A stretch of 64,000 nucleotides of DNA from Raillietiella orientalis (taxonomy: Eukaryota). A program made the translations under genes and the position numbers. Position 1 is the stretch's first letter; the number at the start of each line of letters is the position of its first letter. The notes below the pieces were generated by a model, which made no database searches, was not told the origin of the DNA, and saw only the letters and a program-made list of their open reading frames with translations. The stretch covers positions 3,348,001 to 3,412,000 of the forward strand of contig JAYWIR010000011.1 of assembly GCA_036172245.1 (NCBI GenBank). The letters are read 5' to 3'. Shown piece after piece: positions 1 to 64,000 of this stretch.

Positions 1-2800
1 GCGAACGAGGCATTGGGGACGAAGTGGGCGAGAGGGCGCCTCTTTCGTTTCTCCCCCGACCTCTTCCCTGCGGTTGCTGAGCCCCTCCCTCTCCAAGCAC
101 CAGGAGCGGCCCTCTTCCCGGACGCCGCCGTCTACTCATTCCCACCCCCATCCCATCCCATTCCATCCCATCCCCTCCTCCTCCACGTCCGCCGCTCCAG
201 GAAGACGCGCATCCGAACCCGACCTCATCACGTGGATGGGCGCACGCCCACCTCCATCCCTCCCCGCCCACGACAGACACCGGCAGCCCTCCGCACCGGC
301 ACCCTCAGCTCCTTCCTTGCCCGGGACGCCTCCCGCAAGCGGGACGTGATGGACTGTCGAGGGGAGGGGCGCCAGAAGCCACTTTCCGCTCCTTATCCAA
401 ACGCGAAGTTCCTTGGTGAGTCCCATGAAATTAGATAAACGATCCGGTCAAGTGAGCCTTCACCCCGACCCGAGCGCCCTACTACTCTCTGGACCAGACC
501 CCGGGAGAGCTCAAAATGAAAGGAAGAAACCTGGAGAAAGGGAAAGGGGGAGGGTCAGAGAGGGATCCCTTTACTTCTGTCCTACCTCCCCCTCTTCCCC
601 CCCCCCCGAGTTCATGGAGAGAAAGGGAGCGGCTTGGGGATGGCTGCGGGGTCACGAAGTAGTAGCCCGAGCACTCCTCCAGAGGGGAAGCCAAGGGAGC
701 GTCCCCTTCTGCAGCCCCGCTGGGCGCGACTGGCTGAGCGGCGGCTGCGCACAACGCCGCGGCTCCCGCTCGAGCCTTTCCGAGAGAACCTGGCGGGCTC
801 GAGGCTCTCCTCTCCTCCTCTTCCCTCCCCGAAATCGGACGCGGCGCGCGAACAAAGGGACCCTTTTCCCCGGCGGGAGGAGATTCCCGGACGCCGGGAA
901 CCCGCCGGCTCTGATTTGCGAGGGGCAAAGGGGAGCCAGGGAAGGGAAGAGGGGGAATGGAGGCGGCTCGTTGCGCTCGCCTTCCCGCGCCGCCTGCGGC
1001 ACCGCGGCGGCGGCGGCGGCGGCGGCAGTGGCGTCGGGGAGCTCTGGAAAGGGAGGTGGGAGGGGGAGAAGCGAGCGAGCGAGTCGGCTCCGAGCGAGTC
1101 GAAAGGGAAACGCCTGCGTTTGGGGTGGGGTGGGGTGGGGTGGGGTGGGGTGGGGGAGGGCAGGGAGGAAAACAGAGTTCTCCTCGTGCCCTCATGGAAG
1201 CGGCGTCCCGCCAAAGAGTAGGTGGCGAAGAGGAGGTGGGATGGGGTGGGGTGGGGTGGAGGAGGAGGTGAAGCGCCGCCGCCGCTCGCCCTTGATTGAT
1301 GGGCGTCCGTCCCGTCGTTCACGGCGGGGAGCACGGCGTGGGAACCCGCAGCTGAGACCAAGATGGTTCCACTTAGGGGTGCGCCTCACCCGCTCGTCAG
1401 CTGTGCTCGCGAGCTGGATCCTGGGGTCTTTCGTGGGTCTTCTTCATCATGAACCCCCCGCCCCTCCCCCTTCACATATTCCCTTCCCCCCGCCGCCTCT
1501 GCGGCGGCTAAAAAGCAGGCAAAGCTGCTGCTACTGAGTCTCCTCTTCCGCCCCTCCCGTCCGGAAGGGGAGCCACCAGACCGAGCCAGGGGGCGCACCG
1601 ACTCGGGCAAGGAAAGCTCTGCCCGCGTCAGGTGACCTGGCAAAGGAAAGGACCCTCCGCGGAAGGAGGGGAAACCGGAGCGCGTCCTCCTGGCGATGCG
1701 CCGCCGCCGCCGCCGCCACCTTGCCAGCGCCCGATCTCCCCTGCACACGAAAGGCAAGCCGCTCCCTTTCCGCAGGTGCGCGCGAAAGCCTCCCCAGAAG
1801 GGCGGCAGAAGCAGGAGAGGAGGGCGAGGCTTCCTGTCCGAAGGAGTGCCTCTGGCGCTGCGGAGGAAGCCTGGCACCCTGTTCGCAGATCAAGTCCGGC
1901 CGCGTCAGGGCTCTGAATCCCCCGAAAGGCTGAGAAGAACGAGGGAGGCGGGGAGAAGATTTCTGGAAGACGCAACTCCTACCCCCCATCCCCCCCCGCT
2001 ACGGCGAATCGCTCTCCCGCGAAAGGCAGTCCGGTCTCGGAAGACCCAAGGTCACTGCCGCCCATCACGCCATGGATGATGGTGGTTTCCTGCTTCGGTC
2101 TCACCCCTCCACTCTTCTTCACGACGGAAACCGGTGGAGAGTCCAGCGAGCTCTCCGTGGTGGCTCCCCTGGCGGCGCATGACAATCGGAAGCACAGATG
2201 CAGCAGGGACGGACTGTAGAACCGGAATGCCGTCACTGCAATGAAGCAGCGCCAAGGACTCTTCCCCTTTGGTACCTTCCGTGAGCGTCCGCGGGCTTCA
2301 CGGCTCCCCTGCCTACGGACCCCGATGCGGTCCCGAATCAGCTTAGCTCCCGTTTCGACCCTGCTGCCCGCCCGCCAGGGCAACGTAAAGCGAAAGCCGG
2401 ACTGCAGGTTCCCTTCGGACACGCGACCTGCTGCTCTTCGGAGGCTGCTGCAGGTGTTCCGGAAGGCGACGGGGAAACCTGTGAGAACGTTGCCATGGAA
2501 AATGCGATGGCCAGAGAAGGAGGCGCGCGCAGCTTCGGGCAGCTCCCGGATGACCATGTCGTCCGGGGGCTTTCCGAGACCATCTGCCTTCCCCGCCTAA
2601 GGAACGCTCATCTCTGTGGTTGAGGAGGGGCTGCACAGATTGTATGGAGGGCCGCCATCGCCACTGTCTGACTTCCGCGGAGGATCGCCGCCCTAGGACC
2701 GCTATCCTAGGATGAAACAGACAGGGAAGGAAAGGCTAGCTGCATCCCTCATTGCCAGATGGAGGAGGCCCTTCTCCGCATCCCTAAGAGCCGTTGTCGA
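1..2800 (-). mobile_element. Decayed L1-type LINE, ORF1 plus endonuclease, running off the window start
   Basis: Minus-strand relics in the expected order: ORF1 'VIRELPEAAR...HGNVL' (~2550), knuckle-like 'LLHLCFRLSCAARG' (~2200), GDFN-like 'EGDAP' (~705), 'SLDRIVYL' (~450), SDH-like 'STVHHVPL' (~350). Confidence 0.5.
1121..1156 (+). repeat. (TGGGG)7 simple repeat with G-quadruplex potential
   Basis: Read directly. A related run lies at ~1237-1260 and a complementary (CCCAT)n run at ~141-175. Confidence 0.9.
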
Positions 2801-2899
2801 AGGCCTGCGGAAGAAAGGTGCCTCGAGGTCGCATGACGGCGCCACGGCGGCGGAGGTAAGGGGGAGAGGCGGACGCCGTCCACGGCAAGCTCCCAGAGG

Positions 2900-4300
2900 A
2901 GGTCAGTGAGACTGCTGCTTAGAGGCTTCCCTTTCTTGGCGTCACATTCTGGGAGACCCGAGGAAGGGAAAAAATCCTTAGGGGTCTTTCCGCAGTCGCT
3001 ACTTTCGGGTCCATCTTTCCTGCGGAGACCCACCCAGCAGCGATGCGGGAGCGCCCTGCGACTTAATCGAGGCGGCGATCTCGAAGAGGGAACGCGCTGC
3101 GTCCTTCCCTACAGTGGTCCCTGGGAGCTCTCCTGGCCAGACCCGCTCCCTGCTCGCAGACGGTGGTCCCGACGTCTCCGCGACGACCGCAAGCCGACTT
3201 GACGGTTGGCACCCACGGGTGATAAGGCGGGAGATCCTCCTGGGGAAAGCGGGCTCTCCTGCCTCTCGGCGCTGCGCACGTCGAGCGATGCTGCTCCTCG
3301 GATGCCCACTGCAGTTTCCAGAGAGGAGGAGGAGGAGGAGGAGGAAAGGACGTGCGAAAGAGACTGGCAGGTTTCCTGTGGGACCCCACTGCCGGGAGAG
3401 TGAGGGCGGGAGATGTCTTCCTCGCAACGTCAAGGAGAAGGGAACACACGACGGAAAGGAAGCGGCGCTCCACTTGCTCCTCCTACTCCTTGAATTCCCC
3501 GGGGGTGAGGGAAGGAGAGCGGGAAAACAGTCTCGATCCTCCGTCATTCGTACGGCGTTTTCCGCGAGCTCGCGGAGCCAGGGGGGCCAAATCCCTCTCC
3601 TTCCTTTGCAGGTGTCCCATGAAAGGGCGGCTCTCATCCTTCTGGCATCTTTTCCCCGCGCTCGGCCCGTCCGATGGCTGCGTCCGTTTCCCCGTAACCA
3701 AGCACTCAGCCACGCTCCTTCCTGAGCCCGCCCACCGGTTTCGCGAAAGGGGGAAAGTCGGTTCCCTCCGCCCGTTGAGGGAGAGAGGGCGGTGGGTGTG
3801 AGTTTGTTGTGAGTCGCGTCAAAGAGGGAGGGGCCTCTCCCTCCCTCTTCCTTTTCCCCTTGCACCCCAACCGAGTGCCCACGCAAGGTCGCCCTCCGGC
3901 TGCGGGGGAAGGGAAACCCGGCGGCGGCAAGAGGTTCCGGCCGTTCGCTACAGTTCGCACGGCAGGAAGCGAAGGGAAGGGAAGGGAAGAGGAGGTGGAG
4001 GAGTCGGCATGGAGTTCTGGGGAGAGGCGACCGTCGTCACGACGAGGTGGGCACCAGTAAACGCGACCGGAACTCATCCACTCGACAGCGCTTGCCCGCT
4101 CCTGCCAGCTTTAGGGGACTGCGGGCGACGTTTACGCCGACTCGCTGAAGGCCGAAGAGGGGTCGCACTGCTCACTTCCCCCTCCCCTCCCCCTCTCCAG
4201 ATGGGAGGGTTTCCCCGCTGCCTTTCCTCGATACGGGTGGTATATAACGGGGAGCACGTCGGTCCCTCACGTGCGACGCAGCCCTCTGAGCCCCCTCCTC
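2900..4300 (+). mobile_element. Decayed LINE endonuclease/linker fragment
   Basis: 'RGGDLE' (GGDFN-like, ~3070), 'ASRLDG' (~3190) and 'SSDAAP' (SDHxP-like, ~3283) in APE order. Confidence 0.55.
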
Positions 4301-4380
4301 CTCCTTTTCCCCATCACTCCACCGCTTCCCGGGCCCACGAGCGTGGATCGCGTAGGATCGCAGCGGTGCCTCGGCGTCAC

Positions 4381-4531
4381 CTCTCAAGGGGGAGCCCATG
4401 AAGCGCTGCTGCTGTCGCCGCTGCTCGGAGCGGCAGCGGGGTTTCACTTCCACGGGTGCCAACGAGCAGATTGGCGACGGCTCCGTCGTCGAAATGGACC
4501 GCGGGCGCGCGTTCGAGTCCACGCCGCCCGC
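4381..4531 (-). CDS. Gene A coding exon 2 (AGGVDSNARPRSISTTEPSPICSLAPVEVKPRCRSEQRRQQQRFMGSPLR); product unknown
   Basis: Acceptor cttcctcag|G, donor GAG|gtgacg, GC-rich third positions. Phase 0 start matches exon 1, and the exon sits in a gap between LINE relics. Confidence 0.55.
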
Positions 4532-5099
4532 CTGAGGAAGCGCAGGTGACGGCAGAAACGCCATCATGGACCCCCCGCTAGTCTCCTCCCCCTACTCTCC
4601 CGCCCTTCCGTTCCTTCCCAGATTCAGGTCCATCTTCCGGAATTCCCGAAGCGCATGCCGGAAGGCTCAGGCCTTTCGCAACTGAAGATGGAAGCCCCTT
4701 GCGGCGGGAGTTCTCGCGGCTGCTGTCGTCGCAGTTGCGATGGTGACGTCACGGTCGACGAAGGGAGAGGTCAGGATAGAAGCAGCAGTAAGGGGTAGGA
4801 AAGGAGAAGGGAGTCTCAGGAGGAAGGGGATTCGAGAGCACGACGAGTCCCTTTTCTTCCTCCTCTCCGCGTCACCTTTTCAGCATCGTCCTGCTCACAA
4901 GGAAAAGACCGGGCGGGAAGAAATTCATGCTGCCTCTCGTCGGTATGTTCTGGAGCGAACCTGGAAGGGCGGGTTCTGGCCGCCGATGAAAGTTATGCGG
5001 TGCGAAGAAAAAAAGCCAAAGAGACGTCAGAGGAGACTGACTGCATAAGCGTGGGTCCCTAGCAACCACGGGAGGAACTCGTTCCTTTGGTTACGTTCC

Positions 5100-6150
5100 C
5101 GGTGTGCCTCCCTTCCCCTGCACTCCCCGGGGGTCTGCATTCCTCTGCGCTCAAGACTCGCCGGCGGAAGGCCGTCGCCATCTGGAACGCCTGCGGGTGC
5201 TCTCCCCAGAAGACCACGAAACCCTTCTCCGTGGACGCGCGCGGAGGGCGAGCCCTTGGGAACCGGACTTTACACCCCCCCCCTCCAATGCGCTCCCAGG
5301 AGAACGAGCAGGGAAGCACGTGGAGCGACTGCGTGGGGATGACCCCGCGTGCTGTTCGCGGAGGTCCAGAACGAACCGCGTTCCTCCGTCCCGGCTGCTG
5401 CTCCTGCGGGAGCCACGTGCGCCGTTCGGAGAGCCGGTGCAGGGGGAGGAGCACGACCCTTGATTTATCCTTGCTACGACCTTCATACGCAGAGCAAGTG
5501 GAACGCTCCAGTGGGTGGGGGAGCAAGGTAGGCGGCACCCTGGAGGACGGAGGGAAGGGCCCGGTTCGGGAAAACGAAGACGCTGGCAGCTGCGCTGTGA
5601 GCCCGCAAGGACCCGGGGTCATCCGTAGAGGGTCGGGGGCAACTGCGCGCTTCCCTTTCCCCCAATTAAATTGCGGAGAGTGAGTGAACCCTCGCAGACT
5701 CGACGGGACACGAGAATCTCGGCGAAAAAAGGGACGTCGGAGGATGGTTCCTTCCCCTTCCCCCCCTCCTCCCCCTGTCGTGGTCGAGTTCGCCCCGGGA
5801 GGCACAGTTTGGATCCCTAGGGCCTCCTTCTCACTCTCTTCCGTCCGGGAAGGGTTTGCTCCTCCGTTCCCCGTCTCCTCCCAAAGGGGAAATGGGCCAG
5901 AGCGGACAAGGCGAGAAGCGGAAAGGCAGAAGGGGGGGAGGGGAAAAGTCCACGGAGGGGCCGTCGAGATCTTTCCTTGCGCGCGTGCGCGGTGTTCCCG
6001 GGGAAATCGCGTGCGGAGGCTGCCCTTTCTTTCCTCTCCCCGCCCTGGAAGTTCCCTTCTAGGGTTCTGCCCGCGTCTTCTCTTCCGGGAAATTCTTGAG
6101 TTCCTTTCGATCGGAATGCCTCATCCTTGATAAAGGAAAAGACACCGAAG
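5100..6150 (+). mobile_element. Decayed LINE endonuclease fragment in gene A intron 1
   Basis: 'AVAIWNACG' (SWNVRG-like, ~5175), 'SQENE' (QET-like, ~5295), 'SYAE' (YAP-like, ~5485). Confidence 0.55.
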
Positions 6151-6249
6151 TAGCAGCCCCTTCACGCCCTTCTCCTCCGGGCCTGCGCCTGCGCCGAGCC
6201 GGCCCCCCCGTCCAGAGAGCGGCGTGGCGGAACGACACAGCCAGAAGGC

Positions 6250-7900
6250 GGAAAGGGTTCTCTGAACTCCCAACGTTTTCGGAGGAGGAGTCCGAGGGGA
6301 AACGCCCCTTAGGGTCCTGAGCGACCCTTCCCCATCCCCTCAAGAATCGGTGCCGTTTCACATCAGGTGAAACCCAGGGGCACTGTTGGGCAGGAGCGAG
6401 GAGCCGAAGGGAGAGAGGGTCGAGAACCGGGAGAGCGTTACTTAGGCGACTCGGGACAAATGCTGGCGCGCGAGTCGACACACGGACGGGCAGGCGGGAA
6501 GAATTTGAAAAACTAAAATAAAGCAAAGCTGTGCCTCTCGGGTCTCCCTTTCGTGCAGGATGGGGATGGGACTTCGCGCTTGTGGGGAAGAGGGAAAGAG
6601 ACCACAAGAAAAACGCATTCCGCCTCTCCCTGCGTCGAAAGTCTTCCGCGACACACCGGGAACCCTTTCGGATCCCCGCAGCCCCTGCCTCTATCGATGG
6701 GGAGGAAGACATACGTATCTTCCCTGCAAAGACGCCCGGCGACTCCCCCCCCCCCCTCAATCAATCTCTCTCCCCTGCAGCAGCACTCGCGAGGGAGGGG
6801 AGATCTGGAAGCGTGCTGCCACCTCGGTGCGTGGTTCCGCCCTCGCAGGGCGCACTATCGTCTCAGAGAGGAAGAACGTTCGGTCCGGGATCCAGGGAGG
6901 GTCCGTCCCCATGAGCAGCAAGGACCGCCGGAAGGGGAAAGGGAAGAGGAGGAGGAGGAGGAGGAGGAAGGTTCGCTCTCAGACGGCGACGGGAGACGTC
7001 CGAAGAATTCCGCCGCTTCGAGCACGGGTTCCCGGGAAGAGGGGGCCTTCCCTCGGGAAGTAGGCACTTCCCGTCTGACCCGGGGAGGTGGTCGGCCGGT
7101 AGGAAGAAGATTCTCGGCGGAGCCAGGGCTGTGCAGGAGTGTTCGCATCTCCCCCTCCTAGTCCGAAAAGCCGGTCCCGCCCCGCCGGACCCAAGGTCCC
7201 CCACCCTTGCCCTGAGGCTTAATCGAGGGGACAACAGCGATCCTTCCCGATGGCAGGCGGTCAACTCCTTCCGGAGGCCGGCTACGCGGCTCTCCTTGAC
7301 GACTAGGTTCGAGCGAGAGGGCGCGGCCTGCGAACAAGCGGGCGAGGGGGCCGTAGGGCTGGTTCCCTCGGACCATTCAGGAAAGGGTCGGAGCGCAGCG
7401 GTCAAGGAAAGGGCAAGAGTCGGGGGCGCTCCAGACCGCCAGAGGGAGGCTCCGACCAATGGCGGAGCGAGAATTTCCCCTCCCCCTTCCCTTCCCCCTC
7501 CTCCTTCCCCTCCCCCTTCCCCTCCTCCTCTCTGCTTTCCCTACTCCCTCCCTTATTCCAAATTCTCCGCCGCGGGCGCGATGCGGGAAGGCTCCAACTC
7601 GACTTTTCTCCTGCTGGTCCCACTTGATTGAGGGAGAGCTGTACACCCCCCACTCGTTCTTTCCCCCTTCCTCGGGAGCTGAAAGGGTCCCTCCATCGGA
7701 TCTGCCCCACGCACCCGAAGGAGCCTGGCAGCATCCTTTGCCCCTATCCCATCCCAAGGGAACAAAGGGACGGAGTCCACCATCCTTACACTCGCTGTCC
7801 TTCCGCTCTCCCTCTGGAGGTATGCTCCCGAATCCGACCACGCTTGGAGGTCGCCCGGGTTCCATCCCGTGTCCCGGTAGCGGTTCTCGAGATTGCTTCG
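6250..7900 (-). mobile_element. Decayed LINE endonuclease fragment converging on the previous one
   Basis: 'SNLVVKESR' (~7300), 'SAYFP' (~7060), 'AHGDGPSLD' (GDFN-like, ~6910) in order on the minus strand. Confidence 0.45.
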
Positions 7901-8042
7901 AGCAGGGTGCCCGCCCCACCTCTCCCCCCTCTTTCCCTTTCTCCCTCTCCAAGATGGGAGTGGAGAGGGTGATGTGAGAGAGGGTGCGCGCAAGGGCGGG
8001 GGGGGGAGGGAGAAGGAGAAAAGAACGAAGGGAACCACCAAC

Positions 8043-8420
8043 CTGGAAGAAGGCGTCCGCCGGCGCGCAGGTCTCGTTCTCTCGTTTCACCGGGCGCCCG
8101 GCCACGTGCAGGCACTCGGCGGCGCCGCCTCCGCCGCCACTTCCCTGCGCACCCAGCATCCTGTCGCGAGCCGCCTGGTCGTCGGCGTCGCCCGCCACGA
8201 AAGGGAAGCCCAAGCAGGTGAGCTCGGCGGCGCTGCTTTCGCTCTTGCACTCGGCGCCACCGCCACCCGTGTCCTCGGCGCCTGGCAGCGGAGCGCCTCC
8301 GCCTCGGGGGTGGCTAGTCCTGTCGAAGGCGAACTCCCGGTCGCCGCCTCCGCTGCCGCCGCTTCCCGGCTCACCAAAGCCGTAGCCTAGGCAGCGCATC
8401 GGGCAGTCGCACGTATTCAT
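8043..8420 (-). CDS. Gene A first coding exon (MNTCDCPMRCLGYGFGEPGSGG...CAPADAFFQ), Gly/Ala-rich N-terminus; product unknown
   Basis: ATG at 8420, 126 uninterrupted codons with strong GC3 bias, donor CAG|gttggt at 8042, no LINE motifs. Confidence 0.65.
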
Positions 8421-8830
8421 GGGGGTCGCGGGTCCGGGAGACAAGCAGAAGGCCGCCGCCACCTCGCTCCGGGGGGGAGGGAAGGGGAGGAGATGGGGCG
8501 AAAGTCAAAGAGAGGTCCTCGTGGCGAAAGCGGGACCACGAGAGAAAGGGGGAGAGGGAGGTGGCAGCAGACGCCCGTGCGCGCCCAGGAGAAACCGCTC
8601 CGGGGAGACTTCGCCGCCGCTGCCGCCGCTTCTAACGTTCGCACCGCCGCCACAGCGACGATGACCACCAGCACAACAACGGCCGCCGCCTCCGGCTCCT
8701 TCCTGCGAAGGGGATGACGTCTCTGGGTGCGCAGCTCGTGGGGACGGGAAGGGGCAGTCGCTTTTTTCCCCGCGTTCTCTGTTCACCAACATCCCGCGCC
8801 GCTCGACCTAGGCGGCGGGCGCACTCGCAT

Positions 8831-8934
8831 CAACAACCACCGCCACCACCACCACCACCGCCACCGCCACCACCACCACCACCACCACCACCACCACCAC
8901 CACCACCACCACCACCACCACCACCACCACCACC
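8831..8934 (+). repeat. (CAC)n microsatellite, about 100 bp
   Basis: Read directly, with a few CAA/CGC interruptions at its left end. Lies upstream of the gene A ATG. Confidence 0.95.
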
Positions 8935-9799
8935 TTGGAGATGACAACAGCGACGGCGGCTACTGCTGCTCCTGCTGCTGCGAAGAGAGGGGAAAATGGG
9001 CAAAGGGGGAACGGGGGAGGGAGGGAAGGAAGGGGCGGCTTCGAGCTTTCTTTTGTCTCCGCAGGGAGCTCTCGCGTGCCCTAGTGAAGCTTTCTCCCGA
9101 GAGGGGGGGTGGGAACGGCACGACCACCACCACGGTCACGACCGGCACCACCACCGCCGCCGCCGCCGTCGCCGCCTCGCGGGACGAGGCAGGAGCGTCC
9201 ACGCGCGCCTCCCGCTGCCTCTTCTTCTCCCTGCTCTCACTCGCTCCGCTCTTCCCGCTTCGCGGGCGCGAGCGCAGGGGAGGGGAGGGGAGGGGATGGC
9301 CTCCGATCACGGACTGGCCGCGCACTCGCTGCTCTGCACCGCCATCTCCGCGCGCGGAAGATTTCGCACTGCGCCGCGGCTCGGTGGCCGATCCCGCCGA
9401 GACCTTCCCTTTTTCTCCTCCTCCTCCTCCCTCGCTCCCTCCCTCGCTCTCGCTCTCTCTCCCGCAAGGCGACCCACCTAACACGCCGCCGCCGCAGCAG
9501 CTCTCCTGGAATCCCGCGAGCGCAGGAGAGAGCCGACGGACCGGAGCTCGGCCGGAGGACTGGCTCCTCCCTCGTCTTCCCGCCGCCGCAGTGCGCGGAC
9601 CGCCGTTCTCTCTTCCTCTCCCCCTTCCTTTCTCTCCCTCCCCTGCTCCCTCTGCTGGCAGGAACCCTGCACTTGCGGAACGCGCGCGCCTTCGCGCAGG
9701 GAGGATCGCGGCGCTCCTCCCCTGCGCGGAAGGACACACTCCATCTCGGGAGAAGAGGGAGGAATAGAGACGAGAAGGCAGAAAGGAGGGGAGGGAGGG

Positions 9800-11100
9800 A
9801 GAAGAAGAAGCAGGGAGCTGTTGATCCCCCTCGCACCTTGCCCGCCTTTCGCCGGGAACCGCCGGCTCTTTTTCACCGAATCTCGAGTCTCGGATACAGG
9901 AGGGCAGTTCCCTCCTCCTGCCGGCTCCCGACGCATTCCCCCTGCACGGCGGCAGCGCACCTCCTCCCATTCCCAGATCTCGCCCTTTTCACTCCCCTCC
10001 GTCCTTCCACCTCCCTTGGCGCTCCCGTTTCTTCTTCTTCTCCTCCTCCTCCTCCTTCCCCGACCGAGAAACCGAGGGAAGGACACGCACAAAAAGAAGA
10101 GGGGAGGAGGGGGAGGAGGAGAAAGGAAGGAAAGCGGCGGAGAGGGAGGAGCTGCTCGCATCCCACGCTTGGACAACACGTGGGAACGATATAATCGGGA
10201 TGACGGGACGCTTATTGAAACCATCTGTTCCGCTCGCAGACCTCCTGCGGGAAGGAAGGATGGTGGCGTTCGGGTCCGCCGGGAGCGTTCCTCTCTCTCT
10301 CTCTCGAGGCGGTCGGCGCTCTCTCTCCTCGAGGAGCGTCTTCCTCCCTCCTCCGTCTCCCTCCCGCTCCTCCGCCTCCTCGGAGTCCCCCACCGCGCTC
10401 CCCACACTGACCCTCTTCTCTCCCCCACTCGTTCTCTTGGAAAGAAAGAGAGCAAGCAGCAGGTTGGACTTAGCTTCATCTACGGGGAGCCTCCTCGCGC
10501 GGAGTTCTCCAGGTTTCCCTAGCGCGGGAGGAGACGACGCAAAAAAGCGCTCCCCCCCCCCGGACTCGTACTGTGAGCATCTGCGCTTCGTCACGCAGAA
10601 AACACGGCGCGGAAAAAAAGAAAGAGCTCGAAGGAAGGAAGGAAGGCAAGAAGGGGGGTGGGGACTCTCAAGGAAGGGGGAGAGAAAGTTGAAACGAAGG
10701 GAAAACCACTCTTCGAGGGCGAGGAGCAGAGGTCTCTCCCTTCGGACGAGGACGCTCCTCTTCCGGAGGAAGGAAGGGGTGGATGGAGGATAGGGAGGCA
10801 GGGGACAGACGTCCCTCCTCCTCGGTCAAACAGAGCCACCTTCCACAAGAGGAACCTCTCCCGATGTCGCGTCCGGCAACGACGGGAGAGAAGCGGATAC
10901 TCTCGTTCTCGGTAGATGATCACTTCCCGGATCCCTCGACACGTGTGCAGGGGGAGCAGAAAGAACGCAGAGCAGCAGCAGGAACGGAAAAGCGTCACTT
11001 CGGAGGAGAACGCCCATCGTGCAGAGAGTGCCGATTCTGTGCCGTGTCCGCGCGGCAAGGAGAATCGGTGGCGGCGCGCGCACTGCTCTCGAAGAAAAGT
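9800..11100 (+). mobile_element. Probable decayed LINE endonuclease fragment, intergenic
   Basis: 'RASSRLDL' (~10450) and a weak GDFN-like relic near 10185; the rest is low complexity. Confidence 0.35.
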
Positions 11101-11174
11101 CCGGAACACGAAAGAGCCAGTCAGAAAGCTGCGCTCTGGGTTTTTGACTCAGGCAGGCAGGTGTTGCCGATAGA

Positions 11175-11355
11175 TTCGCGGCAACAATGCATTGGCTCCG
11201 TCGGCGTGTTCGCGACAACAATCCGATTTCGTAACAATGAGGGTTTTTTTTTTTTTCCGTTAGGGGGAGGGGGGGGGGGGGAACACGCTTTCGCGACAAC
11301 AATGCGATTTCGGTAGCCCTGCGCGCTCCCCACAGTGATGGTTTCGCAGCAATGG
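11175..11355 (+). promoter_or_regulatory. Cluster of TTCG(CG)-x-CAACAATG-like motifs, candidate promoter elements of gene B
   Basis: AACAAT at 11183, 11217, 11233 and 11298, plus AGCAATG at 11348, each preceded by TTCG. Lies 75-250 bp before aaaATGG at 11429. Confidence 0.5.
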
Positions 11356-11428
11356 GGTGATCGGGTGGTCCATGCAGCTAGAGAAAAAGCTTTAGGTCTG
11401 AGCAAGACCTAAAGTTCGTCCCGGTAAA

Positions 11429-11514
11429 ATGGCTCCAAGGCAAGGCAACCCCTTTTGCAGTGGCAAGGGTTGTTACTGCTTCATCGATACCGCATCCCAG
11501 CAACAAACCACACA
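11429..11514 (+). CDS. Gene B candidate first exon (MAPRQGNPFCSGKGCYCFIDTASQQQTT)
   Basis: aaaATGG context, donor CA|gtgagt at 11515, non-LINE island downstream of the motif cluster. Confidence 0.4.
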
Positions 11515-11639
11515 GTGAGTTATGGCCGACCCAGTGTTGGCTCTGGTCATTCTGCAGCAACGGCACATTTTCTTGTGCGTTGCTCTCACCGTGGTGTCAT
11601 GCATGCGATTTTTTTTTTTTTTTTTTTTCGCACACCTGA

Positions 11640-14100
11640 AACCTCAGAATCCGCAGTATCCGAAGTGGGTCGGAGGCTCTTTAATTTCAAGTTGATGGTC
11701 TCTAATGAAATCAGGAAGCAATCCTTGGTTTCAAGTTTCCCATCACCAGGCGAGAACTTGTTTACGGAGTGCTCAGCCTGTGGAAGGTGGTGTCTTAGGC
11801 ATCCGCGTTGACTCGCGGGAGCTTGAGTAGGACGGTGAGAAATTCTGGATACGGGTTTCCAGCAGGAACATCATCTCCCAAGTATGTCTTTTGTTTTGTT
11901 TAAAAGGAAAAACTCTTGCGATATTCTTGAAGCTGCTGGTTTACTGTCGACCTTTTCCATAACTGATTTCTCCATGATCTCCCTCACAGTGGAATTCGTT
12001 CGGAAATAACAACTCAGATCACTTCTCGACCTTGGCGCTTCTTGAAAGATGCTGATTGCTGTTTGATTCGCTAGCCTGCAGTGTTGTTGCCACCTTCTTC
12101 CCATGCCTTGATCGACCTGGAGCTGCGCTCCCCCTCTATGGTTCCTTGGTTTCTTGAATTCGGAAAAGTTTTTCCCCCGCCATCCTGCATTTTTGCAACA
12201 GGAGCAGCCGAACTCCTTTTCTCCCGGTTTTTTGTTCGTAACGGAAAGGTTGGAGGAACGGTGGCAGAGATTTCCCTCCGGCAGTCGACGCCGCATCCCA
12301 GGTTTTCGCAACAGGTCGCACTGCTTTATTCGTGGTTGCACTGTGCTCCGTTGGTGACTTTTGAGCGGTGCTTAAAAAAAAAGTGGTGGATGTTTTGTGA
12401 AAGAAGTCGGTAGGGACTCAGGAGCTGATAGCGGGGCACTCCCAAGTGATTATTCTGGGGTCATAATCCCCAAGGCTTTTGAGGAAGGACTTCGAATGCC
12501 GTGAACTCCATTGGATGCTCCGGATCTTTTGGACACGAAGGGATGGGCGTCCTTATCACCCTCCCATCCTTGACTTGGTGCTGTCCTCGCTACTCTTCCG
12601 ACTCTCCTCAAGATCTGCAGCATCCGCGACGGTTTCCAGCTGTACCGCGAGTTCTTCGCCATGTGCACGATCGATGGAGGCGATGCAGAAGGAGAGAACC
12701 CAAAGCGCGACGCCGGTGGGGAGGAAGGGAGCGAAAGAAATCGGCTGGTGCAAGAAGAACGCCCACGGAATTCTTCACCCAGGAGTTGGCCTCCGACGCA
12801 AGAGCGCCGCCGCTTCTGGGACCAAACGCTCCGGACCTCTGCGTTGAGGCGATGGGTAGAGATGAAAAATGCGCACCTCCGCCTCCGCTCTGGACCGGGG
12901 GTGCGCCGAACGCGCTTTTGCCTCTACTGAATGCTTGCCACGGTCCCCGATCACGTCTTGGTGATTTATCGGCTTCAAGGAAGAATGCGCGGCGGGGCGG
13001 TGAACCAATGGGAAGAGAGCGTGGGAACACGCGAGCTCCTCTGGAACACCCCCGGGAGCCATCCGCGGTGGTAGTGCTGCTCTCTTCACGCGAAATGCGA
13101 GGAGGTCCTCGTGCCACTTCGGGCCGGGTCGGTAGCGCATCCATCCCGCTTCGCCCGCGTGCCTCCCTCACCCCCTCTGGCCCGCGAAGAACCTCACCCG
13201 AGTTTGCCTCTCCCAGCGCACCTCGGCGGTCCCTGTGATTTTGTCGAAGCGGGGACGGGAGAGGGGGGGAGAAGGGGGCACAAGGAGAGGACGGGAGGAT
13301 TTCCTTCTGCTCTCGCGGTCTCTGCTGCCGGTTTCCGCTCCCCCTCCCCCCCCAAGCAAAATGTTTGCCCGGTGTCAATATTTGGGTGTGCGATTGGGAG
13401 GAAAGGGACTGCGTTTTTAGTTGAGCAAATAAGGGCGACCTTAATTAGGGGTTGATCGACAGCTCGTAAGCAGGGAATGACGCAGATCGGCTGGGAAGGC
13501 GATCGCGCCTTCTTTCCGGTCCACCTTTCGGACCTCCTGCCCACGGGTTTTCTCTGCAGCCGCCTCTGGCGGTGGCGCTGCTGCTACTTCCTCGACTCGG
13601 GCACGGAGAACCGGCCACTAAGCCAGCCGCCGCAACCTCGCCGGACGGGGGGAGTATCCCTCCTCCGGAAGGAGGGTAGCGGAGCCGGCAGGCGGTTTCC
13701 ATGGCAAGGAGGGGGAGCGCGCCTTCTCTTCCCCTCTGCCCCCATCTACGCGGGTTGGGTGCCGACCGCGCCTCCCGTGACCTCGTCCGCGGGTACGTGC
13801 AAACGGAGGGAGAAGGAGGAGGGTTCCTTCCGGAAGGGGCGCGCGCGTGTCACGAGACTTTTTCCAGTCAACAGGTAAAACCCCCGAGTCACTCCGTCCA
13901 GAGACCTCCAAACCGACTGGCCAGCCCCTCTTCCCTGGCCCTTCTTCCCTCAGTTCCCGGAAGAGGCCTCCTCCTCCAGGAGGCACCCGTGAGGCTCCGG
14001 GAAGAGTAGGAGCGGCTCGGACGAGTCCCCCTGATGAAGGCTTCCTTCGGGCACCAGGAGTCTCCGCCTGTGAGATGCGTTGCCTAGACTGGCGGAAGGA
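11640..14100 (-). mobile_element. Decayed L1-type LINE, ORF1 to start of RT, 3' part missing
   Basis: Knuckle-like 'QTFCLGG' (~13365), 'WEGDKDAH' (GDFN-like, ~12560), 'KFSPGDGKL' (KSPGxDG-like, ~11750). Confidence 0.55.
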
Positions 14101-14149
14101 CCACTGAGGGGGGGGCTCCCCCCAGGAAGCCGACAACAAAAATAGGGGA

Positions 14150-17100
14150 AGGACGCGATCGTCCTGGTTGGCGTGCGGCTGGGCGGCTCATAGCCGGTCA
14201 TTCCGGGGGAAGCACGTGCTCTCCAGGCCCTCCGGATGGTGACTCTGGAGGATTGTTCCTGAGGACAGAGCTGGTGCACCGAGCCCGCGGACGGCCCGGA
14301 GGCACGCAGTGCCGTCTCGGAACGAGGCGATGCGAGGGATCCGCCTACTCTCTTGGCGCGGACCGCCTCCCACGGCTTTCAGAGAGGCCGAGCTGAGGTG
14401 GGTCAGGAAGAGGGGAGGGGGAGAGGCAGAGGCACTTCTATCCCGCTTCCGCGGGGTGGCTGATCCTCCTTACAGAAGCGGGGAAAGGGCGAGGAAGTGC
14501 ACGAAGGGCTCCTCCCTAAGGGACGTGGGGAGGGAAAGCGGGTACGTCTCGGCGCGGCGCACGGGCGGGATGTGCGCTCAAAGGGAGCTGCTAAGGGCAG
14601 GGTGGGCCCTCTCACCCCGTTCCTGCATTCTGGCGCAACTGAGGGGCGGAGAGTGTGGAGAAAAAGCAGCTCGGCGGACCGCCAGCCGGCCCCGTCTGCA
14701 GCGACCCCACTGCCTTCCGAGGAGCCGTTGGCAGTGGGCAGTGGTCCTCCACGCCGCTCGGATTCCAATCCCTCCCCCTGTCCCCTTCGTGAGCGCAGCT
14801 GGGGTTTCTCGAATGGCTCAGCTCTGCGGTCGCCAGGAAGAGAGTGGGGTCGCTCCAGGAGAGTCAAGCAGGAGGGATCGGTGGGGGAGAGGAGGAAAGG
14901 GCGCTCTGCTGAACCCGCCGGGCGCGGCTAGGTCGTTCTCCTTGCTCCCTCCTCCCGTCGTTCGCTCTTCCTCCAACACTCCCGGCGAGAAGAGGGGGAG
15001 CGTCGGCGACACTCGTGACCCCCGACGTCGCGGAGCCTTCCAGGGAGCGGAGGAGAGAGAAGGGAGGCGGCCGACGGGGAGCGGCCTCCATCCCTAATTT
15101 ACCACCCAAAACTTTCACGCGGGTTCCATCTCATTACCAAGTTAGGCAGGACTGCGTGGGACGAAAGGAGTGGTCCTGTTAGCGCGATGGGGGGTAGGGA
15201 AAAGCAGCTCGGCTGCCCCGCATGCAGCCCCACGTGGCTCCCTGCTGGTCAAGGGAGCTCCCACTCTTCCGCGTTATTCTCCCTCTGGGGGAAGTGTACC
15301 TTTCCTTCCCTCCTCCTCCCCCTTCATGCCCACCCACCTCCTTCTCACCTCCCGCGCCCGCGCTTCCTCGGGGAGACTGGATCGGCCGCTCGTTCTCGGA
15401 GAGCCGACGACGACGACAGAAGTCCCGGCAAGGTGCATGGAGCACTGTGGGTGGGGGCGACAGTCCCCACGGACCTCTGCACACCCCTCTTCCCCCCGCA
15501 CCTAGTGCTTCCGCATGCCCTCACGGGAGATGAAACTCCGGCCGGGCTGTCCCCGGCGATCGGCCGCCTCTTCCTACTTTCCCCCCCGCTTCTGCACCGT
15601 CGGGCCGGCCCGCTGTACCCACGGTCTCAAAGGACCACTCCCCCATCTTTTTTCGACCCCTGGAAGCCCTCAGGAGCTTCTCCGCTCCCAGAGGGACGCT
15701 CCACCGCCCGATACGGGCCGGGATTCGCCGGCACCGCGAGGCAGGGGCGGAGCCTCCAGCGGCCCCGCCCCTTAGACGGGGTTTTCGCAGTTCTGCCGCT
15801 GAATCCCGGAGAGGAAGAGAGTCTTCCCTATCCCACGTCCCGGCGAGCGTTCTCCACCGGAACACGAGAACCGGCAATCACTAGCTTCCTCTTCTTCCCT
15901 TCCTTCCCACCACCTCCTCCTCCTCTTCCCTTCCACCACCATCCCTCCTTAATGTCCCGCTCCCCTCGCACAGGGGCCCCAAGGGGAGCTACGCCCTAGG
16001 GAAAGCCGTTGGGAAGGGGTACGTGCGAACGATCCAGAGCAGCAAAGGGGCGGAGGGAGAAGAAAGGAAGGAAAAGGCGGAACGAGGACGCGTTGCCTCC
16101 CCCTGCTGCCGCGCGCTGAAGCGGGGGCGCGGAGGCTGCTCCCAGCTGCGTGCTCCCCGCGCTTTCCCCGGGACTGCCACCACCCGCCCTCCTGAAAGCG
16201 GGATGCTGTTCTGCGGGCTAATATTTGCCTTCCCGCCGCTCTCCATCTTGGAGTACGGGCGGGGTAGCCAAGCCGCCGCGGGACTCGCGGGGGGAAGGGA
16301 GAGCGCCGGGCTAGGCAGAGCGAGCGCGAGTCCCCGCCTCTTCCTTTCTCCAGGAGGGGAGGGAACAACAGAGAGAAGGAGGGGGGACGGCGTTCGAACA
16401 GCGGCAGCCCGGGTTTTTCCCTGGACGCTCCAGTAGGCAGGGAAACAGCTCGTCCATCGGTGAGGAGCAGCCCCCGACCCAGGAAGGGGGAGAGGGGGGA
16501 ATTCCGCTCCCGGTGGGGTTGTCACTCGACATACCTCCCGGCCACCCCGAAGGCGGGGAGCGAGGAGGAGGCCTGCGGTTCGCTCCGAGTGGGTTCGCGC
16601 CGCCCGGTCTTCCCGTGCTCTCAGGACGGTGACGCGTTCCTTCGGGCGCAATTCCTCCTGCTCGGGATCTCGGAACGAGGAGCCCTTCGCCATTCTCCAG
16701 AAAGCGGCGGGAAGAGAAGGGAGGGGCGGTGATCCGCGAAACGTCCTTCCCGGGGCCCACGGATCGCGGTTAGTGGGGAGAGGGGACAGTGAAGGGGAGG
16801 ACGCCTCCGAGGAGCGTTCCCGTGAAACAGTGCGGGCTTCCTGGAGACGCGTACGCCTCCCGTGTTGTTCTCCATGAGACCGCGACGAACGACCGGCAAG
16901 CGCGCAAGGTGGTTGCGCTCGCGAGCAGCCTGGGTGCTGCTGCCGGCGAGCGAGCGCTGCGCAGGCGCGACGGTGCCGTGTCTGGTGGAGTCTCAGGGCA
17001 GAGCCGCTCACTCTGAGCTGACGTCACTCCCTCTACAGGAGCATGCGCTTGTCTGCGCTTTCCCCTGCTAGTCGCACCCTTCCCGGAGGTGCGAGCGAAC

Positions 17101-19600
17101 CACTCCGGCGCCAACGGAACGTTCGAGGAGCCCCGAACACCCACCGCCTCCTTTGGGCGAGATGCGGCGAAAGGAGGCAGGCGCGTTCCCAGCCTTCCCT
17201 GTCCGACAGCTCCTTCTCGAGCGGAGGGCTCGCACGGAAGCTGCGCGGGCAAAGGGCCAGCGCCAAGGAGGGGCATCGCCGGAAACGACTTTTCTCGGGT
17301 ATTCTCCTGGATCTCTCTGAGGTAATCCCCGGGTGGGATCTCCCAGTTCCCAGGGAGAAGTTCCAAGGACGGCTCGCGACTCCGCCGGAAGAATCCAGAC
17401 CTCCGGCGCTTTTGTCACCACCCCTGCACCGCACGCTCTCGTTTCCGGGGTCCGGGAGGGCGTCAACCAGCCACGGATGGACTCCTGGAAATGAGCCAGC
17501 CGGTGGAGCCCCCCTGTGGGGTCCGGAGCCTCGTGGTGAATTCGGGCGCTCGCTCGCGGGGAGGGGTGAGAGGAGGGGGGGGGTAATGGAGAAAAGGGAG
17601 GTTTCCACACCCTCTTCGCGGGGTTCGTACCGCCCGACGCTAGGGCGACTTGAGGCGCCGAGAGCGACGGCGGGCACTGTCGCACCTCCATGCACGGGCT
17701 AGAGTGAGGAGCGGGGGTGTCCGCGAGTGGCGCCCGCCGCAGAGAGGGATGGAAGGGAGAGACATTCGCGCCGCTCCCGCGTACCACTCGAAGATTTCCC
17801 TCGGACTGCTTTCCCTGAAAGCAGGAAACCCCTTGTCTCTCGTGAATGGAGGGAGTGGGAAGGAGAGAGGGCAGCAGCCTCTCTTGGCTTTGGGTAGGCA
17901 GCTAAGGTTTCAGTGGCTGGAGAGAGAGGAACCCCCCATCCGTAATTGCTTGGAGCCAATTCCCAATGGGGGTCGTCCTCGAAAACCTCGGCTTCCTCCG
18001 CTTGTGCTCTTCCCTTTCCGGTGCGAAAGATGACAGGGGCGTACCTCGGGTCACTCTCCTTTCCCAAAGGACCGCTTCTGAGTATTTGAAGGATTCATGA
18101 CGCACTTCTCCTTGACTCCTTGAGTGACCTCTATAGGCTCACCGCAAAACATCCTGGCTACCCTTTTGCACACCCGGCATCCCGGCATGAGACCGTCTTT
18201 CTTGCAAGGGCAGGAAGATTTCCAGCTTCCAGAGAAATGTTCGACCCTTCTTTGCCAGAAGTCGAGCTGCCCCTTGTCCTCCTGGGCACTTTTCTTAGGC
18301 GGGAGTCCCGGGAGAAAAGAGTATGCGCTGCTGCGAGGAGAGGGAAAAAGAAGGGACGGGATTTACCTCTTCCAGATCTTCCAATCCTTCCGAGAATCCT
18401 CCTCCGTTCCCGCTGGGGAAAAAAATTTCCCTGTCCCCTCGACTCGTTGGGGTGCTCATCCTGGCCAATCAGAAACTCCTGAAGAGGCCAAGGATGATAT
18501 TCCTGGATTTCCTGTTTCCCTCCTCTGGAAGAGTGCCGCTCCCATCGGGGAGTCCTCTGGGAGAGGAGGATTTTCGCGCGTAGCATCCTAAATTCTCGCA
18601 AGTCGACGCTTGGGGGGACCTGCAGGAGATGCATCTATCTTTCAGGATAAAAACGAGAAGGATTAGACAGCTTCCAGTATGGAGGGCATGCCAGTATGCG
18701 GTTTGCATTCACAAGGGGAGGGACTTGATGTGTCTTTGCGTTTCGGACGGCACGCAGACGGCTTCGCTCCCAAACCTCACCCAAGAACTTCCTCCTCCTT
18801 CAGGAGCGAAGCTGGGAGGGAAAAAGAGGAGGGAAACTGTTTTTTTTGGCGTGTTTCAGCGGCGAAGAACCTGTCGCTCCCTCGCGAGTGGGAAGACTTT
18901 TCTGAAAAATCGATCGCGCTGGGTAGGGCCGTCTTGGGGAGCTGGAACTAAGCTCTCTTGGAACGACAAAGGTTTCCATCTCTCTCTCTTTGTTGGAGCT
19001 GTGAAGAGAGGGAGAGGGAGGAATAGGATGAGGCTCGATCCACTATTTCGGATAAAGAGGGAACGGGAACACGGCGCGCTCGCAAGTGAGTGATTTAGCA
19101 CCGCAGGGAAAACCGAAGATTCTTAGAGGGAACGGTGGCAGGGAATGAGCAAGGTAGCGGTCATCCTAGCGAAAGTAGGGGAAATAAATGGGGAAGGCGA
19201 AGAGCGCTCAGTCTTTCCTCAGAGAGGACTCTCCCCGAGAACAGATGGATTGTTTTGCGGGAGTGGCGCATTTCTTTTTCCTTTTTTCCTTTCCTCTTCG
19301 TCCTTTCGATATGCGGGTAGCACTGTGGATCAGGAAGTCTGCCGCCTTTCCTCTGACAGCTGTGGCATTGTTGGAGGAAATTCCTGCTGAGGAGACAATG
19401 AAAAGCTTTCGAACTTCCGCGTGCGGAAGAGCAAAGCTGCTGTGCTCCTCCCCCTTCCTTCGGAACGGCACTCCATTGTTGCGGGCGGGCCGCGAGACGG
19501 CCGAGGCGTGCACTCGCGTTGTACTTACGCACCTGCACACCCCATTTTCACACACGCGCGCGCATCGTTTATGCCCATCCAAAGCCTGTTTTCTCGAACG
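14150..19600 (+). mobile_element. Near full-length decayed L1-type LINE
   Basis: ORF1 'WRGPPPTAFREAEL' (~14355), 'VLPGAHG' (~16745), 'ILLDLSEV' (~17300), 'KKKGRDLPLPDL...LLRSRW' (~18345), zf-RVT-like 'EETMKSFRTSAC' (~19390). Order and spacing fit L1. Confidence 0.7.
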
Positions 19601-19754
19601 AGCGCGCCTCCTTCCTTTTGTTTCCACCCCCCTCCTCCTCGGCTTCCTGGAATGATTGTGCGTGTTTAAAATCGTCTTTGTGAGCCAGAAAGCACAGTAC
19701 GTAAGTAGCATGCAGTGCGCGATGCTGCTGCTGCTGCACACGACGAACAAACAG

Positions 19755-19798
19755 CTCGCATTCCGGGATTGAAAGAACCTCTTTCGCTGATCTCAGGG
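19755..19798 (+). CDS. Gene B candidate internal exon (SHSGIERTSFADLR); acceptor could instead be at 19715
   Basis: aaacag| acceptor, G|gttggt donor followed by a T run. Phase 2 in and phase 1 out fit the flanking candidates; sits between two LINEs. Confidence 0.3.
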
Positions 19799-19949
19799 GT
19801 TGGTTTTTTTTTTCCCCTGTTTGGTGTGCCGCCTGAAGGGGAAATCGCTTGTACGTCAATCACGATCATAAGGAGGGGACTTGTCGGTTTAGGGGTCGCC
19901 CTTGTTTGCGTGCATTTTAAGCCGTCGCCATCTTCATCGGCTCCCGTTT

Positions 19950-21850
19950 CTTTCTTCTCGGGAAGGGGGGGATTTTCGTGCTGGAGGAACGCGGAAAGGT
20001 CGGATCACGAGCGTTTTCTCACTCTCTGAAAGGCGACCAGCGTTCAGGAAGCATCCCTGAGCTGCAGGGAACCTCTGTGTTGTCCTGAAATTTCTCTCTG
20101 GAGAAGGGCACGCACGGTGCGGCGCGGGAAGAGCATCTAATTGCCGAGGGAGCTGCGAGATGTTCCTGTGCCCCTCGCTTCGGCCTTCCGCGTTATTGAA
20201 GGAATCCGGTTTCCTGAGGCGGGATGCTGGATCCTTCCTTCCTCTTTTTGCGGAATCGATGCACGGGGTGAGCGAACTTTCTGGAGCATCAGTTGTCGAC
20301 AGGAATCCAGGAACCCTTGCCGTGGACGTAAACGCACACTCCCGAGCTCCTGGAGACCCCTCTAGACGAGCACAGCGTGCCGCTCCTTTGCGAAAATCCA
20401 GCGATGGTGCAAGAGCGCCAGCTTTACCCGGGTCCCGGAGCCATCTTCAGGGAGAGAAAAGAACCACCTCTTTCTCCCTTCACCACGCAAAGCCCAAGGA
20501 TGAGAAGAGAGAAAGCAGCGCTTCCTGCGGGCGGAGTCCCTCGCGTGGCTGCACCGCCCTCTCCCTCCCCGTCCGGAGAGCAGCAGTCGAGAACCCGCGG
20601 GTGCGGCAGCGACCCCGTATCGAGCGGAAGGTGGCGCTGCCCTCCCACTTCCACTTTCGCGCCCGCACCTGCGTCGGAATTGGCGGGGGGAAGGGGGAGG
20701 GGAAGGAAAATTTCGGCGCACCCGACGAACAGCGCGCGTCGGGACGCTCACGCCCACTCCTTTCCCTCCCGCGGGGCGGCTCCGCTAGACGAAACTCTCG
20801 CTGGCGCCTGGTGCCGCGCGGCACCCGTGCGGAGTCGTCCCGAACGGGAGAGCGCTTTGCGATTCGATGCCTCTCCCCATTAAGGTGAATCGCCTCCCCC
20901 TCCCCCTCTTCCGTGGAGCTCTCCGCCCTCGTCTCTCCCTCGAACTGTAATTTCATTTGTGTAAACAAATTGCGTCACTCCCTCAGCTTCTCGCGAATTC
21001 CCGGAGGATTCCCTTTGTCAACACGTCGGCCGAAGAAGCAAACAGCAGCAGCGGCAGTTCCGGCAGCTCTTTCGATCAGGGCTGACGGCAGATCCGCATT
21101 TTCGGATTAGGGGGACTCGGTCCGCCCCTATGGACGCCACGCGCTCGCGGCGCGACAGACAGGAGTCGGGTGCGAGCGCGCGCCCGGTGAAGCCGGGGAA
21201 GGGGGGGCGGTCGGGCGGACTTTGGGACCCTCAGGAGACGCGCGCATTCCGGTGCTCCCGCCTCTCCCTCGCCGGGGCACCTGTCGGCACCGACCCGGAG
21301 GAAATCCTGACGCGAGCAGAGCGTACACGGGAGAAGCGTGGGAAACGCGCGATCTGCGCAGCAGCAGCAGCAGCTTCATCGAGAGAGGAGGGCTTCTGAG
21401 GCGTTCCCTCCATCCTCGCACTTCGGCGCGTGTCCATGCCGACCGGTGATCGCAAGACGCCTTTCTCCCTCCCCCCACTCTACCGGAGGACAGGGAACGA
21501 GAGAGCTAGACGCTCGGTGCCCTCGCAGCCGAGGAGCAGCTCTACCTGTGCCCCCGGGAAACGGGGGACCATAGAAAGCTCTTCTCTCGCGCGCCCGCTC
21601 CCCCTTCTGTGAAGATGGTGCTTGCAGGGACGCCGACGGGAGGGCACCCCTGCCTTCCCATGGCTTTGAGAAAGAGGAAAGCGGCCCGTTCTGCTCGCAT
21701 CGGGCAGCTGCCAGACCCCTTCCAAAGACTGGGCTCTTTCGTTGCTTGCCTCCTGGCCCGCGAAACTGTAGCTTTCCCTTTTGCTCCCGGTTGCCGGGAC
21801 GACGCAGCGGGTGCGCGCTCACTCGCGCCGCAGCCGCCGCCGGCGCCGGC
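19950..21850 (-). mobile_element. Decayed LINE, endonuclease to early RT
   Basis: 'AAFLFLKA' (~21680), 'AFYGP' (~21575), 'LQELGS..HGK/VPG' (~20350-20310). Confidence 0.55.
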
Positions 21851-22015
21851 GCGTCGACGCGGCGGCAACACCACCGACCGTGTTAATTGCCGTCGCCGCG
21901 CGCGCCCTGCTCCCGTGATTAATTCGCGCTATCAGCCACTTTGTCAGCGTTCCACTTCAGCATGAGGGAGCCCTCAATCATCCCCTTTTTTTTTTCCGTT
22001 TTTGCATTTCGCCAG

Positions 22016-22057
22016 AGTTCGACGAAGCATCCCTCGGGAATGAAGGAATGAACCGAG
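22016..22057 (+). CDS. Gene B candidate internal exon (EFDEASLGNEGMNR)
   Basis: Strong acceptor tttttccgtttttgcatttcgccag|, donor GAG|gtaggg. Only the phase-1 frame is open; lies in a gap between LINEs. Confidence 0.45.
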
Positions 22058-22099
22058 GTAGGGGGAGGGGAGTCTCGCGAACAGGACGGATCCACCTCT

Positions 22100-25000
22100 T
22101 CCGTCACCCCACCCCCTACCCCTCTTTTCCTCTCTCCTGCTCTGCCCTCCGTCACCAGACTGCCGCAGAATGCGACCGCTCCATCAGCCAGTCCAGGTTC
22201 TCTCCTCCTCACTCCCTCCTTCCCATGGACGCATGAGTGCCATGCCCACCACGCATGCTCGAATACGAGGATGGCTGGGGAGAACTGCGAGGAAAAAATC
22301 TCCCTTCCCCTCCTCCTCCTCCGGCTTCTCAATGGCCCGACCCCAGCATCGGAAGGGGAATCCCAAGCGAGAAGAGAGGTGGGGGGACGTTACGCTCGCA
22401 CTCTCCTTCCCTCTTGGGCAGGCCCCGGCTCTTGGATCCCGCTGCACACTTCCGCTGAGTGGATGGGGCACCCCGAGGAAGACAGGGTGAGCACTCTCAG
22501 ATGCGCGAAGGCGTGCCTTCGGATCCCGAACAGAATGGATGATTCCCTCCCTGCTCCGCGAAACCCAGGCGTGGGGAATCCCAGACCCGGGAGCGCTCCG
22601 GAGCCGCCCCCAGGTGCAGCCTTCCTGATAGGAGCATCTGGCACGTGAGCACGTGGCCTCTGATGGAGTTCGGGAGGGAAGGATGGCCACGGGGTGATAT
22701 GAACCGGAGGACGTGTTTCCACCGGAAATGAAAAGGTGCACCTGCAGTTTCCACCCCTTTGGGGCGGGCGGATGGGGAGGGGCGACAGGGAAAGGGGCTC
22801 CTCCCTCCTCTCTCTCGGAGGTCGACGGGGTCAGATGCTGCGTCTGTTGGAGGCAGTTCGGGCGGCTCCTACCCACGTCCCCGTTCGAGGGAATCCCACC
22901 GGCCCTTCGCGAGGGCAAGGCAAACCATCCGACTCTTCCCTCAAGCGCGTGTTCCCGGCGCCCTCCGCTGCAGCGCCGGTGCCACCCGAACGCGCGCCTC
23001 GTCCGTCCTCCGGGAGCTGCTGTGAGCTCAACCGTTGCGCCGGGCAGGTTCGGGTCAAGACGACGCCAGGGTCGCTGCTGGGCGTACGGAGAGAGTCGCA
23101 GCCGCCCCGCTCCCGGCAGCCGTTCCCGGAGGAACCTCCCGCTGCCCCTAATGTTCCTGGACAGGAATTCCCGGGGTAGGAGTGAAGGGGGTCGCGTCCC
23201 AAACTGGCGACTGGGGAGAGTAAGCGCGCGGCCTACGGAGAAAAGCTGATGGGGGCGGCCGATGACGCTGGTCTCCAGGAGAGCAGTTCGGTCGCGGTCC
23301 GCGCGAGGGCGCAGGGGTGTGTTGTGATCTCAAGCGGAGAGCGGATGCAAGCGGGACCGCGGTCTCCCAGCGCTTGCAGGGAGGACGGGGAGTGGGGAGC
23401 GCAGAAGGGAGGAGATATCTTCGGGGGGCGATGGCCGCCGAAACTCCGCCTTCTGGTTTCGTAAACATCCACTCCTGCCTCCTTTGCTGAGTGGCTCCAT
23501 GTGTCCTTCGTCGGGGGTGGATCTTGCTCTGCATTGATTTCCGGGAGGGAGACTACTACAGGCGATGGGGAAGGGTTCCATCGGAATCCGGCCGGCACGT
23601 GCCGATATCCAGGTAGGACAAGAACCATCTCCATCACGCCGCGTCGTGGACAAACGCCGTCTCTTTGGGCGAAGAGTCCAGCCCGGCCATCCATCCGGCA
23701 TCACCGGTCACATGACTTGGGCATTCACAGCAGAGACGAAGGAAGGACTCTAAGAACAGTTCCAACCCTCTGCCCCTACCCCTTTCTCCCTTACACGGAA
23801 GCCTAGGACAGCACCGACTTGCTCCAGTGCATCCGAGCTCCATATTCGCAGAGCAGCGAGTGACCCGCTGCCCAGGAAAGCGAGGAGGGATCCAAGAAAA
23901 CGGACCGGTCTTCCGCGGGACGCTCTGGTGCACCTGGGGTTCCCAGTCGCGCGGTGGAAACATAGCGGGATGCGGGAGCAGGACCTACCCGAGTGGAAAG
24001 GAGGGGCGAGCGAGCTCTCCCGGATGAGGGGAGCGCTCCCCTTGCGTAGGGCCATCCGGGGGAGGAAAGGATCGAGCCACCGGGATGCTGGAGGAGGGGG
24101 AACCCCTGTGTGCGTCCCTCGCACTCCACAAGAGAGGGCGATAGCTGGCAGCTCCGGAGGGTAGCAGAAACCTCCTTCCCTCTCCCCTTCCTCCATCCTT
24201 TCTCCCTTTGCGGGATTTTCGTCCCCGAGCTGAATCTGCGAAGCTCCTCGCTCTCCGAGGAGAGAGGTGTTCACTTCTCAGTAGGCACTTCTTCCTCTCG
24301 AAGGAAGCCTTCGTTCCCGGGAGCGGTTGCGGTCCTTCCGCGAAGGGGGGATGGGGACAGCGTCTCCGACGCATTCGAGGATCCTACGGAGAGCGGCACA
24401 TCAACACCCTGCGCGCGGGAAGGGACAAAAAGAGAGGGGGAAGTTTCGCCGGCTGCGATCCCAACGCCTTCCGTATCCTCGACGACGGCGACATGACGTA
24501 CGCCCCCAGATTCCTCGCGGTTGTGTTACGTCAGGATCGCTGGAAAAGATGCGCACTGCGCCTCCTTTCCCTCGCTCTTCCGACCGGAGCGGCGACATCA
24601 GCGGCGCGTCATCACGCAACGAGCTGGTGGCTAGGTGTGGAGGCGGCGACACGCGACGGTATCCATCGAGAATACCTTTTTTTTTCCCCCGCTTCTACGG
24701 CTTCAGCCAGAGCTTCCCTCACACCCACTTGAGGATGGCTGGTCCAGGCCCAGCGAGCGCTGACCTCATCTGCCTTTCCCATATGGCCATCTCCTTCCGA
24801 CCTCGCGTCCTCCAGGCTTGCCCTTGCATTCACCAGCCCTTGCTCAAGGAGGAAGAGGCTTAGCGCTTTCCCAAAAACCCTTGGCTCGTGGGAATGGCGG
24901 TCGTTGGACCTTCGAAGTCTCACCGATGGGCAGGCATGTGTTCTCTTTCTTCCCGGACCGGAGAACAGCAGTTGGCTGGGTGCAGATTTGCCCTAGTCTA

Positions 25001-25235
25001 TTGCGGCCTCCAACTTCTCGTGTCGCTTCGAATCTTTACCCACGCCGGAGGCTCCAGGTACTCCTCCTCCTCCAACATTATCACTGGGTCGATATCCACC
25101 TGAGCCGTTGTGGGGACTCCCAAACGGAGATTTGCCGAGTGCTCGCGGAGAGACAGACGTGCGATTCAGAAACGCTCGACGTCTCCAGATGAAGAGAGAC
25201 GGTCCAGAGCTTCGGACAATTCAGCTCCGTCTTCC
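22100..25235 (-). mobile_element. Decayed L1-type LINE, RT to 3' end
   Basis: 'AELSEALDRL' (~25225), 'RSWRP' (~25012), 'SQGFLGKR' (~24880), 'MGKADEV' (~24775), 'GGVRH/MSP' (~24500), 'PFAE' (~24340), 'SGTKI' (~24225), 'GHVLTC' (~22650). Confidence 0.75.
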
Positions 25236-25239
25236 TCTT

Positions 25240-25820
25240 TCCCGATCGGTCGTCCCGGAAAGAACCTTCGAAAGAAACTGCGAGCACGAAATCTGTTCAA
25301 GCAATGCGTTCACGGACGCTTCTTGCATTCTTTGTGGTGCCCGCGTCGGATAAGGAGGGCAAGCAAGCCGACGGGACGGAAGATCGGAAGAAGGTACTTT
25401 CGCCTTCCTCCCGGCTTCCTTGTCACCTCCTCCTCGCTCGCTACTGTTGCGTCGCCGTTGTCCAGCGTATCCGCTACTCACCGTCACTTCCGCTTCTCGC
25501 CCCTTTCAGCGGCAAATCCAAGAATTCCAGCGACCTTCCAGATGAATTTGAGGGTTACTTAGGCCACGGAAACCTCCTACGAATCATCAAACAACATCGG
25601 TCACGATTTCCTGCGACATGTCATATCCTCAAAGAAGATCACGTATGTTAGTATGCCTGATAAGAGTAAAGGCAGGATGCAGAATGTAAGAGAGTGGATT
25701 TGTTGACGTACAAGGATCAACGCAACGTGCGCAGCCGTTGAGGAGTGCGCACAAGACAACGCGGCAAACAGTGCGCTATTACCGGAAATTTCCTGACGAC
25801 CCCTGGTAAACTTCATTTAC
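25240..25820 (+). mobile_element. Decayed LINE RT N-terminal fragment inside the IR1 spacer
   Basis: 'DKEGKQAD' linker-like (~25350), 'GKSKNSSDLPDEF' (GKSPGxDGLPxEF-like, ~25510), 'TYK' (~25708). Confidence 0.55.
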
Positions 25821-25874
25821 AGCTCACAAGATGTTTTTTTTCTTCACATACATCTTAACCATGAACAAATTGGT

Positions 25875-26245
25875 TTGCTTCGGATGATGGAAATCCTTTT
25901 GGATTCTTCTGTTGTCGCTGATTTCCTTCCAGCCTTTTTTTTTTTTCGGTTTTTTTTTTTTTGGTTCGCTAAATACTGAAGAACCGTTCGCTTCCTTAGG
26001 GGGAGGGAGCTCAGAAAGCTCTTTAACGCTGTCCACGCCACCCGGAGATGCGTGCTTAACTCTTCAGATGAGGGGTAACTCTGGAAGGACATCCAATGAA
26101 ACCAGGGAGGCTCCGAAAATAGAGTGCGTTCCTCTTACTCTTGGGAGGGAAACCCAAAGAGAACCTCTTCCTTATTCTCTCTGGAAGGACCCCGAAGGGG
26201 ACACTCCTGATTTCTTCTTCAAAGGGAACCCGTAAAGGATCCGCC
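25875..26245 (-). mobile_element. LINE endonuclease-RT linker fragment, homologous to 62905-63245
   Basis: 'LRVAWTALKSFL...KKKNRKKK' (L1 W-x-x-x-K linker). Nucleotide blocks shared with the second copy include atttccttccagc, cgctgtccacgccaccc, ttcctcttactcttgggagg and aagggaacccg. Confidence 0.65.
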
Positions 26246-26248
26246 CCT

Positions 26249-27700
26249 GGAAGACGGAGCTGAATTGTCCGAAGCTCTGGACCGTCTCTCTTCATCTGGA
26301 GACGTCGAGCGTTTCTGAATCGCACGTCTGTCTCTCCGCGAGCACTCGGCAAATCTTCTCCGTTTGGGAGTCCCCACAACGGCTCAGGTGGATACCTATT
26401 AACTGATGATAGCGATGATTCTCATGGAGGCTTTGGTGTGCGAATGTGCAAGAGCACGAAGACGTCAGGTCACTGCCGGGCATTGCATGTTCCGGGAAGC
26501 TCAGCATGGTTTGTTCCTCCATGTTGCCACAAGAAAATTCACCGTACTGAAGAGCAAAGGAAGTAATTTATTAGTTTATTTGTCTTGGCGTCGCTGCATG
26601 GGAACACAGCGTGGTTGGTGCAAGGGACGCGAAGGTTTTCCATCGAGGTGTTTCTCAGAAATGACGAAGCAGAGGTTTTAAGAAACAATCAGTTTGCAGC
26701 AAGATGCTTGGCATGCTTTTGCAGGCAGTTCCCCTTTCCACTTCCAGCCTCCACCCATCCAGCTGCTTCCCGAAGCAGCCTACTGCCCTTTTCAGGCTCT
26801 CGATAAAGGTTCCGGGGTGCCAAAGTGGCAATCAGCGGTGGCTGCAGATGCACAGGCAAGCAGACAGCGGCGGTTCACCAAGGAAGAATTTCCAACCTCG
26901 GACCAGCGCTGGAGAAGCGGAGGAAGGAGCGATTCGGAAGAGGATGGCTCCCTGGAGCTCTCATGCCGAAGGAAAGGAAAGGAGCGACAAACTGCAACCG
27001 GAATTTCGGCAGCTTGCGGCCCGCAGCCCAGCGGCCCGAGAATATGGCGAATGCTCACCTTTTATTTTCGCCATGAAGTGCAACTTAGCCACTCGCGGTG
27101 CGTCTTTCGTTATTGGATGCACTCCGCAGATGATGCCCTCCTTTCCGTGTGGGGATGAAAATGGAAAGCAAGCCGATTTAATTGACAGAGAGAAGAAATT
27201 CGAACCTTGATAAACAACATGCCTGTCTTGAGTTCATCAAACGTCAGCCTCGTGAAACGGTTTGGTAATTGGGAAACACCCGATCTTTTTAAACCTCCCT
27301 AATTCTTTCCGCGCGGAAATAAGGCTGCATTATTCCTTCGTTCTAGAACAGGAGAGTGTTTCTTGTTCTCAGGAGAAAAGGGGAACGTTTCTTCCTTTTT
27401 TTTTTTTTTTTTTCTCTTTCTTCCTTTCCCCTCTGTTTTCCTCTCGAGAACAAATTTCAGCATCATTTATCCTAGCAACCGCAGGGGTTACGGGAGCTAG
27501 AAGGCAATTACTTCTAATCAGTTTCGGATTTGAGAGCTTATCGACCGCGAGCTGCGCGCTCATTTTTCTTCCGGTTGTTTGTTTACCCGCAGCCATTTTC
27601 CTGCTGGCACCGCAAGAAATCCAAATACGTTCAGACGCCTGCTGCTGCCAAACAGGATGCCACCACATGCGCGTTGTCACGAGCGGACGACCATCTCGGA
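26249..27700 (+). mobile_element. Decayed LINE RT fragment beginning at the right arm of IR1
   Basis: 'AELSEALDRL' (~26260), 'TQRGWCKGR' (~26605), 'TGISAACGPQPSGP' (~27000), 'HSADDALL' (~27122). Confidence 0.65.
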
Positions 27701-27864
27701 CCAGAAAACTCACGTGCCTTTCTCATTCGCGCGTGATGCAGGGATGACAGACGAAATGCAACGAGTCCGAAAAACGACGCGAGCCGCGGGAAGGGGGGGG
27801 GAGGGAGGTTCCTCACTTCCGCGATTCTTCCTCGCGCAGCGCGGGGCGTTGCGGGCCCTGCTGG

Positions 27865-27895
27865 ATGCGTGCGTGCGCGCGCGCGCGCGCGCGCG
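27865..27895. repeat. Alternating purine-pyrimidine tract with a pure (GC)n core
   Basis: atgcgtgcgt followed by an uninterrupted (gc)n run, read directly. Confidence 0.9.
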
Positions 27896-28099
27896 AGCAG
27901 CCAGCCCTACGCAGTCCTCGCAAGCGGCCTTTTTCGGGTTTTCCCGTTTTGAAAATCTCGTTCCGAGGAACAACGCGCCCCTGCCTGCCACAAAGGGAAC
28001 ACGATCGAGCACGCCCGTGGTCACAATGAGTATCTGAAAACTTAATAACCCATTCTTTCGGCCATTCGCCATCAGTCACGAGAGACGAAAGGATCGAAG

Positions 28100-28800
28100 C
28101 TTTCCGCATCCTCACAATGAGCGGAGTGATCTGTTTTCCCCCTGCGACGAGCCGATCTGAAAGGGGATTCCCTGCGATCCGGGAAGAGCACAACAATGGC
28201 CTCGGAGGAATGGGACGTTTGCAAGAACACAATGCGTAAACTGACAGGGAGCAGTCCGGACGGCCGGCAAGCCATCATCAACCCATGTCAGCATCGGCGT
28301 TCGCTTCGGATGCCGCGGAGCGCTTGCGCAGCCACACTCTGGAATTCCCGGATGCTCTACGAGGCGAGCGGATGAGGAAGGGATCAGCGGGGGAAAAGCT
28401 CCAGGCCCGAAAACGGCACGGCCGTGCTTGGATGGACGGCCACGGCGTGCGACAGCAGCCAGAGTGGCCCAGACGTGCACTGGCAATGCTCTCCAGGGAA
28501 ATAGCGGCCAGGTCAGAGGGGGTTTCCGATCGGATCCCAGGAGTTGCGGACGATCCCCTCGAAAGGGCATGCGCCAAATTTGAATCGCATCTTTCAGTGT
28601 GACCCGCGGCATGTCTCAATGGCTTGCCAGTCACTCTGGGGCGATTTTTGCAATCAAAAGTGCACACAGTAACCAAGCAGGATGAGAAAACCCACCGGAA
28701 CCCTAGGTCCCGTGGAAGTCTAAGAAAGCACAAAACTCTCGCAGGTCATCTGCTCGCGGAGCTCCGCGGTGCAGTCAGGGAAGAAGGCACACGCCACGAA
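28100..28800 (-). mobile_element. Decayed plant-type L1 ORF1 fragment
   Basis: 'WPLFPWRALPVHVWATLAAVARRGRP' (W..LP.H.W...L..IA...G pattern), followed by knuckle-like 'LPAVRTAPCQFTHCVLANVP'. Confidence 0.65.
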
Positions 28801-28849
28801 ACAAATGCGGAAATATAGAACACTGTGAGGGGAGGAGGGAAACATAGGA

Positions 28850-31800
28850 CACTCTTCCTTCAACCTTCCCAGAAAGGGAAATCTCCCTGCCCTGCTGAAT
28901 TAAAATGGTGGAGATTTAGGAGATGGTACTTCCCTGTCTTGCCGGTCTCGCTCCGCAACGTGCTACCGCCATGAGAGACTCCCGCGGCGGATCGCCGCAA
29001 GACCTCTGGGCGCAAGTCTTCCCCAAGTGCAGGAGGTCCTCCGCTGGAGGCGTCCGTTCTGGACGGAGGGCATTCTCCCGGTCCAGTAGAAGGTGCGGGG
29101 GAGATTCGATCTCTCCGCACCTGGAGCAGTGCTGAAGGACGTTCCTCCCTGTCGAGTGGTGCCGGAGAGCGGGAATAGCGTCTCCATGTGCTGTCCTCTG
29201 AGTGGGTGGCGCTTCCCGTGCCTTGCCGAGGGTGGGTACCGTGGAGACGAGTGCACCCGTTCCCGTGGAGACCAGCCTTCCTAGGAGTTTGCAGCCGTAG
29301 CGCGCCGGCAAGCAGCGCGACTTCTTGCGGACAAGGCGACGCGCCTCTCGCGGATCCGGCGAGCGCCCCACGTTTCTTAGCCTCGAGACTCGACGGTTCT
29401 CCCCCACGCTGAACGGTTCCGGTTCTCTTCTCTTCCGCGGAAATGCAGCTCCTCAGGAATCCCAGCTGCAGTTTTCACTTTGCCCGAATCTCTTCCCTTT
29501 TCCTTTTTAAGCACGACAGAGATAACTCCGAGAGCCGCCACACAGAAAGAACACCCACCCCTGTCTCGATTTCACCTGCAGGAAAATAGACTCGAGCAAC
29601 TTCTTCATCGTGTTTTGTCTTTCCTTGGGACCTTTGGGATTCAGGGAACGACGGGGCGATGCTAAGAGAGCTCAGCTTCCTGTAGCACCATGAAGGGCAT
29701 ATTTGAAAGGAGCTGACATGTCCCAGCATTCAGTTCTGTCATGAGGTCGTTTGAAACCAGAGACCAAGTGATAGTTTGTAAAGGAACTTCCCATTGAGAA
29801 CTCTCCCAGCCTCTCAAAGAATGGGATGAGGAGGAGATGGAAATGGTGGCTAACCGTCCTCACTAACCAGCCAAACTCCATCCTTAGATACGTAAAATTT
29901 TTCAAGGTGAATACATGCAACATGCTGAGGGCGAGAGATAGCCTGAAGACGGCAATCCTTGCTTCTAAACGCGGACATCCCATGCTCAAGTGGAATTTGA
30001 AGATGGTACCCAACGTAGGTAGCATCGACCATCCACCAGCGTTGTAGCGATGATGAAGAAAGGAAGAAGATCTGTCGCTGGATTCTGGACAAATAAAAGT
30101 GAAAGCCGAAAGAGACCGGACGGTCGAATCTAGAAGAAAAAAATTTTCAACTTTGTTCGTTTGAGATTTCTTGCTGCTCGGGGTACAGGCAATGGCTTAG
30201 GTAGATCTACGTGTTGCAGGTCATGAAACTTCGTCACCGAAGGCCAACTCCGAGAGTTGACGCTTTATAGAATACTCGACTGCACTTTGCACTGGAGACC
30301 TAGCAAGGGCGAATCTTTCCGGAGCCGAGGAATCCTCAACCACATGGTCCAGATTAAAGTAGTCCACTTGAAGGCATTTCGGTCATTTAGCACGTAGACT
30401 GCTAGCCGTGTCGATTGCCCGCTCCCGCTTCCCCAGAAAGATGAAGAGGAGTATACAATTCATCTGAAGCTTTGATAACTTCCTTGGGTCGTGAAATAGC
30501 GTCATCCGAAAATTGCAGTGGGGCTGCCAAAACCGGGAGCAAGACGCTCACTCGTTGTATGCTCAGTCTTCGTAGACACGATAGATAACCCCTGAGGCCA
30601 TAGGAAGTGTGGGAATGTTTAGCTCGCTTTCCGTGTGAGTTTCTGGTTTGTACGGATAGTCCATGCTGAACTCATTCGTGCGTTCCCTCCACACCCCAAG
30701 CTCTTTCAACAGGTTTGACTGCAGCGTCGTCTTGACTGCGTCGCTAATATGGGATCTTCAGAGAAACGTGGAGTCCCACACGTCTCATCCCTTCGCCAGT
30801 GAACATCGCAAGAGGGTTCACGCTTGTCTCCTTGAATTTACGGTACCTTCCCTGCTGCAGCACGCAACAACTAGGGTATTAAGCTGCCTCGTGACATCTT
30901 GGCCCGACACGTTTGCTCGGCAAGAGCTTTCGCAGCTTTCGACCCCAGTCTTATCCTTACGTGGGAGACTTTTGGACCACTGAGATGTGGCTGTTCCTCC
31001 CTTCGGACAGTTAGGCTGCAGAATCTCATTCCTTTGAAATGGACGAATCGCTTTGGGATCTAAGGTCGGAAAATCGCTCAGAATTGGATACAGGGATGAC
31101 ACAAGGAGTTATCTTTAACTTCTGAACCCTACTCTAAGTTATGAGAAATGCTTCGTCCCCCCTTGAAGAATACTGTACGAAGACCAGCGCTGGTCATCTG
31201 TGCATCCGTACAGATGGCATGAGAACGATCGTTAGGTAAGATGCATCTCTCGTGGCAAGAGAGAATCCCGAGACGTTAGTCTCGACTGGTATCCTGGCAC
31301 TTGTGCACTTCCCACAGATAAAACTTGCGTTATGCGTTCACACGGAAGCGCGCATTTGTGCCATGGCTGGCGTAAACCTTGAGCTAAGAAAAGAGCTTCT
31401 TATTGGTTGTCTCTGTGCTTCAAGTGTAGGACACCTGAAGCTCAATGACGAAGGATCAAAGCACCCCAACTGAACTTCTTGGAATGTTTCGAATGCCTTA
31501 AACAGTTCCATGTGTTCTTCACTGCATTCGTTCTTCAGGGATCATCTACGCCTACCGTTTGTTTACCTTTCACTTTATGCAGAAGAATCTGTGGCATAGG
31601 AAGGGAAACCTTGAATCTTTATGTAGTCGAGATTGCAGCTTTGCTTCTTGCAGAACAAAGCGCAGATACAGAGCTCTTTCTGTCCCCAAGTGTAGCATTG
31701 TCTTCTTTCTGTTTCTTGGTGATCCTTGGGTAGTTCTGACCAGCATCCCTGACGGTCTTTACTGCATTTCGTGCATTCATCTGGATGTTTAGCTCACACG

Positions 31801-33800
31801 GAGCTGTCGCTGGGAAACTCGTAGTCGAGAAAGGGAGGAAAAATCCATACAAGGAGTCTTCGAAAAGGTTGACTTCGGGCAACCTTCCGCGCTCCATGTA
31901 GTTTCAAGCAAGCAACCGGAAGAGACATCATGCCCTCCACCTCGTCTGTAGCTTCAGAAGCGGGCAGCAACCATCGGGACGTTCTCTGCAGGAGGAGTGA
32001 GGACGGAAAGCCAACCGTGTCTGTGAGGCAGGCCGAGAAAGGAGACATGTTCATCTTTACCCATATCATAGCACAACTGCACATCAGATTCACAGTGAAA
32101 GGGCATTTCTTTATGAGATGAAATTAACCGAGGGGTCCAGACACACCAGTTATCTTAGGGAAGAAAATTTGAGTTTTCACCTAAACGCGGAACAGTACGA
32201 AGAATGTCCTAATTTCCCAAAGACTGGAAGTTGACGGTCGGTGGTCTGAGGGAGAGAGATGGCAGGCACAAGAGGAGAAAAGGACAATCCCTCTGCCGAG
32301 TCCAAGTCGCCCTCCTGATCGGAGGAACAACTCTTTGGGGAACTCGAAAAGCATTAATGGGGAGTAAAACACGGAAGGTACGATAAGATCTCGACTGGAG
32401 GACTAGAGCAGAAAGCGGCACGAGGAACAAATGGGAACGACAGAGTTTAGAATCTCCTCACGCTGAACAACAGTTCGAGTGATTTTCTAAAGACATCATT
32501 AAAGAAGGAAAGAGAAGTCTCTTTGTTTTTCCACTGAAGATCGATAGGCCTTTTGAACCGAGGAGAAATGCGAACCTGTCAGGAGAGTTTCTGCAGGAAG
32601 AATGCAATCGCGTTTCAACCTGATAAGAGGACGAAAGGGGTTTGGTCTGCTGCGTCTGAAACAGAAGGAGGAAGCACTTCTGAAGCAGCGTGAACAGCAA
32701 ATGGGGCCTTGGAGACAAGATGGCATATCTACTGACGAATTTTCATAGGTGCCTATGTGTCCATTTCTCCTCAGAGTTTTAATGGCAACAGTAAATGACC
32801 GTAGTGGAAAACCACTCGCCTTGACATGAGTTGGCGTTGATCGCTTGATGCCTTTGTTTTGAGTGCGGCATTCATCCCGAATCGAAGAGGAAGTGCAAGA
32901 ATCTTTCACAAACAGCTTACCGTGGCGGAGCACGTGAAGCGCTGCTTCCCTTCTCCACAGCCGAAATGACTAACCTCACTCATCCTTGTCGTGTCGGATT
33001 CCAGGAGTTCCGGTAAGGAGGCTTGATGACTTGAGTAGTATTCTAGCTCATTCTAGCCCATCCTCCCTACTGTGGGGGTTGTGCAGCCAACCCGTTTCCG
33101 AGCTCCGAAGACGTGGCGGCACAGCCGTGACCGATGTTCGTAGGGTGCGGACATTTGTATGGTTCTGTGAAGACAGAATGCAGGGAAGATGGTGTGTCAA
33201 GTCATCGTTCCGTCCGCATGGCAACAATAGAGATTGTTTTCTGTAGTCGAAGCACCACCTGTTGTTTCCCTCCTGGGAATCGAGGACAGTTGCTTGGGAA
33301 GCACGAAACGCCATTTCTCCCCTATCCGAACGCAGTGCTCTCTCACTTATTGGGAGACCTGCGACGGTGAAGCGTTTCCAAGATACACCGTTCCTTTCTG
33401 CGGACTGCTGCCCTCTGCTTCGCCACGTGCCATCTACGATTTCAATTAACTTAAGCTTGATGGCGCTTCGGCTAAATGATCTGTTTTGAAAGGATTTGCT
33501 TGTTTTTATGGAAGCACCTCAGCACCTTGCGTGAACTCTTGGGACCTACTCATGTGAGAGGCTGCGGGTGCGAGTTCGAAAGAGACCACCGCCACAAGAA
33601 CAGAGTTCTAGTCTGAAGCCAGGAAAACGCTCCAGAGACGTTTTCTGGAACACTTGGATCCTGGATCCCCTCTTGAACTCTCCGATGGAAAAGACCTCGA
33701 ACCCGGCCGACTCATCAGAGGGTGAAAGATGAGCGGAATCCAAGCGGAAGGATACCTCAAGATTCGAGTGACACACATAGTGTACCCAACACTGTGTGTC
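28850..33800 (-). mobile_element. Near full-length decayed L1-type LINE
   Basis: Knuckle-like 'LPCGRNDDLTHHLP' (~33210), 'VDMPSCLQ' (~32725), 'SDHRP' (~32245), 'AGLRTVFFK' (~31180), 'LAKG*DVWDSTFL' (~30790), 'LQFSDD' (30518-30501), 'RIQRQIF..AGGWS' (~30080-30030), zf-RVT 'CSRCGEIESPPHLLL' (~29110). Confidence 0.85.
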
Positions 33801-33900
33801 GATCCCGAGATAGTGGCTCGTGTCCTCGAGAGCAAAAAAAGGCAGGCTCTCTGAACGCTCAGTAAAGCACGTTTTCTGTATTTTTTTTTTTTTTGTGGAG

Positions 33901-34084
33901 GAGGAGGAGGAGAAAGTGAGAGCGAAGAATCAGCGAGAGATCTCTGCAAGAAATCCAGAGATCCTGGAGGGAAAAAACTCGGAAGCCTAGAGCAACCGCT
34001 CCGAAGAAGTGATGCTTATCGCGAACATGAACGAATAAGGAGTGAACATGAAGCCGTGGTTTTCTCATCGCGTTCCTTAGCAAG
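33901..34084 (+). CDS. Gene B candidate exon (GGGESESEESARDLCKKSRDPGGKKLGSLEQPLRRSDAYREHERIRSEHEAVVFSSRSLA)
   Basis: Poly-T tract followed by ggag|, open hydrophilic frame, donor AAG|gtggta; lies between two LINE relics. Confidence 0.35.
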
Positions 34085-34199
34085 GTGGTAACGCGGAGTC
34101 GCCCATGCACTGCTCCAGGCCACATGAAGGAGCGCATTCTTCTAATCGTACTTCCAGCCGTGCTGCAGGATAATCTTAAAAGGAAAAAAAAAAAACGAT

Positions 34200-36650
34200 T
34201 GTGGAATGCGATAAGCTTTTCTCTAATCAGCTGATTGATGTCCAGCAACCAGCATTGTAGGGCGAATACTTCCCGGAAGTTCGAACGAATGGCATCCTTG
34301 CATATCCTGCTGTTGTTGGGTGGGAAGATGCTTTTGCATGGCGCCGCTGTAAGAGCATTCAAATCCCGCATCAGTGACGGTATCATGGGACACTCAGGCT
34401 ACAGAGGAGAGATGCAGGATGCAGGAGACTGGAACGGCAGTCTCGGGGTGTGAAACTGAACGAATAGGGGCTCTGCAGCAGCATCTTTTCACGAGACACC
34501 TTCTGAGCCACGGCAGAATTCCATCGCTGCTTTCCAGCCACTCTACAATCCATCATCATCTCCAGTGCAGTTCGGAAGAATAATTCTGTGGACGTGAACT
34601 TCGGTTGCAGAGGTCATTCGAGCTCGAGCTCCGAATCACGCAGAGAAGCGCCTGCCTAAGGGTGGGTGGTGATGTGTGCATTCCGAATGCAAGCAAATGA
34701 AGGGGCAGGAATCCCTGTTCTCCCGCCGGCCACGAACTCGGGTGGCATCCTTCCTTACCACTTCCGCGACGAGCTGCGCGAGTTCTCCCTTGAGGACGGT
34801 GCGTCTTCCAGAATCGAATCGTAACATCGGGCAGTCATCGCCGACCCAAGGGGTCGTGGCTGTCAGCCGGAGTTTTCTCTCAGGCGAGCAGCGCGATCAA
34901 AGCTTTCCGAGGTCTCACGAAAGGAAGGGCAAGAAAGGAGCACGTTGAGCAAAGATCGGACTGGAAACACAGGGAGCAGCAACACATGGTCGGGCCTGGC
35001 GCGCGCCCGCGGTGGGACACGGGAAAAGCGACGGGAATGAAAGCCTCATCTGTGCCACTTGAGCGGGAAGCAGCCGACCCATCTGCCCGGCAAGAGCTGC
35101 TGAATGGCGGTAAAGCAAGAGCTTCATCCGTGCTGATCAAGGAAGTGAAGTGCTTGGCACCATCAGGGTCAGGCTGACCTGTGGCACCCGGTCACGTTGG
35201 GGGACTGGTTGCAACATGCAACAATGAACACGCGAAAAAAAAAAAACATAGCGGAAACATCCTGAGAAAGTCCGAGGAATTCCTTCACCCGACTTACTAA
35301 AGGGGGGATTAAGGGGCCTAAGGGGTAGGGATTGTTTGTAGGGGTAGGAAAAGGAGTGCTGGTTACCGGGAATCCCCTGGAGACCTCTGCATCCTGTGCA
35401 GGATGAGCTCTGGAGGGAGGTGAGCTTGAGACGGCAGGGAATGCTCTAGCTCGGACTCGTGCAAGAGAGGATGACCTCGGTGGGACAACATTCCACGATG
35501 CAGCGGGGATTGTGAATGAAACGCCTCGAGGCTCAGCTCTGTGCTGCACGGAGATCACCAGGATGCTTTCAAGCAGCGGGAATCACCTTCTTGACTTGAT
35601 ACTTCACGATGGTGCTGGAGAACGTTCTAGGCCAACTGCTTTCCAGATTTCTCCAGAGTCATCACAATTCAGAAAGAGCGGTGGGTAGTTTCCTTCTTGT
35701 TTCCGATGGGGCGTTTCCTTCATCCCGGAGAAATCCGGACCGCTGAGCCTGTGAAGAATTTCCAGAGTTTCGTGAAGGGGTGGGTGGAGGTAGGGGTACG
35801 AATCCTCAGAGTGCTGGGAAGAGTCTTCTTGCACAGCTAGAGTTCTCGAGTCCTTCTGGTTCCCTTTGGAGACCGTCTTCTGAAATGAAGGAAGATGAAT
35901 GATGAGAGAAGTTTCTAGCACTAAGGAAAACCAGCAACAAAAAAAAAAGCGGGAAATGAAGGAGAATCCCGAAAAAAATTTGAGAACTCTCAAAGCAGGC
36001 AGCTTCCACATATTCTTCAGCCACCGCTTTGCCTTTTTAACCGCACGGCGACGAGTCTCGTGGTGGACGCATCCCCATCAGGTGAGGTTGCTCATCCTGT
36101 CGAGCCGCTGGCTGGTAAGGAATCTGAATTCGAGAGATCCTTGGCCCTATCGCCAAAGCTCCCCTGCTCGAAATTCCTTCATGAGCTACCAAAAAGTCTC
36201 CCCAAGTGTGGGAGGATGAGAGAATCAAATGTGAGGAAGCACGTGGTTGATAAGGAGTACATGATTTCATTAAACATTGAGACCGCGCTTCGGGTGTCGT
36301 ATGGAGGATACTGCCGTATGTGACTGGATGGCCACAAAAAGACGTGAAGCTCGGATGAAAGCCTGGAGACCGAGAACAATGGGCAGGTTTTTCAACCAGA
36401 CTTTGTTCAGATAAGAATGGGAATCTGCTAGATATCGATGACACGGAGGGTTTAAGGGGAAAATTTCGAAGATAGGTTAAGGGGTAAGGGGATTTCGGAT
36501 GCTGGAGATGATGTGAGTGGGATGCGGCAAGGACAGCAGTGAAGATAAAGAGAATCTTTTGTAAAAGGGTGCTGCTGTTTTGATTATCCCTGCTGCGAAG
36601 ACGGGCAGGAGCGTAGTGAGAAGATTCCGCAAGTGAGCGCGCGCACAAGG
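34200..36650 (-). mobile_element. Decayed LINE, ORF1 plus endonuclease, RT missing
   Basis: 'YLRNFPL' (~36465), knuckle-like 'PYQPAARQDEQPHLMGMRP' (~36100), 'SPNVTG' (~35195), 'WVGDDCPML' (~34840), linker-like 'FPPNNSRI...WLLDINQLIRE' (~34300). Confidence 0.5.
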
Positions 36651-36985
36651 GCAGCCCTTAAATACAGTTCGTTAAAAATACACTGCGCAGCTGGATGCAG
36701 TGTTCTCTGTGACGAATTTCGGTGGTTTCGCATGCCCTCATCCCCGCTAATCGCCTAGCAATGAAATCGAGATTTCAGTCGGGAGTAATTCACAGGAACA
36801 AACCAGCTTGCCTCCAATCCGGGTCACAAAAATTCGTGCTGACCCTTCCCTCTGAACGTTGCTTCTTCTCTTGAAACTTTGACAAATGGCTAGCAAATAG
36901 CTTAGTAATCCCTAATTTTTCTTAAGTCAGTGTTGTTCTTCACGAGTTCGCTGTCTGTTTCTTTTGTCCGCGGGCCTAGGGAGCA

Positions 36986-37078
36986 AGCGGATAGCGAATC
37001 CCATTGTTGGCAGGCATCTATATATAGCTGCGGCATCTATATATAGATGTTTGCCAACAATGGGATTCGCTATCCGCT
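36986..37078 (+). repeat. Near-perfect hairpin: 42-bp stem, 9-nt loop
   Basis: agcggatagcgaatcccattgttggcaggcatctatatatag pairs with ctatatatagatgtttgccaacaatgggattcgctatccgct. The only deviations are two adjacent G:T pairs. Confidence 0.95.
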
Positions 37079-37351
37079 CTCCATATAGAGTGCAGGCCTA
37101 GGTCTAGGCTACCGGCGGAAGCGCGTTCCACTCTACCAGGTTCCTCCGGGCGGCCTGCCCCTATTTGGCAGGCGCTCTTGCTTGCATCGTCCTTCATGCA
37201 CTCGCCACCCTTTGCACGTGGACGCGGACGACGACGACGCGCAGCCATGAAGATAGATCCTTGACAGCAGGCGAAGATGCAAATGGAAGCTGCTGTCGCA
37301 TCATCAGTGGATTCATTCTTGAGCAGCCTGCGACTCGTTATTGGGCATATC
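37018..37351 (-). CDS. Gene C candidate terminal exon; frame unresolved
   Basis: Acceptor ttttacttactttccttaag|. One frame stays open to a TAG at 37018 inside the hairpin, another stops after DMPNNESQAAQE. A plus-strand exon reading is also possible. Confidence 0.25.
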
Positions 37352-37449
37352 CTTAAGGAAAGTAAGTAAAAGCAAACGCTTTATCAGCAGTATCTAGTAT
37401 TTGGTGAAACTTGCTTGTCAAATTGGTTGTGGGCATTTCGTAAATCTCT

Positions 37450-38850
37450 TGACCTCAAGTGTACGCCTATGAACAAATGGTGAAGGATATGGAGTAACTT
37501 GATTACCAAATATCCAGCGTACAGGCCTACAATCTACAAAAAGAAGCTCTTGGGATCCTTCCCTTGTCAGCATAGTAATGATTGCCGTTTGTGCAGACCA
37601 AATTCCAATAGAGGCTGCAAATTAGTGCATGTGTGAAAAGGGTCCCTGGTATCGAAAGAGTTTTCCCAAGGGAAAGCTACAATAAACGCTGGGGGAAGGC
37701 ACGAGGGATGAAAAAATTCCTCTAAGAATGCTCGAGACTTCCTTCGAGCATTCTTCACGGATTTCAGGGAGCGGATCGGCGGCGACCAGTTCCTAGACGC
37801 AGACAAGACAGGGCAGCTTGGAGGCGCCGACTGGTGATTTCTCAGGGTTGAGTAAGGGGGCGGAAAGCGGGAGGAGGGAGTGAGGAGGGGAAAAGGACGC
37901 TGTGTGGATCGTGGAAAAGCGAGGAGGAATTTCAGCGCTTGTTTCTTCACTTGCAACACAACGCACAGGTTTGTTTGTGCGTGGCGTGCTCCGCGAGTTC
38001 GTTCTTGAGGTCAGGAATCCGATCTCTTTAAGAGTGGTACGATGCATGTGCGACCGGCGTCCCGTAACCGATGCCGAAAGCAGCGGATAGAGGAGTTTCC
38101 TGATGCAGGGCTTTCTTGTCATCTTTCAAGTGATAAAAATAGAAAAGTAAACAACACCCCATGGTTTTTCCTCGTGAACGGTTCCAGCAATTGCTGCTGC
38201 TTTTTCGGAACAGAGTGAGAGGTCCTCGAACTGACTGATGTCTCGGAGGAGGGAAGAAACAGCGAAAGGACTGTCAGCGACCACAGAAGGGATCCCCAGC
38301 TGGCTGCTAATGGGGATGGGATGGCGGAATTTTAGGGCAAGAATTCGAAGCCATCCAAAAGCAGGCAGGCAAGGAGGGGAGTCCTCTCTCTGTACCTCCG
38401 CGAAGACGGCCGGTCTAGAAGTGGCAAGCAGGGTAGCCAAGTTTTCCGAGTTATGAATCGCCATTCACTCAGAGCGCGTGGACACGAAGAAACATCCCCA
38501 CCTGAGGGAGATTCGCCGGCATACCCGTCGAGTTTCTCGAGAGATACTGCACATACGCGATGCGGGATCCTGAAGGGTGCAAAAAGGGAACAAGTAAGGT
38601 TCCGACAAATCATGCCGCTACGGCGTGGAAGACCACGAGCAAGAAGGAGTCTCCCCGAAGATTTTTCATCACGGGTAGGTAGGTAGGCTCCTTTCCGCCG
38701 TGATGAAGAGGAAGGTGAAGGAACTCAACAGAAGGGAACATTCTGGAGTCCTGGCTGTCAGAAGATCGATGGCTTTCCTGGGTCCCTGGGAGTGTCCCGT
38801 ATCGGCGCCTGTCCCAGAACGAATGCCCCTTCTTCCCAAGCAATCCTGAG
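37450..38850 (+). mobile_element. Decayed LINE RT fragment, RTE-like signature
   Basis: 'AFFTDFRE' (FxDFxKAF-like, ~37750), 'RGVLREFVL' (GVRQGCVL-like, ~37980), 'LELTDV' (~38228), 'RVAKFSEL' (VxxFxYLG-like, ~38432). Confidence 0.55.
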
Positions 38851-38877
38851 TTTACACATTCAGTCCAGTTGACTCAC

Positions 38878-38972
38878 AATGGTTGCAGGGTAATCAGGGT
38901 GCAAAGCTGCCGCGATCGGACGTACAACCAAACGGACGGGAAGTGCGTCAAATAGACCACGCAGGTAGTTAG
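38878..38972 (-). CDS. Gene C candidate exon; two frames open (LTTCVVYLTHFPSVWLYVRSRQLCTLITLQP or NYLRGLFDALPVRLVVRPIAAALHPDYPATI)
   Basis: Acceptor ttcacag|, donor |gtgagt, non-LINE island. Confidence 0.35.
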
Positions 38973-39249
38973 CTGTGAATCGAAGCGCCCCCTTTCCCGA
39001 GACGCCCTACGGGGGCGTCACCTGCCTCTTGTGACGATGCATGCGCGATAGCGAATCCTGGCAGGTGGCAGGGCGGTACCCTCTCCTCCGCTGCATCTTG
39101 TAGCATCACCTTGTCGATTCACAGCGGTCAGCGGTTCGCGGCGGTCTCATTTAGGTGTAGGGAGGCAGTGCGGGGCGTGTGCAGTTCGCCTGCTTCGCTC
39201 TCCGGCACGCGCCGAAAGCAGGATTCATTTCTGGACGGCGTTCCGCCTC

Positions 39250-41100
39250 ACCTCTGAGGAGTAATGTCATCTATTTCCTCCTCCTCCTTCTCCGAGACCT
39301 CGGAGAACCTGCCTCCAGAGTGAAATTTTCCCCCTTTCCTCATACGAAGACGGACTCAGCAGAAGCAGACACGGCTCCTGCATTCCGTCAGCATGGCTGG
39401 TCTTTTCTTTGTCTGGTGCCTCCGGGACCTCCTCGATGTCCTCCAGATTCCCATCTTTCCGTCCCCTCTGTATTCACAGCTCCTCTCAAATCTGCGTTGT
39501 TCACTCTCTCGCATCTCGCTCGAATTCCTCATTCCTCCACCCTCTTTCCTCTCGCTGCCGCTTTCTCCTCCCTCATGCGTGGGAGAGATGACAATTCTCT
39601 TCGCGCTTGCCTTCTTCCCCTGCCTCATCCCTCCGAGATTCACTGTGGCCAAATCATAGGCCTGGACAGCATCACCAGTTTTCAAGGAGGCAAATCGGAA
39701 AGTTTGCAGCCGCAGAGAGAGGACTTCGTAAGTCGGTAGGAAAGGGTTTCAGGATGTGATGGTGCTGGACCCTGTCTGAAGGTGGCCGAACCGCAGAGGC
39801 GTGATTCCTCTAGCCTTTCGAGCTACAGCACTTTCATGCCAAAGATCACCATCTTTTACCCTCCATCCCAAATCGAACGTGTCCCAACCTGCCAAATTTT
39901 TCCTCCGCACTTCCCCGTCTTTCCGCTAGACGGGAGCAGCGTCTGCTTTTTGAGGATTGCTCGGCTGCAGAAGCGGCTCTGCTTCTCGCTGAAAGGAGGC
40001 TTGGGTGCCGCTTCAACGACGACGCATCCTGACGCACCAACGAGCGCTGCTTTCTCCGTACTTCTCGAAAGCTTATGTCTTCTCTTCAGTTCACATCTTC
40101 GGGGAAAATCTTTCGGAAGAGGATCCTGCCCTTCCTGACCTTCGTCGGGGACGGCGAAGCTGCGTTGTTTCTTTGGTCAGTCGGGCTATGCGTTCAGGCC
40201 GAGGTCCCGATTAAGGAACGGGAATTTGCCCGGGCACTCGGGAAACTCCGCAGGGCTCTTCCATGAGCCCGGCTGCAAGCACACTGGGGCGCGCCCCTTC
40301 GTCTCGACCTCCCCCAAGAGGAAGAAGTGCTGTCAAAGAGGAAACGAGGTCACAACCCACCATCCCTTGCGGGAAACACACTGTAGTGTGCGCTCCAGGA
40401 TCGTGACAGACTGAGGGAATGGTTCGCTCTCTCGTCGCGAAGTCTGAGGCGGGATGTCGGAAACCAAGGGGGAGGGGGGAGGGGAAGCTCGTGAGAGAAG
40501 CAGGAGCCCTCATCTCCCCCTCCTTCCTCTTTGATGCGCAGCAGGGCAACGGAGGCCGTCCCGAAGAGCCGTGTGGGCCACATCTACGAGAACGCCCGAA
40601 GGTGGAATGCTTCCTTCCTTCTGCTTCTGGAAAGTTCCTTGGAAGGAGAGGCCGAGTTCTTGTACGGCTCGACCGCGCCACACCTGGAGGAGCCATCGAC
40701 CGCTCGCTGCAACCTTCGGCAACATTGCCGGAGGGTACAGTCAAGGAGAGGGCTCATTCCTCTCCGACGGCCTCTCCGTCTGAGCTTTGCAGCCGAAGAG
40801 ATCTTAGGTGGTCCTTCGGCTGTAGGGGCACCAAGCGCGTTGGACTGACTCGATCTCGTGGGGCGTCGAACTGAGCTTCCTCAGCCCTTTCGGCTGCAGA
40901 ATCCGTGGGTTTCTCATCATTCTTCAGCTCCTATGGGCCGAAAACCTGCGGCGGAGGCAAGGTTTCGCGTTCCTCCTCCCCCGACCTCGCTTCCAGAGGA
41001 ATCTGATTCTCCTGAAGGAACCCAAGGCTCTCTTCTCTTCCCCTCCTTTCGCAGTGCAGCTGGCCCCCCTCCCGTTCCTTGCCGACCCGCCGGAAACCCA
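39250..41100 (+). mobile_element. Decayed L1-type LINE, ORF1 plus endonuclease
   Basis: 'CGQIIGLD' (~39650), knuckle-like 'RLCFSLKGGLGAAST' (~39980), 'RIVTD*G' ORF2-start-like (~40400). Confidence 0.5.
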
Positions 41101-41950
41101 TCCTGAAGTCTCAGAGTGGGTCGGGACGGAAGGTGGAGGGAATAGAGCGTGGACAGGATGAGCCGATGCCCCGTCATGCCGGTGAGAAAAGATGCGGAGG
41201 GGAGAAAAATGGCTCGGAGGCTTGAGGGAGATCCAGGTGCAGGTCGCTTTTGGGGTGAGGGGGAGGCATTTGGAGTCTCTCTCTGGGACATCTGGCAAGT
41301 CGGGAAGGTACAGCAGCAAGGCTCCGCCCCACTCGCCCCTCCCGGAGACTCCAGGCACCGGATTTCCGGTCTTCGGCACCGGCCGCTTTTCGGGCAGCTG
41401 CCCGCCGCCTCCGGGAAGCCGGGGTCTCTGAGGAAGGACGGCAGCTTTAGGGAGAAGACGAACTGTCCTGGTTGCGGCGCACTCGCCTTTGCTTCGCCTT
41501 CAGAGCAGCCGCGTGCGTTCTCCGGCCCCGCCGTCACGTGCACGCTCGCCCTCTCCTGGAGTCTTCCCGGAGAAGAGAAGTCCCTGGGCCTGCGCAAGAG
41601 CACGAAAAGCGTGGGAGCAGACCCTGAGGCTTCCCTGCCTTCGTTTCCGCCTAACTCCTTCTCCCGGAGCGACTTGAGCAGGAGAAAAGCTTCCTGCCTC
41701 GTGGGCGATAGCTGCTGCCGAAGGGCGCGCGGGCGGGCACCCGAGGCTGGAAATCGGATGCCAAGATCGGATGCTCGGTCCCGGCACGCTTCCCCACTTC
41801 ACGATCGCGGGTTTCGGTAGCTCCCCGGCAGGCAATGGCCCGGTGAGGTCTCCCGCCTGTAGGCGACGGCCCCTAGTGGAAGAATCCCTAGCTGCCTCCT
41901 CGAGGATCTCGGATGGCCGTTTCCGCTCCGCATCCGGTGGTTTATCACCC
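41100..41950 (-). mobile_element. Possible decayed LINE endonuclease fragment
   Basis: Weak: 'MTGHRLI' (SDH-like, ~41170) and 'QPGQFVFSL' (~41465). Confidence 0.3.
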
Positions 41951-42006
41951 AGTCACGCCGGAAAAAACGTAGCTGCCGGAACGCTTATCATAAAAAACAA
42001 GCATAC

Positions 42007-42075
42007 GTGTGTGAGGCCATCAGCCATTCAAGGTCCGCAAATGTTCCGAACCTGCCAAGTGACTGGCACACAGAT
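42007..42075 (-). CDS. Gene C candidate exon (SVCQSLGRFGTFADLEWLMASH)
   Basis: Long T/C tract upstream, ctcacag| acceptor, |gtatgc donor, single open frame. Frame continuity with the 38878-38972 exon could not be established. Confidence 0.35.
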
Positions 42076-42149
42076 CTGTGAGGTTGGCCTCGGCAGTGGA
42101 GGGGGAGGGGCAAAAACAAAACAAAAACATATATATACAAAAAATTGGG

Positions 42150-43500
42150 AGTGTTAGGGATCATCGGGTGCTGGAGGGCGTCCTCTGCATTTTTTCCAGG
42201 ATGCCCACAAGTTCCACCAGGGTATGTCCTAGGTAGGGCCATCTTGCTGCTGTCCGCAGGAAGCGCAGGGCGAAGCAGATGGCGTCCCTGTCGTGCCGTC
42301 TTCCTCTCGCGTAGCTGCAGGCCGCCACAATCCCACGTAGGCAGCAAAGAGTTGCTAGGGATGCGGCTAAAGGGCATCGAGCACGAAGAGGCTCTTCGTC
42401 ACGTCCCTGGGATTGTGAGTCGGTGCACCAAGAGCCGTTGCGAAACGCAATCACAGGGGACGGAAGGCAACACAGTCTGCAAGCAATACAGGAGGGATTC
42501 CCGTTTCTCGCATCTGCAACAGTTGGGCCCCACAGCTCCCCGGGACCAGTGAGACCGGCAGGAGTTGCACGGGACACCTCAGTGCAACAGCAGGATCGCC
42601 GACTTCTGCCACCTCAGATGGAGGGCCCGGTTGTTCTTCAGCGCTGGGAGTCACTCAAGGTCTTCCTGCGGGATTCCCAGCAGTTCACCCCAGCGCAATG
42701 GCCCCTTCGGTGGGGCACTTGGAGTCGCAGAGTCCGTGAGCTGGCCCGTGGTCCACCTAATCCCTTCTTCCTTCCAAGGATTTCACAATTGACCTCCCAT
42801 TTGGCCGGCTGGTTACTGCCCAAGTGCTCCCTGAGGGAGCGCAATGCCACGGCTAGGGGGTTCTTTCCGCCCAAGCACACGTCGTGTGCTGCACACATCC
42901 AGTGGAGTGCCCTGCCGGACGTCCCCGGCACCAGGTCGCGCCTCACCTCGAAGTTTCTAGAGCGGAAGGGCGAAGGCAGCATCCGGGGTAAGGGGAGAGG
43001 GAGAAAGGAGAGATCGCCGGATACTCTCAAGTCCCCTGAGCACTGGCGCCGCCATTCTGCCGGCTCCGCGCGAGTGGAGCTACCCGGGACATCCCGAGAG
43101 ACAGCCCCCAAGCCCGCGCAACCAGCACTCCAGGATGATACCTCGGGATCGTAGACTGGACGCACCTCGGCCTGGTTTCACGTGAGCGTCGGAGGATTTT
43201 CAGCCACCGCTGCGCGACCTCCACCCAGCATCGCAGCGCCCCCGGACAAATTTCGGATCGTCTCGATCGCTTTCGGCGTCATAAAAACGGAATTCGGCTT
43301 CTCTTCTTTCGGTCCCGTTTCCAGTGATCATGCATCTCCCGAAGGAGCTGTGCTTTCGGCAGAAACAGCAACACCCACGCTTCCCAATCGCATTGGCCAG
43401 AGAGTAGACCTCGAGCCATAGGGGATCTAGGCAAAGCCCACGTGAAGACGACGGGCTCACAATCCCTCGTGAAGTTTCCCCTGGAGTTCTAGGCTGTTCT
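42150..43500 (+). mobile_element. Decayed LINE, linker to early RT
   Basis: 'LQRWESLKVFLR' (~42640), 'AAPPDKFRIVSIAFGVIKTEF' (KAPGPDGF-like, ~43235). Confidence 0.6.
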
Positions 43501-43549
43501 TTGAACAACTCGGATGGTCCAGCTGATGGTGTGACTCCGAAGGGAGAGA

Positions 43550-44900
43550 GGTGAATCGTGTGGAGGACAGAGGTGCCCCTTCGAGCACTCTCCCCTCTGC
43601 ATCCAGGCACGACCGGCCTTGGCAGCCTTGCTCGAGAGACTCGTCATCGGGGTCTGGAGGTCTGCCAGCTCATACGGCCCGGGGGGAGGAGGGTGAGTGG
43701 TGGCGCCGCCCTCCGCCGCGATCCCGGAAGAGCCAAGGCAAGGAGGGGCCGGAGGAAGGGTCCCTCTCTGCGTCCCCACCAAGGAAGCATCCGATCGGGC
43801 ACTGGGATCGGGAGGAGACCCGCCGCCCGACTCCCGGCGGACCAGAAGGAGACGAGGCACACGGGAAGGGCAACGGCGCTTCAGGGAACACACGTCGGGT
43901 CGGTCGCAGCCCGCGACGAAGGAGCGAGAGACGACGCAAGCCCAAAGGTACGACGGTCCGCCGCCGACTATGGAGAGGGCGCGGAGAGACGGCCCCGTTC
44001 GTCGGGAACTCTGGAGATGGGTGGGAAGCGATCGGCCGGTTGCGGTGATGCTGGAACGATTTTCTCCCGCCTCTTCCCATCCCTGGTCTTTTGCTCCCGG
44101 CTGACGCGGCAAGATACGTGAGCAAGCCGCTTCCCTTCTGTTTCCCGACGTCACGGACTTTGCCCGGTGAGAGTTTTCTGGGTCTCCTCCCCATCTCCAC
44201 CCCTCCCCCTCCTTCGCTTTTGCGGGTGAAGCGTCCAGGATCGCTGCTACGAGATGGCAGTGCAAGCGAAGCCACCAGACGCACCCGACCGGACCCTTCC
44301 GTTGCTGAGGACGAAGAGGACCTTTCCGAGGAGGAGGTAAGGTGGGCATCCCACCCTCCCCGATGCTCCAGGATCGAGGGAGGAGAGGAGAAGAGGGATA
44401 AAGAGGGCAGCTGGGGTTCCGTTGGTCAATCCTCGCAGAGAGAGACTCGCGGACCAGGATGGCACTGTGCAGGCGCTTCGCGGTTTATCCACGGGATGAG
44501 GCGTGGGTCGAGTGCAAGAATAGGGGGAAGGACGTTCAGACAAGCATCCCGGAAAGGATTCCTTTGTAAAGGGAGGAGGCGCAGCTTCTGCTGCGGTGGG
44601 ACAGCTGAAGCTGCTCCGGGCGGCTTCCGTTCCCAAGCGCCATCTGCTTCTTCCTACCGTTGATCTGCAGGATCCTGCGACCCCGGGAGGCGGGTCCTCT
44701 CCTTTGCCCCCCTTCCTATGCCCGTCCGGGTGCTCTCGTGGAGGGGGCACAGAGAACGTGGATTTTCCACCGGCTTTTGCGCGTGCGAAGGAGCGCAGAG
44801 CACGGGGCGGAGCGTAGGTCGCCGGGCGAGCCAGTGCAGGGGAGAGCGTGGATGGTGTCCAGGGACGGGACGCAGACGAGAGGTCGCGGGGGGAAGTCCA
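43550..44900 (+). mobile_element. Decayed LINE, linker and RT; carries the left arm of IR2
   Basis: 'LWRGRGETAPF' (~43970), 'LSEEEVRWA../DAPG' (~44325-44372), 'RKGFLCKGR' (~44555), 'TVDLQ' (~44660). Confidence 0.6.
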
Positions 44901-45569
44901 TGAGGATGATGCGCTCGCGAGGGAGGAGGAGATGGAGCGGTCCATCCCGCTGGCGCCGGGGAGAGGAACGGTGGCGACAGCGAGGAGCTCTGATAGGGAA
45001 GGAACTGGAGGGAGGTCGAAAGGTCGAAACTGCACGAAGATGAGGGGGGGAGGTCGCTCTGGTGGAGTGGAGTCGACTCCCGGGATGGAGAAAGGTGCTC
45101 GTCGGCGGACTTAGGGCTGAAGGGTGCTGGACCGTCTCCTCCCACTCCGCCGGCCCCGCGGTCCCATGACGACAGGGCCGTTGGGACGCCCTCAGGTAGG
45201 GAAAAGCGATGGTCCCTACAGTCGGTCGTCTTCGTGAGGATCCAGGAAGGAACCACGAGCGGTTCTCGTCTGACTGGACCGCCCTGGTCTTCTGCAAGGA
45301 GAACGCCGTTGGCAAAATCCGCATTCCGACGTGCTGCGGGATTGCCCGCTCCTTGGAGAAGCGGGAGAAGGGGAGGTGGAGAACGCCTCGCCGTCCACCA
45401 CCTCCGGTGCCCTCGGGAGAGGAGAGGTGGTGGATGCGACCTCGCCTCGATCTGCGAGGATGGACCAACGGAACCCCAGCTGCCCTCTTTATCCCTCTTC
45501 TCCTCTCCTCCTTCAATCCTGGAGCATCGAGGAGGGCGGGATGCCCCTCTTACCTCCTCCTCGGAAAGG
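44321..45569. repeat. Inverted repeat IR2: arms 44321-44439 and 45451-45569, spacer 1011 bp
   Basis: Manual alignment: 119 bp, 7 substitutions, no gaps. Duplicated peptide LSEEEVR.AS.PPRCSRIEGGEEKRDKEGSWGSVG in the ORF track. Confidence 0.95.
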
Positions 45570-45900
45570 CTGTCTGCTGAGGGGCCGCAGTTTCTGGCAG
45601 GGAGATTTTTGAATCGGTCCAGAATCCACACCGGAGTTCCTCCAGGGCGGGGATGTGCGATCGTGCCCCTGATCTCGTCGGCACCTCATCTCAGGGTGCG
45701 TCAGGACCCTCCACCAGCCCGGAGAGGCTCCCTCACCTTCCCCCTCTGCGGCTGCTGCGCGAGCCGCACCGTCCCGGGACCGCACACGAATTTACTTCTT
45801 CCAGGATGAAGTTCTCATTAACCTTTCGGTCCTCCTCGCTCGGTTGGTGGATTCCCCCGCACGCTGCCCTGCCTCTGACCCCATCTGTCAAGCCCTCTTG
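44900..45900 (-). mobile_element. Decayed LINE RT fragment; carries the right arm of IR2
   Basis: 'LSEEEVRGA' (~45560), 'AEDQGGPVRR' (QxGF-like, ~45285), 'SPKSAD' (KAYD-like, ~45110). Confidence 0.6.
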
Positions 45901-45999
45901 AAGGAGGAGGAAGTTCCCGGAGGCGCTGGAGGGAAAGGTCCTGTGGCCTGTGAGTGCCGAGACGACACGAGAGAGAGCTGACTACTGAGGGGCCCCACG

Positions 46000-46950
46000 G
46001 AATCGTCTACAGGGTAGCCCCGAGGCGGCACGGCTCTTCAATAAAAGACAGGAGGCAGGGAAGCGGGGGAGGGGAGGCGGCGCCAAGGAGACGCTTGAGA
46101 AAGAAGAGGAAGAAGGGAAGGAAAGCAGCACGTGGCAATGCTCGGCTTCTCCGCATCTCGCCCTTTCTCCTCCTCCCTTCCCTCCTCCCACCACCGTTTT
46201 CCCCTCTCCTTCCTTTCTCCCCTCCCTTCTTGGCCTCAGTCTTCCCTCGCACCCTCGCTGGAGAACGGTGCGTGGATACACACGCACCCTGCATCCACAT
46301 CCCTGTCGATCGGAGCGCGAAAGAACGCCCCGCCATCTGTCCGACGGAGGCAACGTAGCCTCCCTGGCGCGTACCGCGTCCTCCGCTCTCTCCTTCCCGG
46401 AAATTTGCGTTCAGCCAGGTTAGCTGCGCCTGGCAAAGGATGTCCGGCTGTGAGGTGGGAGCGCGCGCTTTGCCCTTCCCCCCTACCCCCGTCAGGGGGA
46501 TGTGGCGCCCTGCATGTCCCTCCAGTGGCGACTTCCTGAGGAGGCGAGAGCCGAGGACGCGGGTGTCCATCCTCGGGAGGGAACCTTCGCGCACCCAACT
46601 GCGCGAATCATCCAGAAAGGGAAAGGGAACTGATCCCGGGACTCTCCCGGATTCGAGAGGAATGGGAATGCACGCTTCCTGGGTCTCCTGGAACCGCCCT
46701 TTTGAGAGTGCCAGCTGGCGGCCGTTCTCTTCGCCGCCCCCTCTTCCCAGCATCCGCCACTACCTCAGGCAGCGTGGTGTCCCTCCTGACTCTTCAGAGG
46801 GACGAAAGACCCTTCAGTTTCCGCCGTCACTCGTCTCCTGGGAGAGCCTGCAGCTTTTCCGCTACAGTGGGGAATTCTCACCGGTTCTCACGAGACCCCA
46901 CCCGAGGAGACGAACCGCCGGGTCGCTGAACACAGAGGCCTCTTCTGTCT
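46000..46950 (+). mobile_element. Decayed LINE endonuclease fragment
   Basis: 'VDTHAP' (VYAP-like, ~46275), 'SGDFL' (~46527). Confidence 0.45.
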
Positions 46951-47109
46951 CTCCTCCCCATCCGTGAGGGCGGCGGGATGTGCAACGATTCCCGGTAGCC
47001 AACTCGGCTAGGCATCGCCGTCGACAAGCGCGTCAGAGCCGCAGGTCGCTGCCGCCATCACCATCGGCCCCGATGGGGACGGTCTCACTGCAAGATCACT
47101 TTCGCACTG

Positions 47110-47300
47110 TCCTCTTCCCCCCTCCCTCGTTTTTCTGGGACATATCATCTCCCGTTCTCCAGTTCCTCCTCCTCCTCCCTTCTTCCTCCTCCTCTTCCCC
47201 CTTCCTCCTCCTTTTCCTTCCTTCCTCCGTTTCCTCCTCCTTTTCTTTTCTTCCATCTCCCTTCCTCCTCCTCCTCCTCTCTTCCTTCTCCCCTTTTTCC
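47110..47300 (+). repeat. (TCC/TTC)n polypyrimidine low-complexity tract
   Basis: Read directly. Confidence 0.85.
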
Positions 47301-47399
47301 AGGGCTGAGGGAGCGCACCACCCCCGTTCGTTGCACCCTCAACGGAGACTGCGTAGGGCAGCTAGAGGTCACCGGGACGTCCATAGCACGCTGCAGGCG

Positions 47400-49800
47400 G
47401 ACGACGGCCGCATTCTGTTCCCTCTGTCCTCACTTCTGCCACCTGCGTCCTTCGCTCACATGATGGCGCTCTCGTGCAGTGGTTCTGTCTCCTCTGCTTT
47501 GGGAGGGAGAAGTCCTGGTCCGTCCATTCCACCCTCTGGGCCGAGACGGAGCTCCGAAGACACATCCCCGTGGCAGCCTCCCCTGCAGGAAATCCACAGC
47601 CTTCACTGCGGTTAGCATCAGTGGGAGTGCCCGAGGCTGTTACAGGAGGATCTCCCAGCGGGCTTCCTAACGGACTTGCGACCCCCTCGGAGGGGTGAAA
47701 GAGGCAGTGGAAAGGCTGAGAAGCCGAACTGGACCTCTCCGGGAGAACGTGAATGGAGGTTACAGAGGGACAAAGGATGGCCTGTGGGGTGGGTAGGGTG
47801 GAGAAGAACTCTAGGAGGAAGGACTACCTCGCTCGCACGGGCGGTCCTCTGAGGGCCAGGTGGAGCCGCGTTCCCGACGTGAAGACCCCATCTAGCGTGG
47901 TTGCAGGGGGAAGATGGAGAGGTCGGGAAAGGCTGCTGACCTCGCGCCAAGTCCTGACTGGCACCTCCCCTCCCGCAGGAGATCCTGCGACCACAGTGCT
48001 GAAACTCCGTGGGGATGGATCCTCTCATCTCCCTTCACCCCTCGACTCCCTAACCCCTCCCCTCCTATGCTCCCTGAGGTTCTCCGGAGACTGCGGTCCG
48101 TTCGTCTCCAGGCGACCGGGATCGTGGTGCGCCATCCCGGCGGCCTCTCTCCCTCCTCCTGGGAATGGGCCGCTCCAGGAGTGAGCTGACGGGCGTCCGC
48201 CCCGCCCGCGCGGCGCCGTCCCCGCCGCTGGGACAACTCCCGGGGGACGGAGGCAGCGGGACGACTCTCGTCCCTGCCGAGATCCAGCCGGCGGGGCGCA
48301 AGGGACTCTCCCCCCCTCCCCCTCCAGACAGAAAAGTCGGACTCCGTCCCGACGCTGCAGAGAAGCTCCAAGGTCATCCCCTTCTCCCCCCTCCCCCCCC
48401 CTCCCCCTGCTCTTGCTGCCCGTTCGCCCGCACATAACGCTTCTTCTCCCAGTGAACCCGCTACGAAAAGGCCTCTCGCGCCGCCTGAGAGTGCAAGGGG
48501 GACTGTGGAAGGATGGTGGTTGCCACGGGAGACGCCGAAAGGGGGAAGACGAGGGTCTCCGGCAGGGGATGCAGGTACTTGTTTCCTGGGGACTGCAGAG
48601 AAGTCGGGCGAGAGAGGCAGAGCAGCACATGCCACCGCTGGGGTGGACGGCTGACGCTCCCTACGCTCCCACAGGACCCTCCAGGGAATTGCCTACCCCC
48701 CTTCCACCCTCCTTTCGTCTCTCTCCTCGCGTGCGCGGGTTCAGCGACTGCCCCGTGGGAACCTGTCAGTCGCGCGCGCGTGCTGCACGGAGCTGCTTCC
48801 TCGCGGGAAATCCGAGACGCCGCCAGGACTCCGCGCGGTCCTCTCGCCAGTGGCGAGGACGCCGAGGTCCGCGGGTTTTCTCCCGACCTCCATCCCGCCC
48901 CTCCTCCATCAGCTCGCTCTTTCCCATCGCTCGTGTGCAGGGGACGCAGCAGTCCCGAGGGAATGCCCTTCTCCGCGTCCCATGAGGGATGGCATGAGCA
49001 CGTCGGCACGCCCTTCCCCATTTGCTCTCCCCCAGTGGAGAGAAGGGAGCGAGCAAGCATCACGTTCCCGAACGCGAGGGAGCGGAGCTCGCCAGGACCG
49101 CCCGCAAGGACTCAGTCGCCTGCGGCGGTGGCGGATCCTCTCGGAAGCTGCGGACAACGAGGCAGCAGAGATGGAAGGAAGGGAGGCTGCAAGGGCAAAG
49201 GGCCTTCGGGCGACTCAGGGAAGCTCCCCGAGCCACTGGGGAGCGCGGGCTATCGAGAGTAGGCGGGAGGAGGAGAGGGGAGGTCACGGAGTCTCCCGAT
49301 AGACCCCGCCCCTCCTGCCGAGACTGCTTCCTCCCTGCGGGGAGCTGACCGGAGCCCCCTTTCCTCCACTCCGCTGCCTCATCACTCCGTGGGCTCCCTC
49401 TCGCAGCTCGATTCCCTCCTCGTGGGCGCCAGAGCCTTCCGCCCGAGCATCCCGCCTCGGCAATCCCCCCACGTCCACAGCCCTCCGAACGATGTAATCG
49501 TAGGATGTTTGCTCTACCCCACACTGCTAGGCCCATTCTTGTCTTCGGACCCTTTCCGCTAGCTGTCTGAGCTCACCGAGTCAGCTTCCCATCGCAGTTT
49601 GCCGAAAGGCTCTACACGTCGCCCTCAGGGCAATCTGGATGGCACGTGCTCGCAGGAGGAGCAGAATCGCCTTTCCCGCGCTCTTCCGACTCCCAGGGAG
49701 ACGGCACGACGAAACGCCCCAGCGGCCCTTTTCTGGAGAGCCTCCTCGAATCCTCTTGGGCATCGTCCTCAAGGAGTGCAGGAGGACAACACTTCCGGGT
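47400..49800 (-). mobile_element. Decayed L1-type LINE, ORF1 plus endonuclease
   Basis: ORF1-like 'AGKAILLLL' (~49670), 'CSPQETS' (~48590), 'RRLDL' (~48285). Confidence 0.5.
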
Positions 49801-49943
49801 TTTGCATCCTCGGATGTCTTGAGGATCGGCCACCCGCTCGCCATCGACCCTCCCACGGTGTTCTCTGGTTCGCTGGATGGATGTTTTCCATTTTTTTCTT
49901 CTTATATTTAGCCAGTTATTGAGGCCGCTTCAATTACTATTCC

Positions 49944-50039
49944 ATGGCATTGTTTCGTCAACCCTCTGATGGCATTGTTGCGTTGGCGCTTCTTTGCCCC
50001 TCCCTCTACGTGGACGCGTCTCGCTGCATTGTTGCGTTT
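49944..50039 (-). promoter_or_regulatory. Three copies of ACG(C/A)AACAATGC on the minus strand, candidate promoter elements of gene C
   Basis: Plus-strand gcattgtt(t/g)cgt at ~49947, 49972 and 50026. Followed on the minus strand by aaatataag (~49905) and aaaATGG (~49890). Confidence 0.5.
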
Positions 50040-50179
50040 ACGTCGCTTCCGTGAATCCTCGTGTCCGCTTCCAGAGCATCAAATAGAAATGCTGCTTTAA
50101 AAAGGCTTCGCCCACCTCGCAACCTTCGCTTCCTGTTCTGGAAAAAGTGGCCCCGTTTCCTACTGCACTGGCGGGCTGC

Positions 50180-52050
50180 TGTCTATGCCCTAAACCCCCC
50201 GGCAGCCCTGAGAACGCACGTGTAGCACATGGATAAAGTCTGTGTGCTGCGCACGAGTATGTGCTTTGCTTTCTTCGTCGATTTGAGTGACACGTTTCCA
50301 GCAGGAACTGACTGCGATGACATCCGATCCTGGATCAAAGGGTCGAGTGATGGGACAGCCGAATATTTTGGAAGGGAAACATGTCTTGGTGGAAATAAGC
50401 ATCTCTTGAGGCAGAGTGCATCTATTGTGGACGTGAATACGAAGACAGCACTGTCAGAGTCCAAAGAGCAGCTGACTCCCCGGTGCAAAGTTTTCACACG
50501 TCACTTGAGACAAGGCCTGCAAGTTTGTCGGCAATGGTGGAGTTTTCGTTTTCCCCCTTTCCAGTAAGCATTTACTCCTTCAAACTTCGAAGTGGAGAAG
50601 AAACTAGAAAATTCCCTGAACCGAAGACGGAAGGTAACTTTCAAGTTTTCCTTCTTTCTTTCCTTCTCGTCCTCTTCAAAAGAACTCTGCTGCTGCATGT
50701 ATTCAGATGAAACTAAATAGAGAAACGAAAGAGCGCTGAGACCGGGATAGGCAAGGAAAGAAGGCGGGGATTTTTTGTTGAAAAAGTTACGCGCAAGTAT
50801 TTCCATCCGGAAGGCAGAACTCAGACCATCTGAATGGCGTGGAATCACCTTCGTAAGACCAGAGCACGTAATGGTCAAGATTTTCCAAATGATGAATAAT
50901 AGATGAAAGAAAAGGGAAAGCAGATAGGCGGGTCACCAAGAGAAGCATTCTCATGGAAAATGGATCCAGTCCTGAGATAAGCGTCTGCAGTATCTGCGCT
51001 AAAAAGTCGTAGTACCTCGTTTTTCCAGCAGGAGAAGAGATGATCGGCGCTGGAAGTCCCTAAACAAAATGCTGAAAGAGCAACCATCGGAACGAAGATG
51101 TGTTACTGCTCTCCGATAGATCGAATCTGCTGGAAACTGAAAGACCGGTTGCTTTCAGTACTCTCAGGACAGATGGGTTTGCATCCGTAGGCGGCGCCCA
51201 CCTTTGAGAATGCGACCTCTCTGCAGGAACTAAAGGGAACGGTCTGCTTTTCGACTTGTGCTTCTCTCTCGAGGAAGCTACAGTACCTGCACTACCTGTA
51301 TCCATCTCTGAAGTCCCTCTGTGTTGATGCAAAGAGACATTTGATTTGCCCAAAGTTAAAAGATCCTTTCAAGCCTTTTGAGGAACAGCCATTCGGGAAG
51401 CATCATTTGCATCTTTCCACTGCATTAAAGCCTGTTGTCCTTCAATCTCCTCTTATTTTCATGCTATCAGTTGATGAACAGAAAGACCTGATGCCGATGG
51501 CAGCAGCTAGGCCGTTAGAAGCGCACGATTGTAACTTGACACTGTTGAGGACTTTCTGTTTAAATTTGGACTTTCCAGCATGGATGGATTCTGGAAACTG
51601 CAAATCCCTTGACTGGAAAATCAGGTCTGGTGGCTGCCTCCCAGCAAGTGACTACCAAATAAGCGGGTAGCGAGTGCTCCCCACAGCTAGGAAGCTGTGA
51701 TTTCGTTCTGGTGGAATGCTTTTAGAACTGGCAAAAGTGCCCTTGCATGGCAGCTCTCTCCCCTCTGACGTGACGTCAGCAGGGTTCTCAGCAAGGCGCC
51801 ATAACAGCGCTGCATATCATGCCAGCTGCGTTCGACGAGAGTGCTGTCAGCTGCCAACAAGTGCTTGCTTCTTTGCCGAAGAACTGGCACAGAACCTCTT
51901 TTTCAGAAGATCGGCTCTTCTCCTTGAGGACCGCCTGACATTTGTTCTGGCGAGTTATGTACTTTTCTGACCTTTCCAGCCCATGAGTTAGGAGGGGGGG
52001 CGATCCTCTTGCTCCTTGATAAGGGGGCAGCTAGCAAACCCCTCCTGTGC
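50180..52050 (-). mobile_element. Decayed LINE, linker to RT, intergenic
   Basis: 'PRHSDGLSSAF' (~50835), 'YWKGGKRKLHHCR' (~50560), 'VSLKSTKKA' (~50285). Confidence 0.6.
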
Positions 52051-52205
52051 TACTTGAAAGTGAGCAAACTGCGCGAGCGGCTACCACACAGGAACATAAG
52101 GAAGTCTTTTTTTTTCCACCGTAGTCGCAGCCCTCAGCTCCTCCGCGAAATCACCATCCGCCTACTGGACCGTCACCTTCAGGACGTTCCTTTTGATGGC
52201 GACCT

Positions 52206-52425
52206 TCAGAGCACTTTGATATTCATGAAACAACTGGAGATCAGCTCCACGGTTGTCGAAGAATACTGCTCCTTGCTGAGGACCCTGAGGAAGTCCAGTA
52301 TGTAGTCCATCTCGAGGATGAGGACGGGCGGTTTCTTGGACGACAGGGACTCGACGCTCTCCTTCAGCGCCCCGGAGTGGGACTGGACAAAGTTGGGCTT
52401 CCTCAGCCACGTGTACTCGAGCATC
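52206..52425 (-). CDS. Gene D terminal coding exon (MLEYTWLRKPNFVQSHSGALKESVESLSSKKPPVLILEMDYILDFLRVLSKEQYSSTTVELISSCFMNIKVL-stop); family not recognised
   Basis: Acceptor ctacag|G, very strong GC3 codon bias, globular-looking composition, TGA at 52206. Phase matches the 57667-57713 exon (AA+G = Lys). Confidence 0.8.
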
Positions 52426-52599
52426 CTGTAGATGCCCAGCATCGAGGACAGGGGTGGCAGCAGGAAACAGCATCCGAAAAGGCTCGAAAGATGTGGCTCC
52501 AACCCGAAATCTGCAGACTGAGCAATCACTCGATCGCAGTCCAAAATCCTGTCCACCTGTCCACTGAGCGTTTTTTTTCTCTTGGAGCCCATCCAGCTG

Positions 52600-55500
52600 T
52601 GTCCTCCCTTTGGACGAAGCGCCGGCACACACATGGACTCCGAAGGGGCTCAGCAGCAGGAAGAACCAAGGCGGAGGAACGCTGAATCAGAAGACTCCAC
52701 TTTCCTAGAGTTTCCCGTTCTCCCACTAAGGATGGAGTTCGTTCATCCTATCTGCGTGGAGGATTCTAAGTGCTCATACTGTGTGCATATTCTTGCATAT
52801 TTTCGCGATTCATGCAAGCATGCGCTGGAGAACAAGAACGCACAGACGTATGCCGACTACTACTCGCATCCCCTGTTCTCTCCCACGACGGAGGAGGTAC
52901 TCTAGGAATGGGACTAGGAATGGGTTCAAATCGTCTCCACGCCCACCCAAATGCCCCCCCATTCCTCGCCCAAGAAAACTCTAATTCATTAGGAGCTTTT
53001 GTTGAGTTTGCTGGGATAGAGCTGCCTATGGTGTCTGCTGTGCTGGGCTTGTGCGCAGGCGCTCTGCATTTCGCGATGCTCCCGAAGGAAGATGCATCCC
53101 AAAGAGTAGTCCCACACTCACCGGGTCCACTTGCGCTCCTCAATCTCCGAACGCCCAAAGGCTTTGCCTTAGAGGCACCTGGAGATGGAAGTTGATTCCT
53201 TCTTGCCTCCTGGAAACGGAACCACGTGATTTGGAAGCGAGAGTCAGACCGAAACTCGCTGCTCCCTTCCATTTTGTCCTTTCCACCCCATAGTTGTACC
53301 GTCGCCAGCACGGCAAGTCATCGGCAAGGGAACGGACCTTATTCCTTTGGCGCCTCCCACATTCGGCACTCCAGCACAGCTTCCACATACACACACACAC
53401 ACACACACACCTCCTAACGCAGATTTGGGAGCGATGACTTCCGAGGGGATGCAGGAAGGTCTCGACACCGATTCCACTTCGAAAGAGAACAGCCAGAGCT
53501 GCTTGTGCTGTGTGCTTTGAACTACTCCGCTTGCCACTGCTGCAGGCATCGCCGAGAGGTGAGATCAGATCCATTTTCCCGGTTCCCTTGGATCCGCAAT
53601 TTGCAGTTTCCACCATGCTATCTGGCACTGACAGAAGAGAGACCGCAGCGCAGGAAGAAGGAAGGAAACTCGTGCTCGGGAGAACGGAAGGATCTCTCCT
53701 TCACGCGTCTGCAACCCTTGCCCATTCTTCCAATCGGCCCTTGACGCTCTCTGAGGCCTGCGAAGATTCTTCTGAGGGTGAGACAACCTCCCTGCAGAGG
53801 GTGCTGAGTGCAAACGAAGTCGTGAGGATGAGAGAAGGAATCCAGTACCCGCCGCGGAGTAGTGGGGAGAGAGGGAGGGGACCGCAGAGGCGAGGTTCGG
53901 CAAGCTGCAGAATGAGAAACCGCAGACGTCCACGTGGTCCGGGGTTTTCCCTGGAAAGGAGCTCCTAAAGAGAAGCGCGGCTCTTTCGACTCTTTCGAAC
54001 TCGCTCGTGGCCCGAGAGGGATTCCCTGACCTGAAATTTCTGACCCGACACCGAGATGCTCTCGGTGTCGGGTCAGTAATTCAAAGAACCGCCAGAGAAT
54101 CTGGACGTAGCTCTACCGTAAGTTTTCCAGCTTCCGGAACAGAATTCTTTGCGGTGTTCCCTGTTTCTCCTGTTTGCATGACTGGGGACGCGGGTGCCTC
54201 TCTGATTGGCCGTGGGAAGAGGGGATGTGGCTGCTGGCGCTCCTGCACGCTGGTTTCCCGGGAGATGAGAGTAAGTGGATCGAAGCAGGGCGGTTTCTGC
54301 GTTCTTCGGAGTGCGGCGGACCTCGGATGATGCAACCGAAGCTCTCGGCACCCGCATTTCGTGCACAACTGGTAATTCCACAATGGCTTCACTTGTGGTC
54401 CCACCCCCAGGGCGGTGCCTGGCGAGAGAAAAGCGAAAACAAACTTCGCGGTTTCTAAGGAGACGGAAAGGCGTGCGAACAAGAGAACCACAGGACAAAG
54501 TCAGCGTGGAAGGCACGCGGGATGGGGCCTTAACGATCCATGAGCTGCAGACAGTCCAGTGAAAGTGAAAGGGTAGCATTGTCATCCATGACTCCTGAAA
54601 CAGGGACACTTGCTGGCATTAAGAGGGAATAACCAGAGTTGCTGTGGCAAGGGCAGCTGCTGGCGCCTCTTCTAAAACTTTTGTTCCTCTTCCAAGGCAG
54701 CAGCTATGGTTGATCGCGATAATGAAGATCGGGGAAAGCAGCGAAGAAAAATCCGTCTCTTCTCGACAGACTCAAAGGTAGCTGCGATTCCTTCTTTTCC
54801 ACTCATGATCTCCTCCCTTCTTTTACCCCGGTTTGGCCTCTAAAGTCCAGAGTGCCCGTCCCGTCAGCTCTCCTGAGATAAACAGTCCAATTTCCCCACC
54901 AAGAAATTCTTCTAGCAAACCGGAAGCAGCTGTGACTTCACTCGCTGAGTATCTCGTAGGTCAGTTCTCTCTCCTGATGTACCCACCCGGTTTCTCTATT
55001 CCCAAGCGATGTGTAGGCGCCACTTGCTGAAAGAAGGTCTCTGAGGGAAACCATCTTCAATCTTCGTCGTCTTAGAAACAAAAAGCACCAAGACCTTTTG
55101 TTCCTTTGAGATCTCAAGATCCACCGGGATTTCGGAGACCGTGCAAATAGGTGCAAAATTGCATTTCTTGCAAGGCACTGAAGCTCAGTTAGGAATGAAC
55201 CTTCTTTGCTTCAGTTTCTGGAACCACTTCCTTCTTCAACGCTGTTGGGTTCCGCAACCACTTTCCCCATTACCCTTTGCCGGAGCCCAGGGAATTTTTC
55301 GGACCTGGAAAGGGGTCTACTCCTTAGTTCCCTTCCTAAAAATGCCTACGCCCAGCTGCAGCAGCTTACACGAATCGAGAAGGAACCCGGCGACTGAAGA
55401 CAGTGGCTGACATTCCTGCTTTGGATACAAGACACTTCAGGTGGGAGTTGCTCTCTGAACTGAGAAGATTTGCTTCTTCTTCTCTGTTGCAAGGAGTCTT

Positions 55501-55600
55501 CTGAGCAGCGAGTGTCATCATGGAAGAATCAACCCGTCTACTCTTTTGGAAATCCCTCCTCTAGCTGCTGAATCAACTCTTCGGTTGCTACTTCTATCCC
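52600..55600 (+). mobile_element. Decayed L1-type LINE, ORF1 plus endonuclease, in the last intron of gene D
   Basis: Knuckle-like 'PHSCTVASTASHRQGNGP' (~53290), ORF2-start-like 'CMTGDAG' and 'LVSREMR' (~54175-54270). Right boundary uncertain. Confidence 0.5.
53389..53410 (+). repeat. (AC)11 microsatellite
   Basis: Read directly. Confidence 0.9.
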
Positions 55601-55899
55601 TTCGGTTCATTAGAGAAATAGCAATTCTCTTCTCGGGCAGAAGCACCAGAAGGGATTGTGATGTGCACCCGGTCACGCCGAGATGTTTACTTAAAAAGTA
55701 AACTACAAATAAGGAAAATAGTGTTCCCTACATACAAGAAATGCCCCCCCCCCAAAAAAATAAATAAATAAATAAACAAATAAGTTCATTGGGGCTGACC
55801 CCCTGCACGCAAGCCGGCTTCGAAGAAAGTAGAGAACGAAAGGAGGGGACAGTAAATTAATAAAAAAAAGAAGGAAGGGTAGGCAAAGAGGTGTTTGGT

Positions 55900-57250
55900 T
55901 TTATTCGTTCCTTTCTTTCTATAAGCGGCTATGTATGGTGACAATCTCAAACTGGGGACTCCTTCTAACAGGTGAGGCCATCTTGCAGCCGTCCTCATCA
56001 AGGCGAAGAGCTCCTGATTGTTGATTTTCATGCATCCTCATCTCCTACTAGGAAGGAGGAGATTTGCTCTCCACGGGTACGAAATTCAAGCACTTTGTTT
56101 CTCGAATTTCCTTCCATCTCCTCGCTTTCTTGAGATCCGTGTGGTCTCCAAGGCAACGCACTTCGTTTCTGGAAAAGCCCGCGAGGAGTCTACCGAGCCG
56201 GATTGGGTCGCTTCTGCTAGAAAACCACCCAGCAAACACCGCTTCTTCTTTGAACGCCGTGGGCTCGGACTGGTGTGCCCAGCAGTCCCCATTCATGGCC
56301 ATGGAGATGCTGGGAAATCCTCCCTTTTTATTACTAGTTTTCCACACTTTCATCGAGCAGTTCGAGTTGGAGCTTGACTCTACCGCCTCGTCCTCGATCC
56401 CTGCCTGTCCTGACCACCAAGTCTGCATCTTTGGCAGCTCCTCCGTTCCACTTTCAGCCATCGAGTCTTCTCATTGCTTCTGGACAGGAAGTCTTCTTCG
56501 AGCGCTTCGACCTCACTGACCCCAGCTTACAAAATCTGTGAGACTCGCCCTGTTTGACTCCGGGTGTCAGAAGCAGGAACGGTCGTGCTTCCACCCGAGG
56601 ACCAATCTGTTCTCCGGCTCTTGGCTCCTTCTTCCGTCAGAATACCTCCTCCTTTGGAAGGCCGGCGGTGCAGCTCTCCCCGTTCTCTCCGCACCTCCAG
56701 ACTAGGGGCTCTAATCGAGAGATCTTTCTTGGAGGAGGATTGTGTGGAAAGTGCCGCTGACCGTCCTTCAAAGTGGAAGGAGGCAGTTGGATTTCTCCGT
56801 CCTCTGTTGCCGCTGAAATCACAGCCGCCTGACTCTCTCCCTTCTTTCACCACACGCAACCCTGCAGGACGTCATCGTCAGCTAAGGCGCAGTTTGTTCA
56901 TCCCTGCCTCCGACTCTGGGATTGGCCGGCGGCTCTCGAGGTTTCGCGTTCTCAAGACCGCAACGGAGGCAAAAAAAATAAAAAATACTCGATCTTCAAA
57001 AGCGGAGCGAGTGATGCCTCTTTTCCCGAAATCCGTTTGGTTGACCGCTAAATGCGCAGAAGCCTCGAAGATTTTAGACGTGGGGAGATGCCGCACTTCC
57101 CCCTTCTCCTCCTCCTTTCCCCCCCTCCCCGACCCCAGCACATTTCCCTTTCTATTATCTCAGCTGATTCTCCCGCTCCTCGCCGAGCGAAGCGATCCCG
57201 CCGGCCGGGGACGGATGAAACTTTCAGATGTTTCGAAATCCCCACGTCTC
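55900..57250 (-). mobile_element. Probable decayed LINE ORF1 fragment converging on the previous element
   Basis: 'FGKRGITRSAFEDRVFFIFFAS' (RRM-like, ~57000), knuckle-like 'MGTAGHTSPSP' (~56285). Confidence 0.4.
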
Positions 57251-57666
57251 CGCGCCTTGCCAATGACAGATGGCTCCAGCGTCTGCCAGCATCCATTTGT
57301 CTGGTTCAATTAAGGGGCTGAAATATTTTAAAAAATCCATTTCGCTGGCGTATGAAACACTTGGTATGCGTGGTTGATACAAAAAAAATAACGCGCGAAA
57401 TCAAGGATGGCAGGCTGCACGAGTTTGCTGCTCGCGTTTTCTCAACAGAATATCCGGCAGGAAAAAATTTCAGATCAAAAGAGGAGGAGAAAGAGGAAGA
57501 ACAAGAGGCTGGGCCACTCCCGTCTTAGAAAGAGGCAGCAGCCGTGATTTTCGGATCGTCCTATCTCTGATCGCTGCTTCGTGATAGGGAAGCCATTTGT
57601 TTTTGTGTGTGTTTCTGTCTCGCCGCCATCTCTCAAACAACCGATGTTTGGCGCACCATAAATTAC

Positions 57667-57713
57667 TTGACGCACCGCGCCACCAGCGTCTTCGATAGAA
57701 ATCCGTATGCACC
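57667..57713 (-). CDS. Gene D penultimate exon (GAYGFLSKTLVARCV-K)
   Basis: gccag| acceptor, AA|gtaatt donor. Phase 0 in and phase 2 out both match the neighbouring exons. Confidence 0.7.
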
Positions 57714-57803
57714 CTGGCGCACCACATGCGCTCAATCTGCTGTGGGCAGCCGGCGTTAATTAGCGGCAGGATCCCCCCTGTTTCTCTTAGCAACGACAGT
57801 CAC

Positions 57804-57918
57804 CGAGGCCGCCGTAATGTGGATGCTGACGTTGTTGACTTTTCCGATGAACCATGTTGCTATTGGCAGCGCTCGTTGCCGGCGTATATTTTGGCATCCT
57901 CTTACGGAGTCCTGCTTC
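57804..57918 (-). CDS. Gene D internal exon (KQDSVRGCQNIRRQRALPIATWFIGKVNNVSIHITAAS)
   Basis: Pyrimidine tract plus ctccag|, TCG|gtgact donor. The following 90-nt intron (57714-57803) contains a branch-like gctaat. Confidence 0.65.
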
Positions 57919-57999
57919 CTGGAGGCGATACGCGCAGACGGGAAGGGAGGCGAGCAGTAGCAGACCTTCGTCGTCGGGGAAGTCGCCTTCCTGGAGAGT

Positions 58000-59000
58000 C
58001 CCAGGGAAGGTTTCGTGCGGCGAACCTAGAGGAAAATTCCAGGGTCCGGGCTATCGAAGCAGCGAGCAGCCTCTCTCGAGCCGTGCTGCAGAGGCCATCT
58101 CTCTTTGCGTCTCTCTTTGTCACACTCAGCGACTCTCCAGGCATCTCACGTCCTCCGGGGATAGCGTCTTCTCAGCACCCCACGCCCACTCGCAAGTCGA
58201 GACGCTCCCCGCACGCTGCGGAAACTGCCGCCGCATCACTGCTGGCGACCGCGACCGCGGGGCGTTTCCGGCCTTCCCGAGCCAAAGGGAACTTGATGGG
58301 GACTGCGGGCTTCCTGAACCTCCTGCCAAGCGAGCCCTCCCTCAAGCGGGGGCATGCGGAGGGGGCACCGTTCCGGAGGCTCCCGTCCACCGAGCCACCT
58401 GAGAAGCGGTGTGGCCGACGCCGAGCAGCCATGAGTTCACTTGTGACGGGAGTCGACTGCCTGCTTAAAGCCACAGAGGAGGAAGAATCCCTTTGTCTGG
58501 GAGGGCGGGTATCCTCTAGCATGCAGCTGCTTCTCGAGGAGGAATGCTGCAGCGACCACCTCTTGGTCCGCTCTCTACTTACGGGGCCGGAAGAGCTGCA
58601 CTGGGGAGAAAGAGGGAGGAGACCCTGTGGATGAAGTTTGAAGAGGACATGGAGGAAAGGGGAAGTCGACGATCTCTGGAGAACCTGGAGAAAAACCACG
58701 GACCCGCTCGGGACGACTGACTTTTCGGGAGCAGGAAGAAGGTCAACGAAAGTCTCGTGGGTTGGCTCACTGCCGCCGGTGCGAGAGAGGCGCTGCGATG
58801 GCAACGATCTGTGGTGCCTATGCGACATCGCGACGGCACGCCCCATGATGGCGTCTCGTTTTCACGGCAGCCGCCTCGGCGAGGACTGCTGAAAGAAGGC
58901 TCACCCGCAAGAAGTCTACAGGGAGGTCGCCGCCATCCACAGCTACTTTTAGGAACGTGCTGCATCAGAGACCCCCGTCCCTATCCTTCCGTTCTGAACT
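58000..59000 (+). mobile_element. Decayed LINE endonuclease
   Basis: 'LCLGGR' (~58495), 'VDDLWRTW' (DxWR, ~58668), 'SRRHAP' (SDHxP-like, ~58830). Confidence 0.6.
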
Positions 59001-59073
59001 TCCCCGAAAGTTGGCCTGGGTACCGGAGGTCGTTCCCATTGGACTTCTTTTTGTTGTTATCCTGTATCTATAC

Positions 59074-59143
59074 TCAGGAAGGGGGAGGGGGGCATTTAGA
59101 GGACTCCTCTGATTTGTCGTTTCTTTATTTTCAAACAAGCGTC
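59074..59143 (-). CDS. Gene D candidate exon (RLFENKETTNQRSPLNAPLPLPE)
   Basis: cattccag| acceptor, weak GA|gtatag donor, phase 2 out fits 57918; lies in the gap between two LINEs. Confidence 0.3.
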
Positions 59144-59149
59144 CTGGAA

Positions 59150-61950
59150 TGACAAGCCGGCACGAGAGAAGACGGGAGCATCCAGTGACGTGTCCAGGCG
59201 ACCTTCCATACGACCTATATCTGCCGGAGAGAGAATCGCAGGATGGCGCCAGAACAAGTGCTACCGCCATCTCATCGCGGCGAAATGGCCCGAAGCCGAC
59301 GAACAGCAACGACCTGGGGGTTTCGGACGGTCTTCACGACGGATGGCTCCAAGATAAGCGACGTGAATCCCCGCGGGGAAGACTCCGCGCAACGTCCAGG
59401 CGCCATCTGCATCCTCATGGGAGAGGGTCGGCTTCCCGGACGAGCTTTCCCGCCAGCGTCCGTCCAACGAAAAAACCCCGCACGGAGACTGTTCCCTTCC
59501 CGAGAACAGACTGCGTGCGTGCGTGTAGGGAGAGCGGCACGCGCTTCGCAGCCAGCCGGGAGTCGCCGCGAGGGACGAGCGAAGCTCCCGCTCGCCTCTA
59601 GAGGGTGCGACTTTCGGACCTCGGGGGCACACGGAGAGATGCAGGTCCACCTCGGATGGGAAAGCCCGGAGGCGCGAGTGCTCGCCGCTTGCCCGCGAAA
59701 AGATCCTCCGGCGGTGTCCATCTCCGCCGCTGGACCTACAAGTCCTTCCCCCCTTCCGGGAAACGCCGACTCGAGATTTCACCATCGCAGCTCCCGCTCG
59801 CATGGAGGGGACTCGCGTGCGTCCAGTGGATCGCAGGACTCGGCATCAGCGTTTCACACGTGGCCTCGCACCCCGCCCCACGCGGACGACCGGGAGTGCA
59901 CCGCGCGCGCGCATCCACGAGGAGAGACGGGGCTGCGCTCACGCACGCTGCTGAGCGGAGGCATTTTGCGGACAGCAAGCGTGAGCCTGCGGGGTGACCC
60001 TGCCACGCGGACGTCCACGTGGACCCGCGACTTGAGAAACTCGCCGCGATCCAGAACGCCGTCGGATCTCTGAGGCATGTGCGCGGGTTCTTTTCCACGC
60101 GTCCACCGCACGGAGACACACCAGAGGCACTCCAGAGGCACACCAGACACACGGCTGACACATCGCTCGCAAGAAGCATCCTCCACATACTCACTGCGCG
60201 CGCGAGACAAACGCGGGAGAGGTGCGAGAGAGAAGCTGTCAAACCGCGCGCGCGCAGCGGCCTCCGGCGGAGATCCCGGGAGGAGAAGAGAGCATTCCCG
60301 CCCGCTCCCTCGCTGCATCCGTCCCCTGGCGGCCCTGAGCTTTCCTGCCGGCAACCCTCGTCTTCCGTGCCGGGGAAGAAGTGCCACCTCTTGCTCCTTC
60401 TGCGCTCCGTCCGGAAGAACAGGAGGGCGGGGGATTCGCCCATCTAGGAGAGGGAGATCCTGCCAGACGGAGGGGGGAAAAAGACGGAGGAGGAGAAGGC
60501 GGAAACCCCGCGCTTTCGCGCCCCCCTCCTCCTGGACAGTTCCAGACGGCGCAGCGTGCGCTGCTCTCAGATCCGAAACGTCACGAACAATTACCGCCGT
60601 AATGAAAGCTTCAGGTTTCGTCTGCCGCCACCAGAGGCCGCGGACACCAGCCGGTTCTCCCCCCCCCTCTCCTCCCCGGCCATGATTCACGCGTGCCTGC
60701 ACGCACCCGGTCTCCAGGCAGCAAAGTTCAAGTGCGAATTCTGCGCGGTTCCGAAGGTCTTCCCGCGCGGCGAGGCGGCGGCGGCGGCGGGCGGGCGGGC
60801 GGCGGCGGCGGCAAGGGCCAGAGCTCGAGAATGGGAGGAGGGGGTACAGAGGCGTCCCGGGAGCTCACGCGGACCCCAAGAAGACCTTGCAGGAAGGGCC
60901 TCCCACCCGCGTCCGAGGTCTCTCGGACGCGCTCCGGAATCCAGCATCACGCTGCTCCTCTCTGCCACAGTCGCGGGGAACGGGAGTCGAGATGACCAAA
61001 GGGACGGTGGTCGAGAGCCTGCACCACCAACGCCAGTGAGGGGGTGAAGGCGCAACAGTTGTCCCGCGGTGATGAGGTGTGGTCCGAGTAGAGACCGGGC
61101 CGGGGATGGAAGGGACGCCAAACGGGCGAACGGCAGCTGTGGAGGCGCCGTGGTATCCTGGAGCGTCCGCAACCCCCGAGCACCCGCGCGCAGAAACAGC
61201 GATCTTTCTTTTGCTTTCCTCCTTTCCGCCCCCCATCGAGCTGGGGGGAGGAGGAAGGGGTCCCAGGCTTTTTCGCGGAGCGAGAAGCTCAGCCGAGGGC
61301 TCGACCAGAGCGATGGTGACCGACGAGAAGAACAGGTCAGCTCTTTGGAGCAGATGAGACCCCTCTTTGGACCGCAGGACCTCGAGGCATCTGCTGCACC
61401 TCTCGACGAGAAGACCCAGCGGCACGGGGGCTGGCGGAGGGAGAGCAGGGCTGTGCGCTTCCCGCACTCGCCGTAAGATGGTGCGTAGTTCGCGAAGCCC
61501 TCGATTCGCATGGCCGAATGCGGGCGGGTGTTGCAGGCAGCCGTATCCAGGGTGCGTGGGGAGGAAAGGTGGGGGTGGAAGGAAGGGCCCTGTGCCGAGC
61601 TACTGCAGATGAACTCCCAATCTCCATGGTGCCAGCTGTTGCTGCAGAAGATGGTTCCTTCCTCCAGGACTGACGCGCCGTGGAATCGACTCCCGCGGGC
61701 GCAAACCGTCGCGCCGCAGGCTTGGTCAGCGGGGAGGGCGTCGATCGCCTCGACCCGTTTCTTCCTCGGTGTGGACAGTGGCAGCCCTGCTGCGAAGGCA
61801 AGCAAAGGAAGAAGAGGAAAAACTTCGACTTTGCGGCCTCTCCCCCCCCCCCCTCCCCGCCTTTTTCCGGAGCAGGGGAAGCGACAGCAGCAGCGACGTT
61901 CCGAAAAGTTCGCAGAGGAAGCCATGTGGAACTTCATCTCCTCGTGGAGC
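59150..61950 (-). mobile_element. Decayed L1-type LINE, RT to 3' end; carries the left arm of IR3
   Basis: 'TEEE/VEAIDALPADQACG' (~61770-61715), 'CNTRPHS' (~61525), 'QARVNHG' (SGxxVNxxK-like, ~60690), zf-like 'RCAESSPRGFTSLIL' (~59385). Confidence 0.65.
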
Positions 61951-62489
61951 AGGAAGTGAGAGGGGAAGGGATCCTCCTCCCCTGTGATCTGTCTCGTCGC
62001 AGCGGCGCGGTTGTTGTGGCAACGCGTCGCTGTTCTCTCTCCCCTCCCACCGGTCCGAGCAACCGAGTCGTGGCGTCAAGAGAGGTCCCCTTCTTCCCCG
62101 CTTGCCGGGAGATGAAAGCCGAGAGAGCCCTCCTTTTTTCCTTCTCTCGCCTTCGCAGCAGGGCTGCCACTGTCCACACCGAGGAAGAACCGGGTCGAGG
62201 CGATCGACGCCCTCTCCGCTGACCAAGCCTGCGGCGCGACGGTTTGCGCCCGCGGGAGTCGATTCCACGGCGCGTCAGTCCTGGAGGAAGGAACCATCTT
62301 CTGCAGCAACAGCTGGCACCATGGAGATTGGGAGTTCATCTGCAGTAGCTCGGCACAGGGCCCTTCCTTCCACCCCCACCTTTCCTCCCCACGCACCCTG
62401 GATACGGCTGCCTGCAACACCCGCCCGCATTCGGCAGGGCGGCTGGCTATGCGAACTGCGTACCATCTTACGGCGAGTGCAGGAAACGC
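61455..62489. repeat. Inverted repeat IR3: core arms 61513-61799 and 62149-62435, looser extension to 61455/62489, spacer 349 bp
   Basis: Manual alignment: 287-bp core with 2 mismatches. Mirrored ORFs 61680..62222(+) and 61726..62268(-) begin with the same peptide. Confidence 0.98.
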
Positions 62490-62560
62490 GCTCTTGCAAC
62501 CGCAACCTCGCCGCGCTTCCAGAGGGAACGGAACGGAGAGTCTGATCCTACAAAGAGATG
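61960..62560 (+). mobile_element. Decayed LINE RT fragment; carries the right arm of IR3
   Basis: Same TEEE/EAIDAL/NTRP relics, continuing past the arm as 'LCELRTILRRVQ...NLAALPEG'. Confidence 0.6.
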
Positions 62561-63700
62561 GAGGGGCTGAAAAGACTCAGGAAGCTGGGGAGGAGTGGGA
62601 ATTCTGCGCAGGTTTCGAAGGTCTTCCCGCGTTAGAGAGGCACGCGACCGGGAAAGCTCGGAAAAGTCGTGGAGCGAAAAGGAAAGACTGCAGCTGAGTA
62701 GGGAGAGGGATGGGGGGGGGGGAGCCCGTCCCATAGGAGGTCAGGATTTCCACATGGCCGAAGGTGAGGGAGAGGATTTAGTAAAGAAGAATCTCGAACG
62801 AGACGATCTAGTCTACGTGAAAATCCACGTCGGCTCCTTGCCGTCGCTTTCCCCTGAGGCCGTGCTCCCAGCGTTGTGGACCTCTCCCTGCGTACATTTA
62901 ATGCTGATGGGAATCCTTTTGGGTCCTCCAGTTTTTTCTTATTTCCTTCCAGCTTTTTTTTTCGGAATTGCTTTTTTAGGGGGCCGCTAAGTGCTTAAGA
63001 ACCTCCTTAGGGGAGGCTCACGAAACTCTTCGGCGCTGTCCACGCCACCCGAGGGTGAGTGTTGACTCTTCAGTCAGAGGGTCTCCACGTAGGGACCACC
63101 TTGTGAATCCACAAAGGGATCCGGAGGAAGGAGTCCATTCCTCTTACTCTTGGGAGGACACCTCTTCCTTGCTCCTTCCGGAGGGACCCCTCTGTTTGTG
63201 GGCGCCACTCCTGATTCCCTTTCCGAAGGGAACCCGGAAAGCTCCTGACATTTATTCTCCAGAAGGGCCCCCTCGAAATGATATGCTATCCTTTTCTTTC
63301 TCCTGAAGAGAACCCGAAGGGATACCTTCAAATTCTCCTGAACGGTGCTCCCCGGAGGGAGCAGCGCTCTTCTTAATACTCTGGAAAAGCAATCCCCCCG
63401 AAGGGTTGATCCCTCAGAGTGATACCCCTCTGGGCTGTTGACCCTGGTACGGCTCCCTTTTCAAAACCGAATGCGAACCCCGAAGGACTCCTTGACTCCT
63501 GCAAAGAATCCAGACGGTCAACTTCTAATCCCAGTGGGTCAACGGGGAGATCCGGTTTCCGGCTTCCACCATAGGTCTGCCTCCCTTAGGAAACACTTGG
63601 AGAGCAGCCTTACGGCTAGATTGGAGGTTACTGTGGAAACCTCCGGAAGGAGGAAAAGACGTGGACGACGGTCCAGCTCACCGACGCTGTGACCCCGATT
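62560..63700 (-). mobile_element. Decayed LINE pieces: endonuclease/linker (homologous to 25875-26245) joined to an RT core fragment
   Basis: 'PRVAWTAPKSFV' (~63045), 'LRGKRRQG' (~62850), frameshifted 'LFA-D' (~62675), 'REDLRNLRRI' (~62620; similar to 60735-60770). Confidence 0.55.
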
Positions 63701-64000
63701 TCTCGATTACATGGACTTTTGCACTAGGGCGGGCTACTAGGTATTTCGGGGGAAGACCTGCAGTGGCTCCCGGTGCTCATGAACACCCGCATCCTCCCCC
63801 TAAAGTGGCGGAGTCGGCATTGATGCTGCTGCATTGCGGTCTCCCGTGCAACACCCGCCGGCAGCTGTGGACACGGGTGTGTGGACCCAAACTGTACATA
63901 CTCCCGACCCGCAGATCAGCTGCACCGAAAGAGCGGATGAAGAAGGGAACGGGCAACAAACAAAGAGCAAAGGAGAGGGAGGTAAAGGATAGGAGTCATC

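Follow-up and report, generated by a model that had tools for sequence, protein, structure and literature searches.

Three mutually unrelated inverted repeats of different age within 64 kb: possible products of local inverted duplication

Long terminal inverted repeats characterise non-autonomous DNA transposons such as the Mutator-like and foldback elements, inverted pairs of intronic retroelements such as Alu or L1 form double-stranded RNA (dsRNA), and plastid inverted repeats undergo gene conversion between their arms, a process that Rozen and colleagues reportedly described in 2003 for the palindromes of the human Y chromosome. Plant proto-miRNA genes are said, after work by Allen and colleagues in 2004, to arise by inverted duplication. 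Template switching, for its part, generates reverse-complement repeats and restores the pairing of existing stems (PMC8794818, PMC8604942, PMC5453318). Switches that create or repair hairpin stems were described by Loytynoja & Goldman 2017 (PMC5453318) and Monttinen & Loytynoja 2022 (PMC8794818), the largest pattern mentioned in the portion of the latter paper available to us being 59 bp, and in yeast the arms of inverted repeats were found to be homogenised (PMC8604942).

Within the window, that is, the whole stretch of 64 kb analysed here (0 N, 0 gaps), self-comparison by blastn and alignment recovered three inverted repeats (IR1, IR2 and IR3) at the positions and with the quality previously reported by a first-pass annotation, namely 143/146 identical positions for IR1, 119 nt with 7 mismatches for IR2, and 287 nt with 2 mismatches for IR3. 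Their parts, together with an old repeat inside the first unit, are as follows:

25093..25235, no strand, IR1 left arm; blastn self-match 143/146 to 26394-26249
25236..26248, no strand, IR1 spacer; 1013 nt, not palindromic
25885..26237, plus strand, copy A1 of repeat A; an old dispersed repeat of ~340 bp in the IR1 spacer, its end 11 nt short of the right arm
26249..26394, no strand, IR1 right arm; reverse complement of 25093-25235
44321..44439, no strand, IR2 left arm; 119 nt, 94.1% identical to 45569-45451, ends sharp
44440-45450, IR2 spacer; 1011 nt
45451..45569, no strand, IR2 right arm; pairs with 44321..44439
61455..61818, no strand, IR3 left arm; outer 39 nt, 19-nt island, 287-nt core and inner 19 nt
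61819-62130, IR3 spacer; 312 nt
62131..62489, no strand, IR3 right arm; core at 62149-62435

With self-match scores of 249, 184 and 554 bits for IR1, IR2 and IR3, respectively, all three are far above chance expectation, the best minus-strand self-match in 20 composition-preserving shuffles being 42.8 bits. Measured from arm to arm, the units span 1302, 1249 and 1035 nt, and their arms are 312-1013 nt apart. At the arm ends, identity falls from at least 94% to background over a few bases. The arms of IR1 differ by 0 substitutions and a single 3-nt indel at 25128; its left arm is sharply delimited at both the inner and the outer end, and the repeat runs from 10 nt at 8/10 identity through a 7-nt island into 143 identical nt. 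The 7 mismatches of IR2 comprise 5 transitions and 2 transversions. The IR3 core (61513-61799) carries 2 substitutions in 287 nt within a 364-column alignment, the outer margin 4 substitutions in 39 nt and the inner margin 5 differences in 19 nt, and at the outer edge of the core lies an island of 19 nt without homology (61494-61512). As the first-pass annotation had also stated, the three pairs are mutually unrelated in DNA: no sequence similarity was found among them, and no third copy of any arm exceeded shuffled controls within the 64-kb window.

Divergence between arms amounts to 0/143 substitutions in IR1, 7/119 in IR2 and 2/287 in IR3, with IR2 differing from either of the others (Fisher p about 0.003 each). 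The three repeats are therefore separate events of different age, which bears out the earlier suggestion of separate, repeated events. The excess of transitions over transversions (5:2 in IR2 and 11:6 in IR3) fits real mutation and not read error. Furthermore, identity is unevenly distributed within IR3, where the core (2/287) differs from the outer margin (4/39; Fisher p=0.002) as well as from both margins together (9/58; p=3e-6), these sub-region boundaries, like that of the IR1 margin, having been picked after viewing the alignment. IR3 thus looks as if it was later re-homogenised by arm-to-arm conversion or template switching within an older, short inverted repeat. IR1, whose imperfect margin, island and identical tract echo IR3 in miniature, was possibly homogenised likewise, although the indication is weak. 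The earlier proposal that the patches were made identical late is consistent with the IR3 core, but not in its choice of LINEs as the partners.

We favour, with moderate confidence, the interpretation that IR1, IR2 and IR3 arose by local inverted duplication, independently of one another, in DNA that is non-coding and carries repeats. In each case a stretch of 120-360 bp would have been copied in reverse orientation at 0.3-1.0 kb from its source, likely by an error of replication or repair in which the growing strand jumps to a nearby template on the opposite strand and then back. Later gene conversion between the arms, or repeated template switching, would have exchanged sequence between them and re-homogenised the IR3 core, and possibly IR1, as far as the small patches that had already lost homology. 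Several observations argue for such an origin: the sequence of each arm pair exists in just two copies in the 64 kb, the reverse-complement copy lies near its source with abrupt switch points, nothing is alignable past the arms, and no target-site duplication flanks IR1 or IR3. Conversion, in turn, is supported by one tract of IR3 being significantly more identical than the rest of the repeat. However, arms of 119-364 nt at 0.3-1 kb from each other are far longer than the template-switch events described in the available part of PMC8794818, and random local duplication does not predict that the spacers of IR1 and IR2 are almost equally long (1013 and 1011 nt) or that the units are similar in size, both of which would suit a mechanism that favours a certain distance, or a family of transposons. 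The repeats with their sharp edges, their differing ages and the uneven identity inside IR3 are shown, as is the lack of any coding or LINE signal; from this single genome we infer how the repeats arose, that conversion acted on them and that no function need be invoked.

A quite different origin had been proposed in the first-pass annotation, in which the patches were homogenised between pairs of long-decayed, oppositely oriented LINEs, in every case where the reverse-transcriptase (RT) domain begins, and every arm encodes one and the same L1 ORF2 landmark. The quoted peptides (AELSEALDRL, LSEEEVRWA/LSEEEVRGA and EAIDALP/EAIDALS) do occur in the arm translations; moreover, profile searches can miss very old LINE relics, and ancient, highly diverged LINEs have been reported in at least one protist genome, according to the part of PMC4337577 at hand. 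The identity of these peptides with an RT motif, however, did not hold: across all six translated frames of the window, KxPGxDG is absent, PGxDG occurs once (7084, minus strand), distant from every arm, and the annotation's own pattern E-x-x-A-[IL]-x-x-L matches five times but never inside an arm. The motif TEEE..EAIDALP assigned to IR3 falls apart, since TEEE is read in one frame and EAIDAL in another. Pfam was searched with 380 ORFs (196 of at least 70 aa located up to ~3 kb from the arms, plus all 184 of at least 110 aa elsewhere) and, allowing E up to 1, with 18 frames, each 500 aa long and translated across stop codons along the direction of the motifs. Neither set yielded any RVT, endonuclease or L1-ORF1 match, which contradicts the claim that RT relics continue past the arms, and among the 380 ORFs of the whole window neither Exo_endo_phos nor Transposase_22 nor any other family rose above noise, just as the 18 frames gave no other Pfam signal. 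The same was true of Pfam searches in the IR1 spacer, and three frames read through from each arm gave no RT match in the IR2 spacer. A 462-aa ORF across IR3 found no relatives by phmmer among 1.84 billion proteins. Homology stops at the arm ends: when the outer 800 nt and the inner halves of the spacers were locally aligned with the partner's reverse complement, the scores were 9-16 against shuffle maxima of 14-18. All six frames across the IR3 arm are open, TpA o/e is 0.42, and in such stop-poor DNA peptide look-alikes arise cheaply. The apparent shared RT landmark hence came about through translation of non-coding DNA that is GC-rich and poor in stops, and the LINE model, largely refuted, is scarcely credible.

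Alternatively, the units could be non-autonomous DNA transposons of the cut-and-paste type, 1.0-1.3 kb in length, bounded by long terminal inverted repeats in the manner of Mutator-like or foldback elements, and drawn from three different families. The arms form the exact ends of discrete, sharply bordered units of similar size, the window also holds the dispersed repeats A and B, and an 8-nt direct repeat, TGCTGAGG, occurs close to both ends of IR2 (44303 and 45575). Degraded CACTA- and Mutator-like elements were, moreover, reported from Sarcocystis neurona, and at least one protist genome that is GC-balanced and has long stretches of non-coding DNA is dominated by them, as far as the consulted part of PMC4337577 goes, with no tie to this window. 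Yet the 8-mer sits 10 and 5 nt off the IR2 arms, and at the borders of IR1, whose arms carry no substitution, and of IR3 there is no direct repeat of at least 6 nt. A terminal motif common to the three pairs, a third arm copy in 64 kb and a transposase remnant in the Pfam searches are all missing as well, and the solitary IR3 ORF speaks weakly against a high-copy element; we consider a transposon origin unlikely. Still less probable are hairpin-RNA genes, i.e. endo-siRNA or proto-miRNA loci whose stems are kept paired by selection and feed RNAi. Every unit would give a long, near-perfect stem: folded as RNA, 61513-62435 forms a continuous stem of ~300 bp (MFE -822.6 kcal/mol, z = -47 relative to 20 shuffles), and IR1 and IR2 offer arms of 119-143 nt at 94-100% identity, so that each unit, if the region were transcribed, would be predicted from its sequence to fold into a long dsRNA hairpin. 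Arms of hundreds of nt around a loop recall the hpRNA loci of Drosophila as presented in the sections used of PMC10317233 and PMC10292708, and the IR1 and IR3 cores may owe their high identity to selection. On the other hand, conversion by itself suffices for identical cores, the window has no Rfam match, and the IR2 mismatches show no wobble bias, G:U pairs resulting from 2/5 transitions in plus-strand RNA and 3/5 in minus-strand RNA by hand count. That the repeats are artefacts of assembly or library preparation, such as fold-back reads or the inverted chimeras known from whole-genome amplification, and absent from the organism, could be suspected from the zero substitutions between the IR1 arms. 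An artefact, though, would produce uniformly identical arms, whereas the IR3 margins have diverged around the core, IR2 and IR3 bear indels and substitutions with an excess of transitions, and the window is free of N and gaps, making this explanation very improbable.

Local inverted duplication, our preferred interpretation, also has to be seen against the surrounding DNA. Copy A1 is ~70% identical to 62905-63241, with flanks that are not homologous, and is related neither to the arms nor to repeat B; copies of either dispersed repeat, A or B, are ~70% identical. The arm-bearing DNA is accordingly much younger than the recognisable dispersed repeats nearby. Further small hairpins are found in the window at 36977-37085 and 54035-54081, and these indicate that the DNA here is prone to inverted copies. 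Counting them, hairpins or inverted repeats are located at about 25.7, 37.0, 44.9, 54.1 and 62.0 kb. One may imagine a class of regularly spaced hairpin loci in long non-coding stretches, recurrently arising, kept paired by conversion or selection, and serving as a dsRNA source for genome defence or as a structural landmark of long introns or replication units, a notion that we regard as very doubtful. We are left with young inverted duplications that make a clean if small example, and in one of which heterology bounds a conversion-like identical core. As it stands its significance is small, and young local inverted duplications here look ordinary in kind; if the architecture proved frequent genome-wide, or to yield small RNAs, it would bear on the birth of hairpin-RNA genes in a protist-like genome.

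Among known systems, inverted Alu or L1 pairs in introns are comparable through the earlier idea that opposite-strand copies of one element pair as RNA; here, no recognisable retroelement lies in or beside any arm, and the three pairs lack the common sequence expected of copies from a single element family. Non-autonomous transposons with terminal inverted repeats share units of ~1-1.3 kb, inverted arms of 0.1-0.4 kb and a setting of repeat-rich non-coding DNA, but differ from our repeats, in which the termini are not shared, IR1 and IR3 lack target-site duplications, and neither further copies in 64 kb nor a trace of a transposase were found. With the Drosophila endo-siRNA loci (PMC10317233, PMC10292708) and with plant proto-miRNA genes the repeats have in common inverted arms, hundreds of bases long, that flank a loop and fold into long dsRNA. 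What defines those loci is that they are transcribed, yield Dicer-dependent small RNAs and resemble a target gene in sequence, while the present units are known from DNA and their arms hold no recognisable target-like coding sequence. Palindromes maintained by conversion, as in the human Y chromosome and plastids, likewise combine near-identical arms with diverging DNA around them, in IR3 a core at 2/287 next to a margin at 4/39, but their arms measure kilobases to megabases instead of a few hundred bases, and conversion would here be deduced from one heterogeneous alignment. Template-switch hairpin mutations (PMC5453318, PMC8794818) and the homogenised arms of yeast (PMC8604942) resemble our repeats in the one-step reverse-complement copy, the sharp switch points and arms that later become identical again. 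Although the described events, in the portions considered, involve tens of bases in close proximity, up to 59 bp (PMC8794818), as opposed to 119-364 nt at 0.3-1.0 kb, it is the sharp borders of the repeats together with the identical IR3 core that bring our locus near to them.

A search of the whole window for inverted repeats brought up exactly three pairs, and the same three pairs headed the blastn comparison of the window with itself.

Inverted repeats of the window, with identities and scores from the blastn self-comparison
IR1: 25093-25235 against 26394-26249, inverted; 143/146 identical, 249 bits
IR2: 44321-44439 against 45569-45451, inverted; 112/119 identical, 184 bits
IR3: 61455-61818 against 62489-62131, inverted; 364 columns, 94% identical, 554 bits

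Since the best minus-strand self-hit in 20 shuffles with local composition kept reached 42.8 bits, all three pairs are real and well outside what chance would give. Aligning the arms base by base bore out the counts of the first-pass annotation: the arms of IR1 differ by no substitution and one 3-nt indel, those of IR2 by seven substitutions (five transitions and two transversions), and those of IR3 share a core, that is, a near-identical central tract, of 287 nt (61513-61799) with two substitutions. Furthermore, no arm has a further copy within the window above shuffled controls, and the three pairs are thus mutually unrelated in DNA, as the annotation had also held. Counted with both arms and the spacer, the units measure 1302 nt (IR1), 1249 nt (IR2), and 1035 nt (IR3). 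The spacers of IR1 (25236-26248, 1013 nt) and IR2 (44440-45450, 1011 nt) are nearly equal in length and unrelated in sequence, and that of IR3 is 312 nt long.

Each pair had been placed between decayed opposite-strand LINEs, with every arm at the start of the L1 ORF2 reverse transcriptase (RT) domain (E-x-x-A-I/L-x-x-L...KxPGxDG), but neither relics nor landmark withstood closer analysis. From the 586 stop-to-stop frames of at least 70 aa in the whole window, we scanned against Pfam all 196 within ~3 kb of the three repeats, together with all 184 frames of at least 110 aa elsewhere in the window; in none of these 380 frames did reverse transcriptase, endonuclease, L1 ORF1, or any other family rise above noise, the sole rows being seven sub-threshold matches in five frames (E 0.025-0.089, far under the curated cut-offs). 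Because decayed relics are broken by stops, 500 codons were additionally read through from each arm in three frames, with stops written as X and in the direction of the peptides quoted by the annotation (outward for IR1 and IR3, inward for IR2). Pfam found no RT at E up to 1 in these 18 frames, which yielded two noise rows (Imm49, E 0.11; CAF1-p150_N, E 0.35). The longest frame over any arm, 462 aa on the minus strand (60690-62075) and spanning the left arm of IR3, had no relatives at E up to 0.001 in a phmmer search of 1.84 billion representative proteins.

The quoted peptide strings (AELSEALDRL; LSEEEVRWA..APG; TEEE..EAIDALP) are indeed present in translations of the window, but they do not make up an RT motif. 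Across all six translated frames of the window, E-x-x-A-[IL]-x-x-L has five matches, none within the arms, and KxPGxDG has none; PGxDG occurs a single time, at 7084, and the “TEEE” and “EAIDAL” of IR3 come from separate frames of one stretch of DNA. Nor do the partners continue beyond the arms, as had been proposed: when the outer 800 nt on the left of each pair were aligned locally with those on the right, taken as reverse complement, and likewise the inner halves of each spacer with one another, there was no homology above shuffles (scores 9-16; shuffle maxima 14-18). Each repeat is therefore a discrete block and not an identical patch in longer diverged copies. The inverted repeats are real and the LINE/RT landmark is not, and we regard a model of patches made identical between LINE copies at such a landmark as extremely improbable. 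A palindromic IR3 spacer was likewise rejected: in a relaxed blastn the complete unit matched its reverse complement at 78%, and the spacer part of this match is background, giving no signal in local alignment.

The window is stop-poor (TpA observed/expected 0.42), with a GC content of 0.51-0.65 and undepleted CpG (observed/expected 0.87); it contains 160 frames of at least 150 aa, and none of the six frames is interrupted by a stop in the IR3 arm. The translated sequences abound in R, S, P, G, and A and are not protein-like, and short peptide look-alikes are to be expected in stop-poor DNA of this kind; the same scarcity of stop codons accounts for the long open frames on either strand. Neither an Rfam family nor a recognisable gene was found in the window. 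We also discarded the arms as fragments of coding exons, given a weak period-3 signal over 61301-61801 (3.4-4.5 versus a window maximum of 14), translations of the same R/S/P/G/A-rich type, and no protein relatives. The strongest period-3 signal outside microsatellites lies at 52000-53200, and the minus-strand frame 52209-52649, which shows the best codon-position GC pattern among the ORFs (0.50/0.41/0.75), may on this compositional ground represent a genuine exon; Pfam gave no match for it, and no relative turned up among longer proteins.

The pairs have not diverged to an equal degree. IR2 (7/119) stands apart from the cores of both IR1 (0/143) and IR3 (2/287), Fisher p being about 0.003 in either comparison, which indicates separate events or separate histories, much as the annotation had read the different identities. 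IR3 is also heterogeneous along its own arms: its outer 39 nt carry four substitutions, followed inward by a 19-nt island without homology that includes a 4-nt indel, then by the 287-nt core, and past this by an inner 19 nt with five differences. The core differs from the outer margin at p=0.002 and from both margins at p=3e-6, with boundaries set after viewing the alignment. IR1 weakly repeats this layout, as, going inward, 10 nt matching at 8/10 and a 7-nt island precede 143 identical nt. In the history that we propose, an older short inverted repeat would have had its centre copied from one arm onto the other, and the copied tract would end at a pre-existing break in homology. The account that we find most likely, and to which we grant about an even chance, is that stretches of non-coding DNA were duplicated locally in inverted orientation on three independent occasions, the arms of IR3, and perhaps those of IR1, having later been homogenised against each other. 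The later homogenisation put forward by the annotation is thereby supported to the extent of the heterogeneity of IR3, the substrate being a repeat of 160-360 nt and not a pair of LINEs.

Other origins have to be weighed against local duplication. The arms lie at the ends of similar-sized units, like terminal inverted repeats, and the units could accordingly be long-TIR non-autonomous transposons; we consider this unlikely, as direct repeats of at least 6 nt are absent from the borders of IR1 and IR3, IR2 offers only an 8-mer (TGCTGAGG) lying 10 and 5 nt away from its arms, no motif is common to the termini of the units, and there is no trace of a transposase. Hairpin-RNA loci that yield endo-siRNAs have been described in Drosophila (PMC10317233, PMC10292708), and hairpin-RNA loci under selection would be suggested here by the core unit of IR3 (923 nt), whose RNA is predicted to fold into one uninterrupted stem of ~300 bp (-822.6 kcal/mol, z = -47 versus 20 shuffles). 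However, of the transition mismatches of IR2, five in all, two would by hand count give G:U pairs in the RNA of one strand and three in that of the other, a split that carries no sign of selection for pairing, and we hold this explanation to be decidedly improbable. Lastly, IR1 with its zero substitutions would by itself fit a recent event or an artefact alike. Yet transitions are in excess in IR2 (5:2) and IR3 (11:6), indels are present, and the IR3 margins have diverged, all of which speaks for genuine sequence that has evolved; the window is also free of N, so that an artefact seems very improbable.

Besides the three pairs, the window contains further repeats and hairpins.

Other repeats and hairpins of the window
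25885-26237 and 62905-63241: repeat A, two copies (A1, A2) ~70% alike, old dispersed repeat of ~320-350 bp
42519-42839 and 63895-63581: repeat B, two copies (B1, B2) ~70% alike, the second inverted, old dispersed repeat of ~320-350 bp
36977-37085: near-perfect palindrome of 109 nt, arms of ~50 nt, short centre holding CATCTATATATAG twice
54035-54081: hairpin of 47 nt, 18-bp perfect stem (CTGACCCGACACCGAGA / TCTCGGTGTCGGGTCAG), 3-nt loop
8836-8934; 1121-1155; 47163-47300; 7475-7554: simple repeats, (ACC)33, (TGGGG)7, and long TCC/CCCTC-type pyrimidine tracts

The ends of repeats A and B are discrete, and the two show no relationship to each other or to the arms. Within repeat A lie a T-run and small hairpins, and its copy A1 lies inside the IR1 spacer, ending 11 nt before the right arm. 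With an identity of 94-100% versus ~70%, the arm pairs are either much younger than repeats A and B or have been kept alike. A and B as halves of one element or as an old inverted pair were rejected, for of six comparisons only one, A2 versus B2, rose marginally above shuffles (16 versus at most 12), and there is no homology between the flanks. When metagenomes were scanned with an 18-nt block that both copies of repeat A have conserved, 118 loci were returned, which are chance matches, as blastn of the window against all 118 gave nothing at E up to 1e-3. The palindrome has GGCCTAGG-like palindromic words in both flanks, and (ACC)33 would translate into a long stretch of His in one of the open frames. 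IR3 is flanked, 690 nt to its left and 105 nt to its right, by a direct repeat of 38 nt (92%; 60731-60767 and 62594-62631) that is not of low complexity. The right 40 kb of the window have hairpins or inverted repeats, five only, at 25.7, 37.0, 44.9, 54.1, and 62.0 kb, with intervals of 8-11 kb, and the first 25 kb have none; neither this roughly even spacing along 25-62 kb nor the near-equal spacers of IR1 and IR2 are accounted for by the reading favoured here.

The interest of these repeats is low unless genome-wide or RNA data reveal a class. As to known processes, template switching in replication is described as generating reverse-complement copies with perfect stems and as repairing the pairing of existing stems (PMC8794818); it is also said to homogenise the arms of inverted repeats (PMC8604942), and mutation clusters have been attributed to it (PMC5453318). 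The biggest pattern mentioned in the available text of the first of these papers is 59 bp, which is below the size of the arms here. As a genomic landscape only, the window with its long non-coding DNA and ~30%-diverged repeats is reminiscent of the protist Sarcocystis neurona, whose genome is described as having long introns, ancient LINEs, and ~28%-diverged DNA elements devoid of transposase (PMC4337577).
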